Part shown: positions 1 to 64,000 of the stretch, piece by piece
Layout of the letters: every line of letters begins with the position of its first letter
How positions within the stretch are numbered: the first letter of the stretch is position 1
DNA from: a virus
Length of the DNA: 64,000 nucleotides
Direction: 5' to 3' (one strand)
IMG/VR virus record: IMGVR_UViG_3300013117_000371
The notes under the pieces: generated by a model
Databases searched by the model: none
What the model was told of the DNA's origin: nothing
The model's input: only the letters and a program-made list of their open reading frames with translations
Program-made: the position numbers and the translations under genes

Positions 1-227
1 CAGGTGAAGAAAAGGTAGGTGCCGCCGTTGTAAGGCGGCGCCACCAAGACATAGTTTAGGGCCCCCTCATCGGCAAGCGTGAGCGCCTTCACCTCCTCCG
101 CCGGCTTGGCGGTGAAAGTGGGGAAGGACGCCACGTACCCATCCAAGACCAGGGCGGCCAACTCCCGCTCCTCGTTCGAGTGGTGTTCATGGCTGAGTAG
201 AATCGCCCGTGCTTCTGTTGTGTTCAT
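1..227 (-). CDS. hypothetical protein, runs off window start
   Basis: Read manually: ATG at 227 with GGAGG upstream; MNTTEARAILLSHEHHSNEERELAALVLDGYVASFPTF..., open to base 1. Confidence 0.65.
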   Translation of the reverse strand, partial: MNTTEARAILLSHEHHSNEERELAALVLDGYVASFPTFTAKPAEEVKALTLADEGALNYVLVAPPYNGGTYLFFT

Positions 228-296
228 GTCCGTAATGCCTCCATGTTAGATGCGCTCTCGTCGACGGGCGCCTCTCAAGGGGAAACGCCTCTCTCT

Positions 297-593
297 TCAG
301 GCTCCCTCCTCGGGAGGCGGTTCCCACGACCTCACACGGGTGAAGGCTTCCCTGGGAAGCTCTCGCCACGTCGCCCCATCCTTAGCCAAGGTGGCGGAGA
401 AGAAGTTTGTCGGTCCCGCCTCCGCCCGGCGGCCCCCCTCCCAGTCGAAACGCTCGATCACCGACCGGGACTGCCTGACCACCAGGTCCCACCCCGGCTC
501 GCTGATGTATCTCTTCCGGAAACTACTCAGGATGGCTACTACCGTATCGAAGTGCTCCGCCCGTTCTTTCGGCGTAAGTTCGTGCTCGCTCAT
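297..593 (-). CDS. hypothetical protein
   Basis: ORF in minus-strand operon; start taken at MSEHEL directly after upstream stop. Confidence 0.65.
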   Translation of the reverse strand: MSEHELTPKERAEHFDTVVAILSSFRKRYISEPGWDLVVRQSRSVIERFDWEGGRRAEAGPTNFFSATLAKDGATWRELPREAFTRVRSWEPPPEEGA

Positions 594-595
594 GA

Positions 596-1585
596 TTACT
601 CCTCCAGGTTGGGCGGCGCCAGGCAATCCCAATGCAAGATGTCGCCGGGAGGCCGCTTGGGGCTATCCGTGTAAGGAGGACCTACCCGGCCTTCGGCCAG
701 CTCGGGAGGGCCGTAATTGAGGTAGTACTCAAGGCGGGTGGCGGCAGCCTGCCGCTCAACCTCCTGCACGTCCACATCCGGGGGGAGTGGTCGACACCGG
801 CTGCGTTGGACGTCTATGATGGAGTAGTGCCGAAGGACGTCCACCATCACCCGGGCTCGGGCTTCTGTGGCCTCCCAGCACTCCTTGTAGTCCGGGTACT
901 CCGTCTTCACCGTGCCCAATATCTCCCGCAGACGGACGTAGGCTTGGGAGAGCTCGGCCTCCGCATCCCGCATCCTGTCGAACTCCCCCTGCAAGACCCG
1001 GAGCTCCTTCTCCTTTGAACGCAAAGCGTCGGCCAAGGAGGGCTCAGTGATAACGGCAGGCACTCTCCCCTCGCCGAGGAGGTTGGCTTCGCTGATCAGC
1101 TTCGCACACACAGAGCCCCAAAACTCCATCACCCGCATGGCGGGAAGGAAGACCTTTTTCTGCGTACACCCCCCCGGTAACTCGTGGATCACCCCCAAGT
1201 GAGGGAGTTGCGGCGTCCTGGTCAACTCCTCCAGGTAGAGGAAGTGATTTTTCCATGTGACCTCGTAGACGTCGCACTCCCCGTCCTGCACGTTGCGGGC
1301 GATCTGCGTCACCAAAACGTTGTAGAGGGAGGAGCGGTAGTTGCGGTAGTGAGTGTCGGTGTGCGGCTCGTACCGCCACTGCGGGTGCTCCTCAAGTTCG
1401 CTGAGCGTCGCCTTCGCCTCCTTGAACTGGGGGACGGGGACCACGTAAAGATCCAGCAGTTTCACTGCTTGCGCCGCCGCTCCGCCCTCTTCCAGGGAAC
1501 CCAGAAGCAGCTCCCGCAAGTCCCGGGAGGAGGGGGACTTCCCCAACGTCTTCCGTCCGCCTCTGCCTTCTCTCTGTTCCTCCAC
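596..1585 (-). CDS. hypothetical protein with coiled-coil segment
   Basis: 329-aa ORF, AGGAGG RBS, heptad-like stretch LRSKEKELRVLQGEFDRMRDAEAEL. Confidence 0.75.
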   Translation of the reverse strand: MEEQREGRGGRKTLGKSPSSRDLRELLLGSLEEGGAAAQAVKLLDLYVVPVPQFKEAKATLSELEEHPQWRYEPHTDTHYRNYRSSLYNVLVTQIARNVQDGECDVYEVTWKNHFLYLEELTRTPQLPHLGVIHELPGGCTQKKVFLPAMRVMEFWGSVCAKLISEANLLGEGRVPAVITEPSLADALRSKEKELRVLQGEFDRMRDAEAELSQAYVRLREILGTVKTEYPDYKECWEATEARARVMVDVLRHYSIIDVQRSRCRPLPPDVDVQEVERQAAATRLEYYLNYGPPELAEGRVGPPYTDSPKRPPGDILHWDCLAPPNLEE

Positions 1586-1653
1586 GACTCCCTCCTATGG
1601 TCTACTGCAATGACACACACCCATATACGACGCACCGCCACGTGCCCCGAAAG

Positions 1654-1701
1654 GGGGAGCCCCTGTAGGGAGAGCGGAATCACCCCCTGCAGGGGCTCCC
1701 C
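1654..1701. repeat. 17-bp inverted repeat (one mismatch) in 5' leader
   Basis: GGGGAGCCCCTGTAGGG (1654-1670) versus CCCTGCAGGGGCTCCCC (1685-1701). Confidence 0.85.
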
Positions 1702-1717
1702 ACTAGCGCACAACTAC

Positions 1718-1746
1718 TTTCTACCGCACATGCCCCGACGTGTAAA
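1718..1746 (-). promoter_or_regulatory. sigma70-like promoter TTTACA-N17-TAGAAA
   Basis: Consensus-like hexamers with 17-bp spacer in the intergenic gap upstream of the 1585 start. Confidence 0.5.
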
Positions 1747-1764
1747 GGGAAATGTTAAACAAAG

Positions 1765-2322
1765 TTACTGCAACGACGCCATCAGTCCCTCGCGGGCCTT
1801 CAGCCAGCCTTTGCGGGCCTTGCCCCCGACAGCAAAGTCGCCGCTGCCGGACATCCAGATGACAGCGTCCCGGAGCTCGTGAAGCAGCGCCTCCCGGCAC
1901 ACACTGTCCTCGAGCCCCCGCTCCCAAGCCCGGACGTTGGCCGAATCCAGGTCCAACCCCCGGGCCTGGGCGAACTTCCGGAGGAGGGTCACCAAGATGG
2001 AGGGGGAGTGCTTCTTCCCCACTTTGATGGTCTTGCCCCCGCTCAAGTAGGCAGCGAAGTCGAAGAGGGCGCCGGCGACGTCCGCGTCCCTGGTTTCCTT
2101 GGTGGTGGGGAAGAGCTTCAGGGCAGCCATAAGGGCCCCCCTGTCAATGAAGATGCGGGTTTTCCTGCTCAAAGTGCGAATGTCCACGTACCTGTCGGTG
2201 GGGGACTTGGAGGCCTCCAGGTCCCCGCCAATGTGGGACCAGCGCCGCTTCCTGGCCGCCGCCAGGCGGTCCCGGAGCTTGTCCTGGAGGATGTCCGCTA
2301 CAGCGCCGAGGTTGTAGCCCAT
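1765..2322 (-). CDS. hypothetical protein
   Basis: ORF; start taken at MGYNLG behind GAGGGTGGA. Confidence 0.7.
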   Translation of the reverse strand: MGYNLGAVADILQDKLRDRLAAARKRRWSHIGGDLEASKSPTDRYVDIRTLSRKTRIFIDRGALMAALKLFPTTKETRDADVAGALFDFAAYLSGGKTIKVGKKHSPSILVTLLRKFAQARGLDLDSANVRAWERGLEDSVCREALLHELRDAVIWMSGSGDFAVGGKARKGWLKAREGLMASLQ

Positions 2323-2531
2323 TCCACCCTCGCTACCAATGGCGCCCAGATAACCTGGGCGACGAAGTCGATGAAGGCCCACATCTCCGGGCTCATCCTC
2401 CCTGAGGCGTAGTCTACCTCAACCTCCAGGGGATGTCCGGAATGGGCAAGGTTACTGCCGTGCAGGCGGTCGTACTCCCGCACAAAGTCCTTGTTGCCAA
2501 AGCAGTGCTGGACACACTCGGGGAAGGTCAT
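2298..2531 (-). CDS. hypothetical protein
   Basis: MTFPECVQHCFGNKDFVREYDRL..., ATGA overlap with upstream gene. Confidence 0.7.
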   Translation of the reverse strand: MTFPECVQHCFGNKDFVREYDRLHGSNLAHSGHPLEVEVDYASGRMSPEMWAFIDFVAQVIWAPLVARVEWATTSAL

Positions 2532-3019
2532 GCCCGCCCCTTCTTGCGCCGTTTCTTCGGCTGCAACCATGGTGCCGGAGCAACTACGGACAACGGGGGG
2601 TTCGTTACCAAGGAGGCGCAGAAGACAGAGCCCAGCTCCCCCTCTCCCCGCTCCTCCCTAGTCTCCCCGCCGACAAAAGGGAAGCGCAACTGCGCCATGA
2701 GGCCCTTCCCCGCCTCTTGACACACAAGAAGTGCGCTCGCAAACCCCAATGTCTCCTGCAAGGACGGGCCGCTATACTGAACCTGCCGAAGCTCCAACTC
2801 GCACCTCGTCGGCCCGTTCTTCACGGAGAACTCCCGGCACAAGCCGAGGGGGTAGTACTTCTTTCCCTTGTAGGAGGGCTCCCCCTTCATGAATGGGGGA
2901 TGGGCGTTACCTTCATACTCCACCGCCACCAAGAGGGTGGTGAGGGGCGAATCCCGCGAACTCCACTCCAGGCTCCCTTGAATCTCTTCGAAAAGGGTGC
3001 ATGTGCCTGCTTGCGTCAT
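2528..3019 (-). CDS. hypothetical protein
   Basis: 163-aa ORF with GGAGG RBS, coupled to downstream gene. Confidence 0.7.
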   Translation of the reverse strand: MTQAGTCTLFEEIQGSLEWSSRDSPLTTLLVAVEYEGNAHPPFMKGEPSYKGKKYYPLGLCREFSVKNGPTRCELELRQVQYSGPSLQETLGFASALLVCQEAGKGLMAQLRFPFVGGETREERGEGELGSVFCASLVTNPPLSVVAPAPWLQPKKRRKKGRA

Positions 3020-3099
3020 AACCTACCTCCATCGACTTCCTATCCTGCTCCTTGAGCCACAATGGCTACGTCTACAGGTACGTCTTCCTTGTTGAAGGT

Positions 3100-3657
3100 T
3101 CAAGCTTTGCCTCCATTTTTTCGCATTCTCTTGTACGCCCGGTACGCCCCGTACCCCAAGCCTCCCTCCAACGCGAACCGCCCTGGACGGGACACCGGGC
3201 CGAGGGCGTTGACGAGGACGCCCTTCCCGCTGCCTGTAGCTACCCCCACCCCGGCGCCGTAAAGGTGGGCCAGGACCTCCGACGTGCCCACAACGGGAAG
3301 AAGATGGAAACGCTCGTGCTCACGCAAACTGGCGGCTACTTTCTTGCCTTTAAGGCCTCGATGCAAATAGATACCCCTCCCCTTCCCACGACGTACTACA
3401 GTACCAAGCACACCCCGAGAAAACTTATCGGTGACGGCCCGCAACTGCCGCTTACTCCGCCAGAGCCGCACACGGCCAGCAAGCCCGTCCGACTTGTGTC
3501 TCTTGAGCAGCAGGCGAGCTATACGCCCCTGCAACACCTGCCGCTGCACCGCCTTGCTCAACCCTTTTCGCCCCACGTAACGCACCTTGGGGTTGGCTGC
3601 ATGCTTAATTCCGGCAAGCATCCCCTGAAAGACGGCCTCTTTGGCTAAGTCTCCCAA
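3100..3657 (-). CDS. basic putative virion protein with HExxH zincin-like motif
   Basis: REHERFH followed by SEVLAH; N-terminal KEA/KHA motifs; K/R-rich. Confidence 0.55.
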   Translation of the reverse strand: MGDLAKEAVFQGMLAGIKHAANPKVRYVGRKGLSKAVQRQVLQGRIARLLLKRHKSDGLAGRVRLWRSKRQLRAVTDKFSRGVLGTVVRRGKGRGIYLHRGLKGKKVAASLREHERFHLLPVVGTSEVLAHLYGAGVGVATGSGKGVLVNALGPVSRPGRFALEGGLGYGAYRAYKRMRKNGGKA

Positions 3658-3661
3658 TCAC

Positions 3662-4180
3662 CTACCTACGCACTAAAGCAAACCCTGACCGGCTCCGTTC
3701 CGCTTCCTTTCGAGCCTTCTCCGCCAACGCCGTATCCGCTTTGCCGAAAACCTTCCCCCCCGCCCGCAACGCAGACACCCCCGGGATGCCCCCAAGGAAG
3801 TTGGAAAGGATCGGGTGCCGGGGGGTGAAGGACCCGGGCTTGCCCCTGATTTTCTCCTTCCACCCCTTCCCGTGCTTCGCTGCGGCGGCCTGACGCAACC
3901 TCACCGTGGCGCCGATGCCGCTCAGAAGGGAGAGCACCCCCGCTGCCGCAAGGGCCTTGTACGGCGCCCCCCCTTTCAGTTTCTTGAGGGCCCTCACGTA
4001 GCCCTTACGGGTCAAGTGCTTCTTCCGCTTGAGCCGCTGTACCATACGCAGCTGCCCAACTCCGGCGGGGAGTCCCAGGAGAGCGCCTACGCCCAACGCC
4101 TTCGTCGTAGCATCGCTCTCCCCCACTTTCTCAAGGTCTTCCTGCGCTGCCAGGAAACCTCGCATGAATTCATTACTCAT
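3662..4180 (-). CDS. basic putative internal virion protein with hydrophobic Gly-rich segments
   Basis: FMRGF..EDLEKVG N-terminus; ALGVGALLGLPAGVG and ALAAAGVLSLLSGIG segments. Confidence 0.6.
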   Translation of the reverse strand: MSNEFMRGFLAAQEDLEKVGESDATTKALGVGALLGLPAGVGQLRMVQRLKRKKHLTRKGYVRALKKLKGGAPYKALAAAGVLSLLSGIGATVRLRQAAAAKHGKGWKEKIRGKPGSFTPRHPILSNFLGGIPGVSALRAGGKVFGKADTALAEKARKEAERSRSGFALVRR

Positions 4181-4257
4181 TATTCCTCCTGTAACTTCTC
4201 CACTTTCTCCGCACAAGGAGAATACACCGCCGGCGGGGGGTAGTCAACTTCGGGGGG

Positions 4258-4449
4258 CTACTTTTTCTTGAGTTGAGCAGCCAGCTTCCTCCTCAACGCC
4301 AACAACTTGAGCCTCAACGGCACCCCAATCGGCCCCGTGCCCTTGCCTCGGGCGAGGCCTCTACCTTGCCCCCAGCTGCGAAGCTTTTCGCCGGGGGTGG
4401 GGCACCCCGCCAGTTTCTCCAACTCCACCATAAACAGCTTGTCTTCCAT
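4258..4449 (-). CDS. small basic protein with ELEKLA motif
   Basis: MEDKLFMVELEKLAG...GRGLARGKGTGPIGVP; GGAGG RBS. Confidence 0.65.
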   Translation of the reverse strand: MEDKLFMVELEKLAGCPTPGEKLRSWGQGRGLARGKGTGPIGVPLRLKLLALRRKLAAQLKKK

Positions 4450-4462
4450 GACCAACCTCCCT

Positions 4463-4732
4463 TTACTTGAGTTTTAACCCCTTCCACAAGCTCATCCACC
4501 CAGCACGGGTCCAGAACTCTATCCTGTCGAGGGCCGCTTCTGAGCGTACCGTGTCCACGATGCGCACAACGGGGGCGTCTTCCGTTTGCTCCACCTGGTG
4601 CTTGAAGCGTAGCTTCTCCAACGCAATCTGGCTCTGCACCAACCTCAACCGGCGTTCCGCCCAGGTGCGTGAAAACAGCAACCCCAACACTATTACGGCC
4701 AAAATGACTACGGTTACCGCCATGACTTCCAT
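4463..4732 (-). CDS. small N-terminal transmembrane protein
   Basis: AVTVVILAVIVLGLLF helix followed by a charged region; GGAGG RBS. Confidence 0.7.
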   Translation of the reverse strand: MEVMAVTVVILAVIVLGLLFSRTWAERRLRLVQSQIALEKLRFKHQVEQTEDAPVVRIVDTVRSEAALDRIEFWTRAGWMSLWKGLKLK

Positions 4733-4753
4733 GAATCCCTCCGCAAATTAACC

Positions 4754-4884
4754 ATTCTGAGGTCCCCTTAAGGGGACCCCAGACCCTAGTCTGGCGAAAC
4801 AGCCCGGGGTCTGATTCCGCCAATTCTGAGGTCCCCGGCGCTTTAACGGCCCCTACGGGGCCTAGCGCCTTAAGGGGCCCTCAG
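4754..4884. repeat. palindrome and nested-hairpin intergenic cluster
   Basis: Perfect palindrome GGTCCCCTTAAGGGGACC 4761-4778; ATTCTGAGGTCCCC direct repeat at 4754 and 4823; nested stems 4826-4884. Confidence 0.8.
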
Positions 4885-5087
4885 GCCTTTTTTCTGGGGG
4901 CCATCTTCCCCGTAGCGCAGGTTTCGGCTTCCCCCTCCGTGTCGAACGGGCCGTACGTCCCGTCGCCACAGACCACTTGACGGGCGTGAATAAGCAGCCA
5001 CTCCTCCCCGTTCCTCACTGCCCACCACGCCATCTTCCCGGCGGACATGATTGCTACTGCCTTTCCAGCCAACGTTCTTGCCTGCAT
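4881..5087 (-). CDS. hypothetical protein
   Basis: 68-aa ORF with AAGGAGG RBS. Confidence 0.65.
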   Translation of the reverse strand: MQARTLAGKAVAIMSAGKMAWWAVRNGEEWLLIHARQVVCGDGTYGPFDTEGEAETCATGKMAPRKKA

Positions 5088-5120
5088 CCTCCTTACCCCC
5101 TATTGTTCGTGTCCTACTGC

Positions 5121-5153
5121 GAGTGCCCTACTACTATAAGGAGTAGGGCACTC
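5121..5153. repeat. perfect 12-bp hairpin
   Basis: GAGTGCCCTACT-actataagg-AGTAGGGCACTC. Confidence 0.9.
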
Positions 5154-5172
5154 CCTATATTGGGGTGTCTTA

Positions 5173-5310
5173 CTACGGGGACCTCCTGAGGAAGCCCTCA
5201 TTTTCTTCCTCCCCAGTAACCTGGGCAAGGTGTTCGTCGACGGGGGTAAGCGCGGGGGTTGGTCTATTCCCCGTCCCCTGGGTACCCCTTTCCCGTGTTT
5301 CCTCAGTCAT
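5173..5310 (-). CDS. possible 45-aa acidic peptide
   Basis: Read manually: MTEETRERGTQGTGNRPTPALTPVDEHLAQVTGEEENEGFLRRSP; no clear RBS. Confidence 0.35.
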   Translation of the reverse strand: MTEETRERGTQGTGNRPTPALTPVDEHLAQVTGEEENEGFLRRSP

Positions 5311-5366
5311 AGCAAGCACTTAACCCCTGTTTTCCATTAATAAAGGGTCCCCCTCTAAGGTGTAGA

Positions 5367-5403
5367 AGGTGAGCGTATACACACTACGTGTATACGCTCA
5401 CCT
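5367..5403. repeat. perfect 16-bp hairpin
   Basis: AGGTGAGCGTATACAC-actac-GTGTATACGCTCACCT. Confidence 0.9.
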
Positions 5404-5471
5404 CCTCACCTAGTTTTCGCCAAAAGTACCCCATTATGTAGGACACCCCCTACGTTGAAGTATCCTGAAAA

Positions 5472-6815
5472 TCAATTACTGGAGCCAACGCTCCGTACAC
5501 TGCGGGGGTTCTGCCACTGAAACTCAAAACAGCCACGGTCCATCTCCCGCCCACTAATCGGATTGTAATCGAGATCGTGGTCTCGCCCTGTAGCCCACAG
5601 CCCCGTATCCACACAGGGGCTATCCCCCCGCAAATGATAGTCATCCCCGGAAGCATCCACAAACAGCGGATCTACAGACAGATCTGAGGCGTCCACGGGC
5701 CAATTGCCCGAGTAATCACCATTGGCGGCGCAGTTATTAAGACTGACTGCCACAGCACCCACTCCGCACGAGAACTCGTCAGTAGTGCCTCCATCCGAAA
5801 TGCAGTTTTGAACGGTGCGTCCTCCTGCTACGGGAACGTCCCCGATATAGAATCCCCGGGAGCCGCCGACCATAGTGCAGTTCTCAATGGTGCTGTCCGG
5901 AGCCGCCGGGTCTACGAGTGTGCCTCCTATTTCAATCCCCCGGTCTACCGCTCCCACGGAAACGAAATCGTATGCCGACAGGTTGCTGAAATGAACACTG
6001 CGGCCATACGCCCCGAATCCAATGGTACGCCCATCCGCTGTGAGGCCATGCACGGTGCTGTCTGAGATCGTGCCGTACTCGCCGGGCATAGCTGCCCAGG
6101 GCCCTGTGAAATAGATGCCGTAAACGCGGTCCTCGGCGTACGAATTGCGGGCGATGCAGCCCCTTACCGTAGGGGCGACAGTCGTGGAATTGGCGTAGAT
6201 CAAAAAGGCATCTTTCCCCGCCCCGGTGATGGAGGCCCCCTCAACAATCGACAGCTCAATCACGGTGGAGGTGCTGCCCTCACATCTGATCCCGTACCAG
6301 TTCTGGTTGGTGGGGTCTACCGGGGAGTCCACCAGAACTTGCCTGATCGTGTTGCCCGTCCCTGTAATCACCAGAGTGGACTGGCCAACACCGACGGCCC
6401 CGTTGGCAGTCATCCTCAATCCGGCGAAGGTGTTCCCCGTACCCCCCACGGTGAAGGGCGTGGCTCCAATGTAGCCCGTCACCGTCAGCCGCCCTGTGGT
6501 GCTCTGAACGTCCACGTCCCATGTATTCGCTCCCGCTCCCCATGCCATGCAAGTGGCGGTCGCCCCCGTCCCATCGAGCGTGTAGTCCGCACCATAGTGA
6601 CGCCAGGTGATACCGGTGACGCCCACCGGGGTAGTGAGAGACTGGTTCAATTCAGTATAGGGGCCGTACGTCTCTACCGTGTCCCCGTTCACCAGCGCCG
6701 CAAAGCAAGTAGCAAGCGAGGTGTAGTCCTTCCCGGCTCCGACTGTGCGGGTAAGGGCGGCTGCTGATACAGGCAGCAGACAGAGAAACAAGAGTAAGAT
6801 TACCGTCCGTCTCAT
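5472..6815 (-). CDS. signal-peptide, right-handed parallel beta-helix (pectin lyase-like) protein with choice-of-anchor-Q-like C-terminus
   Basis: MRRTVILLLFLCLLPVSAAA signal; RTVGAGKDY start; repeated I.N.T/S strands; DPLFVD...DYHLRGDSPCVDTG. Confidence 0.75.
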   Translation of the reverse strand: MRRTVILLLFLCLLPVSAAALTRTVGAGKDYTSLATCFAALVNGDTVETYGPYTELNQSLTTPVGVTGITWRHYGADYTLDGTGATATCMAWGAGANTWDVDVQSTTGRLTVTGYIGATPFTVGGTGNTFAGLRMTANGAVGVGQSTLVITGTGNTIRQVLVDSPVDPTNQNWYGIRCEGSTSTVIELSIVEGASITGAGKDAFLIYANSTTVAPTVRGCIARNSYAEDRVYGIYFTGPWAAMPGEYGTISDSTVHGLTADGRTIGFGAYGRSVHFSNLSAYDFVSVGAVDRGIEIGGTLVDPAAPDSTIENCTMVGGSRGFYIGDVPVAGGRTVQNCISDGGTTDEFSCGVGAVAVSLNNCAANGDYSGNWPVDASDLSVDPLFVDASGDDYHLRGDSPCVDTGLWATGRDHDLDYNPISGREMDRGCFEFQWQNPRSVRSVGSSN

Positions 6816-7207
6816 GGCATCCCTCCAGGCGGCTCAACCGGGTCCGGCAGTGGTTCAGTATCCGGCATTCCGGGCACCCATACCATTTCGCCCTCTCGAT
6901 ACTCCCACCGTTGGAGAGGGACATCATCCGGCTCGAAACCCGCCGGCAACTCAACTTGGGCAACGCCAAAAGGAGAGACTCTTTCCGCCGGTCCCCACTC
7001 GTGGTCTTTTGGCTGTACGGTAACCACCAGCCTGGAATCTACCAGGAAGCAGATGGAGTGAGTGTACTGCTCAACTGCCCCTATTTCCTCTACGGCATCA
7101 ACACTGCCGGAAACAACCAGGTCGGCCGGGGCTGTTACGACGGCTACAGCGCCCAGAATACCGGCGATGCCCAAGGCTGCTATCGTGGCTGTTTTGCTCT
7201 TCTTCAT
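6812..7207 (-). CDS. signal/membrane-anchored hypothetical protein
   Basis: MKKSKTATIAALGIAGILGAVAVV N-terminus; coupled overlaps on both sides. Confidence 0.7.
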   Translation of the reverse strand: MKKSKTATIAALGIAGILGAVAVVTAPADLVVSGSVDAVEEIGAVEQYTHSICFLVDSRLVVTVQPKDHEWGPAERVSPFGVAQVELPAGFEPDDVPLQRWEYREGEMVWVPGMPDTEPLPDPVEPPGGMP

Positions 7208-8211
7208 CACAGGACCTCGTCACTGGCGTTATAGCTCTTGATGCGGACCAGCTTACCTTGAGCTGGAGCTACTGTGGTCGTCGGGACAATAACGATGAAG
7301 TATTTTGCCCTCGACCGAATCAACGAGTGCGCAACAGTGATAGTGGCGTAGTTCCTGGCCACTGTGAACGAAGGCACGAGCAAATACCCCACACTCATGT
7401 AGTCAGCAAGAGCGAAGGCCCCCGGCAAAACGTCCATGCCCAAGACCATGTAGGTGAACTGGTAGTTAGCAGCATCGGCCGCAATGCCGGTGATTGATAT
7501 GTCGTGAAACTCCTTGGTGGTCGGCACTTCGTAGACCTTGCCCAGAATCGGGACTGCTGGACCACCCGCCACGAAGTCGGCAACGGTAATGGTGCCCTTA
7601 TCCCCATCCGCCCCACCCGGCGCTGTGGGTTCGAGCCAACTTGCATCTTGCCCGGCGTCCAAACTGTCAACCAGTATCCCACGTGCGATATTCACAGGCA
7701 TGGACGCTCCCACAGCAGCAGCGCCCATAACAGGAGTTTTGCTGTCGAGGCTCGTAGTGTCCCCTGCAATGACTCCCGTGTCTGTATCAATGGTTGCCAG
7801 GGTAGCTTGGGTTGCGAGTGTTGCAGCTGTTGCTTCTGTTGCCAGCGTTGCAGCTGTTGCTTCAGTGCAGACACCGAGCAAGGTGGCTTCAAGGGCAAGT
7901 GTGCTCAAAGTTGCTTCTGTTCCGAGCGTCCCAACTGTTGCCTCCGTTGCCGCACTTACCAGGTTCCCCGAACCATCCTCCTGTACTACAGAGAGCGCAC
8001 CGGTACGACTGTCGATTGGGTTGTTCGCCCCATCGTGCACATTGGCGTCGCTGCCGGCGGCCGGGGATGAGCACTCAACCTTGGGCCACCCGGTGACGGG
8101 GTCAAATTCCAGGTAGTGCTGAGTGCCGTCCGTACCCCGAACAGATCCAATGTTCTGCCCGTAGGCTGTAGCGGAAAAAAGCACGATAAGCAGTGCAATA
8201 ATGTACCTCAT
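7207..8211 (-). CDS. signal-peptide protein with ATEAT/TLA repeats (putative fibre or surface protein)
   Basis: MRYIIALLIVLFSATAYG signal; tandem (A)TEATxxTL repeats at about 7790-7950. Confidence 0.7.
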   Translation of the reverse strand: MRYIIALLIVLFSATAYGQNIGSVRGTDGTQHYLEFDPVTGWPKVECSSPAAGSDANVHDGANNPIDSRTGALSVVQEDGSGNLVSAATEATVGTLGTEATLSTLALEATLLGVCTEATAATLATEATAATLATQATLATIDTDTGVIAGDTTSLDSKTPVMGAAAVGASMPVNIARGILVDSLDAGQDASWLEPTAPGGADGDKGTITVADFVAGGPAVPILGKVYEVPTTKEFHDISITGIAADAANYQFTYMVLGMDVLPGAFALADYMSVGYLLVPSFTVARNYATITVAHSLIRSRAKYFIVIVPTTTVAPAQGKLVRIKSYNASDEVL

Positions 8212-8247
8212 GAAACCACCTCCTCTAAAAATGTGTGTGTGTACGTC

Positions 8248-9039
8248 CTAGACATTCTCCATGCAGACAGTAAGGACCTTGTCTGCCCCCGCAGCAGCGC
8301 TGTCGAGTCTGTACCACCCGGCGTGGGGGTTGACCAAGCGGATGTTCCCCATTACGTCTTCAAGCATGTCCATGGCGTAACTCCCCTCTGCTACGGGATT
8401 CGCCGCCAGGATGAGTGCCTTCCCCGCCGGCCACTGCTCCCAGTCTGCGGCGACGTTGGGGAGGAGCACCGCATCCCCCACCGCCAGGCTCAACCAGTCG
8501 CCGTGGTACCTGTGCACCTCGATGTTGGCGTTGTGGGTGAATGGTAGTTCGATGGTGACCTTGGCTTTGCCGGGGGGGACGTAGAAGGGGAAGGACCGAT
8601 TCCTCGCTGCCACAGGGGCGCCGGTGGCCATGAGCCACGCTACCTCCTGCCTGAATACCTCCGTCTCCCGCTCAATGGCGTCGTCCATCCGCACGTAGAG
8701 TACCGGTGTCCCCCGCTCAAACGCCACGGCCTGGACATCCACCGGCAGAATGGGCGGAGAGAAGACCTGGATGACCTGCGTAGCCAAGGTGTTGATCCAC
8801 TCGTCCAGGACCAAGGTCTCCTGCGCCGGCGTGACCACCCGAGCGGCCTTGCCGGTGGTGAGGTCCCGAACGATACATCCGGCGACGACCCCGTCGTCCA
8901 GGAAAGTAGCCCCCGTGACCGTGACCGTCTTGGTGCCGGCGTTCACCGCTGTAACCGCTGCGCGGGCCAACTGCTTGCCCCGCACCCGGTCACGAAAGTC
9001 GCCGAAATTGGCACATTGAATCTCGCTAAGTCGTTTCAT
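8248..9039 (-). CDS. putative virion structural protein
   Basis: 263-aa beta-rich ORF in the structural operon. Confidence 0.6.
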   Translation of the reverse strand: MKRLSEIQCANFGDFRDRVRGKQLARAAVTAVNAGTKTVTVTGATFLDDGVVAGCIVRDLTTGKAARVVTPAQETLVLDEWINTLATQVIQVFSPPILPVDVQAVAFERGTPVLYVRMDDAIERETEVFRQEVAWLMATGAPVAARNRSFPFYVPPGKAKVTIELPFTHNANIEVHRYHGDWLSLAVGDAVLLPNVAADWEQWPAGKALILAANPVAEGSYAMDMLEDVMGNIRLVNPHAGWYRLDSAAAGADKVLTVCMENV

Positions 9040-9503
9040 CCCATTCTCCTAGTTTGGTGCTGCCGCTTCCGCAACGCTGCCAGGGCGCGATGCCTCCTGA
9101 TGACCTGAGGAAGAGGCATGGGCTCATCTAGCAACAAGCGCAAACCATTGGCTGCGAATTTGTCCAAGTACTGCTTCGCCATCATCACCGGCCGCTCCTC
9201 GAAAGAAATGGCGAGGAACCAAGACGACGCTTCCATCGTCCAGTCCAGGTAGAAAGGCAACTGCGTGGGGCCCACCGACCGCAGCAACGCCTGCTCCGCC
9301 GTCAACGGGAACGGAATGTCCTGCTCCGCGTAGAACTGAAAAATACCCCACCTCTTCTGCAACTTGTATCGCACCAGGAACGGTAGGGTGGTGAGGACAT
9401 GGAAGTCTTTCGCCGTCAAGTCCCTGATGAGGTACTCGTCCTTATTGAACAAAGGGAGCCTGTTGAACGCCTCAGGGGCTGCTCTCTGCGTCTTCTTTAG
9501 CAC
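9036..9503 (-). CDS. hypothetical protein
   Basis: Start reassigned to GTG at 9503 behind GGAGG. Confidence 0.6.
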   Translation of the reverse strand: MLKKTQRAAPEAFNRLPLFNKDEYLIRDLTAKDFHVLTTLPFLVRYKLQKRWGIFQFYAEQDIPFPLTAEQALLRSVGPTQLPFYLDWTMEASSWFLAISFEERPVMMAKQYLDKFAANGLRLLLDEPMPLPQVIRRHRALAALRKRQHQTRRMG

Positions 9504-10332
9504 GTTGGGCCTCCGTAATGTCTGCCAGCATGGCAATGCCGCGAGTGAGCCCGGATATGGACTCGAGTTCAGTATAGGGCACCGCTTCGATCCGCTCCCG
9601 CGTGGGCTTGACCAGCTGTACCCGGGCAATGAGTTTGCGTATCACATCCATTGGGCCCAGTTGCTCATTGGCCGCAGTGAAGATGTGCATCCACCGCTTC
9701 GCCGCCGCCGAGCCGGCGATCGCATCCCGGGTGACCACCGCCTCCCGGTACTTGGCCGCCGCCGCTGCCCGCATGAACTTCAACTCCTCCTCCTTGTCGA
9801 TGTCCACTACCGCTCCGGAGTAGAGCAGGGCCACCTGATGCCCCATGCTGTAAAGGACTCGGTAAGTAGTCCCCGCCCGATGTAGCTCAAACAGCATGTC
9901 CAGTTCCCATCTGGAGAGGGACTTCAAGTCCCAAACCAGGTGGGAGTACATCCGGATAACCGACTCGGGGATGACCTTGCGGTGCAGCTCCATGACAGCG
10001 TTGCTGACCAACTGGTGATTGCCGTCTGCGGCGAGCAGGGACTCCACCGCAAACCGGAGCTCCCCCGAGTCCACAACGGCGCGGACCGTGCCGCACATGG
10101 CATCGTCGTGCCATACCCTGGACAAGAGGTTGTTGGCCACGAAATTGCTGACCGTTCGATCGTTGGTCAGGGGCTGTTGCACCCTTACATACAGGTCCTT
10201 AACATACCTCTCCAAGGCCTCTGACGGGTCGGTCTCCACGTACCCCAACTGCGCCAGGACGCGTAGGACATACTTCTGCGTCATCCCCTTCAGGAATAGG
10301 AGCAGAAGGTACCGTTCGCAGGGCAACTTCAT
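9472..10332 (-). CDS. hypothetical protein
   Basis: 286-aa helical ORF, ATGA-type coupling to upstream gene. Confidence 0.75.
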   Translation of the reverse strand: MKLPCERYLLLLFLKGMTQKYVLRVLAQLGYVETDPSEALERYVKDLYVRVQQPLTNDRTVSNFVANNLLSRVWHDDAMCGTVRAVVDSGELRFAVESLLAADGNHQLVSNAVMELHRKVIPESVIRMYSHLVWDLKSLSRWELDMLFELHRAGTTYRVLYSMGHQVALLYSGAVVDIDKEEELKFMRAAAAAKYREAVVTRDAIAGSAAAKRWMHIFTAANEQLGPMDVIRKLIARVQLVKPTRERIEAVPYTELESISGLTRGIAMLADITEAQRAKEDAESSP

Positions 10333-12299
10333 GCTTGGCCGGCCCCCATACTATCCAGCTGGGTCAACTGGTCGGCTACCTTCTGCACGTTCTTGGTCGC
10401 CAAGAACGCGGTATCGGGGTCGACCGGCTCTAGCCCGATCTGCGCCGCCAAGGTGAGCTTGGCTAAGCTGTCAGCCAAAGCATACAAGGCAGGCAGCTGC
10501 TTGACAAACATGTCCAAAGTCTCACTCCCCATCAACTGGAGGGCCATCAGCTCGTCCTGCTGCTGGGGAAGCGCCGCCGCCAACTTGAGGAAACCCAAGT
10601 CCACGTCGTACTCAGTGTTCACCGTAGCCAAAGTCCTGGTCACCAGGAGGTCCTGCGGCCCCCTCCTGGAAGCCGCCACCTTCTGTAAAGCAGTGGGCTC
10701 GCCCACCCCCAGGGCCCCCAGGATGAACACAGCGTCGGGCAGGGATACAGCCTGCTTCTCCAGCGGCTCCCCTTCCCACTCGGCGTGCTCCACAGGCATT
10801 CCGGAAAGCGAGTAACCCAAGTGGTTCCTGGTCACGGTCACCCGCCTGGTGGGGAAGGAGCGGGACGCTACCTTCTCCAGGCTCATGTCGAAGTAGGACG
10901 CATCCTCCGTTACAAAGAATACCTGGGCGTCCTTGGGCAGGTACAATCGCCCGCTAAGCAGCAGCGGCTTCACCACCGTGGAGGAAATAACCACATCGGC
11001 CGCTTGCTCCGGGTGGTCCATGATCGAGTGCGTGGAAAAGTGGCGGCCCAGGTAAACCCGTCCCTTCTTGATCACGCCCAGCGGGCGGTAGATGGTGTTC
11101 TTTCCGGCAACCACCACCATCTTCTTGCCGGGGTGCCGCCACATGTCCTCCACCGAAGTCATCTTGATCGCCGGAGCCCGCCCTTTTACGTACTTGGTGG
11201 TGGGGTGCTCAGTCAACCTGTAAATCACCCCCTTGCTGGAGGTCGCCACGAGCCGTTCGGGGTCGTCGTCGCCCCACCCGATTTGCTTGAGCACCCGCAT
11301 GTTGAACTTGTTGCCGTTCTGGGAAGCTTTGATGCCCATCCCAGGCCTCAACTCACCTCGTTCGTACAGCGTCACAGTCCTTGCGGCCTGCTTCTCCAAC
11401 TCGAACACGCCGGGGTCCCTGACGATGGTGGCGAAGGGCTTACGGGAGAAGGCGTCCATCACCGCAGCCGGCACTTTACCTACCGGCAACTCCCGCACGG
11501 CGGGGCGGAAATCGCCGGCGTACGCTGTTTTCTCCATCACCCCAAACGGCACCCGCTCAAACTGCACTACCTCCTCCGGCACGGCGAGCAAGTCGCTCAC
11601 TTTGCGGCCGAAAGGGGTACCACTGAGGTAATCCAACAAGGACGCTTGCTTGGGGAGCTCCCCCAACACGGCCCGGCGGGAGTTGTTGGCCGAGTTGTCG
11701 ATGTTGCCGCCGTCCGGGCCCTTGGCGATGTTCTCCTGGTCCGGGGCGGTCTGCTGAGTCGGCATCAATTTCTTATTGGAGGAGGCGCCGATCACCGGCG
11801 CCGGCGCCCCAACCAGGTGGGAAAAGCCCATCTCCGTAGTAGGTATGGCGTAGTACTCACCGTCTATGGCGACCGCCACAGGGGGCTCCAGGGTGCCGTC
11901 GTTCACCACGAAGGGCACCGCCACGTTGCGCTGCTGGGGAGTAGCAATCATCACGCTGCCGACAATGATGTTCCCCTCGTCCTTGTCAATGCGGGGCTCC
12001 ATAGGCAACTGCGAGAGGTAGTCGAACTCGTTGACCACGGCCTCCAACGCTGCGGCCATGACAGCGTTGTGGTCCCGCATGTTCAGCGTCATCCGGCGGT
12101 TGGGGAAGGCGCCGACCTTGGGGCCTACCCATGGTTGCTGCCCCTGCTGGTGTTGGGGAACACCCGCCTGGCCCGGGGGTACCAGGCCAGCGTCCATAGG
12201 CGGCGAGGCGGGGGCCGCCAGGTCCGCCGAAGGCTGCGGTTGCTGCACGTCGGCCCTCTTCTCCATCCCCGGGTTCAGTTCCTCGAATACATGCTCCAT
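10329..12299 (-). CDS. large putative head/prohead protein with many (E)KxA motifs
   Basis: MEKRA, PKQA, MEKTA, LEKQA, LEKVA, LEKQA, QKVA, LKLA, QKVA; Q/P-rich N-terminus. Confidence 0.65.
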   Translation of the reverse strand: MEHVFEELNPGMEKRADVQQPQPSADLAAPASPPMDAGLVPPGQAGVPQHQQGQQPWVGPKVGAFPNRRMTLNMRDHNAVMAAALEAVVNEFDYLSQLPMEPRIDKDEGNIIVGSVMIATPQQRNVAVPFVVNDGTLEPPVAVAIDGEYYAIPTTEMGFSHLVGAPAPVIGASSNKKLMPTQQTAPDQENIAKGPDGGNIDNSANNSRRAVLGELPKQASLLDYLSGTPFGRKVSDLLAVPEEVVQFERVPFGVMEKTAYAGDFRPAVRELPVGKVPAAVMDAFSRKPFATIVRDPGVFELEKQAARTVTLYERGELRPGMGIKASQNGNKFNMRVLKQIGWGDDDPERLVATSSKGVIYRLTEHPTTKYVKGRAPAIKMTSVEDMWRHPGKKMVVVAGKNTIYRPLGVIKKGRVYLGRHFSTHSIMDHPEQAADVVISSTVVKPLLLSGRLYLPKDAQVFFVTEDASYFDMSLEKVASRSFPTRRVTVTRNHLGYSLSGMPVEHAEWEGEPLEKQAVSLPDAVFILGALGVGEPTALQKVAASRRGPQDLLVTRTLATVNTEYDVDLGFLKLAAALPQQQDELMALQLMGSETLDMFVKQLPALYALADSLAKLTLAAQIGLEPVDPDTAFLATKNVQKVADQLTQLDSMGAGQA

Positions 12300-12308
12300 C
12301 TGTCTACC

Positions 12309-12617
12309 TCATTTGATCCGGCCGGTTCCCTGTACTTCCCCCGTGAGAGGAGGCACGATCGCCTTCAACCCGGGAGAAGGAAACCAGACGAGGGCCAACG
12401 CTAACTGCTCCAGGACTACTTTTGCCACCCCTTCGGCAATTGCATCAACCAGGTCCATATTCATTTCCGAAGCTACCGGCGCGCCCGGCTTGACGTCCAG
12501 GGATTGCCCCTGCGCTGTGATATCGACAGTGGGTACGGTGGGGACACTGGCTTGATACGCAGCAACGATGGCGGCGGAAATCTTGCCCTTGAAAACAGCC
12601 GGGTCGTCTAACGGCAT
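12309..12617 (-). CDS. small putative baseplate protein
   Basis: 102-aa ORF directly downstream of the spike-like gene; GGAGG RBS. Confidence 0.55.
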   Translation of the reverse strand: MPLDDPAVFKGKISAAIVAAYQASVPTVPTVDITAQGQSLDVKPGAPVASEMNMDLVDAIAEGVAKVVLEQLALALVWFPSPGLKAIVPPLTGEVQGTGRIK

Positions 12618-12680
12618 GTGCGAGTCCTCCGGGTGTACCTCGAGGTAATCATAGCAATGACCGGGCTACTTTACAAGAGG

Positions 12681-13655
12681 TTACACCTGCACTTTGAAAT
12701 TCAGCACACCAGGGAAGGTCAACAAACAGGAGGGGTTGATCGTCCCGGCCGGGGTGACCAGAAAGTCGGTTGTCAACCACTGCATGAACTTGACCCCGTC
12801 AATGACGAACCCGTCCTCCTCAGTCAGTATCAGCCGCTGCGTATCGAAACGAATTTCAGGCGCCTCAAAGGTCACCGAGAGCTTGGCGTACCAGTACACG
12901 GTCTTCAAGGTGTTAATATCTACCGCCTCAGTCTCCAGCGTCATGGAGTCCTTAAAGGTGCCGAAAGTGTGTCCTTCTACATCGGTGTAGCTGTCCCCCT
13001 TGACCGAAACCCCCCGCGTCTGGGCCTCCTCCGAGTAACTGCCGTCAGCCGCAATTTCGGCGTGGAAAGCCCCGCACACGACGCTCGAGTACACGGCTCC
13101 CCCCTCCCCTGCCCAGTCCTTGACTCCGAAGTCCTTGCCGGTGCTCCCAAACCGCATGTGGAGGGTAGACTCACCTAAGTCGTGACCAACCACGAAGTCC
13201 AACACCGCATCCTTCCAGGACATCTTCCCCTGCGGCGTAACCAGCTCGTAATTGCTGGTGAGGATCTGCACTAAGTCCTGACTGGGCACTAAGTAAATGG
13301 ACGCGGTGGCTTTGCTATACAACTCGATACGCCCGTTCTTGCGGAGCACTATGCGACTGCCCAGGGGGAGCACCCACCCATGGTCGCCGGGATCAAGGTC
13401 AGTGTTCATCGTGCCTTCATGGTCCCGCGGCTGCAGCAGGAACCATTGCTCAGCTGACTCGGAAGTCCTCAACGCCAACCAAGGCTCGCCCTCTTCCGGC
13501 ATGGCTCCGGAGGCCTTCCCCCCCTTGAACGCATTGAGGCGCACATCCGGGATGATAACCGGGTCCTTGGCCGTGCCGTAGTCCAAACGGACAGTGGCCA
13601 GCTTATTCTCCGGGTCCACCGAAACAATAGTGACTTCTCTTATTTCTGCAGCCAT
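12681..13655 (-). CDS. baseplate hub/spike protein (gpV/gp5-like OB-fold plus beta repeats)
   Basis: TIVSVDPENKLATVRLD N-terminus; P.EGE..L motif; C-terminal V.GD...V.G repeats. Confidence 0.6.
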   Translation of the reverse strand: MAAEIREVTIVSVDPENKLATVRLDYGTAKDPVIIPDVRLNAFKGGKASGAMPEEGEPWLALRTSESAEQWFLLQPRDHEGTMNTDLDPGDHGWVLPLGSRIVLRKNGRIELYSKATASIYLVPSQDLVQILTSNYELVTPQGKMSWKDAVLDFVVGHDLGESTLHMRFGSTGKDFGVKDWAGEGGAVYSSVVCGAFHAEIAADGSYSEEAQTRGVSVKGDSYTDVEGHTFGTFKDSMTLETEAVDINTLKTVYWYAKLSVTFEAPEIRFDTQRLILTEEDGFVIDGVKFMQWLTTDFLVTPAGTINPSCLLTFPGVLNFKVQV

Positions 13656-13663
13656 TGGAAACC

Positions 13664-16600
13664 TCAGTACCCGGGCCTACCTTCTCGCTTGGGCTTGCCG
13701 AACTCCGCCCCGCTCAACCAGGCAGGGACAGGGTGCAGCCCATGAACTTCAGCCCTCTCCCCGGTCGCCCCGGCCCTGATGAGGGTCTGTTTGACGCCCC
13801 GATAACCGAGGGACTCCAACCAGGTATCTCGATGCTGCGGCAACGCCGTCACCCCCTTCAACACAGGAGTTACCCTCAACGAGTTGTCGTGGGAGCGATT
13901 CCAAGCCCGGGCTTGGTAGTAGGGGATATACTCCCCCTTGATCTTATTGGAAGAGCCGGGGTCGTCCACCACCGCTAAGTTGGTAACGGCCCTGACCAAC
14001 ACTTCCACGTTCCGGGGGTCGATGCCATACTTGCCGTAGACAGCCATCAAGCTGTCCGCCATCGACCGCTGAGCGGCTGGTAAGCTCTTGGTCACGGCAA
14101 GCACCTCCCTCGGGTCCACCAAACCGGTAGTGAGGGCCTCCCCCAACTTCACGGACTGACCCCGTTTGACCACAACCGCGCGGCCCACCGGAGCGAAGTA
14201 CTTCCCCTTCCCTTTACTCCCCGTTACATGCACGTATGTGCCGTCGGGGACCTTCTCAACCGAGGCCACCTTCCCCGCCAAATGGGAAAGAGTGGCCTTA
14301 CCAGGCAAGTTCTGGGGCAAACGGAGAAGGTTGGTAACCTGGTCCAGGGGGGGGAGCTCCCCGAAGCCGCCGAGGTGAAAGCTGCGAAGCGTCAATTGGG
14401 TTCCCCGCTCCCCCAGGGCCTGGGCGGCCTTGATACCGACGTTGTCCCCCAACTGGGCCGGCCCATGCTCAGTCTGCCCGAAACACCTGGCGCAGATCCC
14501 TTCCCCGTTGCGGCAGCTCAGGGGGGAACGTACCCTTACCTGCTTTACTCCCTTGCGCCGGAAAATATCTACCTCGGCTGGAGTGATGATAGTGCCTGCT
14601 CTGACCCCCGCGGTGCTTTCCCCCAGCACTCTGTCCACGGCATCGGACACCGGGCGTACGCTGCCGGTGCTCCCACAATCACGGGTGGCGATGACCGAGC
14701 TCATGGTGGCGGCCAACATCTGCTTGGTGATGTCTCCAGGGATGCGTACGGACCGCACGGACTGCACCACTGCTTTGCGGGCCGTCGGCGCCGTGGACCA
14801 GTAGTCCATACTGTTCATTCCCTCGGCGTACCCCCTCCTCACCGGCACGAGGTTGCCCTCCCCCCAGTCTCCAAACAGGGGAGAAAGCAGCATTTGCTGC
14901 AAATTTGCCTTGGCCGGTTTCAACCCCGCCCGATTCATCCGGGTAAACGTGCTCCCGGGGGGGTATTGCTGTCTCTCCAGGGCTCTTCCCACGTCCCGCA
15001 CAGCTTTTTCCTTGTTTTTCGCCCCCTCCAACTGCCTCAAGTACCTCCGGCGCTCAGCCCTCAATGGCGTCAAATCCCCCAAGGACACCGACAGGCCTGA
15101 ACGGTAGGAGTATTCGAAGCCCAAATTCTTCAAGCCGTCCATGACCGCCCCGTAACGGGCGGGCGAGACCACCCCCAAGGTCTCTGCGAGGGCTTGGAGG
15201 CGCTTTTTGTCCAACTGGGGAGCGCCAACAGCCAAAAAACTCGCCATTTCGGGAGGTAAGAGGCCTTGAATCATGCTCCGGCCGAGGGTGGTCTCCTTCC
15301 CTGCCACCCGAATGCGGTCCGTGACCCCGATCTCCCCTCTTTTTTGGGCAGCAATGGCCTTTTTGAGGTCCCCGAAGCCCTTTTTTGCCTTTTTTCCCCT
15401 CACCGCAGTCATGTCGAAAAGCCCCATCAGCGCTTCATGGGTCGGAGTGTACAGGTAATCGCCGCTGGAGGGACTCCTGAGCAGCCTCGAGGGCATGCTG
15501 CGCTTGGCTTCGATGACCGCTTCGTCGGAAACGGGGACGAAGAGAGAGCAGGTGTCCCCGTCGAAGTCCGCGTTGTACACGCTGGTCACCAGGGGGTGTA
15601 ATTCAATGACGTTTTCGTTGGTCGGGCGGGGAAAGAAGGCCATAACGCCGAACTTGTGAAGCACCGGGTCCCGCTTCAGCCACACCGGGCGGTCAGCAAT
15701 AGCCCGTTTCAGGGCGGCTTCAACCAGGGGGTCCTCAGGACGGTCCTCGGTGAGCTTCTTAGCTACCAAAGGGGTTAATCCCAAAGTAGCAAGCTCTCGG
15801 ACAATGAAGGGCTGGTACATCTCCCGCAGCATCTCCCGCGGAACTCCTACCTCATCCAGGTGCAAACCGGGCCCGGGGACAATCACGGCTCTCCCGGACA
15901 AGTCCTGCCGACGCCGCATGATGTTGCGGTGGACCATGCCCAACTTCACCGAGCCGGTCCCGTGCAGCTGCTGAAAGATGCCCTTGGCTTCCCTGTAGTG
16001 TTCCGTCTTGCCTAAACCGAACAGGGCGGCTACGTCGGCGTAAAGCTTACCCCGGGCGTTTCTCCCCTCCTCGAAAGCCATGAGCTCAGGGGTTTCCTTT
16101 TTCAACCCCTTAAGTGAGTTGCCAGTGGCAATAAGGTCGCCGTACAGGAGGTTCAGGTCCGAAATAATCAGCCGCCCCTTCATAGAGGTAACCGGCCGAA
16201 AGACCGGGGGTATCACAGGGACGTTGCGGAGCATGTATACGTCCGCTCCCTCGCCCAGCTCATCCAGAGCCCGGAGGAACCTCTGACGTAGGGGGTCGCC
16301 TCCCTTGCTCAGCTCCTTTCGGACGTCCAATTCCCTAAGGGCCTTACCTAACGTGGTGTTGCCCGGCCCATCTACCGCCGTGTACTTCCCGTCCTCGTAC
16401 TGAAGGCCCTTTTGCCCGCTGCCCACAGCGATAACGTGCGCACGGGTCAAGCCCAAGATCTTGGAGATGGGGGAAATGAACACTGGGTTGGGGACTTCGT
16501 AAGGGAGACGAATATGGCCCCAGCCCGAGCCGTCCAAACCACCCGTAATCTTCGAGTCGAAGAGCTCCCCCGCCTTTGCCTTGCCGGTCTTGCCGGAGAA

Positions 16601-19600
16601 CATGGTGGGCTTGGTCAATTCACCGTTGGAACGAGCCAGGATCTCCTTATTGGTCATGGGTAAGAGCCACATCTCGTCCCCTTCCCTCTCCAGCTTCAAC
16701 CCGGCCGCATTCAGGTAGGCTTCGAACTTGTGGTACACCTTGGGGACCCGAGGAGGGGGTAGGGTTTGCCCCAGTTGAATGGCGGTCCACACTGCATCGT
16801 TGTCCTTGTCACCACGATAGCTGAGCACCTCACGCATGTTCTCGCCAGCACCGTGTGCAAGTAGGGCCATGGCCATCCCCCGGTCGGCAGACTGGGCTTT
16901 CCCTACTTCGCCTTCTCCGGCCTCCCCACCTTTTACCGGGGTACCTTCAGCGGAGTACGCGTAGGGGTAGCCGGCACCTCGAGCATTCATCTTGTGCTCG
17001 GCCTGGTGGATGAGCTTCAGCAAGTACTGGTACCCCACCAGGACGTCCCCCACCTTCTTGCCGTCAACGAAGACCTCCTCTGTGTCGGACATCCCGTTCT
17101 TCTTCAGGAGCTCCGCCACTTCCTCAACGAAGTCCCGCTCGTAGCTGTAAGCTTCGATGTGCTTCTTGATCGGCCTGCGCTCCTCCCCCCTCCCAACCCA
17201 GTAGGTGCGCTCATGCGCCGGGACATCAACAATACGGACACCTCCGGAGAAGCTGCTGACCGCAATGGGGTGCCCTTTCTTCTTGGCAACTTTGCCTACC
17301 AGAGTCTCGTACATCTGGGAGGGATTTGTACGCCCCCCGATTCCGACAGGATTAAGCAAGACATCAAGCGGTCTCCCGTCCCTGGTGGTGGGCATCTCCG
17401 AATCCGGTTTGATCTTTCCGCATACGCCCTTGTTGCCATGCCGGCCACTGAGCTTGTCGCCCAGCTTGGCCACCTCTTCCACCGCCACAGCGATGTAGTA
17501 CCCATCCGGCGTCTTCTCCACCTCTTGCACGATTCCGGGGGTCTGCCGATCCCACACCACCGAGGCGTCTCTGAGCGTCTCCATCCCCAACTTCTTGCCC
17601 AGTAGGCGCTCCTCTTTGGACATGGCCTGCTTCTTCACCCCGGCCACCAGGATTTGCCCCTCTCGGACCAAAGTACCTGGCTTTACCACCCCATCCTCCA
17701 ACGTCGCCCGCTCCTCCACCGACAGCGGCCGTACAGTGCGGGAGAACAACGCGGCGTCCACCTCAGCGTCTTCGCTATAGTGCTTCTGCACAATAGCTGT
17801 AGAAGTGAGCTTGGCGGCAAAGGACTCGCTGATGGTGATGGCGTCCTCGAAGTTGAACCCGTCGGCCATGTAGCCTACCCGGGCGTTCACCCCCATGGCG
17901 ATGAGCCCGTCCCGAGTAGTGTTGGCCTCTGTGAGGCGGTCGCCCTTCTTGACCTTGTCCCCCTTCTTCACTACGGGCTCGTGGTGCTCCACCGATCGGC
18001 CGTCGTTCAAGGGGAACATATGGGGGATGAAGACCTTGTGCTTCCGCCCGTCCTCCCCGTTCACCAGAATGCGGTCTTTGTTCACGGAAACCACGGTTCC
18101 GTTCACGGGAGAGCGCATCACCACCATGTCTCCAATTACTCGCTCCACTATTCGACCGTTGTCCGTGGCCGTCAGTACTAGCGGAACCTCCCGGTCCCGC
18201 AAGGCAATAGCGGAAGTCAAATGACGGTACACCATCTCCAAGCGGTTGGGGGAGGTGGCAGTGGCAAACGGGGTGGACAGGGTCACCTCTGAGAAAGTAG
18301 TAGCCGGGTCGATAACGTACTTCACGCTCCCGGCCGGCACTTCGACTACCTTGCCGCCCTTGATGGCCCGTACGTTCCGCCCAGCCTTCTTTGCCTGAGC
18401 ATACTCATCAGTGAGCGCGTACGGGGTATTGAGCAGCTCCCGCACCGTGAACGTGTGGGGCTGGCCCGTCTTCACTTCGCGTACCCTGAGAGCAGGCTCC
18501 CGGTTCTTCACCGTACCACCGATAGAAAGGGGGTACACCGCCCCCGCTTTCTCACTCTCCGGCGTCACCACCGGGTCGATGACGCCCACAAACGTGGGGT
18601 AGACGGAGCGGGCCGCCTCAGTGATGGCGTCGGGGTTGGAGATGCCCCCCTCCCCCATGATGCTGACCCGGCCCACTGCGCCCAATTCCGCATAGGGGTT
18701 GGTCTGCGGCGCCCGGTCGGCCAGGCCGGCGGAGGTGAAAATGCTCCACACCGACTTGTCGTACGGGGAGGACCCACCCATGATAGCCGTCACATCGTCA
18801 CTTTTGGCCATTCGGTACTTGAGCTTCCCGGTCACTCCCGCTCGGCTGATCCGCTCATGCACGAACGCAGGCATGTTCATGAACCAACGGTACTCCAACG
18901 AGTCTCTCCGGTCCGGTGTGTCCTTCCCCCGCACCACGTTCAGCAACTTCCGAGAAGAGAGGAGCATCACCTGGGAGGAGACCTTGGTAGTCTTCAACCC
19001 AATAGTCTTCTCCGGCACTTCAGGAGTGCTCATCTCCATGGCGGAGAACATCTCCCGGACCAACAGGGGGGCCCCGCTCTCGTTGGAGTCCACCCCCGCC
19101 GCTGCCAGCAACCGGACCAACTTGGGCTTAGTCGCTGCATTCTTTTGGAGCACTTCTGCACCCCAGGCGGACCGCATGTCACCGTCATCCACCCCCAAGG
19201 CCTTCATGACATGGTAAAGAGGGACATTGGTGTCCCCGTACTTCAAGGTGTAGAGCTGCCGCTCCGGGCTGTACAGGACCTCAAAGTTCCTCCCCCGGGA
19301 GAGGTTGAAAGAGGCAACGGTATCCCCTGTCTGCTTGCGGTGAATAAACACCCCCGGCTTCAGCCGGTTCTGAGTAATGGGGTAGTACTCACTGTTATTG
19401 ACGATGTAGCTCCACCTGGAAGTAGGCACGGGCACATTCACCAAGCGCAGCCGTTGCTTGTCTACAAGCCTCCCCTCTTCATACAGCGCCACGGTCCCCC
19501 GAATACCTACGCCCCACTTCTTCCCCTGCACCCGAGCAGCTTTCTGGGCGCTGACATCAGTGGGGTCCTTGGGGGTTTCCACCTCTACTTCGGACAGCCG

Positions 19601-19702
19601 CAACTCCCTCTTCCCGTACTTGACCGGGAACTGCCCCTCAAGGGCGCGCATGGCAGCGTTCAAGTTCTCCGAGTAGTCCCGGGGGAGCGTCCTGTCCGGC
19701 AT
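13664..19702 (-). CDS. rpoBC: DNA-directed RNA polymerase, fused beta-beta' single chain
   Basis: beta: GDKLSGRHGNKGV, LLNPVG, YLLKLIHQAEHKMNAR; beta': GHIRL, IPPVFRP, SGRAVIVPG, RDPVLH, catalytic NADFDGD (15554-15574), RSPLSC..C..CFG, AAQALGERGTQLTLRSFHLGG. Confidence 0.95.
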   Translation of the reverse strand: MPDRTLPRDYSENLNAAMRALEGQFPVKYGKRELRLSEVEVETPKDPTDVSAQKAARVQGKKWGVGIRGTVALYEEGRLVDKQRLRLVNVPVPTSRWSYIVNNSEYYPITQNRLKPGVFIHRKQTGDTVASFNLSRGRNFEVLYSPERQLYTLKYGDTNVPLYHVMKALGVDDGDMRSAWGAEVLQKNAATKPKLVRLLAAAGVDSNESGAPLLVREMFSAMEMSTPEVPEKTIGLKTTKVSSQVMLLSSRKLLNVVRGKDTPDRRDSLEYRWFMNMPAFVHERISRAGVTGKLKYRMAKSDDVTAIMGGSSPYDKSVWSIFTSAGLADRAPQTNPYAELGAVGRVSIMGEGGISNPDAITEAARSVYPTFVGVIDPVVTPESEKAGAVYPLSIGGTVKNREPALRVREVKTGQPHTFTVRELLNTPYALTDEYAQAKKAGRNVRAIKGGKVVEVPAGSVKYVIDPATTFSEVTLSTPFATATSPNRLEMVYRHLTSAIALRDREVPLVLTATDNGRIVERVIGDMVVMRSPVNGTVVSVNKDRILVNGEDGRKHKVFIPHMFPLNDGRSVEHHEPVVKKGDKVKKGDRLTEANTTRDGLIAMGVNARVGYMADGFNFEDAITISESFAAKLTSTAIVQKHYSEDAEVDAALFSRTVRPLSVEERATLEDGVVKPGTLVREGQILVAGVKKQAMSKEERLLGKKLGMETLRDASVVWDRQTPGIVQEVEKTPDGYYIAVAVEEVAKLGDKLSGRHGNKGVCGKIKPDSEMPTTRDGRPLDVLLNPVGIGGRTNPSQMYETLVGKVAKKKGHPIAVSSFSGGVRIVDVPAHERTYWVGRGEERRPIKKHIEAYSYERDFVEEVAELLKKNGMSDTEEVFVDGKKVGDVLVGYQYLLKLIHQAEHKMNARGAGYPYAYSAEGTPVKGGEAGEGEVGKAQSADRGMAMALLAHGAGENMREVLSYRGDKDNDAVWTAIQLGQTLPPPRVPKVYHKFEAYLNAAGLKLEREGDEMWLLPMTNKEILARSNGELTKPTMFSGKTGKAKAGELFDSKITGGLDGSGWGHIRLPYEVPNPVFISPISKILGLTRAHVIAVGSGQKGLQYEDGKYTAVDGPGNTTLGKALRELDVRKELSKGGDPLRQRFLRALDELGEGADVYMLRNVPVIPPVFRPVTSMKGRLIISDLNLLYGDLIATGNSLKGLKKETPELMAFEEGRNARGKLYADVAALFGLGKTEHYREAKGIFQQLHGTGSVKLGMVHRNIMRRRQDLSGRAVIVPGPGLHLDEVGVPREMLREMYQPFIVRELATLGLTPLVAKKLTEDRPEDPLVEAALKRAIADRPVWLKRDPVLHKFGVMAFFPRPTNENVIELHPLVTSVYNADFDGDTCSLFVPVSDEAVIEAKRSMPSRLLRSPSSGDYLYTPTHEALMGLFDMTAVRGKKAKKGFGDLKKAIAAQKRGEIGVTDRIRVAGKETTLGRSMIQGLLPPEMASFLAVGAPQLDKKRLQALAETLGVVSPARYGAVMDGLKNLGFEYSYRSGLSVSLGDLTPLRAERRRYLRQLEGAKNKEKAVRDVGRALERQQYPPGSTFTRMNRAGLKPAKANLQQMLLSPLFGDWGEGNLVPVRRGYAEGMNSMDYWSTAPTARKAVVQSVRSVRIPGDITKQMLAATMSSVIATRDCGSTGSVRPVSDAVDRVLGESTAGVRAGTIITPAEVDIFRRKGVKQVRVRSPLSCRNGEGICARCFGQTEHGPAQLGDNVGIKAAQALGERGTQLTLRSFHLGGFGELPPLDQVTNLLRLPQNLPGKATLSHLAGKVASVEKVPDGTYVHVTGSKGKGKYFAPVGRAVVVKRGQSVKLGEALTTGLVDPREVLAVTKSLPAAQRSMADSLMAVYGKYGIDPRNVEVLVRAVTNLAVVDDPGSSNKIKGEYIPYYQARAWNRSHDNSLRVTPVLKGVTALPQHRDTWLESLGYRGVKQTLIRAGATGERAEVHGLHPVPAWLSGAEFGKPKREGRPGY

Positions 19703-19866
19703 CGGTTCCCTCCACTAGTCCGTAGTCTAACCTACCCGGCGCTAAAAAGAAAGAAGCGTAGCAAAGGGCAGCCAAATCCCGCTATAAGAACAATGTACAG
19801 TGCCGAGAAAAACACCAGGCACTGTGGAATTGGGGAGAAAACCGCATAAGACAGGAGGTAGACAAT

Positions 19867-20967
19867 GTGGCACTAGACATCACAAGTGTGACTCGCCAGG
19901 TAGCACATCGGCTTGACGAGACACAACTCGACGGGAGGGTGATCGGAGGAAGGGGCGGATTCTCCCGATTCTTCCGAGACCACCTGCCAGAGGGGATGGT
20001 CCTCATCTCCAACGCCCAATCCATAAAGCTCTTTGAAGCCCACTACGGAAAGGCCCCCTGGGAAGCCTATGGCTGGGGGAAGGAAGAAGTGGGGCGGAGC
20101 GAAGCCGGGCGGGCAGTACTGAAAGAAGTTGAGGACACCGGAGTCATCCCCTACATGTTGGCCTGGGAGTACATCGTACCCCCGGATTGCGAAGTCACCC
20201 TGGTCAACGCCGAAACCGTAAGTAACTCATTCTTCGGTGCAAGTTTCAAATCGGCCATCCACCTCGTTGGGGACCCGTTCCGATCCCCAAGGCCGGGGGC
20301 GATGTCGAATCTGCTCATGAACGCCGCAGAGAACGAGGTCTCTCTGCCTTTCACGATCGTGCGGAATCTACGAGAGCTGGGGTTCCACCCGGACCAGTGG
20401 CTGCCGATAGATGAGGATATCATCCAAGTGGTGGACGCCATCGAGGAGGATGCCCGAATGATTACGGTCGTCGTGCCAACTTGGGCAGATATGGAGTTGA
20501 TTGATTGGGCAACGCCCAATCGCTTCCCCAAAGATGACTTTGGGGTGTTTGCCACTACCGTGGCGGACATAGCACGGCATGGCCCCAACCGAGCTTACGG
20601 GCTCATCCTGGAAGCCTGCCAAACGAAGTTCACTCGGGAACGGTATCTCCGGAGAGGCACGCCGGAAAAGACCGCTGAGGAACTCGCCAAGTGTGACTAC
20701 GTGTCGGACTTTGCCAAGGACACGGTACCCATGGATGTGCTGGAAAAGGACCTCAATGCCGTATGGTCCCCCACCGGCCTGAATTACCCCCGTGGGAGCG
20801 ACCGCCGCATCATGACGGTCTACACACTGAACGACACCGACTGGGTTGTGCTGCTCCCGCCCCCAGCCTGGTGGAAAGATCACGAGAGGGCATGGTACCT
20901 GTACCGTGCCGCCACGTCCGCAAGGGAGGGCATACTTGTCGTGGACGAGGAGGAGGAAGGGTTCTGA
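19867..20967 (+). CDS. RecD/Dda-like SF1 helicase homolog with degenerate Walker motifs
   Basis: LVGDPFRSP (motif III-like); C-terminal TVYTLNDTDWVV and YLYRAATSARE (motif V/VI-like); no GKT or DE motif. Confidence 0.55.
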   Translation: MALDITSVTRQVAHRLDETQLDGRVIGGRGGFSRFFRDHLPEGMVLISNAQSIKLFEAHYGKAPWEAYGWGKEEVGRSEAGRAVLKEVEDTGVIPYMLAWEYIVPPDCEVTLVNAETVSNSFFGASFKSAIHLVGDPFRSPRPGAMSNLLMNAAENEVSLPFTIVRNLRELGFHPDQWLPIDEDIIQVVDAIEEDARMITVVVPTWADMELIDWATPNRFPKDDFGVFATTVADIARHGPNRAYGLILEACQTKFTRERYLRRGTPEKTAEELAKCDYVSDFAKDTVPMDVLEKDLNAVWSPTGLNYPRGSDRRIMTVYTLNDTDWVVLLPPPAWWKDHERAWYLYRAATSAREGILVVDEEEEGF

Positions 20968-21052
20968 AAAAGAGAGCCCTCACAGCCCGACCAGGCGACG
21001 CAAACTGGTGGGACTGAGAGACATCGGCAACCTCAACCTATGAGGTAATCCG

Positions 21053-21154
21053 ATGTTCAACGCTGTTCTACTGGGGCTGGAGGTGGGCTGGGAGCTGTGG
21101 GAGCTAATCGACGGGTTTCTGGACCCGGAAGGTGAAATTCCACTGTTCGGCTGA
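21053..21154 (+). CDS. 33-aa small protein
   Basis: Read manually: MFNAVLLGLEVGWELWELIDGFLDPEGEIPLFG; GAGG RBS. Confidence 0.5.
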   Translation: MFNAVLLGLEVGWELWELIDGFLDPEGEIPLFG

Positions 21155-21162
21155 CTTCCGGC

Positions 21163-21210
21163 AAAGGGAGGGGGACGGTTCTGGGGACCGTCCCCCTTTC
21201 CCCCTTTTTT
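21163..21210 (+). terminator. intrinsic terminator between convergent genes
   Basis: GGGGGACGGT/ACCGTCCCCC stem followed by a pyrimidine run and T6. Confidence 0.7.
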
Positions 21211-23146
21211 AGCTGTACCCCGCTCTGCGTGGCGGGAGCTGCTCAGGGAGGGGCCTTTCAATGACCGGCTGCATGGGGTTGAATTGCTCCATCAGCGCCC
21301 GGTGCATATCAATGTTCTTGTTGGCGATGTCCTGCAACACCATAGCCCGCTGCAAGGGGGACTGATGCTTCAGCGCCATGCTGATCTTGTGTACTGCCCC
21401 CGGGTCCACACCTTCGGGAGGCACCATAGCGAGTATCTCCGGCGTTCCCATCACCCCGTGCGTTCCCGACAACTGGTCGGGGGGAGGCGCTAAGGGGGAT
21501 TCCCCCGGTTGAGCCTCCTGGCCGGGTTGAGGCTGTCCCTCTCCAGGGGCTCCTCCCGGCGGTGCTTCCTGGCCAGGTTGAGGCTGCCCAGGTTGAGGCT
21601 GCCCCGGTGGAGGGCCGAGCCCCAATTCCTCCTGCAACCGCTGAATCGCCGCCTGGTTGCGCACTCGCATCTTCTGCTCCTCGAGTTGTGCTTCCCAAAC
21701 GGCCTCACTGTCAAGGCCCATTCGCTCGTGCACCACCCGGTACGCCAGGCCGCCCTGGGCCGCCATGCCGCTCAGGATGGAGAGCTTCTGGACCTCGTCC
21801 CCGGACATGATGGGTTGGAGGAAGACCTCGTTGGGCAGCCCCCAGCCCAGAATGGAGGCGCACTTCTTCATCACGAACCGAATGAACCGCTTGTGCAAGT
21901 GCATCAACGCTATGAACTCGGTGTCCAATGCCCGCAGAGAATGGGAAGCGCCCGACCACGACTTGCCGCCCCACACGAACTCGACCGGTGTGCGCGCTCC
22001 AATGAGGATACGCTCCATCAGCAACCTGACCTGCTGGTCAGGCATGAGCAGGCGATTGGGGTCCCCGAACTGGAGCAGCTGCGACGGGATGGGGGAAATG
22101 GCCACCGAGGCCGGGTCCTGCTCCCAAGTCTCCAGCTGGCTGCGCATCTTGTCCATCCACATCTTTGCGGCGCCGGACAGGTTCACACTGTGCCCAGCAT
22201 CTCCGGAAGCGGCCGGGGTGATCATCCGGAAAGGGATGAGCTGAGTCATCACCAGCGCCTCCTCCGCTTTCAAAACAATCTTCATATGGAAGCAGTCAGG
22301 CAACGTCCCGGCCAACGTCGGCCAGGGCCACCCTTCCCTGGTCTGCACGGACTTCTTGTAGGTGGAAGGAGTCAGCGCTGTTTCCTCAAAGATGAACACC
22401 TGGTCATTGAACAGGTTCATCTTCTTATTACGGAGGATGGCCTCAACAAACTCCTGCGGGGTGTCGGCAATGGCCTCCCGCTTCCCTAACTTGACCTGGT
22501 TCCGAAACTCTTTGGAGAAATCCACCTGGTACTTAGGCTGCAACGAGAAGCCGACGCGCCTCACCGACAGCTCAAAGGGGTCCCACCGCCGTAGGGTGAT
22601 GCGATTCCCCGCCTTGATGTAGAAATCCCTGACCACTGCTCGTTGGTAGCTCTTGCAGACCACACAACGCACCCGGAAGGACTTGTCCCACGGGTCCACC
22701 TTGAACTTGGCGATCTTGGCTAAGTGAGGCTTCCCGCACTTCTTGCAGAGGAAGTACTTGTTGAACGGGGCGATCACCGACACTGCAGCGTGCCCGTACA
22801 CATAGAGGTCAAGGTTGATCTGCACCCGCAACGCCTGAATATCCAAAAACTCCGTCAGGAGCTCCACCCAGTCGTCTATTTCAGACTCCCGAAGCCCGCC
22901 CCGCAAAGTGAGATCGGTAACCGGGTACAATGCTTTGCGGACAATGGCAGCATTGAGTAGGGGGTTGAAGATGGCGAAGTAGGCGCACCACCGCCATACC
23001 TCATGGAGGGTGTCGGGGAGTACTGTACTGGCGTAATCCAAAAAAGGCGACGGGGGCTTGCTCAACGTCAGCCGGGACCGATCGTAAGCGGCCAGTTTGG
23101 AAGGCGGCCGCCTCTGCGGCAACGATTTGACTCTGCCTTCACCCAC
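21209..23146 (-). CDS. putative portal protein with Zn-ribbon insertion and PGQPQ-repeat tail
   Basis: WRWCAYFAIFNPLLNAAI..YP N-terminal pattern typical of large-phage portals; CKKC...CVVC; RILIGARTP; low-complexity P/G/Q C-terminus. Confidence 0.65.
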   Translation of the reverse strand: MGEGRVKSLPQRRPPSKLAAYDRSRLTLSKPPSPFLDYASTVLPDTLHEVWRWCAYFAIFNPLLNAAIVRKALYPVTDLTLRGGLRESEIDDWVELLTEFLDIQALRVQINLDLYVYGHAAVSVIAPFNKYFLCKKCGKPHLAKIAKFKVDPWDKSFRVRCVVCKSYQRAVVRDFYIKAGNRITLRRWDPFELSVRRVGFSLQPKYQVDFSKEFRNQVKLGKREAIADTPQEFVEAILRNKKMNLFNDQVFIFEETALTPSTYKKSVQTREGWPWPTLAGTLPDCFHMKIVLKAEEALVMTQLIPFRMITPAASGDAGHSVNLSGAAKMWMDKMRSQLETWEQDPASVAISPIPSQLLQFGDPNRLLMPDQQVRLLMERILIGARTPVEFVWGGKSWSGASHSLRALDTEFIALMHLHKRFIRFVMKKCASILGWGLPNEVFLQPIMSGDEVQKLSILSGMAAQGGLAYRVVHERMGLDSEAVWEAQLEEQKMRVRNQAAIQRLQEELGLGPPPGQPQPGQPQPGQEAPPGGAPGEGQPQPGQEAQPGESPLAPPPDQLSGTHGVMGTPEILAMVPPEGVDPGAVHKISMALKHQSPLQRAMVLQDIANKNIDMHRALMEQFNPMQPVIERPLPEQLPPRRAGYS

Positions 23147-23660
23147 CGTGCGCCTCCATCTGGGCGATCAACACCCGGTTCAACTTCCCCACATACTCCG
23201 CAGCTTCCTCGCGGAGACCGGGGGCCCTTATTGGTACCTTTACATACTCCGAAGACTTTTTCAACGGTTCCGGTAAAGTCCCCGCCCCATGCAGGTCGCT
23301 CACGGCCGCTGCGTACCGATAAACTTCGGGGGCGAACTGCTTATCCGTGTGCAACGCGAGCAACATCACCATCTGCGCCCCACCCACCAACTCAGGGATG
23401 CTCGGGGGCTCCAACAGCAAGAAGTTAGGGGTCCTGCCGTTGAGTGCCTGCACCACGTGAGAAAAGACCCGAAAGTCATCAAATGCGGCGTGGGAACAGC
23501 GAACGGTCTTTGCCCCTTGAATCTTGTTCCAATTGCCCTGGGAGCAAGGGCCGACAAACGACCTCAGCTTCGCTGCCCCCCACTCAACCCACCCAGCACC
23601 CCCTTCGTCCAAAAGGAACGCCAAGAACACTGGGTGGAGTGCGGGATCAGTCAGCTTCAC
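23139..23660 (-). CDS. hypothetical protein
   Basis: 173-aa ORF coupled to the portal gene. Confidence 0.7.
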   Translation of the reverse strand: MKLTDPALHPVFLAFLLDEGGAGWVEWGAAKLRSFVGPCSQGNWNKIQGAKTVRCSHAAFDDFRVFSHVVQALNGRTPNFLLLEPPSIPELVGGAQMVMLLALHTDKQFAPEVYRYAAAVSDLHGAGTLPEPLKKSSEYVKVPIRAPGLREEAAEYVGKLNRVLIAQMEAHGG

Positions 23661-23669
23661 CTGTCGTCT

Positions 23670-24425
23670 CTACTCGGCGCCCTCGGCTTGGGCAAGGTGG
23701 TGGAACTGCATGAGCTGGCCGTCGTTCCACACTTCAACCACAAGGGTGAGGGGCAAGAAAGCGTCCAGCGCCGTGCTGAACTGGTCGGCCAGGATGTGCA
23801 GCATGGCCCAGTTCGGCTCCAACCGGGAGAAGTACAGGTCGGCGAGCATCGCCATTCCCGCCACGCCGGTTCCCCAGGTGCCCGGGGCAGTGATGGCAGT
23901 GGAGGCCATGACGTCGGCGGCAACCAAGGTGACCGCATCCGTGCCGCTCACGGCAAACATCTCCCGCAAGGTGGCGTCCGCCAGCAAGGCGGTGCGCAAC
24001 CCAGCCAAGGTCCCGGACTCGTCGTTCGGGATGGAAATGGTCAAGGTCTCGGTGGCAGCGGCCCACGCCAAAACAAAGGCGGCGCCGGCAGCAACGTTGA
24101 TGACCAGGTTGTAGTCCTTCCCCGTGTTGCCCTCCAAGGCGTAAAGGCGGAAGCCGGCCTTCGGGGCCCAGTAACCCAGGCCATAGTTGATCTGGTAGGC
24201 TCCGATGTAAATCTCGTGCGAGGCCACAGCGTCCACAATGATCGGGTGCTGGTCATCCCCGGCGGGCCCGTCCCCCAGGCAGAAGAAGGGGATGGTGTTC
24301 CGCTGGAGGCCACCCTCGCTGTTCATGAACGCCCGGTCGATGTAGCTTCGGACGTCCTTCAGGCGCTCAGTGAACCAGCCGTGGTAACTCATCGACAGGA
24401 ACGCTCCAAAGTTGTTGCTCGGCAT
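23670..24425 (-). CDS. putative virion protein
   Basis: 251-aa Ala/Gly/Thr-rich ORF in the structural operon. Confidence 0.65.
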   Translation of the reverse strand: MPSNNFGAFLSMSYHGWFTERLKDVRSYIDRAFMNSEGGLQRNTIPFFCLGDGPAGDDQHPIIVDAVASHEIYIGAYQINYGLGYWAPKAGFRLYALEGNTGKDYNLVINVAAGAAFVLAWAAATETLTISIPNDESGTLAGLRTALLADATLREMFAVSGTDAVTLVAADVMASTAITAPGTWGTGVAGMAMLADLYFSRLEPNWAMLHILADQFSTALDAFLPLTLVVEVWNDGQLMQFHHLAQAEGAE

Positions 24426-24427
24426 GT

Positions 24428-25378
24428 CTACTCCTCCATGATAGTTGTGAGCACCCTACGGTGCTCACGGCTCAGGATTCCTATGTTCCCCGTGGCTACG
24501 GCGTTGCGCACGGTGGCGCCCATCACCGCCGCCACTTTCTCCAAGGTGTCTTCAGGGACCTCCTCTTTGGGCGGCACCTCCCGGTGACCGAACGTGGTCA
24601 AGAAAGCGTCCGGGTGCCCCTTCAAGCACACCTCCTGGTCCAACTGGTCCAACATACTGGCGTGCTTCTCCAAGTCCTGCTCTCCCAGGATGGTGTCAAA
24701 AAGGCTCAGCGCATCCGGCCGATGGGCCTCTAAGAACGCACGGCGCCGATCGAGCAGGAACTGGCGACTGGTGTTCTCATCTACGGCAGCGTACTTGCTC
24801 AATGGGTCGGGGGCCTCTACTCCGTGCATCAGCAGCTGCAAAGCCACCGACCGCCTCTCGCAGGGGCGCAAAGCGCCTATCTGGCCGGCCAAGCTAGCGG
24901 CTAGCTTCTCCAGTTGGTCTCTTGAGTCAAAGCCGACGTTGGCCCCCCGCACCACGATGAAGTTTTTCGGCTGAGGCCGAGCCTTTGGCTCTCGTACCTC
25001 GTCAAACTCCGCTGAGGCAGTCTTGGAAAGGTCGGCCCCGCCCTTCACTTTGAGCCCGAACTTCCTCAACGCCGTCAAGAGTCGAGCGCTGACCTCATCC
25101 CTGACTTCTTCGGGGAGCTTCTTGCCCGTGTGTAGGAAATAGAACATGGAAACCAAGGCGTTGGCCTGGTCCGAAATCGGGTAGTACCTTCCCACAACCT
25201 TGCCTTTCTGTTTCCGCACCAGGGCGAACTCCTGGTCGGGGAACTTCTTATGGTCCGCCTTGTCTACCCGCACCCCCTTAGAGATCCCACGAGCGGCGAC
25301 CTTGGCAAGTTCCCTTCCCTCACCCACAGTCTGGGCCAAGAACTCACCGCCGTCATCGTAATAATCCAACTGTATCAT
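24428..25378 (-). CDS. (E)KxA-motif protein with DUF6582-like segment
   Basis: Start MIQLDYYDDGG behind GGAGG; PDQEFAL...RYYPISD..NA...YF...ARL..ALRKFG; KVA, KTA, EKLA, EKHA, EKVA. Confidence 0.6.
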   Translation of the reverse strand: MIQLDYYDDGGEFLAQTVGEGRELAKVAARGISKGVRVDKADHKKFPDQEFALVRKQKGKVVGRYYPISDQANALVSMFYFLHTGKKLPEEVRDEVSARLLTALRKFGLKVKGGADLSKTASAEFDEVREPKARPQPKNFIVVRGANVGFDSRDQLEKLAASLAGQIGALRPCERRSVALQLLMHGVEAPDPLSKYAAVDENTSRQFLLDRRRAFLEAHRPDALSLFDTILGEQDLEKHASMLDQLDQEVCLKGHPDAFLTTFGHREVPPKEEVPEDTLEKVAAVMGATVRNAVATGNIGILSREHRRVLTTIMEE

Positions 25379-25418
25379 GTAGCGCCTCCGCCGAGCGGGG
25401 TTGCCTTTCTCACCCCCC

Positions 25419-25456
25419 ATAATACCCGGTTAAATCAAGCCGTCAAGAAATCGCAA
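25419..25456 (-). promoter_or_regulatory. sigma70-like promoter copy 1 (TTGACG-N16-TATTAT)
   Basis: Within a 35-bp repeat duplicated at 25625-25659. Confidence 0.6.
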
Positions 25457-25552
25457 TCGGGGGGTGTGCCCGCAGTACTTCCATGTTAGTTACGACTCCG
25501 CCAGCAGCGGACACCCCCCGCCTTCAGGCCACCGAGGAGACGCCCAACTTGC

Positions 25553-25581
25553 TTGACATCTACAGTTTACATTGGTAGTGT
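25553..25581 (+). promoter_or_regulatory. sigma70-like promoter TTGACA-N17-TAGTGT
   Basis: Perfect -35 hexamer and 17-bp spacer upstream of the endolysin gene. Confidence 0.65.
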
Positions 25582-25621
25582 GTGGACAGGAATCCCCCAC
25601 CGTGAGGTGGGGGAGGAGGCC

Positions 25622-25659
25622 AAGATACCTGGTTAAATCAGGCCGTCAAGAAATCGCAA
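25622..25659 (-). promoter_or_regulatory. sigma70-like promoter copy 2 (TTGACG-N16-TATCTT)
   Basis: 35-bp direct repeat of 25422-25456 with 2 mismatches. Confidence 0.55.
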
Positions 25660-25674
25660 AAGGAGGGACCACAC

Positions 25675-26745
25675 ATGATTCTTAAGCACGGAACGATTCA
25701 CGCGGAAGTGCGGGTGTTACAGGGAAAGCTCAACAGGGCGGGTTATCCTGTAGGGCCCGAGGACGGAAAATTCTTCAACATGACGGATTTCGCAGTGCGG
25801 GCGTTCCAGGCTGCCTACGGGCTCGCAGTCGACGGGCACGTAGGGGTGGGGGACCACGCCGGCGAAACCATCCAGACGCTGGACGGCATCCTGGCCGCAG
25901 CACAGTCGCACATCACCAATGAGGTCGTCGACACCTTCGAGGAGGCCGCTGCCCTCCCCTTCGGGCTGCCGGCCAACAACTTCGACCGGCGCATCTCCGC
26001 CGCTGTCATGCAGCAGCAGAACTGCGACGGCGGGCAGGGATGTCGGTACGGGGGGTGGATCGACCCCTACCAGTTCGACAAGGAGCAGTTTGACAACAAC
26101 CAGGTCTTCGTCGTCCCCAAGGTGGGGAGGCTAGTCCCCGGCCATGAACTGGAAGCGCCCGTTCACGGCGGGACCTGCTCCCCCTGGGCGGGGCTGATGG
26201 TGGGCGGCATTGTCTGCGTCAACCAGGACTACAACTTCCGCATCGGCCGCAGCGGGCGCAAAATCGCCACTTCGAAGCATGATGCCAAGGTAGGTCGCCA
26301 CGTCGTTCCAGGGTACGGGGACTATTTCGAAGTGCACGGGAAACTGCGCCTGGAGCAGCGCCCGCTGAACATCCTGTACCAACATTGGGACTGGCTCAAC
26401 AAAGTCAACCTCGTGGAAATGGACCACCACGTCATCCTTATCCTCAAAGTAGGGGGGGAGGACGGACTGCGGCTAGAGGACCCCCACAACCCAGGCCAGC
26501 CTCTTCCGTCCGGGTTGTACCGGTGGGCGGCGGATGGGTACTACCCCAAGGTGGACACGGACGGGGACGGAGTAAGGGAGAAGTTCTACTCCGGCACCAA
26601 ACAGACCTTCCGGCGCATCAAGGAAGTGGACAAATGCCGCCAGAGGTGGGACTTCTACCGCCTCCAGGACATGGACCCGGACACCTGCTCCCCCACCGAC
26701 GGGCCATGGGCAAGCCGAGAACCGTGGCCGTTCGAGCTCGAGTAG
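25675..26745 (+). CDS. modular endolysin: N-terminal peptidoglycan-binding domain plus putative Cys/His hydrolase domain
   Basis: EVRVLQGKLNRAGY...DGKF...TDFAVRAFQAAYGLAVDGHVG; later GGTCSPW and DHHVILI. Confidence 0.75.
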   Translation: MILKHGTIHAEVRVLQGKLNRAGYPVGPEDGKFFNMTDFAVRAFQAAYGLAVDGHVGVGDHAGETIQTLDGILAAAQSHITNEVVDTFEEAAALPFGLPANNFDRRISAAVMQQQNCDGGQGCRYGGWIDPYQFDKEQFDNNQVFVVPKVGRLVPGHELEAPVHGGTCSPWAGLMVGGIVCVNQDYNFRIGRSGRKIATSKHDAKVGRHVVPGYGDYFEVHGKLRLEQRPLNILYQHWDWLNKVNLVEMDHHVILILKVGGEDGLRLEDPHNPGQPLPSGLYRWAADGYYPKVDTDGDGVREKFYSGTKQTFRRIKEVDKCRQRWDFYRLQDMDPDTCSPTDGPWASREPWPFELE

Positions 26746-26803
26746 TTCGGTCCTTTGATGGCCTGGCTGCCTCAAAAACTTTCCTTATTTTGCTATAAGT
26801 ACT

Positions 26804-27898
26804 GTGAAGAAAAGCAGCTTGACCCAACCCCCGGGGGTCATCGACCGGGGCACTTCCTTTAGGGAGGAAATTTTGAACACGCTGGATTTTGGTGCGGTCA
26901 TGGAGCAGGAAAACTGGCAGGAGGACATCGACCTCTCCTGCCCATTCTGCGACGGCGAGAACCATCGGAAGTACGAAGAGTTGGACGAAGACGAGGTCTT
27001 CCAGGTCGTGTTCAGGTACTGCAAGGAGCAGATGCTCATGCCTCTGGGAGACTTCTTCACCGAGAACGCCGGGCGCCTCGGCATGACAGGGGAGTACGAA
27101 GAGCTGGACGACGACGCCAAAGCCACAGTGGTCCAAGCGTTCATCGACGACTTCGGCGTCGACGAAGAGGACGTAAAAGAGTACTATGCCCACAACGCCT
27201 ACGAGTTCGAATTCGAGCCCTGCGAGGAGTGCTATGAAGGGCATGTCGACCTCGACGTCATCTGGAACACCGCCTACGAAGTGGACGTGCCCTACACATG
27301 CACGGCCGGGTGCATGGCCGGGGGCTACTACGAGGACTTGCGGAAGAAGGCTCTGCAGTTCGGTTTCCTGCTCATCGAGCACGGGCAGAGGTACTGGTTG
27401 GTCATGCTCAGCTGCGGCCAGGACAACACCTGGCGCATCCACTACACCCGCTACGTCATCCAGGGATACCTGGAACTGGAGGACATAGAAGCCTGCTTGG
27501 GCAACTACGGCGCTCACGTCTTCCTGGAAGGTGAAGAGAAGAGGAAACTCCTGGCGTACTTCAAGGAACGACTCCCTTCCCCCCTGCAACGGGTCCACCG
27601 CTGCGCGCTTCGAGAGAAGGACTTTGCCCGAATCGAAGATGCTGAAGTCGACCGGGCGCTGCACAACCGGGAAGTACAGGAAGAAGATCTCCCCAACCGG
27701 TACTTCATAGTCCGCTCTGCGGTAGTATTGGAAGGGGAGTACACTGTCATCGCCAGGACCAGGGGGGAAGCACTCCACAAGCTTGAGGCGTTCATTGCGA
27801 ACCCGCAAAACCCCGACGTGACATTCAACGACGAGAAAATCGTCGGCGAGGTACCAGTAGGTGCCGAGGAGATTGGAGGCATGTCGAAAGATGAATGA
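26804..27898 (+). CDS. acidic hypothetical protein with CxxC motifs
   Basis: 364-aa D/E-rich ORF; CPFC, CEEC; C-terminal DpnD/PcfM-like pattern. Confidence 0.8.
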   Translation: MKKSSLTQPPGVIDRGTSFREEILNTLDFGAVMEQENWQEDIDLSCPFCDGENHRKYEELDEDEVFQVVFRYCKEQMLMPLGDFFTENAGRLGMTGEYEELDDDAKATVVQAFIDDFGVDEEDVKEYYAHNAYEFEFEPCEECYEGHVDLDVIWNTAYEVDVPYTCTAGCMAGGYYEDLRKKALQFGFLLIEHGQRYWLVMLSCGQDNTWRIHYTRYVIQGYLELEDIEACLGNYGAHVFLEGEEKRKLLAYFKERLPSPLQRVHRCALREKDFARIEDAEVDRALHNREVQEEDLPNRYFIVRSAVVLEGEYTVIARTRGEALHKLEAFIANPQNPDVTFNDEKIVGEVPVGAEEIGGMSKDE

Positions 27899-28712
27899 CA
27901 ACACCGTCTTCAAGATCGAGTTCACCGCTGATGACATCTGGGAGTCCCTCTTCGGGTCCGCCTACGACGACTGCGAGAAGGTGCCCTCCCCGGAAGAAGT
28001 GCGAAGCTGGGTACTCACCCACAGCAACGCCCTACGCACAAGAATGAGCGAGAAGTTCTGGGAGCTGCTGGAGGCGATGCTGAGCGTCCACCCGTTAAGG
28101 GGAGCATCCAATGGAAACAAACAGCCGAGGAAGCCAAGGAGGGGCCTCGTGAATCCTGAAAAAGTAGTCAAGATAGTCATCGACGACCAGCCCGTGAGTC
28201 CCCGAGAAGACGACAACCTCGGGACCATGGTGTGCTACGCCAGGAACTACGACCTGGGGGACAGGGACCATGGAGTTCCCCCACCAGAAGAGTTCAGCGG
28301 GTGGGAGGAAATGGAAGCCTGGATCTGGAAGAACCTGGACCCGGCCGTGGTCCTCCCCCTCTACCTGTACTCCCACAGCGGTATCACCATGCGCACCTAC
28401 CCCTTCACCTGCCCTTGGGACAGCGGACAGGTGGGTTTCATCTTCATCTCGAAGACAAAGGCGCGGGAGGAGATGTGCTGGAAGCGTCTCAATAGAGGCC
28501 GCATCACGAAGATAAAGGAATACCTGCGCAGCGAGGTAGATGTGTATGACGACTACCTCATCGGTGCCGTTTACGGCTTTCAGGTCTTTGGTGGGAATGG
28601 GGAAATCGAAGACTCGTGTTACGGCTTCTTCGGAGGGGACCACAAAAGGAGTGGGTTGTTGGACTGTGTCCAATACTACCTTGACCAAGGCTATACCCTG
28701 GAGGACGCATGA
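27891..28712 (+). CDS. conserved-type phage hypothetical protein
   Basis: DNLGTMVC...PLYLYSHSGITM...WDSGQVGFI; start overlaps upstream stop. Confidence 0.8.
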   Translation: MNDNTVFKIEFTADDIWESLFGSAYDDCEKVPSPEEVRSWVLTHSNALRTRMSEKFWELLEAMLSVHPLRGASNGNKQPRKPRRGLVNPEKVVKIVIDDQPVSPREDDNLGTMVCYARNYDLGDRDHGVPPPEEFSGWEEMEAWIWKNLDPAVVLPLYLYSHSGITMRTYPFTCPWDSGQVGFIFISKTKAREEMCWKRLNRGRITKIKEYLRSEVDVYDDYLIGAVYGFQVFGGNGEIEDSCYGFFGGDHKRSGLLDCVQYYLDQGYTLEDA

Positions 28713-28921
28713 GCCACAACGAATCCATACGCAGTATCTTCGCTGCTGCAGTAGCCGAAATCCCGGCGCACTTCAGGGAAGACGACTGGTTCCAATGCCT
28801 AAACTGCTCCGCACACACGCAAGGCTATCAGGTCCTGCTGGATACCAGCGGCAACCGCCGATGCCCGGATTGCTGCAGCATCGAGTTGGTGCCGAGCGCC
28901 GAGCCTGAGGACCCAGTATGA
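28709..28921 (+). CDS. small Zn-ribbon protein
   Basis: CLNC...CPDCC; ATGA coupling. Confidence 0.7.
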   Translation: MSHNESIRSIFAAAVAEIPAHFREDDWFQCLNCSAHTQGYQVLLDTSGNRRCPDCCSIELVPSAEPEDPV

Positions 28922-29190
28922 CCTGGATTGCCTTGAAGATAAACGACAAGTGGTGGAAAGTCCCCGCCCGCAAGCGGCGAGGCAAACGTGTCGAGTTGTA
29001 TGATGTGCCCTGGTCTTGCCGCCTAGCGGCAATGGCTACAGAGGTCGTCGACATGAGCACTGGGCGGGTTCTCAAAAGCCGCCGGGAAGGAACGGCGATA
29101 TCCTCCTCCGACTACGCAAACGCCCCCCAATTGTCACTCTGGAAAATGGAGAAAATAACCGGATGGGCGCAGCCCACAGGAGAAAAATGA
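28918..29190 (+). CDS. hypothetical protein
   Basis: Coupled ORF. Confidence 0.65.
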   Translation: MTWIALKINDKWWKVPARKRRGKRVELYDVPWSCRLAAMATEVVDMSTGRVLKSRREGTAISSSDYANAPQLSLWKMEKITGWAQPTGEK

Positions 29191-29540
29191 ACGACCAACG
29201 CACCTGGAGCTACAACATCACCGTCCCCCTTACCACGGTCAATTTCCCGGGGCCCCTCCTGGTGGCCCTGAACGAACACTTGGTGGCAGGGGACCTGTTC
29301 ACGGTCGGGTTCGTAACCAGCAGGGGGCCAATGGAAGAAGGTACTCCACTGGTCGCCATCGGCCTGGAGGACACGCCCGAGGAGCTGATCGAGCAGGAAA
29401 TCGCCCTCCTCATCTGGCGTACTGTCGGGGGCTACGTCCCCATTGAAATCTCAGTGACGGAGCACTGGCCCCCCACCGGGGACGGCTATGAATTCACCAC
29501 AGAAGAGTACGACGCCGAAAAGGAGGAGGGAAACCTATGA
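29187..29540 (+). CDS. acidic hypothetical protein
   Basis: Start MNDQRTW overlapping upstream stop, AGGAG RBS. Confidence 0.7.
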   Translation: MNDQRTWSYNITVPLTTVNFPGPLLVALNEHLVAGDLFTVGFVTSRGPMEEGTPLVAIGLEDTPEELIEQEIALLIWRTVGGYVPIEISVTEHWPPTGDGYEFTTEEYDAEKEEGNL

Positions 29541-29833
29541 GCAAGCGATACACCCCAGTAGTGCATCGCATCGAAGAGGACCTACTTACCGAGAACCCCA
29601 ACTTGGGAGTAGACCTCACCTTTGGAAAGGGCAGGCAACCAACCCACTGGCCCTGCGAGATCGCCCTCCTGTGGGAAGACCGCAGATGGACCACGGAAGT
29701 CTGCGAGATCCCCAACAGCCTCGGCGAGGGTGCCTCCGACAAGGAAATCACAACGTGGTGGTTAAAAACCTACAGGGACCTCCCGCAGTACAGAGGGCTC
29801 GCCGAGATAATGGTCTACAACGTCAAGCGCTAA
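29537..29833 (+). CDS. hypothetical protein
   Basis: Coupled ORF with GGAGG RBS. Confidence 0.7.
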   Translation: MSKRYTPVVHRIEEDLLTENPNLGVDLTFGKGRQPTHWPCEIALLWEDRRWTTEVCEIPNSLGEGASDKEITTWWLKTYRDLPQYRGLAEIMVYNVKR

Positions 29834-29846
29834 CGAAGGAGAAAAT

Positions 29847-30461
29847 ATGGCAGTTTCTACACTACGAGATCCCACCATGCACCCTTGCCCCCACTGCGAC
29901 AGCCTCGCCGAGGTCGTCTTTGCCTCGGACGGCCTCCACCATCCCATGTGCTCCGAGGCAGCCTGCTGGGTGGGGCCCGGCTGCAAAATCACCCACGACA
30001 AGGCCGTCATAGCTTGGAACAGGATGATCGACGGGCCGGACAATGCAGGTTTCCTCTCTCTGGCCCTCTGCTCCTGCTGCGACAATGCACCCGTAGTGAT
30101 GTCCAACCACTATGGCAACCACCGAGTCTGCTGTACAGGCGAGTCCTGCGGGTGCACGGGACCATCCTCTGGGAATCGAGAAGAAGCCATCGCCGCCTGG
30201 AACAGAGTCATGAGGTACGCTGCAACCGGGAGAGCCAACCCGAAGAGGACAAAAATAACACCGCTTGATGCCTCTATGATCATAGCTCGGCTCGCCGCCA
30301 TCAGCGACGAATGCGGAAAGGCCGCCGACGATGCTCTCGAATGCGGCCAGGAGTACGCTCTAGCGAAGATTCACCATATCGACCGCCGGGTAATGCGGCT
30401 GCACGCCGAAATCACCGAGGCCTATGGGACCGCAAACGCGCAAGAAGAGGAGCTACCATGA
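29847..30461 (+). CDS. tandem Lar (restriction alleviation)-like Zn-ribbon protein
   Basis: Two repeats: CPHC...C...C...KAVIAWNR and CSCC...CC...C...EAIAAWNR. Confidence 0.65.
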   Translation: MAVSTLRDPTMHPCPHCDSLAEVVFASDGLHHPMCSEAACWVGPGCKITHDKAVIAWNRMIDGPDNAGFLSLALCSCCDNAPVVMSNHYGNHRVCCTGESCGCTGPSSGNREEAIAAWNRVMRYAATGRANPKRTKITPLDASMIIARLAAISDECGKAADDALECGQEYALAKIHHIDRRVMRLHAEITEAYGTANAQEEELP

Positions 30462-30527
30462 GCAGCTTGTACAATCGCTTGAAGGGCGGGGACCTTCGGC
30501 TCCTGAGCGGTACTACCCACACCGTAG

Positions 30528-31652
30528 TCAACAACCCTCGACTGAAGTCGAGGGCTTGTAGGTAGGAGCAACATGAATGGTCGCACCCCCTACCATCGGC
30601 CGGTTGACAGCGGCCCTGGCGCTCAAATTCAGCGCCGCGATGTGGTCGGCCGGGCCGGAACGGCCACAGGCCCGACACGAAAACGAGTCTCTCGTGGGTC
30701 GGTTCCGCTTCGAGATGTGCCCACAGTCGGGGCACTCCCGACTGGAGTTGCGGGGGTCAACCACGAATACCGGAACTCCAGCCCGTCGGGCCTTGTACTC
30801 TACGAAGGCCCGAAGTTGGGCGAAGCTCCAGTTGTGCAATCGATTGCGTTGGCGCTTTCTGGCCTGTACCCGGCCACGGATGCCCTTGAGATCTTCCAGG
30901 GCAATTCCTCGTCGGGAGCGTTGCGCCTCCTCTACGATTGCTTTGCTGATGCAATGGTTTACGTCGCGCTGATATCTGGCTTGGCGGCCGGACACCTGCT
31001 TCAGTTTCCGTTTCGCCGCCTTGCTGCCATTCTTCTGAAGATTCTTGCGGCGATGCTGATACTTGCGCCGGTTGTCCTCTACGGCTTCCCCGGAGTAGCT
31101 TCGTCCATCGCTGTCGCAGGCGAGATTGACAATTCCGAGGTCAACCCCAAGAACACCCTCAGGAAAGAAGGTTTCAGGATCATCGATGTCGCAGACAACT
31201 CCGATGTACCAAGAGCCGCGAACGAACATGAGGTCAACTTGTCCATGGGCGTGAGAAAGCATGGCCCGTTGATGCTCACCGCAGACGAAGGGAATCTTTT
31301 GCCTGCCTTCAAGCGTCCAGATGGACACCGTGTCTTCCTTGCAGAACCGGAAGATTCTGTCGTCGTATGGCTGAGCGGAGTGCTTGCGGAAAGCCCGCTG
31401 CTTGCCTTTGAACACCTTGTACGCATCAACGACCTTGCCGACGCACCGCACAGTCATTTGGGCCGAAAGACCGAACCGTTCCCTGGCTGTACGGTAGACT
31501 TCGGATTGGAGGCGATAGACCTGAAAGCACTTGTGCTCCCATGCCTGAGTGCTGATCCAGTTGCAAGCTTCGTTGGAGCGTTCCAGGGTTGCCCGCAAGG
31601 CTTCCGCCTGCTCTGGCGACGGGAGAAGTTTTATGTTGGCAACCAGCTTCAT
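30528..31652 (-). CDS. tnpB: RNA-guided endonuclease TnpB
   Basis: MKLVANIKLLP HTH start; RuvC-I LGVDLG, RuvC-II IALEDL, Zn finger CPDCG/CRACG, RuvC-III ADHIAALN. Confidence 0.95.
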   Translation of the reverse strand: MKLVANIKLLPSPEQAEALRATLERSNEACNWISTQAWEHKCFQVYRLQSEVYRTARERFGLSAQMTVRCVGKVVDAYKVFKGKQRAFRKHSAQPYDDRIFRFCKEDTVSIWTLEGRQKIPFVCGEHQRAMLSHAHGQVDLMFVRGSWYIGVVCDIDDPETFFPEGVLGVDLGIVNLACDSDGRSYSGEAVEDNRRKYQHRRKNLQKNGSKAAKRKLKQVSGRQARYQRDVNHCISKAIVEEAQRSRRGIALEDLKGIRGRVQARKRQRNRLHNWSFAQLRAFVEYKARRAGVPVFVVDPRNSSRECPDCGHISKRNRPTRDSFSCRACGRSGPADHIAALNLSARAAVNRPMVGGATIHVAPTYKPSTSVEGC

Positions 31653-31659
31653 CGATTCT

Positions 31660-31688
31660 ATGATAGAAATGCGCAAATGGCTTGTCAA
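31660..31688 (-). promoter_or_regulatory. IS-internal promoter TTGACA-N17-TATCAT (probably leaderless tnpB mRNA)
   Basis: Near-consensus hexamers; ATG lies 7 nt after the -10 element with no RBS. Confidence 0.7.
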
Positions 31689-31933
31689 GGGGAAAGCGCC
31701 TATCCCTCCACCGACTCAAGTCGGTGGCTTCTCGGTGCAAAGGCGGGACTGTGATTCTGGAGCCCGATGACTTCTACAAAATAGAGATTCAAGTCACTGA
31801 TACCGGAGTCACTCTGCGCCTGGTGCCTATAGTTGACTTCGGAGAACCTGGAGGGAAGTAAGATGCAGCAACTAATTAATGCCTACCGCTATCTCTACGA
31901 CGGCGTCTCCGACATGATTGAGGGGAGAAACCT

Positions 31934-32719
31934 TTGAGCGCAACAAACTACCAAGAAATGATTGGCCGACTGAAGCGGGCCAGGAAACCCTACGCCCGCA
32001 TCTCCAAGAACGTCACGGTTCACGACCGGGGCGACCACCTCGCTTTGCGGCTACACAACACCGACATCATCCAGTTCTACCCGGACGGGAGCATGGTGCT
32101 CGACTCCGGCGGCTGGCGAACTGTCACTACCAAGCGCTGGATGGACGACTATCTTCCGCCGGGCCTCTGCATCTGGTCCCAAAAGAGCGTCTGGTACATC
32201 GGCAAAGGCTGGGGGGGCGGCAACAAGAAGCTGTTCCAGGACGGGGCCCGCATTGGGCCCAAAGGGGGCCTCTGCATCCCCAAGGGGCCGTCGCAGAAGA
32301 AGATGGCTGCCCTGAAGAAAAAAGTGGACGCCTACGCCAGGAAGTTCGTAGCGGAGATGCTCGCCGGCAACATCCCGGCCCCCGGGACGGGGGATTGCTT
32401 CTTCTGTCAAATGCAAGATGCCGACAGCGGGGAGAACCTCGGCGACAAGGTCAGTAGCGACCACCTCCTGAGCCACCTGGACGATGAGTACTTTGTCCCC
32501 TCCCTGCTGGTCAACGCCCTCAAAGAGAAAGGTGCCTTCCACGGCATCTACATGTGGCCATTAGCCAAGTTCTGGGGGAAGCAGGCCGAGCTGGGGTGCC
32601 CCTTCTACGCCATGGACTCGGTTGAGGCCGTCTACGTGTCGGCCATCCGGAAGTACTTCTACCGCCGGCTGGGCATCGCCGGGAATGCCGCAGCGGTGCC
32701 GAAGAGGAAAACAGCGTGA
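31934..32719 (+). CDS. conserved-type phage hypothetical protein
   Basis: LRLHNTDII...LDSGGWRTVTTKRWM; CFFC. Confidence 0.8.
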   Translation: MSATNYQEMIGRLKRARKPYARISKNVTVHDRGDHLALRLHNTDIIQFYPDGSMVLDSGGWRTVTTKRWMDDYLPPGLCIWSQKSVWYIGKGWGGGNKKLFQDGARIGPKGGLCIPKGPSQKKMAALKKKVDAYARKFVAEMLAGNIPAPGTGDCFFCQMQDADSGENLGDKVSSDHLLSHLDDEYFVPSLLVNALKEKGAFHGIYMWPLAKFWGKQAELGCPFYAMDSVEAVYVSAIRKYFYRRLGIAGNAAAVPKRKTA

Positions 32720-32940
32720 TTGACAAACCCCCAAAGGCCCTCTCCTGGAAACACTCACACGGAAGAGAAAAAGCCCACAAGAGCCCGTATGACCCTGTAC
32801 GCGAGCTCGAAGCAGGTGGGTGGGTATTTTGGGACGAAGTATGGGCCCGCTCCCGCGGAGTGTTCAACACGAACGCAGAAGCTCGAGCAGCTTTGCGGGC
32901 GTACTACAACACCCACCTCGAAGACAAAGAGGAGAACTAA
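32716..32940 (+). CDS. hypothetical protein
   Basis: Coupled ORF; WVFWDEVW motif. Confidence 0.7.
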   Translation: MIDKPPKALSWKHSHGREKAHKSPYDPVRELEAGGWVFWDEVWARSRGVFNTNAEARAALRAYYNTHLEDKEEN

Positions 32941-33165
32941 ATGCAGGCAACCTACGAGCGCCGGGACACCGGCATAGGGCACACGTATAGTGTAGCCCTC
33001 ACTGATGACAACGGGGAAAAGGGGAGGGTCGGAGTGAACCTTGGCACCTCCTCCCATTCCCCTCTCGCCTTTATCCGTTACCGAGACCGGACATTGACAC
33101 TGAGGATGCCCTGGAGGGTGTACTCCCTCCTGCGCAGCCTCAGAAGAAAAAAGGAGACGCCATGA
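32941..33165 (+). CDS. hypothetical protein
   Basis: GAGGAG RBS, abuts upstream stop. Confidence 0.7.
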   Translation: MQATYERRDTGIGHTYSVALTDDNGEKGRVGVNLGTSSHSPLAFIRYRDRTLTLRMPWRVYSLLRSLRRKKETP

Positions 33166-33935
33166 CCAAGGACAAAAACCAAATGTGTCGGGAGATACTC
33201 GAAGCCATCTTCTCCCTCCCAGCCTTTCGGGAACTGCGCGAGGAAGAGGCGCTCGCAGCCAACCCACAGAGGACTACAAAGGACAACGTCAAAGAGAAAG
33301 TCCGGGCCGATTTTCGGGCGGTTGTCGGGAAAACCTTCCTGGCCGCCACCGTCTACGGTTACAGAGGCGATAACGGCGTGGGCATCCAATGCGACCCCCC
33401 CTGCGTGGTCAGGGTCGTTGACACTGACGAGGACTCCTTGCGGCGCTGGGACAACGGCTGGTGCGATCCCTACTGGAACGTCGAGCTGCTCGCTCCCCAT
33501 GAAGCGCTGACGGAGGTCTGCTCTCTGCGAGTCCGAGGCACCAGCTACAACGTGGAGACACAGGAGATACTGGTGCACACTCTCGAGAGCAAAGAGGTAG
33601 TGCCCCTGTCTTCCGGCAAAGACGCCAAAACACAGGGAATGGTCGCCTCCCTACCCTCCGGGAGAACCCCCATGATAGGGGTCCGCTTCGAGTGCGGATC
33701 GGAGGCCCGCTTCAGCAAGAACTACGGTCCCTACGAGTTCGTGCAACAGACCTACACCACACTCCGGCTCCCGCCGGACGGAGACGTCGAGCTCGCCCGC
33801 TGGGTAGCTGACGAAGGCTGGATTCTGTTCGACCCGCCGCGAGACCTCTCAGCCGCCGCCCCCAAAGTGGAGGAGGCAACCACGTGGTGGTCCGACATCA
33901 TCATCTTCCCCTGGGAAGCAGAGGAGAAACTGTGA
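33162..33935 (+). CDS. hypothetical protein (possible two-domain fusion)
   Basis: 257-aa coupled ORF; WCDPYWNVE motif. Confidence 0.75.
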   Translation: MTKDKNQMCREILEAIFSLPAFRELREEEALAANPQRTTKDNVKEKVRADFRAVVGKTFLAATVYGYRGDNGVGIQCDPPCVVRVVDTDEDSLRRWDNGWCDPYWNVELLAPHEALTEVCSLRVRGTSYNVETQEILVHTLESKEVVPLSSGKDAKTQGMVASLPSGRTPMIGVRFECGSEARFSKNYGPYEFVQQTYTTLRLPPDGDVELARWVADEGWILFDPPRDLSAAAPKVEEATTWWSDIIIFPWEAEEKL

Positions 33936-34852
33936 AGAACCGCGTAACCGACGTCGACGGTTTTTTCATCTACGTCGACAAGACATTGTATCACAAGGAG
34001 CGCCCTCATATCCCCATTCGCATGTCTGGCCGAATTGTGGATCAGGAATCGGGGGAAGTAATCCACTGGGCCACTGACAAACAAGGAATCCGGTGGGACA
34101 AGGATACCACCCAAGGCGTCCGCAAAGCCCTGATGGATGTCACCCAACGAGTCACTGAGCACAGCCGCAAAGCGAGCTTTGCTGCTCGACTACGCCGCAA
34201 TGGGCTCACTCCCCCCTGGGAGATCGAGAAGCTCAAGGAAACCCAATACTACATCATCCAGATAAGCGGAGCCCATCCGCCCAACGAAGTTGACGAGGCG
34301 CTGCGGCCTCTTCTCGGCGGCCTGCATACATGGGACGGGATGCACGGATACAAGTACACATTCGTCTCCAAGCTGATCCCGAAGGATATTTGCGCTGCGG
34401 CCATTCTCGCCGCCCTTCGTGCGGCATTCGGGGATGGAATCGAAGTCAACATCCAAGCCGTGCGCCAAGCAATCCGCACTACCGTGGATGGTCTAAGGTG
34501 GCCGGAAGCTATCTCCCCGCGGGCTACAAGGGAAGAGCTACTCCACCACTCTCTTACATTCAGGGAATTTCTAGATGTGAGCACAGCCCACATCACGAAA
34601 AAGGATGACGTAGCCCTCCAACGCATGGCACGAAACCCAGACGAAGGGAGGGTCATTGAGTTCTACACGGGCTACGCTATTACGCTACCCCCCGCAAGAT
34701 ACCTCAATGACTTCGTCGAGGAGCTGCTTGAGATGAGCTGTTCGAACAACCTGGTATGGCTGGTTCGCACGGCTACAGCCTACGGCGCAAAGCTACTGGT
34801 CATGGACCGGGATGGGCCCATTGTTACCTCCCTGGGAACCTTTGGCTGGTAA
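33932..34852 (+). CDS. hypothetical protein
   Basis: GTGA overlap start with GAGGAG RBS; C-terminal GAKLLVMDRDGP. Confidence 0.75.
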   Translation: MKNRVTDVDGFFIYVDKTLYHKERPHIPIRMSGRIVDQESGEVIHWATDKQGIRWDKDTTQGVRKALMDVTQRVTEHSRKASFAARLRRNGLTPPWEIEKLKETQYYIIQISGAHPPNEVDEALRPLLGGLHTWDGMHGYKYTFVSKLIPKDICAAAILAALRAAFGDGIEVNIQAVRQAIRTTVDGLRWPEAISPRATREELLHHSLTFREFLDVSTAHITKKDDVALQRMARNPDEGRVIEFYTGYAITLPPARYLNDFVEELLEMSCSNNLVWLVRTATAYGAKLLVMDRDGPIVTSLGTFGW

Positions 34853-35235
34853 TGAGTGGAGAACTGGAGCACCACAACCGCCCGGAAGAGGAGGAACAGA
34901 TGCAAATCCTGAGATGTCCCCACTGCGGGACGGAAGGCAAGATCCTAGTCTGCGAGAAGACCCGCCGCTGGTTCCCCCTGCTTGGAATCACTGCCGAAGA
35001 CAACTGGTACGAGGCCGGTGACCCAATCATCAAGTACGAACAAGTGACCGACGTGGACTACATGTGTGACAACTGCCAAAAGACCGTGCTCCTCGAGGAC
35101 ATCGTTGTGATCGAAGACACCGTCACATGCAAATTCTGCCACGAGCAAACCCCCTCCGATACCGCCCACCTCCACGATGGGGGCTGGGTGGGGGACCAGT
35201 GCTGCTGGGATGAACGACTGAGAAGCACAGAGTGA
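34852..35235 (+). CDS. Zn-finger protein with C-terminal WDERLRSTE module
   Basis: CPHCG, CDNC, CKFC...HLH...CCWDERLRSTE. Confidence 0.75.
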   Translation: MSGELEHHNRPEEEEQMQILRCPHCGTEGKILVCEKTRRWFPLLGITAEDNWYEAGDPIIKYEQVTDVDYMCDNCQKTVLLEDIVVIEDTVTCKFCHEQTPSDTAHLHDGGWVGDQCCWDERLRSTE

Positions 35236-35693
35236 GCTTCACATCAATGTACGTCAACACGGAGGAACGTTTGAGAACAATCATCTTAGCAGTACACCAC
35301 GAAACCGAATACGTTGAAGAGGACTTCCCTACAATAGCGAAGGTGGAAGTCACCCCCAAACTCCTCGCCTTGCTGCGTAGAATGCAGAAGCTGCTCTGTG
35401 AGACGCAGGCAGAAGACCACATCTACGGGATATCTGCCGCCCACTGGGAGCCCTCGCTCATCGCAGGCGTAGACCCAAGCGATTACTGCGAAGATGGACA
35501 ACTGGTCGAGGGGGCAGAGGAACAAGAAGCTCACGCCCAAAGCACTATGTCCCTCAACGTCATGCCCAGGAGATTCAATTGGACGGGGTTCCTGAAGTAC
35601 TGCGGCACCCGCTTCTTTACCGACCACATCTACATCGGCGAGCCGCATAACAAGAAGCTGCCCTGGATCGAACTGGAGGAACCTGATGGATAA
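35232..35693 (+). CDS. acidic hypothetical protein
   Basis: Coupled ORF. Confidence 0.7.
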   Translation: MSFTSMYVNTEERLRTIILAVHHETEYVEEDFPTIAKVEVTPKLLALLRRMQKLLCETQAEDHIYGISAAHWEPSLIAGVDPSDYCEDGQLVEGAEEQEAHAQSTMSLNVMPRRFNWTGFLKYCGTRFFTDHIYIGEPHNKKLPWIELEEPDG

Positions 35694-35898
35694 AAAACCT
35701 TCTATGCTCACCCGCCTCTTCGCTGCCTGCAATAGGGACTGGGACTACGGAATCCTGCTGATGGACCTGGCCCTAAGAGCCGGGCTCCTTTGGGAATGCA
35801 CTGAGGAGATCGAACAGGTCGGCCCCTGTCACTATTTCAACCTCGAAGAAGAGGAGGTATGCGCTAATTGCGGTGCACCAAAACCACAGGAGGAGTAA
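35686..35898 (+). CDS. small Cys-containing protein
   Basis: WEC...CH...CANCG. Confidence 0.65.
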   Translation: MDKKPSMLTRLFAACNRDWDYGILLMDLALRAGLLWECTEEIEQVGPCHYFNLEEEEVCANCGAPKPQEE

Positions 35899-36201
35899 AT
35901 GCCAACCTACTACGTAATTATTACAAGAACAGCATACGAGACCCGTCTGTTCGAGGTCGAGGCGGATTCTCCGACGGAGGCAGAAGCCAAGGCCACAGCT
36001 GATGCCTATGACCACAACTGGGGCCCCAGCGATGGCTCCGACTACGAAGTTGACAGCATCGACCACGATGGAACAGGGGTAGACGCCGTGAATTGTTCCT
36101 TGTGCGGAAACTGGACCCCCGCCGACACTGCCCATCTTCATCGAGGGAAATGGGTGGGGGACGAATGCTGCTGGGACGAACGATTAAGGAGCACGGAATG
36201 A
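35899..36201 (+). CDS. DpnD/PcfM-like domain plus WDERLRSTE module
   Basis: YYVIITRT...FEVEADSPTEAEAKA; CSLC...HLH...CCWDERLRSTE. Confidence 0.75.
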   Translation: MPTYYVIITRTAYETRLFEVEADSPTEAEAKATADAYDHNWGPSDGSDYEVDSIDHDGTGVDAVNCSLCGNWTPADTAHLHRGKWVGDECCWDERLRSTE

Positions 36202-36280
36202 GGCTCCTGTTGTGGCAAATTAGGATACTGGACAGTTGCCAAGAGGCTGCTGATCGCCACTACTGGGAAAGCAAGGAGGA

Positions 36281-36676
36281 TTGAACATGCCCAAATTCAC
36301 CCTCGTACTCGGCGCCCGATGCTACGATACCTACAGCATCGAGTGCGCCTCACTGAAAGAAGCAGTAGACCGCGTCCTCGCTCAAGATTTCACTGACGAT
36401 GGCGTAATCGAGGAAAATCTCGGGGAGGTAGCATCCCAGGAGTACCACATTGAGGACGTCGTCTCGATCCACAGAGATGGCAAAGACGTCTCTCACCTCT
36501 TCGATAGCGAAATGTCGAACCGGCTTGCCTTCAGCTTGGTCTGTCAGGCGCTGGATCGCCTCGTGGCGGCCTCACGGGAACCCGGAGCCGGGGAAGAAGC
36601 AACGGCCCGCCTACAAGAGGCCCTCCTAACCATAGACGGTATTTTGGCCCTCATCGAGGCCGAGGGGGCCGCATGA
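36281..36676 (+). CDS. acidic hypothetical protein (DpnD/PcfM-like N-terminus)
   Basis: FTLVLG...YSIECASLKEAVDRV; AAGGAGG RBS. Confidence 0.7.
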   Translation: MNMPKFTLVLGARCYDTYSIECASLKEAVDRVLAQDFTDDGVIEENLGEVASQEYHIEDVVSIHRDGKDVSHLFDSEMSNRLAFSLVCQALDRLVAASREPGAGEEATARLQEALLTIDGILALIEAEGAA

Positions 36677-36828
36677 AAGCAATCATCCTACAGCCCATCG
36701 ACGGCCCGGGATTCGCAATCGTGCTTCTCCCACCGGAAGAGGGGGAATTCACCGACCTAGAGCCGATCTTCAAGGCAAGAGGTTTTACGCCCTGTCATAC
36801 GTACATCGGCCCCTTCTGGGACGACTAA
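36673..36828 (+). CDS. 51-aa hypothetical protein
   Basis: Read manually: MKAIILQPIDGPGFAIVLLPPEEGEF...; ATGA coupling. Confidence 0.6.
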   Translation: MKAIILQPIDGPGFAIVLLPPEEGEFTDLEPIFKARGFTPCHTYIGPFWDD

Positions 36829-36838
36829 GGAGGAACTA

Positions 36839-37102
36839 ATGCTCTACCTGATCACAAGAACAAGCTATGACGTGCTGTACTTTGACACCTACCAAGAACT
36901 CGCAGACACGCCACCGATAGCCGGAGCCTTCCTCAAGGAGGGGTTCGGCCCTTGCCCAATCTGTAGCGAGATCGGGACGCACAGGTGGGTCCTGGACATA
37001 CCTGATCTCCACGACTTTGTGGAAGAGCATGGCGCCATCGTCCTCTCCAAGGGCGAAAGGGACCTCTTCGAGGTTGAAGTCTACGACACCTACAGGGAGT
37101 GA
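36839..37102 (+). CDS. small CxxC protein
   Basis: AAGGAGG RBS; CPIC. Confidence 0.7.
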   Translation: MLYLITRTSYDVLYFDTYQELADTPPIAGAFLKEGFGPCPICSEIGTHRWVLDIPDLHDFVEEHGAIVLSKGERDLFEVEVYDTYRE

Positions 37103-37106
37103 CAAC

Positions 37107-38114
37107 TTGACCTACACATACAGCTACAGCCTCATCACCTGCCCGAATTGTGGGCAGGAATTCACCACTGATGGCGGAATTCTCCTCATCGTCTCCCTGG
37201 GCGGATCGCCTATTGAGCTCTACACCCGACTGGCTACTGAAGGAGAACTGATCGACGTGGATGACATGGTAAAGAATGGCTATCATAGTCAGACATGCTG
37301 CGCCAAATGCCGAGAGGATTTGCGGGACTTAGAGAACGCTGAGGAAGAGCGCTCCCTTCCCGACACAATGGGGAATCAGCCGCCGCTCGAAGGCACCCAC
37401 ACCCAAGCCGTCAGGGCCGCTTGCGCCATGACCGGGGAAGCGCCGCCCAACATCGATCCGGAAACCGGCATCCACTACGGAGTGATCCACTCCAACCAGC
37501 TGGACCCGGAATCCGTCGACGAAATCGTCACCAACGGTGATGACCTCAACTACAAGGCCTGGCAAGAGGAAGTCGCCGACCACCTCACCCGGATTCTCAC
37601 CCGGGCCTTCGACTGCCTGGCGTTCCGGGAGCAGGCCACCGAGTACATCGCCGACATGCTCACCCAGAAGCTAGACACGGACATGGCCCCCATCGAGGAC
37701 ATCCCGACCTTCGCTCAGAAGGTCATGGAAGGCTTTGATTTGGCCCTCCGGGAGCTCGTCGCAGACGAGGTCGAAGAACAAGTGGGAGTCCTGGGGGAGC
37801 ACTACGAGTCCCAGGGTAGCTCCTACCAGTGGGACACGCCTGAAGAAGGGCTCTCGGTTCGGTTGTGTGCAGACGGGGACATCCTCGTCCTGAAGTCCGC
37901 AGTCTACACAATGTGCGGAGAGTGCTCACCATGCGCACCTTGCGCAGGGTACCTCACCACCCAACCCGGCAAGCTGAAGGCGTACTGCCTGGACAAAAGC
38001 TGGTTCGAAGACGAGGAGTGCCCTTACCCGTACTGGAGTGTGGAGACCGACACGCTGGTGTACTCCGCCGGGAGGGGGCTGTTCGAGGAGGAAAACGATG
38101 ACTGTGAGAGTTGA
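37107..38114 (+). CDS. acidic multi-domain hypothetical protein with Zn ribbons
   Basis: CPNCG, CCAKC, GIHYGVI, CGECSPCAPC, AYCLDKSWF; start placed at TTG behind AGGGAG. Confidence 0.75.
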   Translation: MTYTYSYSLITCPNCGQEFTTDGGILLIVSLGGSPIELYTRLATEGELIDVDDMVKNGYHSQTCCAKCREDLRDLENAEEERSLPDTMGNQPPLEGTHTQAVRAACAMTGEAPPNIDPETGIHYGVIHSNQLDPESVDEIVTNGDDLNYKAWQEEVADHLTRILTRAFDCLAFREQATEYIADMLTQKLDTDMAPIEDIPTFAQKVMEGFDLALRELVADEVEEQVGVLGEHYESQGSSYQWDTPEEGLSVRLCADGDILVLKSAVYTMCGECSPCAPCAGYLTTQPGKLKAYCLDKSWFEDEECPYPYWSVETDTLVYSAGRGLFEEENDDCES

Positions 38115-38460
38115 CCAGGAAAACTGGCGCCAGGATGGGGTGGGGCCGCACAAGTGGGTTCTCGACGACGGCGGCAACTATCTCGCTGAGCTCGTCACCC
38201 AAGACGACGAAGGGAGGTGCCGTAGCGGGAGGGACCTGGCAGCCATCGGCGAATTGATGGCAAACGCCCCCACCCTGGCGTGCTTCCTACACCAAGCTTT
38301 GGGGCTGCTTGCCCTCGTTAGGGCGCACAAGTGGGGGAGAGCCCCCGCACACCTTGGCAAGACAATTGATTTACTGGTGGAGAACGGCACCGACCTCCTA
38401 GACGGGCTGCGTTCCGCCGGCGCGAAGTTCAACGCCGTGGAGGAGTACAATGAAGGATAA
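38098..38460 (+). CDS. hypothetical protein
   Basis: GAGGAGG RBS; ELMANAPTL motif. Confidence 0.7.
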   Translation: MTVRVDQENWRQDGVGPHKWVLDDGGNYLAELVTQDDEGRCRSGRDLAAIGELMANAPTLACFLHQALGLLALVRAHKWGRAPAHLGKTIDLLVENGTDLLDGLRSAGAKFNAVEEYNEG

Positions 38461-39106
38461 AGTCCCCCTCGAAGACACCGAGAAGCTCCGAAGTGCCTGC
38501 GAAGGCGTACATCCCAGGCTCCTGAAACCAGGAGCCTTCCGGACGCTTTACGACGCTGTCCTGCGCCTGGCGGAAGGGGGCGACCCCATCGCCGCCCAGG
38601 CCCTGGGCTTCGTAACCGGGAAAGAGCCGCCCACAGGTATGCCATTCTTCGATGTGGTCATCAACAGGACCTCATACCACGTCACCACCATTGGGGTCCA
38701 AGCTAAGAACCCAAACGACGCCGAACAGGTAGCCCTGAGCAGAGCACAAAAGGGGACCTTCGAACCCTCCGGCGACTGCGACTTTGCGGTTGCTCTCGTT
38801 GCGAAATGCGGGAAAGGGGAAGAAGTGGCAACCGCCGAGCCCTTCGAGGACGTCTTGGATTCCGCCGACGAATGGGCGCTGCTCTGCGCTATAGTCGACA
38901 AGCTCTACGAATTGAGCAGCCCGCACATCCCGGAAGGACTGAGGGGGAGGCACCCCAAGGAAATCCCGACCGACCACCCCTGGTGGGACTCGGACGAGCC
39001 CAAACAGCTCCTCGAGAACCTCAAGGAGGTCATGGACAAGCACGCCCCCACCGGCTTCAAATTCGGGCGGGACGCGCTCGGCCATTGGGGTTTCTGGCCA
39101 GCTTGA
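38450..39106 (+). CDS. hypothetical protein (central DpnD/PcfM-like pattern)
   Basis: FDVVINRT...IGVQAKNPNDAEQVA; C-terminal APTGFKFG...WGFWP. Confidence 0.75.
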   Translation: MKDKVPLEDTEKLRSACEGVHPRLLKPGAFRTLYDAVLRLAEGGDPIAAQALGFVTGKEPPTGMPFFDVVINRTSYHVTTIGVQAKNPNDAEQVALSRAQKGTFEPSGDCDFAVALVAKCGKGEEVATAEPFEDVLDSADEWALLCAIVDKLYELSSPHIPEGLRGRHPKEIPTDHPWWDSDEPKQLLENLKEVMDKHAPTGFKFGRDALGHWGFWPA

Positions 39107-39435
39107 ATACCGCCGACGGAGTACCCATCAAAAAAGGAATGATCCTGCACTGGCGGAACCGGGAAGAGTTACGGTCGGGGGAGGTTCTCAGCGACCCCTG
39201 CAACGTCGGCATCGGCTATCAGCAAATGGTTTGTTGCCCAGTGCAGGGACCCGGAAAACGGTTCCACGCCTACAATGAGAAGCTGTATTTCTCAACCAAA
39301 GCCGCCTTAGCCCAAAACGTATTGGAACGGGTGGAGCGCGACATTGCAGCGCTCCAAGGGAAGCTGAAAGAACGCAAGCGGAAACGTGCCGAGCTACGGC
39401 GCCTACTTGCGCAGGAGGCAAGGAAAAATGCCTGA
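39103..39435 (+). CDS. hypothetical protein with C-terminal coiled coil
   Basis: TTGA coupling; MNTADGVPIKKG. Confidence 0.6.
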   Translation: MNTADGVPIKKGMILHWRNREELRSGEVLSDPCNVGIGYQQMVCCPVQGPGKRFHAYNEKLYFSTKAALAQNVLERVERDIAALQGKLKERKRKRAELRRLLAQEARKNA

Positions 39436-39622
39436 TACCCGCGCCGCAGACCTGTTTGACAGAGCTTCGCTCCGGTTTCTTGTTGCCGCCAGGTTACTGG
39501 CCGAAGTGGAGGGGATGAAAGCGGAGAACGACCTTTGCCGCATAAGGGGGGAAGCGCCCGCCTACAACGAAGACTCTTTTGCTAGAGTACGCAACTTCTA
39601 CGAAGAACAAGCAATGTTCTAG
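39428..39622 (+). CDS. hypothetical protein
   Basis: AEVEGMKAENDLCRIRGEAPAYNEDSF motif. Confidence 0.7.
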   Translation: MPDTRAADLFDRASLRFLVAARLLAEVEGMKAENDLCRIRGEAPAYNEDSFARVRNFYEEQAMF

Positions 39623-39675
39623 TTGACGCGACCCCCCCAATTGTGGATGATGGGCCTTGGAGGTGTTAAACAAAA

Positions 39676-39900
39676 GTGGCTCAAGAACGCAACACAGTGG
39701 CAGCCCGGGAGTACTTCCCTTGGGAGCTGGAGTTCCCCTCCATCAAGACAGCGAAGCGGGCACATCAACGCTTCCGCCTGAAGGAGGCCCAGTGCATGCG
39801 GGAGGAGGACCTGCTGTTCGTCCGCCTACCCCAGGAGGAGATCGCCCAAATCCTCAAGGAGCTAGGCTTCCATTGCCTGTGGATACCACTCGACCAGTAG
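39676..39900 (+). CDS. hypothetical protein
   Basis: GGAGG RBS. Confidence 0.6.
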   Translation: MAQERNTVAAREYFPWELEFPSIKTAKRAHQRFRLKEAQCMREEDLLFVRLPQEEIAQILKELGFHCLWIPLDQ

Positions 39901-39985
39901 CAAGCCCCCCGCAGGAAGGGCCGAAATTACTCTTCCCAAGTGCGGGCTTGTAGGGACAAATAGCGCAAAAGAGGAGGAGCGAAAG

Positions 39986-40165
39986 ATGAGCAACACCAGC
40001 AAAACCAGTAACGACAAAGCTCTCTACGAAGTGTGGAAAGAGGGGGAATATGTTTGGCGCTTCAAGACACCTACCGGCATAGAAACCCGTTGCTCGCAAC
40101 GAGCGGCGGAGGAGGATGCGGAAAACTGGCGGAAAGCAAACACGCCCGGTACAAGAGCAAACTAA
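39986..40165 (+). CDS. 59-aa hypothetical protein
   Basis: Read manually: MSNTSKTSNDKALYEVWKEG...; GAGGAGG RBS. Confidence 0.6.
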   Translation: MSNTSKTSNDKALYEVWKEGEYVWRFKTPTGIETRCSQRAAEEDAENWRKANTPGTRAN

Positions 40166-40177
40166 AGAGGTGCGGGC

Positions 40178-40699
40178 ATGAGGATACCCGAACCGCTGGT
40201 CGTTCTTGGAATCGACCCCCCAAATGCGTGGTGCTGCGTCCGAGGTGATGCACTCTTAGGGTACGGGTCGTTCCCAAAAAGCCGAAAGTTTCGGGCCCTC
40301 GCCAAGTCTATCGCAGAAAGCGTGGAACTCGCCATGCTGCATGAACCAGAACTTATCGTCATCGAGCAACAGTGGCTCGACCTGCGCAGGAACAAAGAAA
40401 CCGGCAAAATGCGCCGGGACCCCCGCAATGCTCTGACCACCGCCCGGAAGTCAGGGATGTGGGTACAGGCATGGTTTGACAACGGGGGAACAGCCCTGCC
40501 CATCTTCCTCGAACCGTCGACGTGGAGGAAGCGAGTCCTCGGCGCCCGGGCCTCCGGCCGCTATACCGGTGACGTACTGAAACGGATGGCCCGCCACATG
40601 GTCCTGGGGATCTACGGCGAAAGGCTCAACGAGGATGAAGCTGAAGCTGCCGGCATCGCCCGGGCGGAGACTTTCCCGCCCCTGGAGGATTACACATGA
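40178..40699 (+). CDS. RuvC-like Holliday junction resolvase
   Basis: VLGIDP (D), IVIEQ (E), P..W.K..LG, NEDEAEA (acidic helix). Confidence 0.75.
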   Translation: MRIPEPLVVLGIDPPNAWCCVRGDALLGYGSFPKSRKFRALAKSIAESVELAMLHEPELIVIEQQWLDLRRNKETGKMRRDPRNALTTARKSGMWVQAWFDNGGTALPIFLEPSTWRKRVLGARASGRYTGDVLKRMARHMVLGIYGERLNEDEAEAAGIARAETFPPLEDYT

Positions 40700-40947
40700 G
40701 AACAAGCAAACAAAGCTCACCGCCGGGGGGCCAGAGGCAACCGGAAGGTGGGGCGGTTAAGTACTTCTCTTGTGAACAACCGACCGGCTGGAGGTCCCAG
40801 CCATGCCGCATGAAACAACAGTGCGGCAATCGCCACTGCTTAGGGTGGCTAATGACGACACAAGACGAGAGCGTCCTGCCTATAGATTGCGATCTTTCCG
40901 GCAGCGGCACCCGAGAAGGGGGGGCGGGAACGCACAGCGAGATCTAG
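40696..40947 (+). CDS. hypothetical protein
   Basis: ATGA coupling; weak support. Confidence 0.4.
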   Translation: MRTSKQSSPPGGQRQPEGGAVKYFSCEQPTGWRSQPCRMKQQCGNRHCLGWLMTTQDESVLPIDCDLSGSGTREGGAGTHSEI

Positions 40948-40951
40948 TTCC

Positions 40952-40980
40952 TCGACAACCCCCACGCTACGTAGTAGAAT
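40952..40980 (+). promoter_or_regulatory. sigma70-like promoter TCGACA-N17-TAGAAT
   Basis: Hexamers and spacing upstream of the AGGAGG RBS of 41000. Confidence 0.55.
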
Positions 40981-40999
40981 CCCCCCAGGAGGCGCAGCC

Positions 41000-41731
41000 A
41001 TGCTGAGACCGCTGGTGTGGACAGAACGAGTGGAGGCCGCCGCCGGGCTCGAGGACTTGGAGCTGGGCGTGTTCGCCAGCGATGGCACCCAGATCTTCAC
41101 AGTCTCCGGCACGGAGGAGTTCCCCACCATCTACCGGGCGTACGTTGAGCTCAACGAAACCTACGCCGGAGCTACCTACATTCTGCGCTGGCGCTCGGTG
41201 GCGACGAGTTGGCAAACAATCCTGACTGTGTTCGTCACGGGGGAGACCCTCACCGCCGAGGCGATCGCCTCCATGGCCACCGAAGTCCCGGACCCGCCGG
41301 CCTATGCCGACGGTTCCCAGTGGGAGCCGATCACCTGCTGGATCTTCAACTCGTCCGACACCGTCCCCATTCCTCAGTACAGCGCTGTACGGCTGGCTGC
41401 CGGTGACCGGGACGGGGCGGAGATGGCCCTCAACGATGACGGGGAGTTCTTCGGCGTGGTGCAATCAGGACTCGGCGCCGGCGCCACCCAATCCCAGGTC
41501 ATCGTCAGCGGGCCCACTCGAGTGCGGGCCACGGCGGAGGCCTGGGCGTACAGCGACCCGCTCTACCTCGACGTTACCGCCGGCGTGGTCACTTCCGACC
41601 CGGACCTGACCACGCCCGGCGTGTGGGTTGTACCAATCGGCAACGCCCTGGCCGACAAAGCGGCCGACGAAGCCATCGGGTACCTTGGCATCGTCAAAGG
41701 GTACAAGTACGTGGTGGAAGGAGCAGAGTAA
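41000..41731 (+). CDS. putative virion protein, C-terminal capsid-cement (DUF2190)-like domain
   Basis: IPQYSAVRL...FFGVV...VIVSG...YSDPLYLD..AGVVT pattern. Confidence 0.55.
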   Translation: MLRPLVWTERVEAAAGLEDLELGVFASDGTQIFTVSGTEEFPTIYRAYVELNETYAGATYILRWRSVATSWQTILTVFVTGETLTAEAIASMATEVPDPPAYADGSQWEPITCWIFNSSDTVPIPQYSAVRLAAGDRDGAEMALNDDGEFFGVVQSGLGAGATQSQVIVSGPTRVRATAEAWAYSDPLYLDVTAGVVTSDPDLTTPGVWVVPIGNALADKAADEAIGYLGIVKGYKYVVEGAE

Positions 41732-42639
41732 TGCTTGACCCTCAGTACCTCATTGTGAACAAGCCCGGCTCCATCATCTGGACCCTGGGCGTCACCGGGC
41801 TGACCGACGTCACCGCCAACATCTACCAGGATGGAGTGGAGATCTCGGAGAGCCCCCTCGCCTGCCAGGAGCACCCTACCGGCGGCGTGTACGTCGGCGA
41901 CCTGCGCCTGGATGATACCGGCACCTACCTGATTCGTTGGCGAGGGGACGGCAACAACGAGCAGGCGGAGCAAAACCTGTTCGTGGTTATCTCCGCCCAC
42001 TCCGCTACCATTCGGGTAGAAGACACCGAAGATGGGACCGCCCACGCCGGCGTCCGGGTCATGCTCCTTGAATTCGCCAACGTCGGGTACGACCTCATCT
42101 CGGAAACCACCACTGATGACAACGGAGAGTGCAACCTGGAGCTGCCGGAAGGGGCTTACCGCATCTGCCTGGAGAAGTCCGGGTACGTATTCACAGTCAA
42201 CGGGTTTGAGCTGGAGATCGACTACCGGGACGAAGAGGCCCCCATACTGCTCAACACCAAGACCATCCCCGTCCCGACTTCCAGGTACGTAGCCCCCCAA
42301 TCCCTAGTCACCATGACGGCGACGCTGATCAACGGCCAAGGCAGCCCCATCCGGTATCGGGAGGTGCTCGTCACCACCCTGTCGAAGGTGGCCTTCTCCA
42401 ACAACGACACCAAGTTTGTAGTTGCCGACGACCGCACCGTAGTCGAGTCGGACACCAACGGGCAACTCTCGGTTGAGCTGGTGCCCGGGACGGAGGTAGA
42501 GGTATCTGTCAAGAACACCTCGATCATTCGCCGGTTCACGGTGCCCGGCGCAGACTTCGACCTGTTCGACAACATCGACGGGGCGGACGACTACTTCACA
42601 GTGCAACAACCAGACTACCCGGACATACCTACTTCGTAA
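41731..42639 (+). CDS. Ig-like / carboxypeptidase-regulatory-like domain virion protein
   Basis: AGVRVML...TTTDDNGECNLELPEGAYRI and SDTNGQLSVEL repeats. Confidence 0.65.
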   Translation: MLDPQYLIVNKPGSIIWTLGVTGLTDVTANIYQDGVEISESPLACQEHPTGGVYVGDLRLDDTGTYLIRWRGDGNNEQAEQNLFVVISAHSATIRVEDTEDGTAHAGVRVMLLEFANVGYDLISETTTDDNGECNLELPEGAYRICLEKSGYVFTVNGFELEIDYRDEEAPILLNTKTIPVPTSRYVAPQSLVTMTATLINGQGSPIRYREVLVTTLSKVAFSNNDTKFVVADDRTVVESDTNGQLSVELVPGTEVEVSVKNTSIIRRFTVPGADFDLFDNIDGADDYFTVQQPDYPDIPTS

Positions 42640-42662
42640 CTCCACGTATAAAAGGACCACCC

Positions 42663-43487
42663 ATGGATATCGACAAAAGGATAAGGATCGTTTTCTCCAA
42701 TGCAGAAATGGCGCAGCTCACAATGAGGGATGTGCTGAGGGGCGCCCGGCGCCTGCGGAACGCCATCAAGGCAGACCTGAAAGCAGGGCTCGTGGACCTC
42801 ACTGACCCAATGCAGAAATACGCATACAAGAAGGCCAACGACGCCGCCGGAGCGGGGATACTCTTCTGCAAAGAGGGAGGGAAAGCCTACCACCTCCTGG
42901 GCATCACTGATGACACAACCCCCATCTCCGAGATGCGCGACGCCTTCCGGAAGTACTGGATTGGCCGGACTATCGCCCCAGCGCTCGCCGCCACGGGGGG
43001 GCGAGCGGAGTACATTCAAGTGACCGCGGAGGAACTGGAGACCCTGAAAGCCATTGGAATGCTGAAGTTCCTCACCGACCCCTACCGAGTGTGCTTCGGC
43101 ACCGTCGCCGGCTGGGACAGCCGCCTCACCGGCCTCATCGGCCGCCTCGTGGAAGAGAAGCGGGCAGGCAAGCTCATCAAGTACATGGCAACGGGCCCCA
43201 AAGTTCGGCGCGAGGCGGCGTTCGGGGGGTTTGTGCGCAGTGCAGCAACGCCTCCGCCCCGCAAATTGAGGCAGCCCAGGCAGGCCGCCCAAACCCAAAA
43301 GGAGGCCAAGCCCACTTGGCAGGACGTACCCCCGGAAGGCGTAGCCCAAGTTGTAATTGGGCCCGACGCCGTCAGCGTGATCAACAAACGTGGGTTGATT
43401 ATGGACGTCCCCGCTTTGCGGTCCCCACAGGAAATCTGGGAGTTTGTGGCCCTTGTCCTCGCTACCAAGTCTACTCACCTGCCGTAA
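42663..43487 (+). CDS. hypothetical protein
   Basis: 274-aa ORF with AAAGGA RBS. Confidence 0.7.
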   Translation: MDIDKRIRIVFSNAEMAQLTMRDVLRGARRLRNAIKADLKAGLVDLTDPMQKYAYKKANDAAGAGILFCKEGGKAYHLLGITDDTTPISEMRDAFRKYWIGRTIAPALAATGGRAEYIQVTAEELETLKAIGMLKFLTDPYRVCFGTVAGWDSRLTGLIGRLVEEKRAGKLIKYMATGPKVRREAAFGGFVRSAATPPPRKLRQPRQAAQTQKEAKPTWQDVPPEGVAQVVIGPDAVSVINKRGLIMDVPALRSPQEIWEFVALVLATKSTHLP

Positions 43488-43494
43488 GGCTTAA

Positions 43495-43685
43495 GGGGGG
43501 TGGCGGGGGGCATAGCCCCCCGGGTGGTCTCTTTAAAAAAACGGGGGTCCGGGGGGCAGAGCCCCCAACTCAACCCCCTCTGGGGGCTCTTCTAGGGATA
43601 CTAGAAGAGCCCCCGTTGGGGTTTAGTTGTAGTTGTTGTTATGTATATTGCGCAGGCGCGGGCGCGGGTGCACGTGCGTACGATA
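43495..43685. other. origin-like non-coding region with G/C-run hairpins
   Basis: Two GGGGG..GGGGGGCA(T/G)AGCCCCC units; perfect 14-bp stem 43582-43614; GTT-repeat and TATAT followed by GCGC repeats. Confidence 0.45.
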
Positions 43686-43710
43686 CCCTCGTCGAGAGAG
43701 TCAGCGAAGC

Positions 43711-43739
43711 TTGATGGTTTCCCACAAGTCTGGTAGAAT
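43711..43739 (+). promoter_or_regulatory. sigma70-like promoter TTGATG-N17-TAGAAT
   Basis: Hexamers and spacing upstream of khpA. Confidence 0.6.
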
Positions 43740-43771
43740 AACCCCTCGAATCAAGGGGGAGGCATGCCAAG

Positions 43772-44029
43772 ATGATCAAGGAAATAATCGAGCCGGTCGT
43801 AAAGGCCCTCGTTGACCACCCGGAAGAGGTAGATATAGTAGAACATACCATTCTCGAAGGAAAGAAGGTGTCAGTAGTGGTAACGGTGCACCCGGAAGAC
43901 CTCGGCAAGGTCGTAGGGCGCAGAGGGGGTAATGCCAACGCCCTCCGTGTCTTGCTGTCTTCCCTGGCGGGGAAACACGCGTGCACATACACCCTCGACT
44001 TTGGGGGGAAGCATGGAGGTGACGCATGA
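43772..44029 (+). CDS. khpA: KH-domain RNA-binding protein (KhpA/UPF0109 family)
   Basis: KALVDHPEEV...VHPEDLGKVVGRRG..ANALR; intact GxxG loop; 85 aa. Confidence 0.9.
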   Translation: MIKEIIEPVVKALVDHPEEVDIVEHTILEGKKVSVVVTVHPEDLGKVVGRRGGNANALRVLLSSLAGKHACTYTLDFGGKHGGDA

Positions 44030-44682
44030 ACTTGGCAGCAATCGTCTTGCTTGTGCACACCCTTGGGTTCAATCCGGAACTGCGGGAAGTGGATGATGTG
44101 CAGAGCCACTTCGGCATCACCGACCAGGGCGTCTATTCCTGCCTGGCGTTGACCTTGCTCACGGACATGAATTTCGACGTCTGTGCCCGGGTCGTCAAAC
44201 AGGAGAGCTACGGCGGTGTCCGGGGGGCTATGAGGCTGTGCCACAAGTGGGTCAAAAGCAATGGTGAATGGAAGTGCGTGGGGGGCTACACCAAGGTGAT
44301 GAACGGATGGGACCTACCCAACCGGGTCATCCGGAAGAAGGCGGCAGAAGTCAGCGAATGGCAGCTGCGGCACTCCCCCTCCTGGAGTTGGATTCGGGCG
44401 CACAACAAGGAACACGGGACTGAGTACACAGTGCTGGATATGCGGCACTTCGAGCGGTCCCTGGACGTGATGATGACAGCGTACGACCAGTTGAAGAAAC
44501 GGGTGGATAGAAATGGACCCCGTTGCCTGGCCACCGATGAGAACAACCGGTGTACCAGAAGGTGCCGGGTCATCCCCGGCTCGGAAGAAATGGTGTGGCT
44601 CCAGTACTGGAACGGTTGTGGGAGCTACCGCCGGCACGCCAAAGCAGTCCTCAGCTACCGGGAACAGGTAGCGGCACAATAG
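44026..44682 (+). CDS. lytic transglycosylase (SLT/lysozyme-like) with N-terminal hydrophobic segment
   Basis: VVKQES (catalytic E-S), GAMRL (GLMQ-like), YWNG...Y..AVL (AYNAG-like). Confidence 0.55.
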   Translation: MNLAAIVLLVHTLGFNPELREVDDVQSHFGITDQGVYSCLALTLLTDMNFDVCARVVKQESYGGVRGAMRLCHKWVKSNGEWKCVGGYTKVMNGWDLPNRVIRKKAAEVSEWQLRHSPSWSWIRAHNKEHGTEYTVLDMRHFERSLDVMMTAYDQLKKRVDRNGPRCLATDENNRCTRRCRVIPGSEEMVWLQYWNGCGSYRRHAKAVLSYREQVAAQ

Positions 44683-47448
44683 ATGAACATCATAGACCTA
44701 CGGGAGATGCCCTCGTTCAAGTCAGGCCTGCTCTTCCTGCGGAAGGCAGAGGTCGACCTTGCCGAAGTCCGGGAGCGGTTGACCTTCCACAACACCGACT
44801 TGGACGGTATCGAGCATGCCCGTATCGGCTATCACGAATCGGACACCCACATAGCAATCCCCCGGGAGTTCCCCATGGACGTGGAGGTCCTGGACTTGAC
44901 CCCTCCCGGTCGGGACTTTTCCCGCATGGAGGATCGAGTAACCTCCTTCCTGGATGCCGAACAGGAGAAGGCCTGGGAGGCATTGAGGCACGCCGACGGC
45001 GGCCTTTTTTCCATTCCGGGGGGTCGCGGGAAGTGCGTAGGGTTGGGAACTTGGTTGTACACTGACCAAGGAATTTTCAGGGCCGAGGACGCCCACTTAG
45101 CAATAACAAGTGGGGAGGCTTTATTCCTAGATTCCCGTAATGGCCCACAACAAGCAACTAGGGCGTACCGCTTCCCAGTCTCTGTCTGCCGTTCTATAGA
45201 GACGCAATTAGGATATCAGGAAGCAGGCACATTGGAGCACCCACTTGTTACATTAGACCCGGATACAGCTACCCTGAATTGGACCATGGTGGGGGAGTTG
45301 AAGGAGGGGGACTACGTCGCTTTGGCTACTTCCATGTCTTGGGGAGCGGCTAAGGCGAAGAAGTTCAAGTATGCCCGGAAGGACCCCGACTACTCGTCAA
45401 CGGACATTAACCTAACCGGGCAGCTATCCCGGACAGACGCTATTGTTCTGGGGCTCCTTGTTGGAGACGGGGGGCTTACCGTTAGGAATCGGACAAGGAT
45501 ATCAACTGTCGACCCTGACGTGTTGCGAGTCATGCGGGCTCACGCTAAGGCAGCAGGAGTGAAGTTGCGTAAAGGCACCGGGTCCAACTGCGACTACGAA
45601 ATATGTTCCTGCCAGTACAAGGCGTGGCTGGAACACCATGGACTTCTCTCGGTTAAGTCGGAGAACAAAACGATACCTGTGGCGGTTCTGCGGCAAGGGA
45701 GCGACGTACTACGTTGGTTCCTCCAAGGGTACTTTACCGCAGATGGGGGGGTAATCCCCAAAGACGGCGTAACCTCGTCGTCTGCTAGCGAACGGCTTTC
45801 TAGGGAGATTCAGCAAGCTCTCCTTGCATTGGGCATACTGGCCAAAGTGCGGAAAAAGAAAACAACCCACTTAGATGCCTGGGAGGTAGGAATCCGTGGA
45901 GGCGACGTTATCAAGTTCGCCGAGAAAATTGGGTTTTGCTCTGGGAGCAAAGGTGCCTCCCTGGCGACTTTGCGTAGACACCTGGAAAGGAGGCCCCGAA
46001 ACTCAAATATTGATGTCGTCCCAGTCAGTAGGCTGGTGTACGAGTGCGCCAAAGAGTACGGGCAAGAGGTGTACGCTGCGTACAAGGATGCCCGAACCGT
46101 CGGCATCAGCCGCCCTCGTTTGCGTGAGTTCCTACGCATTGTACGAGACAAAGAAGGGAAAAAGGGTAACCACATCCGAAGGGTTCTGGAAAGCCTCTTG
46201 AGGGAAATAGACCGCTACGGTCTCCGCTTCCTGAAAGTAACCAAGCTCCAGAATACCGTTGAGGACGTAGTGGACTTCACCGTACCCAACGGGCACGAGT
46301 ATTACGGTAATGGCTTCATCAACCATAACACTGTCCTGGCCGTCAAGAAGATCGTGCAGCGGGGCAAGGCGACCATCGTCATCCTCCCCACGCTGTCCAT
46401 CATCAGCGGCTGGAAGCGGGAGCTGGCGGACAAGGCCGGAATTGCTGAGGAGGACATCGGCGTCTTCAATGGGGCCAAGTACTCCGAGCTGGAGAAGCCC
46501 ATTGTCATCGCCTCGCTGCGATCGCTGGCCTTGAAGGCTGGGATCTACCCGGTCGAGTTACGGGACAAGTTCGGAACAGTGGTGTTTGACGAAGTCCATA
46601 ATCTTGGGTCCCCTACCGGGCTGAAAGTCGCCTCCATGTTCCGGGGAGCCAGGTTCGGTTTCACGGCTACCCCCGAAAGGGCGGACGGCACCCTACCGCT
46701 GTACCTCTACCACCTGGGGCCGGTGATATACCGGTCGACCTACCACTCGATGAAGCCCCTGGTGGCCTTCGTTGAAGTTCCCATCAAGACTACAGAGCAC
46801 GACAAAGATGTGATAGATCGCGGAGGGAAGTTCAACTTTCCTCTGTTTTGGAAAAAAATCGCCAAAGAGCGAGGGTTCAACCGCCGCATCTTTGCGGACG
46901 TCAGGGGGTTTGTCGAACAAGGGAGAATACCTATGGTATTCACCCATGTTCGAAAACACGCCCATTGGCTGCATGACTTGTTCGAGGAGAAGCTCCAACC
47001 TACTGGAATCATTACCGGGAAGGTGAAATGGGAGAAGCGGGAAAAAGAGCTCTTGACAAACGATTTGATTGTCGGAACAATGGGAGCTGCGAGAGAGGGT
47101 CTGAATCGGCTGGACCTCGATTTAGTCCTCATCACAATGCCCGTCGGGAAGGATTCGGAAGGGCGGTTTTTGCAAGCCATCTGGCGGTCCTTACGGGATG
47201 TTGAGAGTAAGAACCAGCCCTGGGTGATCGTTTACGTGCCCAAGGCTAAGCCGTGCTATGCCATGGCTCAAATGATGAGGAAGTATGCCCAAAACATCGG
47301 CTACCGCATTGGGACGTTTGAAAACGGAGTGGTCAGCGTGCACGAAGTGTCGACTGCACGAGGACAGGAACCACACCGTGTTCGGGGCGGGCAGCCTATC
47401 CCCAAAGGTAGTATTCATCGGGGAGGCCCCGGGGGAAGTAGAGGATGA
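44683..47448 (+). CDS. superfamily 2 (UvsW/XPB-like) helicase with intein
   Basis: PGGRGK|T Walker A, FDEVH, FTATPERADG, C-terminal helicase domain. Confidence 0.9.
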   Translation: MNIIDLREMPSFKSGLLFLRKAEVDLAEVRERLTFHNTDLDGIEHARIGYHESDTHIAIPREFPMDVEVLDLTPPGRDFSRMEDRVTSFLDAEQEKAWEALRHADGGLFSIPGGRGKCVGLGTWLYTDQGIFRAEDAHLAITSGEALFLDSRNGPQQATRAYRFPVSVCRSIETQLGYQEAGTLEHPLVTLDPDTATLNWTMVGELKEGDYVALATSMSWGAAKAKKFKYARKDPDYSSTDINLTGQLSRTDAIVLGLLVGDGGLTVRNRTRISTVDPDVLRVMRAHAKAAGVKLRKGTGSNCDYEICSCQYKAWLEHHGLLSVKSENKTIPVAVLRQGSDVLRWFLQGYFTADGGVIPKDGVTSSSASERLSREIQQALLALGILAKVRKKKTTHLDAWEVGIRGGDVIKFAEKIGFCSGSKGASLATLRRHLERRPRNSNIDVVPVSRLVYECAKEYGQEVYAAYKDARTVGISRPRLREFLRIVRDKEGKKGNHIRRVLESLLREIDRYGLRFLKVTKLQNTVEDVVDFTVPNGHEYYGNGFINHNTVLAVKKIVQRGKATIVILPTLSIISGWKRELADKAGIAEEDIGVFNGAKYSELEKPIVIASLRSLALKAGIYPVELRDKFGTVVFDEVHNLGSPTGLKVASMFRGARFGFTATPERADGTLPLYLYHLGPVIYRSTYHSMKPLVAFVEVPIKTTEHDKDVIDRGGKFNFPLFWKKIAKERGFNRRIFADVRGFVEQGRIPMVFTHVRKHAHWLHDLFEEKLQPTGIITGKVKWEKREKELLTNDLIVGTMGAAREGLNRLDLDLVLITMPVGKDSEGRFLQAIWRSLRDVESKNQPWVIVYVPKAKPCYAMAQMMRKYAQNIGYRIGTFENGVVSVHEVSTARGQEPHRVRGGQPIPKGSIHRGGPGGSRG
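45034..46329 (+). mobile_element. intein with LAGLIDADG homing endonuclease (432 aa)
   Basis: N-terminal CVGLGT, C-terminal NGFINHN|T; LGLLVGDG and LQGYFTADG; visibly more A/T-rich than exteins. Confidence 0.95.
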
Positions 47449-47896
47449 TACCGGGAGGCCCTTCGTGGGGAAGTCCGGTCAGCGCCTTAAAGCAGCCCTC
47501 AAACAGGTAGGGTTCGACCCCAAGGACGCTTACTTGACCAACGTGGTCATGTGCCGCCCCTTGGACAACCGAGACCCCCGCAAAGACGAGTACGGGGTGT
47601 GCGCGCCCCGTTTGATGGAGCAACTGCGCCTACTGGACCCGTTCATGATTGTCGGCCTCGGCCGGATCAGCGGGCAGGCGCTGCTGCACACGACGCAAGG
47701 AATCACTGATTTACGGGGGCGGATGTTCCGCCTGCCGATGGAACTGGGCGAGCTCACGTGGACTCTTCCAGTGTACATGGTCCATCACCCCGCCTTCATC
47801 GACCGGAAGCCGGAAAAGACGAGGGAATGGGAGGAGGACTTAGCTGGGGTACTCCGTATCTTGAGTACCCTGAAAGGAGTGTTGAAATGTCGATGA
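47285..47896 (+). CDS. udg: uracil-DNA glycosylase family 4
   Basis: C..C.L...R..TVFG, FIGEAPG, TNVVMCRP..NRDP, HHPA. Confidence 0.92.
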   Translation: MPKTSATALGRLKTEWSACTKCRLHEDRNHTVFGAGSLSPKVVFIGEAPGEVEDDTGRPFVGKSGQRLKAALKQVGFDPKDAYLTNVVMCRPLDNRDPRKDEYGVCAPRLMEQLRLLDPFMIVGLGRISGQALLHTTQGITDLRGRMFRLPMELGELTWTLPVYMVHHPAFIDRKPEKTREWEEDLAGVLRILSTLKGVLKCR

Positions 47897-48336
47897 AGCA
47901 AACATTGGAGCAGGCCGCCCGCATTGTCGAGGAGTTGACGCGATTGCGGACAGCCAAGGCGGCATTTGTAGATGGCCACCGCAAAATCTTCGCCGAGCTG
48001 GAAAGCTTGGAGCAGGCAGAGAAAAAACTGATGATCCACCTTGTCGAGTTGGCAGGGGGGGCCAAGTTCCCGGACGGGGTCAACCTCATCCCTATCTGCT
48101 GCGACTTCTCGTTCACCAGGCGAGCCAACCCGTTGTACGCCCGGCCAGGCATCTTCAAATGGTGGAAGCAAATGCTCGAAGCAGGGATAATCAAGCCCCC
48201 CTCCGTATCCGGCGTGGAGAAGCTGCTGCGCAAGGGCAAGGATGCTGGCGGGCTGCCCTCGACGGCGAGGCGGTTCTTGCCTGGCGAAGACGGAAAGACG
48301 TACAAGTCCGGAGTTGGTAAGCCCAAGGGGTGGTAG
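47887..48336 (+). CDS. hypothetical protein
   Basis: Start MSMKQTL behind AAAGGAG; N-terminal coiled coil. Confidence 0.7.
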   Translation: MSMKQTLEQAARIVEELTRLRTAKAAFVDGHRKIFAELESLEQAEKKLMIHLVELAGGAKFPDGVNLIPICCDFSFTRRANPLYARPGIFKWWKQMLEAGIIKPPSVSGVEKLLRKGKDAGGLPSTARRFLPGEDGKTYKSGVGKPKGW

Positions 48337-48337
48337 T

Positions 48338-49045
48338 GTGCGAACGTGTAGCTGGGAAGGACTCATTGCTGCGTGCCGGGAACAGTTCGGGGGGCCAACT
48401 AAGGCCCGTTTTGAACGCACCGGGAAGCAGGTGAAGGTGACCGGCGCAACCCGTCCCAGCTACCGCCCTCCCACGAAGTGGGTGGGTGTCCCTCATTACC
48501 CGGTTGGTCACCACGCCCTTGTGGGCAACCTTACTGAGGTAGCAATTGCCCTGGAGGGGCTGTGCCACATGCCGCAGGTGTACGTTGTGTTCAAGGGGCT
48601 CCCCCTTGCCCTGGTCTGTATGATGATTGGGGCCGACTACTGTAGCGGCGTGTACCTCCGGGCGGCTGATAACCTGCCTTTGTTTCTCGGGCATATCTTC
48701 CGCACCAAGGGCGTGTGGCACACGATGCCCCCCTTCCCTGTTACCCTGCGGCAGCTGAAGGACGAATACCCCATTATGGAACGGCCCCACTTGGAGTGGA
48801 AATGGGCCGTAGAGAAATTGCAGGCAGACCTGGCGGACAAATTGATGACTACCAGGACCCCTTATTTCTACCCTATCGACGAACTCCGGCGACGGGAACG
48901 GTCGGCGATGGCTTTGCAAGGCCTGCGCCTCGTCCAGGCCCGCTGCCTCGTCGGCACCCCCGGCCAGCACCTGAGTGAGTTGTCCAAGCTTACTCAGCTG
49001 ACACAGGAGGAGCAATGGGCGCTAGCATTGAACTCCAGGCCGTAA
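48338..49045 (+). CDS. hypothetical protein
   Basis: GTG start just after upstream stop. Confidence 0.6.
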   Translation: MRTCSWEGLIAACREQFGGPTKARFERTGKQVKVTGATRPSYRPPTKWVGVPHYPVGHHALVGNLTEVAIALEGLCHMPQVYVVFKGLPLALVCMMIGADYCSGVYLRAADNLPLFLGHIFRTKGVWHTMPPFPVTLRQLKDEYPIMERPHLEWKWAVEKLQADLADKLMTTRTPYFYPIDELRRRERSAMALQGLRLVQARCLVGTPGQHLSELSKLTQLTQEEQWALALNSRP

Positions 49046-50280
49046 GAGCCCTGGTAAACGAAGGTTTCGGGGAGGGAGTAAAGGTAGGGCTGCGCCGAGA
49101 CTTACTGGTCACAGTGGATGCCCTGGTCCTGTATGACTACCTGTTCAGTTGGTACCATGACAAGGACCGGTGGGGAACCACACCTACGGAAGATGTCCTG
49201 TTGGCCCGCTTTGCAGAAGTAGACTTGCCCAAGAGAACCACTTACACCCTCAACGTCCTGGTGTCCATGCTGGTCGAAGAGAAAATGCGCCGCCACATGG
49301 CGGTCCACCTCCCCGGCATCGAAAACATGTCCCAAGTAAATCCGAGCCAAGCATTGGAAATGATGCAGGAGCTCTGCTCCGACCTGGCGCCGGTGGTGGG
49401 CGCCACCTCACTCGATTTAGCGACCTCTGCTTACGACCATATCATTAAGGAGATGGAGCTGATTGGCACCAATGATGGAATCATCGGCATCCCTTGGCCC
49501 TGGAGCCCGATCAACGAGGGGACGGGCGGCGCCTGCCCTGGGAAGTTCACGTTGGTTTCCGCCCCGCCAAAAACCGGAAAGACCATGTTCTGCTTGGAGG
49601 CTTGTGCTCACTTCTTCGGCTACCATCACGCCCGCGTGGCGGTAATTGTCGGTAAGGAGATGCAAGGGCCGGAAGTACTCACCATTCTGGCGTGCCAGTT
49701 GGCGCGCATTTCGTTGGAGAAGTACTGGCGGGGGCAGCTGCTCGACGACGAAAAAGCCCGGTTCTTGGACTTCTTGCAGAAACTACGCAGTGAAACCAAT
49801 ATGTCCGGGATGCGCTCCAAGCTCAGAATCTACGAGGACAACGGAGAAGGGTTGGCGGCGGTGCGGGAGGCAATCAACTCGTTTGGCCCGGACGTACTGT
49901 ACTACGACGCCCTCTACGCCGCAGCGGACGACTTGGACTGGCGTAAACAGTCGAACCTCATCACTGAAGCGTGTGGGATTTCCAACCGCACCAAGGTTCA
50001 CTTCCTGGCTTCGTGGCAGTCCCATATTCGGGAGGCCAAGACCAGCGGCATTGAGGACCAGTCCGATTACGCCTATTCACAAAACGTATACGCCAAACCT
50101 GACCTATCCATAAAATTGCGCCGGCCGGCCCGGGCTAGCTATATGTGGGTAGGCTTCCCGGCAGAGCGGAAGCTGCCAATCAAACCGTTCAAGATAAACT
50201 ACTCCCCCGGCGATGACATGGCGATGGCCGCCAATCAACAACAGGAGAAGGAGGAACGGGAGGATACGCCACTATGGTAG
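49015..50280 (+). CDS. dnaB: replicative DNA helicase (DnaB-like SF4)
   Basis: GIPWPWSPIN..TGG..PG..TLVSAPPKTGKT; EM; LYYDALY. Confidence 0.85.
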   Translation: MGASIELQAVRALVNEGFGEGVKVGLRRDLLVTVDALVLYDYLFSWYHDKDRWGTTPTEDVLLARFAEVDLPKRTTYTLNVLVSMLVEEKMRRHMAVHLPGIENMSQVNPSQALEMMQELCSDLAPVVGATSLDLATSAYDHIIKEMELIGTNDGIIGIPWPWSPINEGTGGACPGKFTLVSAPPKTGKTMFCLEACAHFFGYHHARVAVIVGKEMQGPEVLTILACQLARISLEKYWRGQLLDDEKARFLDFLQKLRSETNMSGMRSKLRIYEDNGEGLAAVREAINSFGPDVLYYDALYAAADDLDWRKQSNLITEACGISNRTKVHFLASWQSHIREAKTSGIEDQSDYAYSQNVYAKPDLSIKLRRPARASYMWVGFPAERKLPIKPFKINYSPGDDMAMAANQQQEKEEREDTPLW

Positions 50281-51374
50281 GCAACAAGACACCTTTGATC
50301 GACTGGGTTGAGGGAGTCCTCGGCCCCTGCCGCAGGGGCGGGTCGGAGAACGTCATGTTCAAATGCCCGTTCCACTCGGGTGGGCGCCACCGTGGGTGGT
50401 CATTTACCATGCACATACATACGGGCCTGTGCAACTGCAAGTCCTGCAATCGGGGGTGGACGCTGTACCAGCTGTTGGCCGAGCTGGAGATGGGGGAGAC
50501 GTACAGGCAAATCAAGCAGGCGGGGCTGGTGTCCGACGCCCCCCGAATTCCCAAGATTGCCAAGAAGGGGCCAAGCACGCTGCCGGAGGAGGTCCTGTTC
50601 CTCTTCCCCGAAGCGTATGGGAAGCTCCCGTTCCCTGACCGCGTCATCGACCACTTCGACGTCAGGTACGATGCTGAGCGGGACCGGGTTGTGTATCCCA
50701 TCCGGGATCACCGGAGGAGGCTACGAGCCTTGCACTACCGGGACTTGAAGGCCGTAGAGGACTGGCAGACCCGGTACCGATTTTACTCCCCCGAGGAGTT
50801 CTCCAGCATGGACGTCGTCTACGATGAAACAGGGAAGGACGAGTGTTTCATCAATGGGCACGTGGTCCTCCCTGCCGTGTGGGAGAGCGAGTACGATACC
50901 ATCATCCTGACGGAGGGGCCCAAGCAGTCCATGAGGGTGTTTGAGGCAGGCTTCCCCAACGTCCTGGGAGCCATGGGGGCGATGGGGGGAGAGCAAGTCC
51001 GGGTGTTGACCAAGTACGACGCCCGGGTACTGCTGTTCATGGACAACGACGAGGAGGGCCAACGGGCCGCTTGGAGCTACCGAGGCAAGCTACGGTGGCG
51101 GGGAGTGAAGGCCCACATTGTAGACTACGGCGAAGATTGTGAAGCCACCCAACCCGACGAGCTGTCGGTGAGGGAAGTTAGGAGTATACTTGAGCACAAC
51201 ATAGGAGGAGCTCATGCGGGTAGACGACAAGTTGTTGAATCAGTACAGAGGGGACAAGCGGCGCAAGAAGAGGAGTCGCCAGTTCACCAGCACGAGGACC
51301 GATCCGAAGCTGATTCTCCAAGACGGTCAGCGGGAGGTCATCCGGGCGTTCCCCGGGACGTACGGAGAGGATGA
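50274..51374 (+). CDS. dnaG: DNA primase (Zn finger plus TOPRIM)
   Basis: CPFH...CNCKSC; VYPIRD; ILTEG; FMDNDEEG. Confidence 0.88.
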   Translation: MVGNKTPLIDWVEGVLGPCRRGGSENVMFKCPFHSGGRHRGWSFTMHIHTGLCNCKSCNRGWTLYQLLAELEMGETYRQIKQAGLVSDAPRIPKIAKKGPSTLPEEVLFLFPEAYGKLPFPDRVIDHFDVRYDAERDRVVYPIRDHRRRLRALHYRDLKAVEDWQTRYRFYSPEEFSSMDVVYDETGKDECFINGHVVLPAVWESEYDTIILTEGPKQSMRVFEAGFPNVLGAMGAMGGEQVRVLTKYDARVLLFMDNDEEGQRAAWSYRGKLRWRGVKAHIVDYGEDCEATQPDELSVREVRSILEHNIGGAHAGRRQVVESVQRGQAAQEEESPVHQHEDRSEADSPRRSAGGHPGVPRDVRRG

Positions 51375-52272
51375 AAACGAGGCAGTGTTCGTGCATTACC
51401 GGGGCTGGGCCCCCGGGGTGCAGAACCCGTTCAACCCCCAGAAGATGGGGTGGTTCCTCACCTGCAATTGCCACGCCGGCAATCGGGACGAGGACTGCGT
51501 GCCTTGCTGGGAAGACGAGGAGTACTTCAAGGAAACTTCGAAGCACCACTTCTACGCCAACCCCTGGTACGCCGTGAACATCATCCAGTATGCAAAGCTG
51601 CACAAGGTACCGCTGGAGGGCAGTGAGGGCAAGGACCCGGACGACGAGGGGTTCCGCTTCCGCTACGCCCGCTGCACGGGGGAGGGCTGCGAGCACTGCA
51701 AAGCGGGGCACGTCACGGTCAATTGGCGGAAATGCCACTTGGACCTCGACGAGGCTGGTTGGGAGGCATTCTGCCAATGGTCCCGGGAGATCTCCCGGAA
51801 GTGCCGCTCCTGCGACGAGGGCGAGGTGCTCCCTGTCGAGGCGACTTGCCCCAAGTGCGGTAAGGCGATCCACGTGGGCCTTGACGCGCTACTCCTGATG
51901 GAAGTAGAGGAGGCCAAGTGCCCCCACTGCGGACATGAGGGCTACATGGAGCTGGAGCACGACTGCCAGGTTCGCAACCACCGTACCCAGGAAGTCTCGG
52001 AAGGGTGCGGGAGCCCCACCTTCTACGATATCTGGGATTGCGACTTGGAGATTGAGCAGGTGCCGAACCCCAAGGGGCGAGGGAAGGTGCTCAAGCTGCA
52101 CAACCACTTCCCAACGGCCGTTGAGGACGAGGGCATGCTGGAGGCCCGAAAGTACCCCTACCGGTTCAAGGCGTACGACCGCCAGTCCACAGACGACCAA
52201 GCAGCGCTGTTGGGGATACCCAACCCCTTCCGGGCGCAAGCCAGGTCCAAGACGGAGGGTGAGGCCGCCTGA
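51214..52272 (+). CDS. putative single-stranded DNA-binding protein (gp32-like, Zn-finger rich)
   Basis: VIRAFP...VH...TC..CVPC pattern, multiple CxxC, position between primase and polymerase. Confidence 0.55.
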   Translation: MRVDDKLLNQYRGDKRRKKRSRQFTSTRTDPKLILQDGQREVIRAFPGTYGEDENEAVFVHYRGWAPGVQNPFNPQKMGWFLTCNCHAGNRDEDCVPCWEDEEYFKETSKHHFYANPWYAVNIIQYAKLHKVPLEGSEGKDPDDEGFRFRYARCTGEGCEHCKAGHVTVNWRKCHLDLDEAGWEAFCQWSREISRKCRSCDEGEVLPVEATCPKCGKAIHVGLDALLLMEVEEAKCPHCGHEGYMELEHDCQVRNHRTQEVSEGCGSPTFYDIWDCDLEIEQVPNPKGRGKVLKLHNHFPTAVEDEGMLEARKYPYRFKAYDRQSTDDQAALLGIPNPFRAQARSKTEGEAA

Positions 52273-54170
52273 TGATCAGGGAAATCCCCCCACCACAGTA
52301 TTTGGAAACCAGCGAGGAGGTCCTCGCTAAGCTGCGCGAAGCCTCCACGGGGGGGTTCCTTGCCGTTGACACCGAGACCACAGGGTTGGACATCATTCGG
52401 GACCACATCGTGCTGTGGTCCTTTGCGAACACCGAAGCGAGGTACGCCACCAAGGCGTACACGCTGGATGCGCTGAAGCAATTCCTGGAAGAAGACTCGA
52501 GCACTATTCTAATCTTCCACAATGCCGCCTATGACATCCACCTGCTGACCAATGCAGGATTCGACCCGATGAAGCTCTGGGCCCGCTGCTTCGACACCCA
52601 AATGATGTCCAACCTGTGGGACCCGGACGGGTTCCACGACTTGAAGGGGCTCTCCTGGAAGATACTCGGGGTGCCCCCGAAGAAGTTCCGGCAGTATAAC
52701 TTCTCCAAGATGAAATTGGAGGACGTCACCGGCGAAGACTTTGTGCAACTGGTCGACTACGCGGCCAAGGATGCGTGGTTGACCATCATGATCTTCCACG
52801 TGATATTCAAGGACCTGTATGAGGCCGAGGCGTACACTACGGGCAAGAAGTGCACCCTATGGGACTACTACATCACCATGGAGCGTCCGCTGGCTCCCAT
52901 TCTGTGGAGGATGGAGCGCCGAGGGATGCGGTTGGACCGGGAGTACTTGGAAGGGTTGCTGGCGCCCATGCAGGAGCGCCTCCGGAAGATCACGGAGCAG
53001 TTCTCCCGCTACGCTGGGCGGGTGGTCAACATGAAGTCCCACCCGCAGCTGCGCTATGCGCTGTTCGAGGTGTTGGGCTACTCAGTAGTGGGGAAGACCG
53101 ACACCGGCTTGCCCTCTACCGATGCGGAGTCCCTGTCCACCTTGCTGGACCAGGAGCAGAACTTGAACGACCCAGTCCTGGAGCTCATCCAGGAGTACCG
53201 GGGGGTGGACAAGTTCCGAGGCACTTACGTCAAGGGCCCCCTGGAGCGGATGATAGAGGACGTCATCCATACCCACTTCAACCAGCATGTAACTGCGACG
53301 GGGCGCTTGTCAAGTTCAGATCCTAATCTGCAAAATATCCCCCGTTCGGACAAAGACAAGCACGGCTTCCACATCCGCCGGGCGTTCGTTGCCAGGGAGG
53401 GCTACAAGCTCATCGCGGCCGACTACGCCCAGATCGAAATGCGGGTGTTGGCGCACCTGGCGCAGGCCAAGACCCTACTTGAGCCCATCTTGCAAGGCAT
53501 GGACATGCACTCGCTGACGGCGTCCCGCATGTTCAACGTCCCGTACGAGGACATCGTCGCAGCCAAGAAAAAGCCCAAAGGGGACGTCACGGAACGAGAC
53601 GAGCAGCTCCTGAAGTACCGCTCCGTGGCCAAAACCATCAACTTTGGAGTTCTCTACGGGTTGACCGCCTACGGGCTCGTCAAAAACCTGAAGAAGGACG
53701 CTGGCATGATCGTGTCCAAACGGGAAGCCCAGAAGTACCTGGACGCGTACTGGGACGTCCACTACGACGTCCGGGAATTCTTCGACGACTGTGTCGACTT
53801 CTCAAAGGAGCAGGGGTTCATCCCGACGTACTTTGGAAGGAAGCGCTATGTTTACTGGCCCAAGAGCCGGAAGCAGTGGAGCGCTATTGCAGAGGCCCAG
53901 CGCAGAACGTATAACACCCCCATTCAGGGGACGGCGGCCGAAATCATGAAGCTGGCCATGGTGAAGATGGACGCCGACGAGGAACTCCGGAAGTTAGGAG
54001 CCGAGATGCTCTTGCAGGTGCACGATGAAATCATTATCGAAGTACCTGCGGAACATGCTGCCCGGGCCCTCGAGCTCGTCCGGGCGGATATGGAGCACCC
54101 CGGGATTGAACTGGATGTCCCCCTCACTGTAGACGCAGCAGTGGCGGACAACTGGGAAGAGGGAAAATGA
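52272..54170 (+). CDS. polA: DNA polymerase family A (3'-5' exonuclease plus polymerase)
   Basis: AVDTETTG, FHNAAYD, TGRLSSSDPNLQNIP, ADYAQIEMR, AKTINFGVLYG, NTPIQGTAA, LQVHDE. Confidence 0.97.
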   Translation: MIREIPPPQYLETSEEVLAKLREASTGGFLAVDTETTGLDIIRDHIVLWSFANTEARYATKAYTLDALKQFLEEDSSTILIFHNAAYDIHLLTNAGFDPMKLWARCFDTQMMSNLWDPDGFHDLKGLSWKILGVPPKKFRQYNFSKMKLEDVTGEDFVQLVDYAAKDAWLTIMIFHVIFKDLYEAEAYTTGKKCTLWDYYITMERPLAPILWRMERRGMRLDREYLEGLLAPMQERLRKITEQFSRYAGRVVNMKSHPQLRYALFEVLGYSVVGKTDTGLPSTDAESLSTLLDQEQNLNDPVLELIQEYRGVDKFRGTYVKGPLERMIEDVIHTHFNQHVTATGRLSSSDPNLQNIPRSDKDKHGFHIRRAFVAREGYKLIAADYAQIEMRVLAHLAQAKTLLEPILQGMDMHSLTASRMFNVPYEDIVAAKKKPKGDVTERDEQLLKYRSVAKTINFGVLYGLTAYGLVKNLKKDAGMIVSKREAQKYLDAYWDVHYDVREFFDDCVDFSKEQGFIPTYFGRKRYVYWPKSRKQWSAIAEAQRRTYNTPIQGTAAEIMKLAMVKMDADEELRKLGAEMLLQVHDEIIIEVPAEHAARALELVRADMEHPGIELDVPLTVDAAVADNWEEGK

Positions 54171-54547
54171 AAGCGCAACGACGGAGGTTTTGCCACCCCA
54201 TCTTTGAGGAGACAGACGACCTGGACGGGTTCGTGCAGACATTGGTGCGGGTGTTTCGGAGGTATGACAAGGCTGGTACGCTTCCGTCGGGGCTCACTGT
54301 CTCCCAAAACGAACGGGGGCGTTTCTGGCTGGTAAGCGCCGACGCCCCCCAACGCATTGGGAGTTGGGTAGCCCTGGACCTGGACGAGTTGGGGCCGCCA
54401 CCCAACTGCCTGTGGATCGGCTACAGCCGGGAGAAGAGGGAGTACGCCGTAGTAGCAGCGGTTTCGCAGGAAGGGAAGCCCGGAATCGTACTTCAGTACA
54501 CTCAGTCGCTCGGGGGAATCTGCTATAAGAACGGTGGAGTGAATTAG
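54167..54547 (+). CDS. hypothetical protein
   Basis: ATGA coupling to polA. Confidence 0.65.
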   Translation: MKAQRRRFCHPIFEETDDLDGFVQTLVRVFRRYDKAGTLPSGLTVSQNERGRFWLVSADAPQRIGSWVALDLDELGPPPNCLWIGYSREKREYAVVAAVSQEGKPGIVLQYTQSLGGICYKNGGVN

Positions 54548-54617
54548 TCCGGGGAAACCCCTACTCCGGGCTCAGGAACTTGTTCCGCCTGAGGGGAGGT
54601 GGAAGGAGGCCATTGAT

Positions 54618-55082
54618 ATGGCGAAAAAGAAACTTGGTCGGGCCAAGGCATCTTGGCGGTCCGGCCGCCCCGGCTTCATCGGCTGGGGTAAACACTACCG
54701 AGAGGGAGAGTTCAACGAAGCTCTCGAAGAGAAGAACCTGGTGGGAGACGGTTTCATTGCAGCCCGCACCAAGGGCGGCCGGCGTAATGGCTGGGTCGTC
54801 CTCTCCCGGGACGTGCGCAAAGGGTACCGGCCGCTCATCATCGCCGGCACTCAGTGCGTCATCGTGAAGGGTGACGGGGAGCTGGTGAAGCAGCGGTACG
54901 ACTGCTTCCGGTCCACCGTGACCGGTCTGCGGCTGTTCCGCCCCAGCCAGGGCGAGCCCTACGTCGGCTACGTCAAGGTGGTCGAAGAAGGAGTTCAGGT
55001 CGTCGCCAAGTGGAGCCCGGGGTGCATCCCGGAGAAGTTCACTCGGTTCCAGGGAGCAGAAGCTGAGTTGCTGGCGTCCTGA
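54618..55082 (+). CDS. hypothetical protein
   Basis: GGAGG RBS; 154 aa. Confidence 0.7.
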   Translation: MAKKKLGRAKASWRSGRPGFIGWGKHYREGEFNEALEEKNLVGDGFIAARTKGGRRNGWVVLSRDVRKGYRPLIIAGTQCVIVKGDGELVKQRYDCFRSTVTGLRLFRPSQGEPYVGYVKVVEEGVQVVAKWSPGCIPEKFTRFQGAEAELLAS

Positions 55083-55143
55083 GACGGCCTAGTGTTTGGA
55101 AGGAACTGGGGGGTCCGGAAACGGGCCCCCCACAGGAGATTCG

Positions 55144-55494
55144 ATGACCAAGAAACCAGGGAAGTTAGTGTTCTCCTTTAGCGGCGCTCTGGTGGCCGAG
55201 GCCTCCACCGAAGGCGGGTGGGAGCGGCACACGGAGCTGCGGCTATACCGCACAAAGGTAGGTTACCTGCTCCAAATTGTTGGGGGGTCACCTATCCCGG
55301 GAGAAGAGGAGAGACACCGCTACATACAGGCAAAGAGCCCACACGAGGTGGTCAAGGTCCTCCGCATGCAGAAGTCCGAGCCACACTCAAACGTCGCCAG
55401 GGAGCTCCTTAGGCTCGCCAAGAAAAGCGACGACAACTTCAAACGTGATTGGGAGGAGCGTCATGGTTCTAGAAAAACTGGCAGTGCAAACTGA
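55144..55494 (+). CDS. hypothetical protein
   Basis: AGGAGA RBS; RHTELRLYRT..GYLLQIVG motif. Confidence 0.7.
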   Translation: MTKKPGKLVFSFSGALVAEASTEGGWERHTELRLYRTKVGYLLQIVGGSPIPGEEERHRYIQAKSPHEVVKVLRMQKSEPHSNVARELLRLAKKSDDNFKRDWEERHGSRKTGSAN

Positions 55495-55618
55495 AGGTCC
55501 AAAGGACGGGAAGTGCCCCAAGTGCGGGAGCAAAGTAGAGAAGCGGGGGGGCGCTCACTGGTGCCCGAAGTGCGGAACTGAGCCGTTCGAGGTGAGACGT
55601 GGCAAAGAAGGGGAGTAA
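55463..55618 (+). CDS. small Zn-ribbon protein
   Basis: MVLEKLAV...CPKCG...WCPKCGTEPFE; GGAGG RBS. Confidence 0.7.
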   Translation: MVLEKLAVQTEGPKDGKCPKCGSKVEKRGGAHWCPKCGTEPFEVRRGKEGE

Positions 55619-56783
55619 GAAAGCAGAGAAAAAAGGAACGAAGAAGGGCCCGAAGAAGGAGAAGAAGGGGAGCCTTACGCCGGCCGAACAAGCCGAAGCG
55701 ATTAGGGCAGCCCTCGCCAAGAAAGGGGTGCACCTGGTTAGAGCCGCCGACTTGATTACCAACCAGAGCATCCGCCGCCCCTTCGGCGTCCCCTCCCTTG
55801 ACGTCGAAATTGCCGGCGGAGCCGGGTCCGGAGCCGCCACCATCCTGTACGGCCCGTACGGGGCAGGCAAGACCCTTCTGACCATGTGGAACTTGCGGGA
55901 GGCGCAGCGGACGTACGGCAAGGACTTCAAGGGCCTGTTCCTGTCTTTGGGACTGCCGTTGGACCGCCCCTACGCTCGCATACACCGGTTGAAGATCCCG
56001 TTCAACAAGGAAGAGAAAGAAGAGTTCATCGCGCTGTACCAGGGATACCATGGGCAACCCCCCACGCCCCAGGAGATCAAAGAAGCAGGAGCGACCATGG
56101 GGCAGCTGGACTTCCTCTTCGCCGACTACAGCAGCCCCCGGGCCCTGGAGCGGGTACTGGAGGGGTTCCTGACTCTGGTGAGCACCCGGACGTACCAGCT
56201 TGCGGTGGTGGATGACTTAGGCGCTCTGCCGCCCAGGGAAATCGCCGAGAAGAAGCTGGGGGACGACCCCCGCCGGGGGGCTTTCGCCCGCCTGTTCGGG
56301 GAGTTCACGCAGAAGCTCAACCTGTTCCTCCAGTACCACCAGGGGAAGTTCAACCCCACTTCAGTGCTGGTGACCTCCCAGGCTCGCAAGTCGATGATGC
56401 CCGGGGACAACTTCACCCTCCCGTTCGGGGAGGCGCTGAAGCACAACACCGCCGCCGTCATCCGAGTGCGGAAGGACGTTGACAAGGAAGGCGGGCAGAA
56501 AATCGTCTGGAAAATTGCCCGGGGCAAGTACGGGCACGGCGACGGAGCTCGAGGAGTGCTGCTGTTCAACCCTTACTCCGGCATCGACCGGACCATGGAC
56601 CTGGTGACTACGGCCGTCATGTACGAGGTCATTCACAGGGCTGGGACTTCCCACTTCTCATATGGAGAGTTCGGGGGTATTGGCTACGACCCCCTCTGCA
56701 ACTACGTGGAGGAGCACGGGCTGTACGACGAGATCTGGGAAAAGGTCCTGCGGAAGAAGGGTATCCTCATGAGGACGTCTTGA
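55599..56783 (+). CDS. recA: RecA/UvsX-like recombinase
   Basis: G.PSLD..IAGG, LYGPYGAGKT, VVDDLGAL, SQARK, GEALKH, KIARGK. Confidence 0.85.
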   Translation: MAKKGSKKAEKKGTKKGPKKEKKGSLTPAEQAEAIRAALAKKGVHLVRAADLITNQSIRRPFGVPSLDVEIAGGAGSGAATILYGPYGAGKTLLTMWNLREAQRTYGKDFKGLFLSLGLPLDRPYARIHRLKIPFNKEEKEEFIALYQGYHGQPPTPQEIKEAGATMGQLDFLFADYSSPRALERVLEGFLTLVSTRTYQLAVVDDLGALPPREIAEKKLGDDPRRGAFARLFGEFTQKLNLFLQYHQGKFNPTSVLVTSQARKSMMPGDNFTLPFGEALKHNTAAVIRVRKDVDKEGGQKIVWKIARGKYGHGDGARGVLLFNPYSGIDRTMDLVTTAVMYEVIHRAGTSHFSYGEFGGIGYDPLCNYVEEHGLYDEIWEKVLRKKGILMRTS

Positions 56784-56907
56784 CAACTCCCCTAACTACT
56801 ACCAAAGTAGCGGCTGGGGGCACGCGTACCAAGCCCACCAGGCAGTTCCTCAACTGCCTGAAGGCGAAGGTGTCCGCTGCCAACGAAAGCACATCTAATA
56901 TGGAGGC

Positions 56908-57285
56908 ATGGCGGACATGACTTGGCAGGAAGCAGAAGCAGCGGTTGCCCGCCTGTACGAGGGGGAGCTTCAGAAAGGATCGGGGTGCTCCCGCAACCCA
57001 GCCCGGAAACAAGACGTAATCTCGGCCACTCACTTGGTGGAAGTGAAGCACACCTGCGCCACGGGGCACCGGGTCAACAAGGACCTCCTATTGGCCATCC
57101 GCCAACGGGCGGCTCGCCTGGGGCTGGCGCCGGCGTTTGCCGTCGTCTTCGACCATCGGCAGTATGCGGTAGTTGTGCACGCCGACGTCGACGCCGTCCT
57201 GGAGGAGCATAAGGACGACGGTCGCAAAACCGTCACTATCTACCCTGGCGGCATGAAGCCACTTTGGAAAACGGAGTACATATGA
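56908..57285 (+). CDS. PD-(D/E)xK Holliday junction resolvase-like nuclease
   Basis: QEAE..VA...GSG...KQDV...LVEVKHT. Confidence 0.7.
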   Translation: MADMTWQEAEAAVARLYEGELQKGSGCSRNPARKQDVISATHLVEVKHTCATGHRVNKDLLLAIRQRAARLGLAPAFAVVFDHRQYAVVVHADVDAVLEEHKDDGRKTVTIYPGGMKPLWKTEYI

Positions 57286-58028
57286 TTGAAGCGCGCCACG
57301 AGCAGGCGGTCGAGCAGCTGAACGGCATCCTGCAAGAACTGCGGATCGACCCGCCGGAAGTGAAGAACCAGACCTTGACCCCGTCGCAGGCCGACCTTGG
57401 TTGGTGCCCTCGGAAACTGTATTTCAAGTTGACCGGTGAAACGGCGAAGCGCCGAACTACGCTCCAGGCTCAGCTGAGGATGGAGATGGGGAACTGCATT
57501 CACGAAGTTATCCAAACCTGGATAAAACGCAAGCTCCCGGAGACACTGATTGAGTTCGTAGTGCCGGACACTGAGATGTTGGGGATTACCTCCCGGGCCC
57601 GGGTCGATCTGATCATTGCTGAGTTGCTCAAGGGAGAGTACGACTTCCTGGGGGAGATCAAGTCTTGTGGGGATGCCTACTTCAAGAAATACGTGAAGAA
57701 CACCCCCCAGTCACACTATTTCCAAATGCTGATGACGGCGGCGCTGCTGAAGCTGTGGCAGCCCGGTATCCTAATCCTTGTCAATCGGAACACAGGGACG
57801 CCCCACGCCAAATTGGTGGACCTCACCGAGGAAGCATGGGCAAAAGAACTGGCCGAGTTGGCCAAGTTCAAGGAGACCTATGTTGACTCCGGGATCTTAC
57901 CGCCTTTGCCGGTAGGGAAAAGTTCTTTTCTTTGCAGCACTTGTGACTACTACCATAAGTGCTTTGGCCGCAGACAGCCCAAGACCGGGGCACTCGCCCG
58001 CAGTAAGGTATTCAAAAGGAGGAGTTGA
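57282..58028 (+). CDS. PD-(D/E)xK exonuclease (Cas4-like Cys pattern)
   Basis: CPRKLYF...GNCIHE...RVD...EIKS...Q...C..CDYYHKC. Confidence 0.8.
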   Translation: MIEARHEQAVEQLNGILQELRIDPPEVKNQTLTPSQADLGWCPRKLYFKLTGETAKRRTTLQAQLRMEMGNCIHEVIQTWIKRKLPETLIEFVVPDTEMLGITSRARVDLIIAELLKGEYDFLGEIKSCGDAYFKKYVKNTPQSHYFQMLMTAALLKLWQPGILILVNRNTGTPHAKLVDLTEEAWAKELAELAKFKETYVDSGILPPLPVGKSSFLCSTCDYYHKCFGRRQPKTGALARSKVFKRRS

Positions 58029-58591
58029 TGGCAATAGGGTTCAAGTCAACCGAAGAGCTACGAGCTATCCGGGAACGCAAGAAGGCTGCAGTGGACAGGG
58101 CCTTCGGCGACTGGGAGGCCCGGAAGTTACCGCTATTCCAGTTGCCTGAAAGGGAGTATCCCCAAATCCCGGAGAACATCACTGATTGGCCCAACCCTGA
58201 ATTAGAGCAACTCATGGCGATAATGAGGATTTGGGACGCCTACATTGCGGAGCGGATGGTGGAGGCGAAGACGATCAAGAACACATGGGAGGCCACTAAG
58301 AGAGCGGTTGAGTCCCGGGTCATTCACGAGCTCAGGTTGGCCTACGGAGAGTCCCTGGAGAAGCGACGAGTAGCGGTGAGAGCCAACGTCGACTATATGG
58401 AAGCGGACGAGCGGTACGAAAGTGCTTGTCACGCCTTCAGCATGCTGGAGATGCGGCACAAGCAAATCTCCCGGGACCTGGCGGTGGTGTCTCGCATTGT
58501 GGAGTTGCGAAAGTTGGAGCAGCGAGGTAGGGGGTCCGGGGAGGACTACCCTTCCGACATTAACGAAGGCGACCGGTATGCGGAGGACTGA
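58028..58591 (+). CDS. UvsY-like recombination mediator (helical)
   Basis: Helical ORF ending RR..V..N.DY......Y...LE...K..SRD; located near recA. Confidence 0.45.
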   Translation: MAIGFKSTEELRAIRERKKAAVDRAFGDWEARKLPLFQLPEREYPQIPENITDWPNPELEQLMAIMRIWDAYIAERMVEAKTIKNTWEATKRAVESRVIHELRLAYGESLEKRRVAVRANVDYMEADERYESACHAFSMLEMRHKQISRDLAVVSRIVELRKLEQRGRGSGEDYPSDINEGDRYAED

Positions 58592-59682
58592 TGAGACGCG
58601 TAACCACTCACTCTGAACTGGTGTGTGTTGCCCGTGCTCGGGGGTACTGTGTCGATTTGGATATGAGCCCCTTCGACTTAACGGAGCTCATTGAGGGCAC
58701 TGGCGCCGACCCGCCCATGTCGGTTCTTGACCAACGAAGGATGCGCATTTTCCGGGTCATTCGGACCTTCAAGGACCGGGTAGAGCTCGACTGCCCCGGC
58801 GATTGCTATCGTTGTCCAGCGGCGCAACTGGTGCGGTGTTGGATTTTGAGTAGGGAGACAGTAGAGACGTTTGAAAGCCATTTAACGACGGAGGAATGGG
58901 AGATGGCAGAACACCAGCTGTATACGCGAAAAGAACTGGAAGCACTGGAGCAGGGGGATCTCTACCGCATCGGCGCCGTGGAGGCGAAGATCCCCCGGTT
59001 CGACGTCTACTCCATGCCCAAGGAGGAGATCATCCTGAAAATTCTGGAGGCGCGGGGCGCCCCCGGTGAAGTCGACAAGGCCCCTGAAGAGCCCAAAGGC
59101 AAAAAGGGCGGCCCCAAGAAGAAAGCTCCGCCCAAGAAGAAGAAGGGGGGGGAGCCCGCAGCTACGGGGGAGCCAGCAGACGCAGAGGAGTCGGCCGGAG
59201 CGCCCAAGAAGGCAACACGGAAACAGAAGTCTGCGGGCAAGAAGGCCCCGCCCAAGAAGAAAGCTCCCCCCTCAGCGCCCCCCACTGCCGAAGGCACGGA
59301 GGGGGGAGAGCAGCCGGAGAGCGAAGCGCCTACGCCGAAGTACGACAAGGGCGATCCTCTGCATGCCTTTGAGGACGCTGAGCCCGCTGCGCTGATTCAC
59401 GCAGCCTTGCTCAAGATGGTGGCCAAAATGGGCGGCACCGCTGGGGCAGCCGAAGAAGTAGCCTTCCTGCGGGAGCAGGTCATGCAGCTCGTCGCCCGGG
59501 TACAGGCCTTGGAGGAAGCTGAAAGGAAGGCAGTCGCAGCGATCGACTTGTTGGTCGACAAGGTGATGGCGGGCTTTGTCGATGTCCAGACCATCCTAGA
59601 GAATTACCTGGACTTGGACGACGTCGAGGGGGAGGGCCCTTTCGCCCGCCTGAAGGACGTCGCCGACCGGTACCGGGAGTAA
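58591..59682 (+). CDS. hypothetical protein: Cys-rich N-domain, K/P/E-rich linker, coiled coil
   Basis: CPGDCYRCP...CW; KKKAPP repeats; possible internal start at 58903. Confidence 0.75.
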   Translation: MRRVTTHSELVCVARARGYCVDLDMSPFDLTELIEGTGADPPMSVLDQRRMRIFRVIRTFKDRVELDCPGDCYRCPAAQLVRCWILSRETVETFESHLTTEEWEMAEHQLYTRKELEALEQGDLYRIGAVEAKIPRFDVYSMPKEEIILKILEARGAPGEVDKAPEEPKGKKGGPKKKAPPKKKKGGEPAATGEPADAEESAGAPKKATRKQKSAGKKAPPKKKAPPSAPPTAEGTEGGEQPESEAPTPKYDKGDPLHAFEDAEPAALIHAALLKMVAKMGGTAGAAEEVAFLREQVMQLVARVQALEEAERKAVAAIDLLVDKVMAGFVDVQTILENYLDLDDVEGEGPFARLKDVADRYRE

Positions 59683-59803
59683 CTCCCACGGTACTTATCG
59701 AAGAGCCGGAAGACATCATCGCCCACATGCGGGAGTTGGGGTTTTCCGGCTCTCCTACTGACTTGATCGAGATTGCCGCTGAGCTGTCAATTACGGAGGA
59801 CGA

Positions 59804-61231
59804 ATGAGTTACCCGTTTGACTTGAAACTTGAGGACTACATCAGGGCATCCTACCCCATTATTGTGGTTGAGACATTCGACCCTCTGTATACAGAGGACC
59901 GAATTACCCGAATTGCTGACAGGTTGGGGAAGGGGGCCACCGTGGAAGTGCAGGACTTGATAGGCCTCAAGGGCCAGGTGGTGAAGTACGTGGATACACT
60001 TCCGGACACGAAAGGGAAGTGGAGCATTATTGTTCTGCGGAATATGCACTTCTTCCTCCAGGACAAGTCGTTCCTGCAAGCGCTCCACAACTTCGTCCGG
60101 AAAGTGCGTGAGAAGGACAAGCCCTGCATTCTCATTGGGACTTGCCCTACCATTGAGGAATTGCCGGCGGAGATCGGCCGTGAAGCTGTCGTCGTCCGGG
60201 ACAGACTCCCCGAAGAGGAGGACCTTTTGGGCTTTGCCGGGGCCCTGGCCCTCGAGTACGGAGGCAAGGTGGAGATCCCCCAGTCGGCGCTGCCCGAAGT
60301 GGCCAAGGTTGGCCGAGGTATGACCTTCAGCGAGTTCAAGCGGGCATTCAAGCTCTCCCTGGTCAAGACCAAGGGGCTGGACCCAGCTTTGTTTGCCGAG
60401 GTCAAGAAGCAGATCCTCCGGCAGTCTGCAGCGTTGTCTTTGTACCAACCGTTGCCGACGGACAAAATGGATGACCTGGCCGGCATGGAGAGTCTGAAGT
60501 TCTTCATGGTCAGAACGGAAGGGAAGATCCGGGGCGTGCTGATTATGGGGCCTCCAGGTACCGGCAAGACGCACTTCGCCAAATCCCTGGCTCGAAAGTT
60601 GGGCATTCCACTCATCATCCTGGACGTGGGCAGCCTGTTCCACGGAATTGTCGGGTCCTCCGAGGCCCGAATGCGCCGCATGGTGGCCATTGTGGAGGCC
60701 TTTGGGCGCTGTTTGCTGTTGGTAGACGAAATCGAGAAGGGTTTCTCCGGCCTCGGTGGAAGTGGCTCTACTGATGGGGGTACCACGCAGAGGACCTTGT
60801 CCAAGTTCCTCACCTGGTTGTCCGACCGGAGGAGCCTGGACGCATGCGTGATTGCTACGTGCAACGCCATGAGTTTACCCCCCGAGTACATTCGGGCCGG
60901 CAGGTTCTCCACCATCTTCTACCTGGGCTTGCCCAACCAGAAGGTGAGGGACAAGGCGTGGGAGATTCACAAGCGCAACTTCGGTATCGAGGAGGAGGGG
61001 CACCCGCCTGATGAGGGGTGGAGTGGTGCAGAAATCTTTCAATGCTGTGAGAATGCCAAGGCCATGAATGTGTCTTTGGCCGAAGCAGCAGGCTACACAG
61101 TGAGGGTTTCCCGAGTCTCCAAGGCACAGCTTGAAGAGCTCAGGCGCTTCGCTGACGAGGCAGGACTGGTCCCGGCCGACGACCCGGACGAGGATGACGA
61201 GGACACCTCCTCCATAGTGGTGGACGCATGA
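59804..61231 (+). CDS. AAA+ ATPase (Ycf46-like, degenerate first module)
   Basis: YIRASYPII.V.T.D; GPPGTGKT; LVDEIEKG; ATCN; RAGRF. Confidence 0.9.
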   Translation: MSYPFDLKLEDYIRASYPIIVVETFDPLYTEDRITRIADRLGKGATVEVQDLIGLKGQVVKYVDTLPDTKGKWSIIVLRNMHFFLQDKSFLQALHNFVRKVREKDKPCILIGTCPTIEELPAEIGREAVVVRDRLPEEEDLLGFAGALALEYGGKVEIPQSALPEVAKVGRGMTFSEFKRAFKLSLVKTKGLDPALFAEVKKQILRQSAALSLYQPLPTDKMDDLAGMESLKFFMVRTEGKIRGVLIMGPPGTGKTHFAKSLARKLGIPLIILDVGSLFHGIVGSSEARMRRMVAIVEAFGRCLLLVDEIEKGFSGLGGSGSTDGGTTQRTLSKFLTWLSDRRSLDACVIATCNAMSLPPEYIRAGRFSTIFYLGLPNQKVRDKAWEIHKRNFGIEEEGHPPDEGWSGAEIFQCCENAKAMNVSLAEAAGYTVRVSRVSKAQLEELRRFADEAGLVPADDPDEDDEDTSSIVVDA

Positions 61232-61611
61232 GCCACGCCGTGGAGATGGAGTTCAAACCGGAAAGCCTCGAGTTGCTGGAGAGGGCTTGCCAGAAGGTAG
61301 GGTTCACATACTGCCAAGGCAAGTCTACCATCCGCACGCTGCACAACGACACTGCCGCCGAGCGGGGCTTCAAGCATGACCAGGTGGCAGTCATCGAAGT
61401 CCCCGGTGTCCCTTGGGACATAGGCGTCCAAGAAGTGGAGGGGAAGCATCGACTCGTCGGTGATGAGTACATGACCAAGTGGGTCAATCAAGTCGCCGAC
61501 CAGTACCACGTGGAGGCCGCCCTGGTGTACGCTGAGGAGATGGGGTATGAGGCAACAATCGAAACCCAACCCGACGGCGCCATCGAGGTGGTCATGGTGC
61601 AGTACGAATGA
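61228..61611 (+). CDS. DUF1257-family protein
   Basis: MSH...E.K...LLERAC..VG...DIG....G...LVGD.Y...Y..EAA...A...GY. Confidence 0.75.
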   Translation: MSHAVEMEFKPESLELLERACQKVGFTYCQGKSTIRTLHNDTAAERGFKHDQVAVIEVPGVPWDIGVQEVEGKHRLVGDEYMTKWVNQVADQYHVEAALVYAEEMGYEATIETQPDGAIEVVMVQYE

Positions 61612-61802
61612 AAACCATCAAGATGAGGATCAAGAATGGGCGATGCCACATTGAAACTGACGGTTTCACCAGGGGCGAGTGCCTCGAAGCGACGGCCCCG
61701 CTCAAGCAGCTCATCGGCGAAGAAGCCGAGGAGCCCAAACTCAAAGATGAGTACTTCCAGGAAGAGGTTACTGAGGACGCTCTCGAATACGAGGAGTTCT
61801 GA
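61608..61802 (+). CDS. DUF2997-family protein
   Basis: KTIKMRIKNG.CHIETDGF.RGECLEAT..L..LIG...K.EYF. Confidence 0.8.
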   Translation: MKTIKMRIKNGRCHIETDGFTRGECLEATAPLKQLIGEEAEEPKLKDEYFQEEVTEDALEYEEF

Positions 61803-61938
61803 CTTTCGCTTCACCCTCCGAGGCGGCAGGGTGGTATCCTCATGGTGGACCCCCGGGCTAGACAGGTTTTTGGCCTACCTGGGGGTCCCCGAAGGGGACG
61901 TCAACCGCAACCCTTGGTGCGGGTAACGGAGGTAAGAG

Positions 61939-62796
61939 ATGGAACCAGCAACAAGATTCAACGTCGAGGCGTTGTTCTCAAGCGCCACACTTGTGTGGCT
62001 CAGGATCAGCGTATGGACAGCAAAAAAGGATCTCCCGAAAGGAGGAGACAAACGACGCGGGAAGCACGTCTTCCTGGTCGACAAGAAATGGCTCAAGGGG
62101 ATAACCCGCGTGGAGCGGGCGGCCCGGGACTTCCTGCAAGAGAAAGGGGGACGGTCCCCCACCGGGTCCGGGTACCTCATAGATAACGAGATCCTTCCGG
62201 AGGTGATGCAGCGACTGGAGGACTTCCAAGAGGAGTTCTTGGACGCTGTCGACGACTTTGTCGAGGAGGAATTCGACAGCGCCCTGGTGGAATCCCGAGA
62301 GGAGCTGACAGCCGAAGAGCTCGAGCTCATGCCGGCTAAGACAGCCCTCCCTCGAAAATTCGGGTTCCGTTACGGGCGTATCATCTTCGCTCTCCCCTCC
62401 ATGGGTGCTGCCGAAACGCAGGCCAGTATCGACAATATGGAGGAGTGGGCAACCAACAACACCAATGGGCTCCTGTTGAGGGGGTACGAGCGACTGCGCC
62501 ACGCCGAGAGCATTTTCGGCAACACCAAACGGAGGCTTTATGCTTCCGTGATTGGTCAAGTTCTGGCCTGGTGCGAGGAGTACGCAACGAAGCGGAGTAT
62601 CCTGTGGGGAATTCCCCCGGGCTTGTTGTCCATTGTAAACGACACTGACCAGAAGTTCCGGGGCCTCAATTTGGCGGCCCTACGGAAAGACGAGGGAAAG
62701 CGTCTCGACGCTTCTCAGCTCGTCAAATCTCTGGCCGACAGATTGGAGCCCCTGTTGCCCTCCGGCGACGACGTGGCTCTCGAGGAGGAACGGTGA
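61939..62796 (+). CDS. DUF3150-like protein
   Basis: LVWLRISVWTAKK...FLVDKKWL...AR.FL...GYLI..E.LPEVMQRLE..QEEF.DAV.DF. Confidence 0.65.
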   Translation: MEPATRFNVEALFSSATLVWLRISVWTAKKDLPKGGDKRRGKHVFLVDKKWLKGITRVERAARDFLQEKGGRSPTGSGYLIDNEILPEVMQRLEDFQEEFLDAVDDFVEEEFDSALVESREELTAEELELMPAKTALPRKFGFRYGRIIFALPSMGAAETQASIDNMEEWATNNTNGLLLRGYERLRHAESIFGNTKRRLYASVIGQVLAWCEEYATKRSILWGIPPGLLSIVNDTDQKFRGLNLAALRKDEGKRLDASQLVKSLADRLEPLLPSGDDVALEEER

Positions 62797-63302
62797 GCGC
62801 ATTGAAACCTGAAGAACTGAAACAGATCCGTGAGGAGGTATTGCAGATCACGGTGACTGCTATGGCGGGGCTCCTCGGAGTACCCCGGGCTACCTACCGG
62901 AAGTACGAAAAGGGGGACTTCCCCATCCCTGACGACTTGGCGGAGCGCATCGACCAGATCGTAGCCGAGGAGAAGGCGGGCGGGGGGCTTGACTCCCCCA
63001 CCGACTCACCCCCCCGGAAGCCCGCTCCCAAGAGGAAGAAGGCGAAGACGCCTTCACCGCCCGAACCGCAGGCGCCGGAACCGGAAAAGGAAGAGGAAGC
63101 GCCTGCCAAGTCGGCGGAGTCCCCCCGGAAAAAGCCGGAACCCGCTCCCGTGAGTGAGGAGCCGTCCCTGCTGGTAAAGGAATCTGCCCTGAGCATCCGG
63201 GAGCTCATACAAACAACGGAGACACAAACAGGGCTGGCCCAGCTCGTGCGGCTGCTTTCTTCGGGGAAGAAGGTCCGCATTGAAATCTCCCTGGTGGATT
63301 GA
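62793..63302 (+). CDS. XRE-family helix-turn-helix protein
   Basis: LKQIRE..QIT.TAMAGLLGVPRATYRKYEKG. Confidence 0.85.
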   Translation: MSALKPEELKQIREEVLQITVTAMAGLLGVPRATYRKYEKGDFPIPDDLAERIDQIVAEEKAGGGLDSPTDSPPRKPAPKRKKAKTPSPPEPQAPEPEKEEEAPAKSAESPRKKPEPAPVSEEPSLLVKESALSIRELIQTTETQTGLAQLVRLLSSGKKVRIEISLVD

Positions 63303-63685
63303 TGGGAGTCACCGTCGTCGACATCTGCTTTGACCAAGTGGACATCTACTCAATTCAGAAAGGGACCACCCGAAAAGCGGAGCTCCCGGCAAGGTTCGAC
63401 TCCCCGGAGCGGGCGGTGGACTTCGCTGAGGCGGTGGGGCAAGCCATGGAGGCGGCTATAGAGCACGTTGGGGACACCGGGCTGATCGCAATCGACGTGA
63501 CCCACCCGTGGAACCGCGGAGCGATCTGCGCTGCCGTAGCTGCCGCCCCCAGCCTCTGGTCAGAGGTCGGCTACCTGTACTACAACGCCCGGGAGGACCC
63601 GGACAAAGTGACGGAGGAAGGAGATGAACGCGGGAAAAGACTCCACGACCACTACCTCAGGACCCTTGCTGAGCAAAACGGCTGA
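63299..63685 (+). CDS. hypothetical protein
   Basis: Coupled ORF. Confidence 0.65.
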   Translation: MMGVTVVDICFDQVDIYSIQKGTTRKAELPARFDSPERAVDFAEAVGQAMEAAIEHVGDTGLIAIDVTHPWNRGAICAAVAAAPSLWSEVGYLYYNAREDPDKVTEEGDERGKRLHDHYLRTLAEQNG

Positions 63686-63689
63686 GGTT

Positions 63690-64000
63690 TTGGCGGAAAT
63701 GCTGAAGGAGGATACGGGGACACCCTTCTTGGACTCCGGAGGCACCCAGCAACCCGACGGGACATTCCTGCACGGCTATGGCCGCCATTGGCAACGCAAC
63801 CAGGGGCGGGACTTCGAGCAGGAGCGGTGGGCGGGGGTCCACTTCAGGTATGGTGAAGTCAACTTCACCTACTCCATCTACCACTGGCTTAAGGAGCGGC
63901 TCGTGTTCAATGAGGAACTGGACGCAAACTTCCACGCCTTCTGCGAGCTCAGGGAGAACCAGCACCACGTCCCGAGCGGGGGTTTCCGACAGCAGCCGGT
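63690..64000 (+). CDS. phage hypothetical protein, runs off window end
   Basis: Read manually: ..AEMLKEDTGTPFLDSGG...YGRHWQRNQGRDFEQE; start approximate. Confidence 0.6.
   Translation, partial: MAEMLKEDTGTPFLDSGGTQQPDGTFLHGYGRHWQRNQGRDFEQERWAGVHFRYGEVNFTYSIYHWLKERLVFNEELDANFHAFCELRENQHHVPSGGFRQQP

Follow-up and report, generated by a model that had tools for sequence, protein, structure and literature searches.

A recurrent lysine- and alanine-containing motif in proteins of an uncultured phage and its relatives as a probable recognition signal of a T4 gp21-fold head protease

The window analyzed here is a stretch of 64,000 nt of IMGVR_UViG_3300013117_000371, which derives from an uncultured phage with a genome of ~184 kb. 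We compared it with Salmonella phage Arash (OQ632216.1; PMC10585845), the sole cultured relative examined, for which virion protein data consist of coverage per protein (PMC10585845), and with G001, a complete 175-kb IMG/VR genome. On the minus strand of the window, a gene at 10329..12299 encodes a multi-domain virion protein of 656 aa with 10 Phi-x-K-x-A sites: MEKRA at residues 12-16 (12252-12266), LPKQA at residue 215 (11643-11657), MEKTA at residue 255 (11523-11537), LEKQA at residue 301 (11385-11399), LEKVA at residue 474 (10866-10880), a second LEKQA at residue 513 (10749-10763), LQKVA at residue 538 (10674-10688), FLKLA at residue 570 (10578-10592), VQKVA at residue 638 (10374-10388) and, as the tenth, LPKDA at residue 454.

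Upstream of the portal gene, an ORF on the same strand (24428..25420) carries six Phi-x-K-x-A-[A/S] sites. Counted from its first ATG it encodes 330 aa, but translation probably starts at Met15 (25378), where a 51%-identical homologue (P0005) begins, which gives 316 aa; residue numbers below refer to the 330-aa form. The sites are LAKVA at residue 38 (25295-25309), LSKTA at 131 (25016-25030), LEKLA at 170 (24899-24913), LSKYA at 207 (24788-24802), LEKHA at 250 (24659-24673) and LEKVA at 293 (24530-24544), with five of them spaced ~40 residues apart. P0005 retains all of these except that LSKYA is replaced by LAKYA, and a 482-aa, five-site protein of G001, likewise encoded ahead of the portal, is also homologous (hhalign 98%). 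The 330-aa protein matched no Pfam or PHROG family, and the ESM Atlas returned viral hypothetical clusters only, plus a weak DUF6582 lead. We rejected Arash gp199 as a homologue. We likewise rejected homology between the 330-aa and 656-aa families, because hhalign (probability 0.6%) aligned nothing but the motif itself.

Three small basic proteins encoded on the minus strand between 3100 and 4455 each have a single site, located in an N-terminal leader. In the 65-aa protein (4258..4455), in which K and R make up 15 of 65 residues, the leader ends ...LFMVELEKLA before a G, with the motif at residues 12-16. The Gly/Ala-rich 184-aa protein (3662..4216; K+R 35 vs. D+E 13) has the Gly variant of the motif, DLEKVG, and its leader ends ...FMRGFLAAQEDLEKVG before ES. 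The very basic 185-aa protein (3100..3657; K+R 40 vs. D+E 8) has the N-terminus MGDLAKEA...FQGMLAGIKHA, followed by A. Among the other minus-strand genes, that for the portal protein (21209..23146; BLASTP to Arash portal gp204, E 9e-35) displayed no motif enrichment (two Phi-x-K-x-A vs. 0.84 expected), and the 2012-aa single-chain beta-beta' RNA polymerase (13664..19702; Pfam Rpb2_6, Rpb1_2 and others) had no leader and a chance number of K-x-A (11 vs. 11.4). When ten structural-arm proteins were scanned against PHROG and Pfam, the polymerase alone was recognized.

Every string that the first-pass annotation had listed in these five motif-bearing proteins was found in the sequence; its weaker examples, KEA and KHA, are individually not significant. 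In the called proteins, which total about 19,800 residues, the strict form [LM]EKxA occurred nine times vs. 0.8 expected; the 656-aa protein accounts for five of these occurrences, the 330-aa protein for three and the 65-aa ORF for one. Per-protein shuffles gave 1.0 expected Phi-x-K-x-A for the 10 observed in the 656-aa protein and 0.65 for the six in the 330/316-aa protein (p<=0.0003 in each case), while composition-preserving shuffles for [LIM]EKxA gave 0.036 vs. 5 and 0.028 vs. 3 observed in these two proteins. The remaining minus-arm (structural) proteins, when pooled, were at chance for Phi-x-K-x-A (9 vs. 9.6), as was the plus (replication) arm (15 vs. 14.2), and bare K-x-A was not above chance in the window proteome as a whole (107 vs. 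95). Within the window, true enrichment, at 9-10x, is limited to the 656-aa and 330/316-aa proteins. Enrichment over a composition-matched background, as anticipated in the annotation, was thus borne out for two proteins but not for the rest of the structural arm. Its observation that the replication enzymes lack a conspicuous motif was also correct, whereas the motif does not extend to many structural-arm proteins, because the portal, RNA polymerase and tail-like proteins lack it; the window holds two multi-site proteins and three small leader-bearing ones. One further reported occurrence, LEKLA at 55463, is present as a string but lies inside an off-frame ORF (55277-55618, +) that overlaps two called genes and lacks a coding GC3 pattern.

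The motif is under selection at the protein level. Its Leu, Lys and Ala codons differ from site to site, and the reversed motif occurred at 0.89-1.02x vs. 3.1-6.6x for the forward motif in 124 family members and 58 non-redundant head-module loci. At position +3 after the Lys, Ser (26%) and Ala (17%) were found. Phi-x-K-x-A reached 6.2-9.5x among the motif-rich proteins and in the head module of G001; the T4-type [LI]xE (0.67-0.98x of expectation) and phiKZ-type [ASG]xE (0.69-1.07x) were not enriched in the same set. Two other origins were considered and ruled out, namely a DNA-level repeat (the commonest 9-mer is no DNA repeat) and internal protein repeats (between-domain z<=2.1).

The 656-aa protein has 306 remote homologues, and in an alignment of 106 sequences the K/A columns 14/16, 217, 257/259, 476/478, 540/542 and 572/574 are conserved. 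Identity among the sequences is ~20%, and per column it averages 15%; both Lys and Ala of these six sites rank among the best-conserved columns, with K572 present in 100/106 and A574 in 105/106 sequences; the clade genomes with conserved sites range from 53 to 68% GC. In an AF2 model of the protein (pLDDT 77.7), the short low-confidence linkers 302-308, 469-479 and 565-572, which amount to 4% of the protein, each hold a motif Lys. Two further motif Lys residues lie in the disordered N-terminus and in the linker 171-219, so that five of the 10 sites (K14, K217, K303, K476 and K572) fall in or abut low-pLDDT linkers. Together with the leaders, this supports the annotated placement of sites near N-termini and at domain boundaries. 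The family-conserved K257 (strand) and K540 (helix) may be inaccessible, since the model places them in confidently folded elements. The protein is homologous to Arash gp218 (hhalign 94%, E 1e-7), which virions contain in abundance (89% coverage, 1149 spectra, 36 unique peptides), and its G001 homologue has 12 sites. Other searches were uninformative: neither the gene (megablast) nor the protein (tblastn) matched any of 50,697 phage records, Foldseek with the model found nothing in the PDB at E<=0.001 and a single, uncharacterized homologue in BFVD, the family profile recovered only coiled-coil noise from PDB sequences, and PHROG and Pfam scans of 30 members returned nothing useful. Every cluster name in the family is "hypothetical." An IMG/VR scan with a close alignment gave no match, and another alignment proved too divergent to serve in a pattern search.

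The annotation had also called for an uncharacterized protease elsewhere in the genome. The relatives do encode a head protease, but it is not of an unknown kind, because its fold is that of T4 gp21. Arash gp222 matched phrog_18299, "head maturation protease" (E 2e-6), and had no Pfam match at E<=0.05, Peptidase_S77 (PF03420) included; a PF03420 search of the Arash genome gave no match, though control genomes were equally silent. The model of its G001 homologue, P0159 (pLDDT 81), aligned best with T4 gp21 (5jbl_A; Z 8.8, rmsd 3.1 A, 143/165 residues), followed by herpesvirus proteases (Z 5-7.4), and on this modeling the relatives' head protease has the T4 gp21/assemblin fold. His144 and Ser200, candidates for the catalytic His and Ser, do not vary across 41 homologues, and at least 433 protease relatives are present in IMG/VR. 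These clade proteases are 490-530 aa long and have a cluster of Cys residues as well as a C-terminal domain that is large and helical. P0159 itself carries three near-invariant K-x-A sites, K40, K269 and K483, each of which lies exactly within one of its three low-confidence segments (9-44, 269-297 and 477-490), such that motif sites bracket the catalytic domain. An N-terminal leader ending in the motif was found on the protease of 52 of the 58 non-redundant head-module loci. For the phage of the window, the link between motif and protease rests on these relatives' genomes.

The major capsid proteins of the relatives display the same arrangement. Of 33 non-redundant sequences of this protein, 28 have G-x-E-K-x-A at about residue 25, exactly 10 residues ahead of a conserved R-D-x-L-R-E, and three more have G-x-E-K-x-A without that anchor. 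The motif forms the end of the major capsid leader in Arash (gp226, DQGLVKEA at 25) and G001 (REGIEKTA at 20), although the conserved leader could instead be a permanent structural N-arm. Near the capsid protein and protease, Arash encodes the motif-dense gp220 (10 sites), gp223 (eight) and gp225 (six), and G001 several proteins with 4-5 sites each, along with many small proteins whose N-terminal leader ends in the motif. The Arash motif-dense proteins were detected in virions at 80-100% coverage, in a list that includes obvious contaminants; given this coverage, any fragments of them are not expelled. The RNA polymerase is also abundant in purified Arash virions. Arash resembles the window phage in its gene order (portal, RNA polymerase, ..., gp218, motif-dense gp220-gp225, capsid protein gp226), but it is distant (21% identity in the portal, 28% in the polymerase) and has separate beta and beta' polymerase chains. 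The Arash paper mentions neither the motif nor processing anywhere (PMC10585845).

In T4, gp21 fragments scaffold proteins at many points, trims off targeting leaders of 10 residues and also cleaves itself (PMC9026906). Its sites are L/I-x-E, the capsid-targeting sequence (CTS) is carried by IPI-III and Alt, and the core proteins gp22, gp67 and gp68 are cut several times (PMC9026906); targeting and cleavage are combined in one leader. The clade studied here is T4-like in the gp21-fold protease of one member (Z 8.8 to 5jbl), in the sites flanking the catalytic domain of that protease, in the short N-terminal leaders ending in a site on unrelated small basic proteins, and in its multi-site, scaffold-like proteins. 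As with the CTS, a leader common to unrelated proteins is found on the 656-aa protein and the three small ORFs, and several spread, accessible sites, as in a multi-cut core protein, are found in the 656-aa and 330-aa proteins. It differs from T4 in that the site is Phi-x-K-x-A-[S/A/G], with Glu not required, in that the 490-530-aa protease misses Pfam Peptidase_S77, and in its capsid protein, which is small and HK97-like (weak PF05065 and phrog_2522 matches) rather than gp23-like. The phiKZ gp175 and SPN3US gp245 proteases use A/S/G-x-E sites and process inner-body and ejection proteins (PMC10052503, PMC5694885), and gp245 acts similarly to gp21, with multiple sites in the gp53 propeptide (PMC10052503). 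These too are large phages with a packaged multisubunit RNA polymerase and numerous ejection proteins, and the clade would share with them multi-site propeptides, a self-cutting protease and abundant internal proteins as main substrates. The clade nevertheless stands apart in its consensus ([ASG]xE being unenriched), its smaller genome of about 175-185 kb, its separate descent as a clade and its single-chain beta-beta' polymerase, the gene for which adjoins that for the portal. Herpesvirus assemblins cut hydrophobic-x-Ala-Ser sites between Ala and Ser. The clade protease belongs to the same fold family (Z 5-7.4), and Ala followed by Ser or Ala in its motif recalls the assemblin scissile bond, but the Lys would here be P3 and the hydrophobic residue P5, the hosts belong to another domain of life, and homology is at the level of the fold only.

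Taken together, the motif most likely marks cutting or recognition by a T4-like head protease on capsid-loaded proteins. Specifically, we assign a probability of roughly 0.6 to the reading that the clade's gp21/assemblin-fold head-maturation serine protease recognizes Phi-[E/V]-K-x-A-[S/A/G] as its signal, in leaders and linkers alike. The preference of the protease would have moved from Glu sites (L/I-x-E in T4, A-x-E in phiKZ and SPN3US) to a Lys/Ala site. One use would be at the end of a leader at the N-terminus, short and partly helical (F/L...G-Phi-E-K-x-A), that tags proteins for the prohead core and is later trimmed, much like the capsid-targeting sequence of T4; proteins of the window tagged in this way would be the one of 656 aa and the small basic trio encoded at 3100-4455. 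Internal repeats of the signal would mark linkers at which large core, scaffold and ejection proteins are cut into domain-sized pieces, giving at least five pieces from the 656-aa protein and peptides of about 40 residues from the 330-aa protein. We infer both the cleavage of the sites and leader-driven capsid loading, and by analogy the cut bond would follow either the Ala, as in assemblin, or the Lys, as the cut follows Glu in the T4 Phi-x-E site. The annotation's proposal that a Lys-type consensus serves to process or sort head and ejection proteins is consistent with the enrichment, the protease fold and the capsid protein leaders, though not with its extension to many structural proteins.

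An alternative is that the motif and its leader helix only dock onto the scaffold core, the portal or the inner capsid surface and are never cut. Conservation that extends past K-x-A, as in LNELF...LD..EG.EKIA of the capsid proteins and LF......EKxA of the 656-aa-family leaders, would suit a binding element, as would the short, isolated, low-confidence helices that AF2 renders at several sites of the 656-aa protein and the fact that the Arash motif-dense proteins remain in the virion. However, binding does not readily account for motif copies at three linkers around the protease's own catalytic domain, nor for up to 12 copies in one protein at domain boundaries, a processing-like pattern seen in T4 gp22 and the SPN3US gp53 propeptide, and in T4 targeting and cleavage coexist within one leader; we consider docking alone unlikely.

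Lysine cross-links are known from HK97-type capsids, and this precedent, along with the Lys being the most conserved residue of the motif and two conserved sites lying inside folded elements, could point to a Lys conserved for isopeptide cross-linking or another modification, or to a structural element such as a helix start. We regard this as quite improbable, given that the sites are tied to no one structural context, being found in disordered N-termini, linkers, a strand and helices, that their carriers are unrelated (capsid protein, protease, basic cargo, scaffold-like proteins), and that the N-terminal leader bias and the small residue following the Ala suit protease subsites better. Because helices are commonly built from L, E, K and A, LEKxA might also recur in helical proteins by composition. 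The chance level of bare K-x-A across the window would agree with this, but it is scarcely credible and we consider it refuted by the composition-preserving shuffles, the unenriched reversed motif and the retention of sites at ~20% identity across genomes of 53-68% GC.

Under recognition by the head protease, the broader picture is of an almost wholly uncultured, RNA polymerase-packaging clade of ~170-190-kb phages with a gp21/assemblin-fold protease retuned from Glu to Lys/Ala, a portable F...G-Phi-E-K-x-A leader and, in the 656-aa family, a polyprotein-like internal body protein cut into at least five domains, to which, as a whole, we give about even odds. In its general principle, such a system is already familiar from T4, phiKZ and SPN3US. 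If the sites are cut, they would add a third specificity class of T4-type head proteases beside L/I-x-E and A-x-E, and the leader with its site could be put to use for loading cargo, as has been done with the T4 CTS. Arash, being cultured, opens the clade to bench tests. If the reading is true, a sequence rule would predict the capsid-loaded, probably injected proteins, including basic DNA-associated ones and the abundant 656-aa family, and the complete set of capsid-loaded and injected proteins of these phages would be readable from sequence.

Nine copies of the strict pentapeptide [LM]EKxA are present among the called proteins of the window (~19,800 residues), against 0.8 expected: five copies lie in the 656-aa protein (10329-12299, minus strand), three in the 330-aa ORF (24428-25420, minus strand) and one in a 65-aa ORF (4258-4455), with none in any other called protein of the window. 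We found that all ten K-x-A tripeptides of the 656-aa protein and all six of the 330-aa protein have a hydrophobic residue (Φ) at position −2 relative to the lysine, where 1.0 and 0.65 such sites were expected (p ≤ 0.0003 in each case, from composition-preserving shuffles). The strings listed in the first-pass annotation are all present in the sequence, the enrichment over a composition-matched background holds for these two proteins, and the observation is real and strong. The proposal that the motif runs through many structural-arm proteins stands in a narrower form, since in the window it concerns the two multi-site proteins and three small, very basic proteins (3100-3657, 3662-4216 and 4258-4455), each with a single site that ends an N-terminal leader. 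Outside the two multi-site proteins Φ-x-K-x-A is at chance level, both in the remainder of the minus-strand arm (9 observed, 9.6 expected) and in the plus-strand arm (15 observed, 14.2 expected), as is the bare K-x-A across the whole window proteome (107 versus 95). A six-frame scan of the window returned 11 copies of [LIMFV]EKxA, 9 of them in-frame within called genes. The LEKLA reported at 55463 falls in an ORF (55277-55618) that overlaps with two genes and does not show the GC3 pattern of coding sequence.

Phage-like and of ~60% GC, the window divides into a minus-strand arm (1-25420) and a plus-strand arm of replication genes (25675-64000). The plus-strand arm encodes a family-A DNA polymerase, a DnaB-like helicase, a Toprim primase, a RecA-like protein, an AAA ATPase and a 921-aa ResIII/DEAD-type helicase (44683-47448, plus strand) split by an intein that includes a homing-endonuclease domain of the LAGLIDADG type (Pfam Intein_splicing, LAGLIDADG_3). 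At 30528-31754 this otherwise plus-strand arm has long ORFs on both strands (393 aa plus, 386 aa minus), and the 393-aa plus-frame protein has no Pfam match. The minus-strand arm contains tail-like proteins, the portal (21209-23146, minus strand; E 9e-35 by BLASTP against its counterpart in the cultured Salmonella phage Arash) and, adjoining the portal gene, a single-chain β-β′ RNA polymerase of 2012 aa (13664-19702, minus strand), which is of the multisubunit type with NADFDGD present. The nearest phage matches of this polymerase are in Vibrio phages D181, D148 and D69, where the gene is interrupted by a homing endonuclease, and in Arash, where it is split into β and β′. Between the 330-aa protein and the portal lies a 251-aa ORF (23670-24425, minus strand) with zero K-x-A and no Pfam or PHROG match; its GC3 of 0.86, the window maximum, suggests high expression. 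The region 5472-8211 (minus strand) encodes two probable fibre or receptor-binding proteins that lack the motif: one of 447 aa, whose N-terminus is signal-like and whose Gly/Thr-rich sequence resembles a beta-helix, and one of 334 aa with TEATAATLATEATAATLATQATLA repeats.

The codons for Leu, Lys and Ala vary from site to site, the commonest 9-mer has just three occurrences per strand, and comparison among the five predicted domains of the 656-aa protein revealed no similarity (z ≤ 2.1), which together rule out a DNA repeat or an internal protein repeat as the source of the motif. The 656-aa and 330-aa families align with each other at the motif itself only. Nearly all sites of both proteins are retained in close homologues (51–58% identity), and a profile search with the 656-aa protein, which has been recorded on contigs as long as 183,892 bp, recovered 306 remote homologues, most of them unnamed proteins of 630–720 aa on 170–190 kb contigs. 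Among 124 full-length representatives of this family, K-x-A was found at 3.4 times expectation (1671 versus 494), Φ-x-K-x-A at 6.6 times, Φ-E-K-x-A at 18 times and the reversed A-x-K at 0.89 times; the family logo reads Φ-[E/V]-K-[L/T/V/I]-A-[S/A/G]. In an alignment of 106 sequences with a mean column identity of 15%, the most conserved columns include the Lys and Ala at 14/16, 217, 257/259, 476/478, 540/542 and 572/574, with K572 retained in 100 and A574 in 105 of the sequences, and the sites at 303, 515 and 640 are lineage-specific.

An AlphaFold model of the 656-aa protein, built from the same 106-sequence alignment, predicted a beads-on-a-string arrangement (mean pLDDT 77.7) with low-confidence segments at 1-63, 171-219, 302-308, 421-429, 469-479, 565-572 and 581-588. 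Motif lysines 14, 217, 303, 476 and 572 are located within or next to these segments, and the short linkers 302-308, 469-479 and 565-572, which make up 4% of the chain, have one motif lysine each. K257 (in a strand) and K515, K540 and K640 (in helices) fall within folded parts. The fold had no match among solved structures and matched a single uncharacterised viral protein in BFVD.

Arash, which we found by tblastn with the window RNA polymerase, has the gene order portal gp204, RNA polymerase gp206, the genes up to gp216, helicase gp217, gp218, gp219-225 and major capsid protein gp226. Its gp218, homologous to the 656-aa family by hhalign (94%, E 1e-7, 527 columns), ranks among the most abundant proteins of the virion, with 1149 spectra, 36 unique peptides and 89% coverage (PMC10585845). 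The Arash head module is motif-dense (10 sites in gp220, 6 in gp222, 8 in gp223, 6 in gp225), the major capsid protein has DQGLVKEA at residue 25, and in gp222 sites at 28-33 and 216-221 flank the region that matches PHROG "head maturation protease" (residues 67-210). G001, a complete (terminal-repeat) IMG/VR genome of the wider clade (174,678 bp, GC 68%), has 12 sites in its homologue of the 656-aa protein and 5 in its homologue of the 330-aa protein, which is placed before the portal (hhalign 98%). In G001 the motif appears as REGIEKTA at residue 20 of the major capsid protein and as DADMEKVA at residue 27 of a pilot-like minor head protein, directly ahead of its PHROG domain, and it lies among the first 40 residues of many small proteins. 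The leader motif is absent from the RNA polymerases of the window and of G001, so the tag does not account for polymerase packaging; Arash RNA polymerase β (gp206) begins MPKSA, a K-x-A at the extreme N-terminus.

The head protease of G001, P0159 (locus L011:5698-7284), has more than 160 homologues, and a set of 41 of them shows complete or near-complete conservation of K40, K269/A271 and K483/A485. In its AlphaFold model (pLDDT 81) confidence is low over 1-5, 9-44, 269-297 and 477-490, and the three motif sites coincide exactly with the last three of these segments. The domain between the sites aligns to T4 gp21 (5jbl_A; Z 8.8, rmsd 3.1 Å, 143 of 165 residues), followed by a series of herpesvirus proteases (Z 5–7.4). 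An invariant Cys cluster, SMGC...C..C...C.H, lies inside the gp21-like domain (alignment A6), a helical domain of ~180 residues forms the C-terminus, and in some homologues an intein or other domains are fused to or inserted into the protease (PF18823 and PF14528 among the matches). Relatives of the protease are encoded on at least 433 IMG/VR contigs, many of 170–199 kb (loci L018-L096), indicating a large and environmentally widespread clade; it has hardly any cultured member. In 58 non-redundant protease neighbourhoods the forward motif stood at 3.1 times expectation (1541 versus 493) and its reverse at 1.02 times, with 4.0-fold enrichment in the proteases, 6.0-fold in the 656-aa family, 7- to 12-fold in scaffold-like proteins and 2.8-fold in other ORFs. 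Of 33 non-redundant capsid proteins, 28 have G-x-E-K-x-A exactly ten residues ahead of a conserved R-D-x-L-R-E, and 3 more have it without this anchor. T4-type [LI]xE and phiKZ-type [ASG]xE were at expectation in the motif-bearing proteins.

In T4, gp21 cleaves on the C-terminal side of L/I-x-E; it strips internal proteins of their 10-residue capsid-targeting leaders, breaks gp22, gp67 and gp68 down to fragments, and trims its own chain (PMC9026906). The Φ-x-K-x-A pattern parallels this system of leaders, multi-cut proteins and self-trimming, and parallels SPN3US and phiKZ as well (PMC10052503), and we therefore read it as the signal of a gp21-fold protease. We put at roughly 0.6 the probability that the motif is both recognition and cleavage signal for such a protease with altered specificity, joined to a leader like the T4 capsid-targeting sequence; cleavage is the step that we infer. 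The main rival, under which the motif would serve for docking only, appears unlikely to us. The scissile bond may follow the Ala, as favoured by the small residue after it and by the A|S precedent of assemblin, or may follow the Lys, by analogy with T4 cleavage after Φ-x-E.

A limited literature search found no published description of a Lys/Ala head-protease consensus. New in this analysis are the window-wide statistics, the family-wide conservation, the mapping of sites to linkers and the protease fold in a relative, together with the tests in Arash, one complete genome and 58 IMG/VR loci. If Φ-x-K-x-A does mark cleavage, we would expect the 656-aa protein to be an abundant internal or ejection protein that is severed at its linkers, and the 330-aa protein to be of the core or scaffold-like kind and to yield peptides of ~40 residues; the three small basic proteins would be leader-tagged cargo, with the leader presumably loading proteins into the capsid.

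Follow-up and report, generated by a model that had tools for sequence, protein, structure and literature searches.

A 64,000-nucleotide stretch of viral DNA (IMG/VR record IMGVR_UViG_3300013117_000371; hereafter, the window) carries a reading frame in which both large subunits of a bacterial-type RNA polymerase appear to be joined. This raises the questions of whether the single chain is genuine, how much of the bacterial enzyme it retains, when in infection it acts, and which partners it needs. The overall best explanation, held with moderate confidence, is a phage-specific single-chain bacterial-type core polymerase with the roles proposed below.

Architecture of the fused chain

The reading frame begins with ATG, six nucleotides after a ribosome-binding site (GGAGGG), and has no internal stop, which confirms the uninterrupted 2012-residue frame described in an earlier, model-made account of the letters alone (the sequence-only reading). 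Every motif quoted there was found, those of RpoB preceding those of RpoC: HKMNAR occupies residues 903–908, PKVYHKFEAYLNAAG residues 987–1001, and KITGGLDGSGWGHIRL residues 1051–1066. Pfam domains follow the same order, with Rpb2_3 and Rpb2_6 ahead of Rpb1_1, Rpb1_2, Rpb1_3, and Rpb1_5. Sequence matches to PDB entries have E values of 1e-60 to 4e-91. In phmmer comparisons, the beta module matches residues 360–1099 of Thermus beta, and the beta-prime module matches Thermus beta-prime with an E value of 4e-91. The coordinates of all features are collected in Table 1.

Table 1. Features of the polymerase gene and its surroundings, in window coordinates
Feature	Position	Strand	Remarks
Putative portal protein, 645 aa, upstream of the polymerase gene	21209..23146	-	BLASTP E 9e-35 to Arash Gp204, 3e-38 to D69
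Opposite-strand gene between portal and polymerase	19996..20967	+	323 aa from Atlas start; 366 aa from first GTG
Divergent intergenic region, ~290 bp, upstream of the polymerase gene	19703..19995	.	Presumed promoter region
Fused beta-beta-prime RNA polymerase gene	13664..19702	-	Single 2012-aa ORF; stop codon 13664-13666
Beta module, residues 1-1008	16679..19702	-	Protrusion/lobe, fork, flap, catalytic barrel, C-terminal clamp part
Rifampicin-pocket region (cluster I equivalent)	18653..18742	-	Alignment to Salmonella, Bacillus, Kocuria beta
Beta active-site motif GDKLSGRHGNKG, residues 748-759	17426..17461	-	K750 and K758 invariant (84 homologues)
Fusion junction EREG/DEMWLLP, ~residue 1008, nt ~16678	16658..16690	-	No linker; no gap in 84 homologues
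Beta-prime module, residues 1009-2012	13667..16678	-	N-terminal zinc ribbon absent
Beta-prime zinc-ribbon site (E. coli 68-99), replaced by LDGSG	16505..16552	-	32-residue deletion
Catalytic Mg-binding motif NADFDGD, residues 1377-1383	15554..15574	-	D1379, D1381, D1383 invariant (84 homologues)
Distal beta-prime zinc site C1676, C1730, C1737, C1740	14483..14677	-	Nearly invariant (84 homologues)
Baseplate hub/central-spike-like protein (gpV/gp5/VgrG type), 324 aa	12681..13655	-	8 nt after polymerase stop

The conserved lysine pair of the beta barrel (GDK..GRHGNKG) is present as K750 and K758. The chain contains six cysteines in total, and those of the distal zinc site align with E. coli C814, C888, C895, and C898. 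Alignment to bacterial enzymes indicates that the clamp helices and the flap-tip helix are kept, with strongly diverged clamp-helix residues. An AF2 model of the beta half (pLDDT 82) has a TM-score of 0.63–0.71 against full-length bacterial beta chains, and Foldseek comparison with solved bacterial enzymes gives 0.64 by query and 0.68 by target. For the beta-prime half (pLDDT 84), the TM-score by query is 0.85 against Firmicute beta-prime, and the solved bacterial enzymes give 0.85 by query and 0.73–0.77 by target. Residues 1–1008 are a complete bacterial-type beta, and residues 1009–2012 are a nearly complete beta-prime. The modelled fold and all catalytic residues match those of an active two-barrel polymerase.

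The switch from beta to beta-prime is located at ~16678, between EREG and DEMW, in agreement with its earlier placement near position 16690. In the AF2 model, the final beta strand (residues 1002–1007) passes through a two-residue turn directly into the first beta-prime strand (1010–1015). The sequence-only reading also held that the N-terminal zinc-binding clamp domain of beta-prime is missing. This is true of the zinc ribbon, where no cysteine stands at the positions of E. coli C70, C72, C85, and C88, and of the first ~17 residues of beta-prime, but the clamp is otherwise intact, its helices included. The zinc-ribbon deletion is common to all fused homologues shown and to the cultured phages Arash and D69. 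By alignment, the polymerase lacks no conserved bacterial element other than the ribbon.

The chain is indeed far shorter than E. coli beta and beta-prime together, by ~740 residues, but ~470 of these correspond to four insertions of the Salmonella/E. coli enzyme that have no counterpart here (beta 220–331, 938–1049, and 1124–1177; beta-prime 946–1137). Its compactness relative to E. coli is thus mostly due to the absence of E. coli-specific insertions. Describing the polymerase as ‘minimal’ was an overstatement, since both halves superpose on full-length bacterial subunits.

Several residues of the rifampicin pocket are altered. Q513, F514, D516, and H526 of E. coli correspond to D329, R330, P332, and A342, and three main contact residues are replaced; D516, H526, and Q513 are positions at which substitutions are established to give rifampicin resistance. 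Based on this alignment, the polymerase is likely to be insensitive to rifampicin. The polymerases of phages phiKZ and AR9 are rifampicin-resistant.

Genomic setting and possible carriage in the virion

As the sequence-only reading proposed, the polymerase gene lies between portal and baseplate genes. The upstream protein is identified as a putative portal from its homology to Arash Gp204, an annotated portal represented by 32 peptides in virions. It has no match of its own in Pfam, PHROG, or PDB, and a six-sequence profile searched against PDB was also empty. Homologues of this portal lie upstream of the polymerase in the window, in Arash and D69, and in three further related loci (L003, L095, and L096). 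When all window proteins were compared with the Arash and D69 regions by BLAST, the polymerase and the portal alone matched.

On its other side, the polymerase gene heads a unit that runs into the baseplate hub gene. The hub-like assignment comes from Atlas features (0.96, 198 shared) and from structural similarity to Phage_base_V/VgrG clusters (TM 0.53–0.64), and in L003 and L097 the gene immediately after the polymerase is a homologue. The opposite-strand gene between portal and polymerase is kept in L003 and in the P0006 contig; a resemblance of its product to SF1/UvrD helicases is a lead only (Atlas features 0.88, structure TM ~0.5). A scan of the intergenic region for the sigma-70 consensus stayed at background level and found no site. 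The 9-mer AGGTTACTG was considered as a promoter motif and rejected: none of its four copies falls within a gene call, but its frequency is no higher than chance once a single mismatch is tolerated, and its flanks are unalignable.

Functional inferences for the window polymerase are drawn from relatives only ~28% identical to it, and virion presence in this lineage comes from mass spectrometry of Salmonella phage Arash only. In the Arash virion proteome, Gp206 accounts for 128 unique peptides and 3516 spectra, the most of all proteins, Gp216 accounts for 1210 spectra, and the sigma-like Gp10 was also detected in particles (PMC10585845). These data agree, indirectly, with the possible packaging raised in the sequence-only reading. 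By analogy, the virion of the window phage probably carries the polymerase, which would begin transcription with no help from the host enzyme. It is reasonably probable that the polymerase would be synthesised late, at the same time as the virion proteins, and that after packaging it would be injected alongside the DNA and transcribe early genes independently of the host polymerase. Because only one polymerase set was found in each of Arash and D69, the same enzyme would have to serve later genes too, or hand over to the host enzyme.

The location of the gene could instead be historical and the Arash particle signal a carry-over, in which case the polymerase would be a non-virion enzyme, made after infection and transcribing middle and late genes only. 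This is considered unlikely, but it would suit the composition of the Arash preparation, which yielded 116 of 272 proteins, including clearly non-structural enzymes such as ribonucleotide reductase and kinases, and the authors themselves caution that abundant intracellular enzymes may co-purify with particles (PMC10585845). A single polymerase set per relative also sets these phages apart from those of the phiKZ type, where one enzyme serves in the virion and another outside it. Neighbouring virion-arm proteins, moreover, bear a strict [LM]EKxA motif that is absent from the polymerase. If this motif is a packaging tag, the polymerase has none; if it is a protease site, the chain simply stays whole. 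Carry-over is harder to reconcile with the rank of Gp206 at the top of the Arash spectra, above the major capsid protein, and with the linkage of portal and polymerase, which persists in a family whose members are only 28–35% identical. The co-orientation of the polymerase with the baseplate hub gene, 8 nt away, likewise argues for a virion-associated enzyme.

Possible alpha, omega, and sigma partners

For its two large subunits to come together, a cellular RNA polymerase depends on an alpha dimer or on the archaeal or eukaryotic equivalents. The earlier observation that the window holds no alpha, omega, or sigma gene applies to the 51 ORFs scanned with Pfam, none of which matches these families (six called ORFs lay outside the scan). 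Arash and D69 have no match to PF01000, PF01193, or PF01192 at E<=1, and five fused-polymerase genomes with an estimated completeness of at least 91% (CheckV) have none to PF01000 or PF01192. As a control for the alpha and omega search, 14 of 14 control genomes were positive. The absence is indirectly in keeping with the possible alpha independence raised in the sequence-only reading. A divergent sigma factor (Sigma70_r2 or r3) was detected in six of the seven complete or near-complete relatives, namely Arash, D69, and four of the five fused genomes. On the strength of these domain matches, the lineage is taken to use sigma-like factors, with their genes elsewhere in the genome.

Within the favoured explanation, the covalent link between beta and beta-prime would take over the assembly work that omega and the alpha dimer do in other enzymes, leaving a core that consists of one chain; this step is regarded as moderately probable. 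It appears fairly likely that promoters are recognised by a divergent sigma-70-family factor of the phage, whose gene would lie in another part of the genome.

The fused polymerase could also recruit host alpha. A hybrid enzyme, in which the fused chain needs a host alpha dimer (and perhaps omega) for assembly or for its response to activators, is thought rather improbable. Both halves do keep the overall architecture of alpha-binding bacterial subunits, and phage genomes without alpha or omega are equally expected if the host supplies both. However, a packaged polymerase would have to bring host alpha along in the particle, and phiKZ and AR9 have multisubunit polymerases that function with neither alpha nor omega (PMC7598289, PMC13282480). 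The C-terminal region of beta-prime is also remodelled and shortened relative to bacteria, which may bear on omega binding.

The fused family and its relation to known polymerases

At E<=0.001, 743 metagenomic protein clusters match the polymerase, and the best 120 of the 743 all contain both Rpb2 and Rpb1 domains. A profile scan recovered at least 492 related IMG/VR loci, many with a single match of ~6.1 kb spanning residues 1–2012; a single-sequence scan of viral contigs found no polymerase relatives. Going by these sequences, the fused state is the normal form in a large family of uncultured phages, hundreds of them, with genomes of ~180–200 kb. No description of this family was found in the literature searched, which included a 2026 jumbo-phage review.

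In a phylogeny of 1970 columns (LG+G4, quick search), which contained 23 bacteria of many phyla and no mReC, Helicobacter, or Wolbachia sequences, the window polymerase falls in a clade of fused phage enzymes (SH-aLRT 96) that is sister to Salmonella phage Arash and Vibrio phage D69. The fused clade together with Arash and D69 has a support of 99, and the bacteria form a separate group with a support of 100. The window enzyme is ~28% identical to that of Arash and D69, and no close relative occurs among 185,579 species genomes, where the best matches are ordinary rpoB–rpoC genes at 25–31% identity. These results uphold the earlier proposal that the polymerase is phage-encoded. Rather than a bacterial clade and host-like flanks, the gene has a position among phage enzymes and is flanked by phage genes, in synteny with a relative of 65% identity.

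An assembly artefact, or a captured bacterial rpoB–rpoC pair joined by sequencing error, has a negligible probability given the identical ungapped junction in 84 aligned homologues from independent samples (with hundreds more beyond these), the split of the clade from the 23 bacteria, the phage flanking genes, and the even G+C across the region, and the single chain is genuine. Four other readings were rejected as well: that the gene came from a bacterium, that it belongs to a host island, that it is a pseudogene, and that its product is an inactive structural protein. All four clash with the tree, with the synteny, and with the invariance of the catalytic residues.

It can be suggested, tentatively, that the phage loads its virion with a one-polypeptide core lacking alpha and omega, possibly accompanied by its own sigma factor (as Arash Gp10 hints), and injects it for a host-independent, rifampicin-insensitive early programme. 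If true, no simpler self-sufficient transcription machine of the bacterial type would be known. Hundreds of ~190-kb phages would also make up a family not yet described, in which fusion is the norm and the split state of the cultured Arash and D69 is not. An alpha-free fused enzyme, if real, would offer a clean system for establishing the actual need for alpha, for omega, and for the zinc ribbon of beta-prime, and synthetic biology would gain a candidate for an orthogonal module of ‘one gene plus one sigma’. Since this large family has cultured members infecting Salmonella (Arash) and Vibrio (D69), these ideas are directly testable. Where the family falls in the phylogeny is also relevant to the debate about ‘deep-branching’ polymerases of phages.

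Natural rpoB–rpoC fusions occur in Helicobacter and Wolbachia, where the C-terminus of beta is linked to the N-terminus of beta-prime, the two being adjacent in the enzyme. These are ordinary cellular polymerases that have alpha and omega and retain the zinc ribbon. The window polymerase shares their fusion order but sits outside the clade of the 23 sampled bacteria.

The closest known enzymes are those of Arash (Gp206 and Gp216; PMC10585845) and of Vibrio phages D69, D148, and D181, which belong to the same lineage and form the sister clade. They share with the window enzyme the junction at which beta passes into beta-prime, the deletion of the zinc ribbon, and a gene position after the portal. 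Sigma-like genes are present in Arash and D69, and alpha and omega are absent. Unlike the uncut window enzyme, the Arash and D69 chain is cut once, at a point corresponding to window residues 1470/1471, in a variable loop that matches E. coli beta-prime 555–571, and the C-terminal part of beta-prime is a separate gene 0.6–4.8 kb away. The Arash paper names Gp206 ‘subunit beta’, with no remark on the fusion (PMC10585845). Homing endonucleases lie near the polymerase genes of D148 and D181.

The mReC phages (Weinheimer & Aylward 2020, PMC7481178) are likewise uncultured tailed phages with alignable, bacterial-like beta and beta-prime outside the cellular clades. However, each entry in their table consists of two separate proteins of ~900–1560 residues each, and the text contains no fused form (PMC7481178). 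As the mReC set lists only two-gene polymerases, the fused form is not described there.

The polymerases of phiKZ and AR9 are also phage two-barrel enzymes without alpha or omega, and one set is packaged and starts early transcription (PMC7598289). In contrast to the window enzyme, they are divided among four or five polypeptides, have diverged much further, and use no sigma-70-type factor (PMC7598289). The window polymerase is a single chain near the bacterial architecture, with sigma-like genes in its relatives. The crAss-like phage gp66 and the tape-measure-fused RNA polymerase of Thermus phage P23-45 also hold both barrels in one virion-carried polypeptide, but these are minimal and extremely diverged enzymes in which little beyond DxDxD is recognisable (PMC10770324). 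The window polymerase, unlike these, matches Pfam Rpb1 and Rpb2 domains and superposes on whole bacterial subunits. It would represent a third phage route to independence from the host polymerase, besides the fragmented enzymes of phiKZ and AR9 and the minimal ones of crAss-like phages and P23-45.

Anatomy of the single-chain polymerase

The polymerase is encoded by one uninterrupted frame of 2012 codons, which begins with ATG behind a GGAGGG ribosome-binding site and shows no shift in G+C relative to its surroundings. All motifs quoted in the sequence-only reading were found in the protein at the positions it gave. Pfam assigns Rpb2 domains 3 and 6 to the first half and Rpb1 domains 1, 2, 3, and 5 to the second. 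In phmmer searches against solved structures, residues 297–1004 match Thermus beta 360–1099 (E 1e-60), and residues 1138–1990 match bacterial beta-prime from approximately residue 220 onward (E 4e-91). The protein was folded in two parts that overlap, using a family alignment of 38 sequences; the models have a mean pLDDT of 82 (residues 1–1150) and 84 (residues 1001–2012). The first superposes on entire bacterial beta chains of 1040–1190 residues (TM 0.63–0.71). The second reaches a TM by query of 0.85 against entire beta-prime chains, and a TM by target of 0.73–0.77 against insertion-poor Firmicute enzymes.

Beta passes into beta-prime at residue ~1008 (nucleotide ~16678), where the final beta strand, GLKLERE, is joined by a two-residue turn to the first beta-prime strand, EMWLLPM; in the predicted model, these strands occupy residues 1002–1007 and 1010–1015. 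Bacterial beta and beta-prime termini stop at the same aligned positions, with only tails between, and no gap or linker was found at the junction in any aligned homologue.

The enzyme had been described as compact. It is indeed shorter than that of E. coli, but this mostly reflects the lack of lineage-specific E. coli inserts: a MAFFT comparison with Salmonella (E. coli numbering, bacterial segments of at least 12 residues) shows that four Salmonella/E. coli insertions, totalling ~470 aa, are missing (see table). Compared with Salmonella, beta-prime also lacks its first ~17 residues and segment 68–99; a few short loops and the C-terminal tail are absent too. Relative to Bacillus, the only two sizeable differences are a 93-residue beta lobe insertion and beta-prime 65–96. 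The beta-prime segment absent in both comparisons is the N-terminal zinc ribbon, in whose place stands LDGSG. The claim that the Zn-binding clamp domain is missing thus holds for the ribbon but not for the clamp itself, since the clamp helices are retained, as is a recognisable flap-tip helix, all in diverged form. The distal zinc site is kept, and its residues (C1676, C1730, C1737, and C1740) make up four of the six cysteines in the entire polymerase.

The rifampicin-contact positions Q513, F514, D516, and H526 of E. coli correspond to D329, R330, P332, and A342 here. The enzyme is predicted to be rifampicin-insensitive, because changes at three of these E. coli positions are classic causes of resistance.

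The fused family and its placement

A scan of prokaryotes (one genome per species, 185,579 species) returned just ordinary rpoB–rpoC pairs at 25–31% identity. In a protein search, 743 clusters matched at E ≤ 0.001 among 8000 candidates scored; Rpb2 and Rpb1 domains occur together in every one of the best 120, most of these are 1990–2170 aa long, and the contigs bearing them reach ~210 kb. At least 492 related loci are present in IMG/VR, and many of these span residues 1–2012 within a single ~6.1-kb stretch. Three catalytic Asp and two beta Lys residues are invariant in an 84-sequence alignment. The closest relative, from a hydrocarbon metagenome, has 65% identity and is syntenic across the whole neighbourhood. 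Some members already bear the label beta/beta-prime among JGI automatic names. The family is large and apparently undescribed, and it has cultured members that would allow tests of the inferred mechanism.

LAGLIDADG-type inteins interrupt the fused polymerase in many relatives (proteins P0002, P0005, P0013, P0019, P0032, P0039, and P0041), mostly within catalytic motifs, and make for longer family members. The window polymerase contains none.

A tree of 48 sequences, either fused or concatenated, was inferred from 1970 columns under LG+G4 by a quick IQ-TREE search, with SH-aLRT values as support. In it, 23 bacteria of many phyla form one group (100), and 22 fused phage proteins, including that of the window, form another (96), to which the cultured Salmonella phage Arash and Vibrio phage D69 are sister (99). 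Cobetia phage Carin-5, with separate subunits, stands alone on a very long branch; three adjoining genes encode its sigma factor, a 1084-aa beta, and a 927-aa beta-prime. The sequence-only reading had named placement within a bacterial clade as contrary evidence, and the window polymerase lies outside the bacterial group. As the tree is unrooted, includes several rows of deviant composition, and is without archaeal, eukaryotic, or mReC sequences (the phage set of Weinheimer and Aylward 2020), it speaks to the bacterial-clade question and not to deep origin. The window enzyme belongs with the phage-encoded cellular-type polymerases.

Features of the window and of its polymerase
Feature	Position	Strand	Remarks
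447-aa protein	5472–6815	-	weak Disaggr_assoc/DUF5123 match (beta-helix, pectate-lyase-like); candidate tail fibre or depolymerase
656-aa protein	10329–12299	-	two genes downstream of polymerase; seven [LMV][EQ]KxA sites, five strict [LM]EKxA
Polymerase	13664–19702	-	2012 codons
Helicase-like gene	19996–20967	+	conserved; weak SF1/UvrD-helicase likeness
33-codon ORF	21054–21155	+	just ahead of hairpin
Hairpin	21166–21200		strong; 16 bp, G+C-rich, then T6; between convergent helicase-like and portal genes
645-aa putative portal	21209–23146	-	upstream of polymerase
330-aa protein	24428–25420	-	head of portal operon; three LEKxA sites
921-aa SF2 helicase (ResIII/DEAD)	44683–47448	+	split by intein with LAGLIDADG endonuclease domain
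Replication module, other arm	49015–56783	+	DnaB-like helicase, Toprim primase, family A DNA polymerase with 3'-5' exonuclease, RecA/KaiC-like ATPase
AAA ATPase	59804–61231		
Absent insertion	beta 220–331		corresponds to E. coli SI1
Absent insertion	beta 938–1049		corresponds to E. coli SI2
Absent insertion	beta 1124–1177		
Absent insertion	beta-prime 946–1137		corresponds to trigger-loop insertion SI3
Intein site in relatives	~752–760 (window protein)		GDK..GNKG motif
Intein site in relatives	~963		
Intein site in relatives	~1383		end of NADFDGD
Intein site in relatives	~1741		zinc site
Intein site in relatives	~1777		FHxGG

Genomic setting and proposed mode of action

The 645-aa protein encoded upstream is homologous to Arash Gp204 (E 9e-35) and its D69 counterpart (3e-38). 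Gp204 carries the portal annotation, and 32 of its peptides were detected in particles (PMC10585845). The portal identity rests on this homology, because searches with the 645-aa protein itself gave no Pfam, PHROG, or PDB sequence match. Three further contigs of the fused type likewise have a homologue ahead of the polymerase gene. Four cysteines (C134, C137, C161, and C164) are invariant in this putative portal family, suggesting a zinc-ribbon insertion within residues 134–164. The opposite-strand helicase-like gene and the hairpin separate portal from polymerase, which therefore has an upstream region of its own (~290 bp). A 34-aa counterpart of the short ORF ahead of the hairpin was called at the same spot in the contig of the closest relative (L003). 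Arash particles contain abundant Gp217, a DNA helicase whose gene neighbours that of the polymerase C-terminal part (PMC10585845); no sequence similarity was found between it and the helicase-like product.

Only 8 nt past the polymerase lies the gene for a 324-aa protein that the Atlas cluster resource likens to baseplate hub/central-spike proteins (gpV/gp5/VgrG; feature score 0.96, 198 shared features; structure TM 0.53–0.64), and a homologue likewise follows the polymerase in L003 and in a further contig (L097). Together with the Gp204 homologue, this gene supports the earlier placement between portal and baseplate genes. We infer that the polymerase is co-transcribed with tail genes, and hence expressed late.

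Strict [LM]EKxA has no copy in the polymerase. The distribution of this motif fits the idea that virion proteins are marked by a code, either for cleavage by a protease or for packaging.

With the Pfam models for alpha and omega, which were positive in 14 of 14 control genomes, Arash and D69 gave no match at E ≤ 1, and five fused-type genomes estimated to be 91–100% complete gave none either. Sigma70_r2 matches number two in Arash and one in D69. Four of the five fused-type genomes have Sigma70_r3 matches, and a signature of Sigma70_r3 with weak r2 is common to Arash Gp10 and the candidates from two such genomes. Arash has two sigma-70-like frames, Gp10 (found in particles) and a second within a 380-aa frame (~120974–121165; L092), which hint that a single polymerase may switch between sigma factors.

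The Arash particle proteome has Gp206 as its top protein by spectra (3516 spectra, 128 unique peptides), with 1210 spectra for Gp216, and includes the portal as well as sigma-like Gp10 (PMC10585845). Particles yielded 116 of 272 proteins, ribonucleotide reductases among them, and the authors allow for carry-over (PMC10585845). In the model that we consider most likely, a one-chain core without alpha or omega would be directed by a phage sigma factor, made late, packaged into the particle, and injected to start transcription.

Comparison with known phage polymerases

A literature search for a fused phage enzyme of the window type found nothing, and a word check of a 2026 jumbo-phage review turned up no fused form. 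A jumbo-phage overview describes fragmented enzymes without sigma (PMC7598289). In the mReC paper, beta and beta-prime are always listed as separate protein pairs, and fusion is mentioned only for crAssphage (PMC7481178); mReC polymerases are thus two separate proteins, whereas that of the window is one fused chain.

In the Arash paper, Gp206 is labelled 'subunit beta', with no word on fusion (PMC10585845). In alignments, Gp206, which is 1525 aa long, covers window residues 2–1471, that is, beta and the first half of beta-prime, and Gp216 covers residues 1472–2002. The cut falls in a loop of variable insertion in bacteria (E. coli beta-prime 555–571). Homing endonucleases are found in the polymerase region of Vibrio phages D148 and D181. 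Gp206 shares with the window polymerase both the junction and the zinc-ribbon deletion, and the D69 enzyme has the same build as that of Arash, with a chain divided between two genes that in the window is one.
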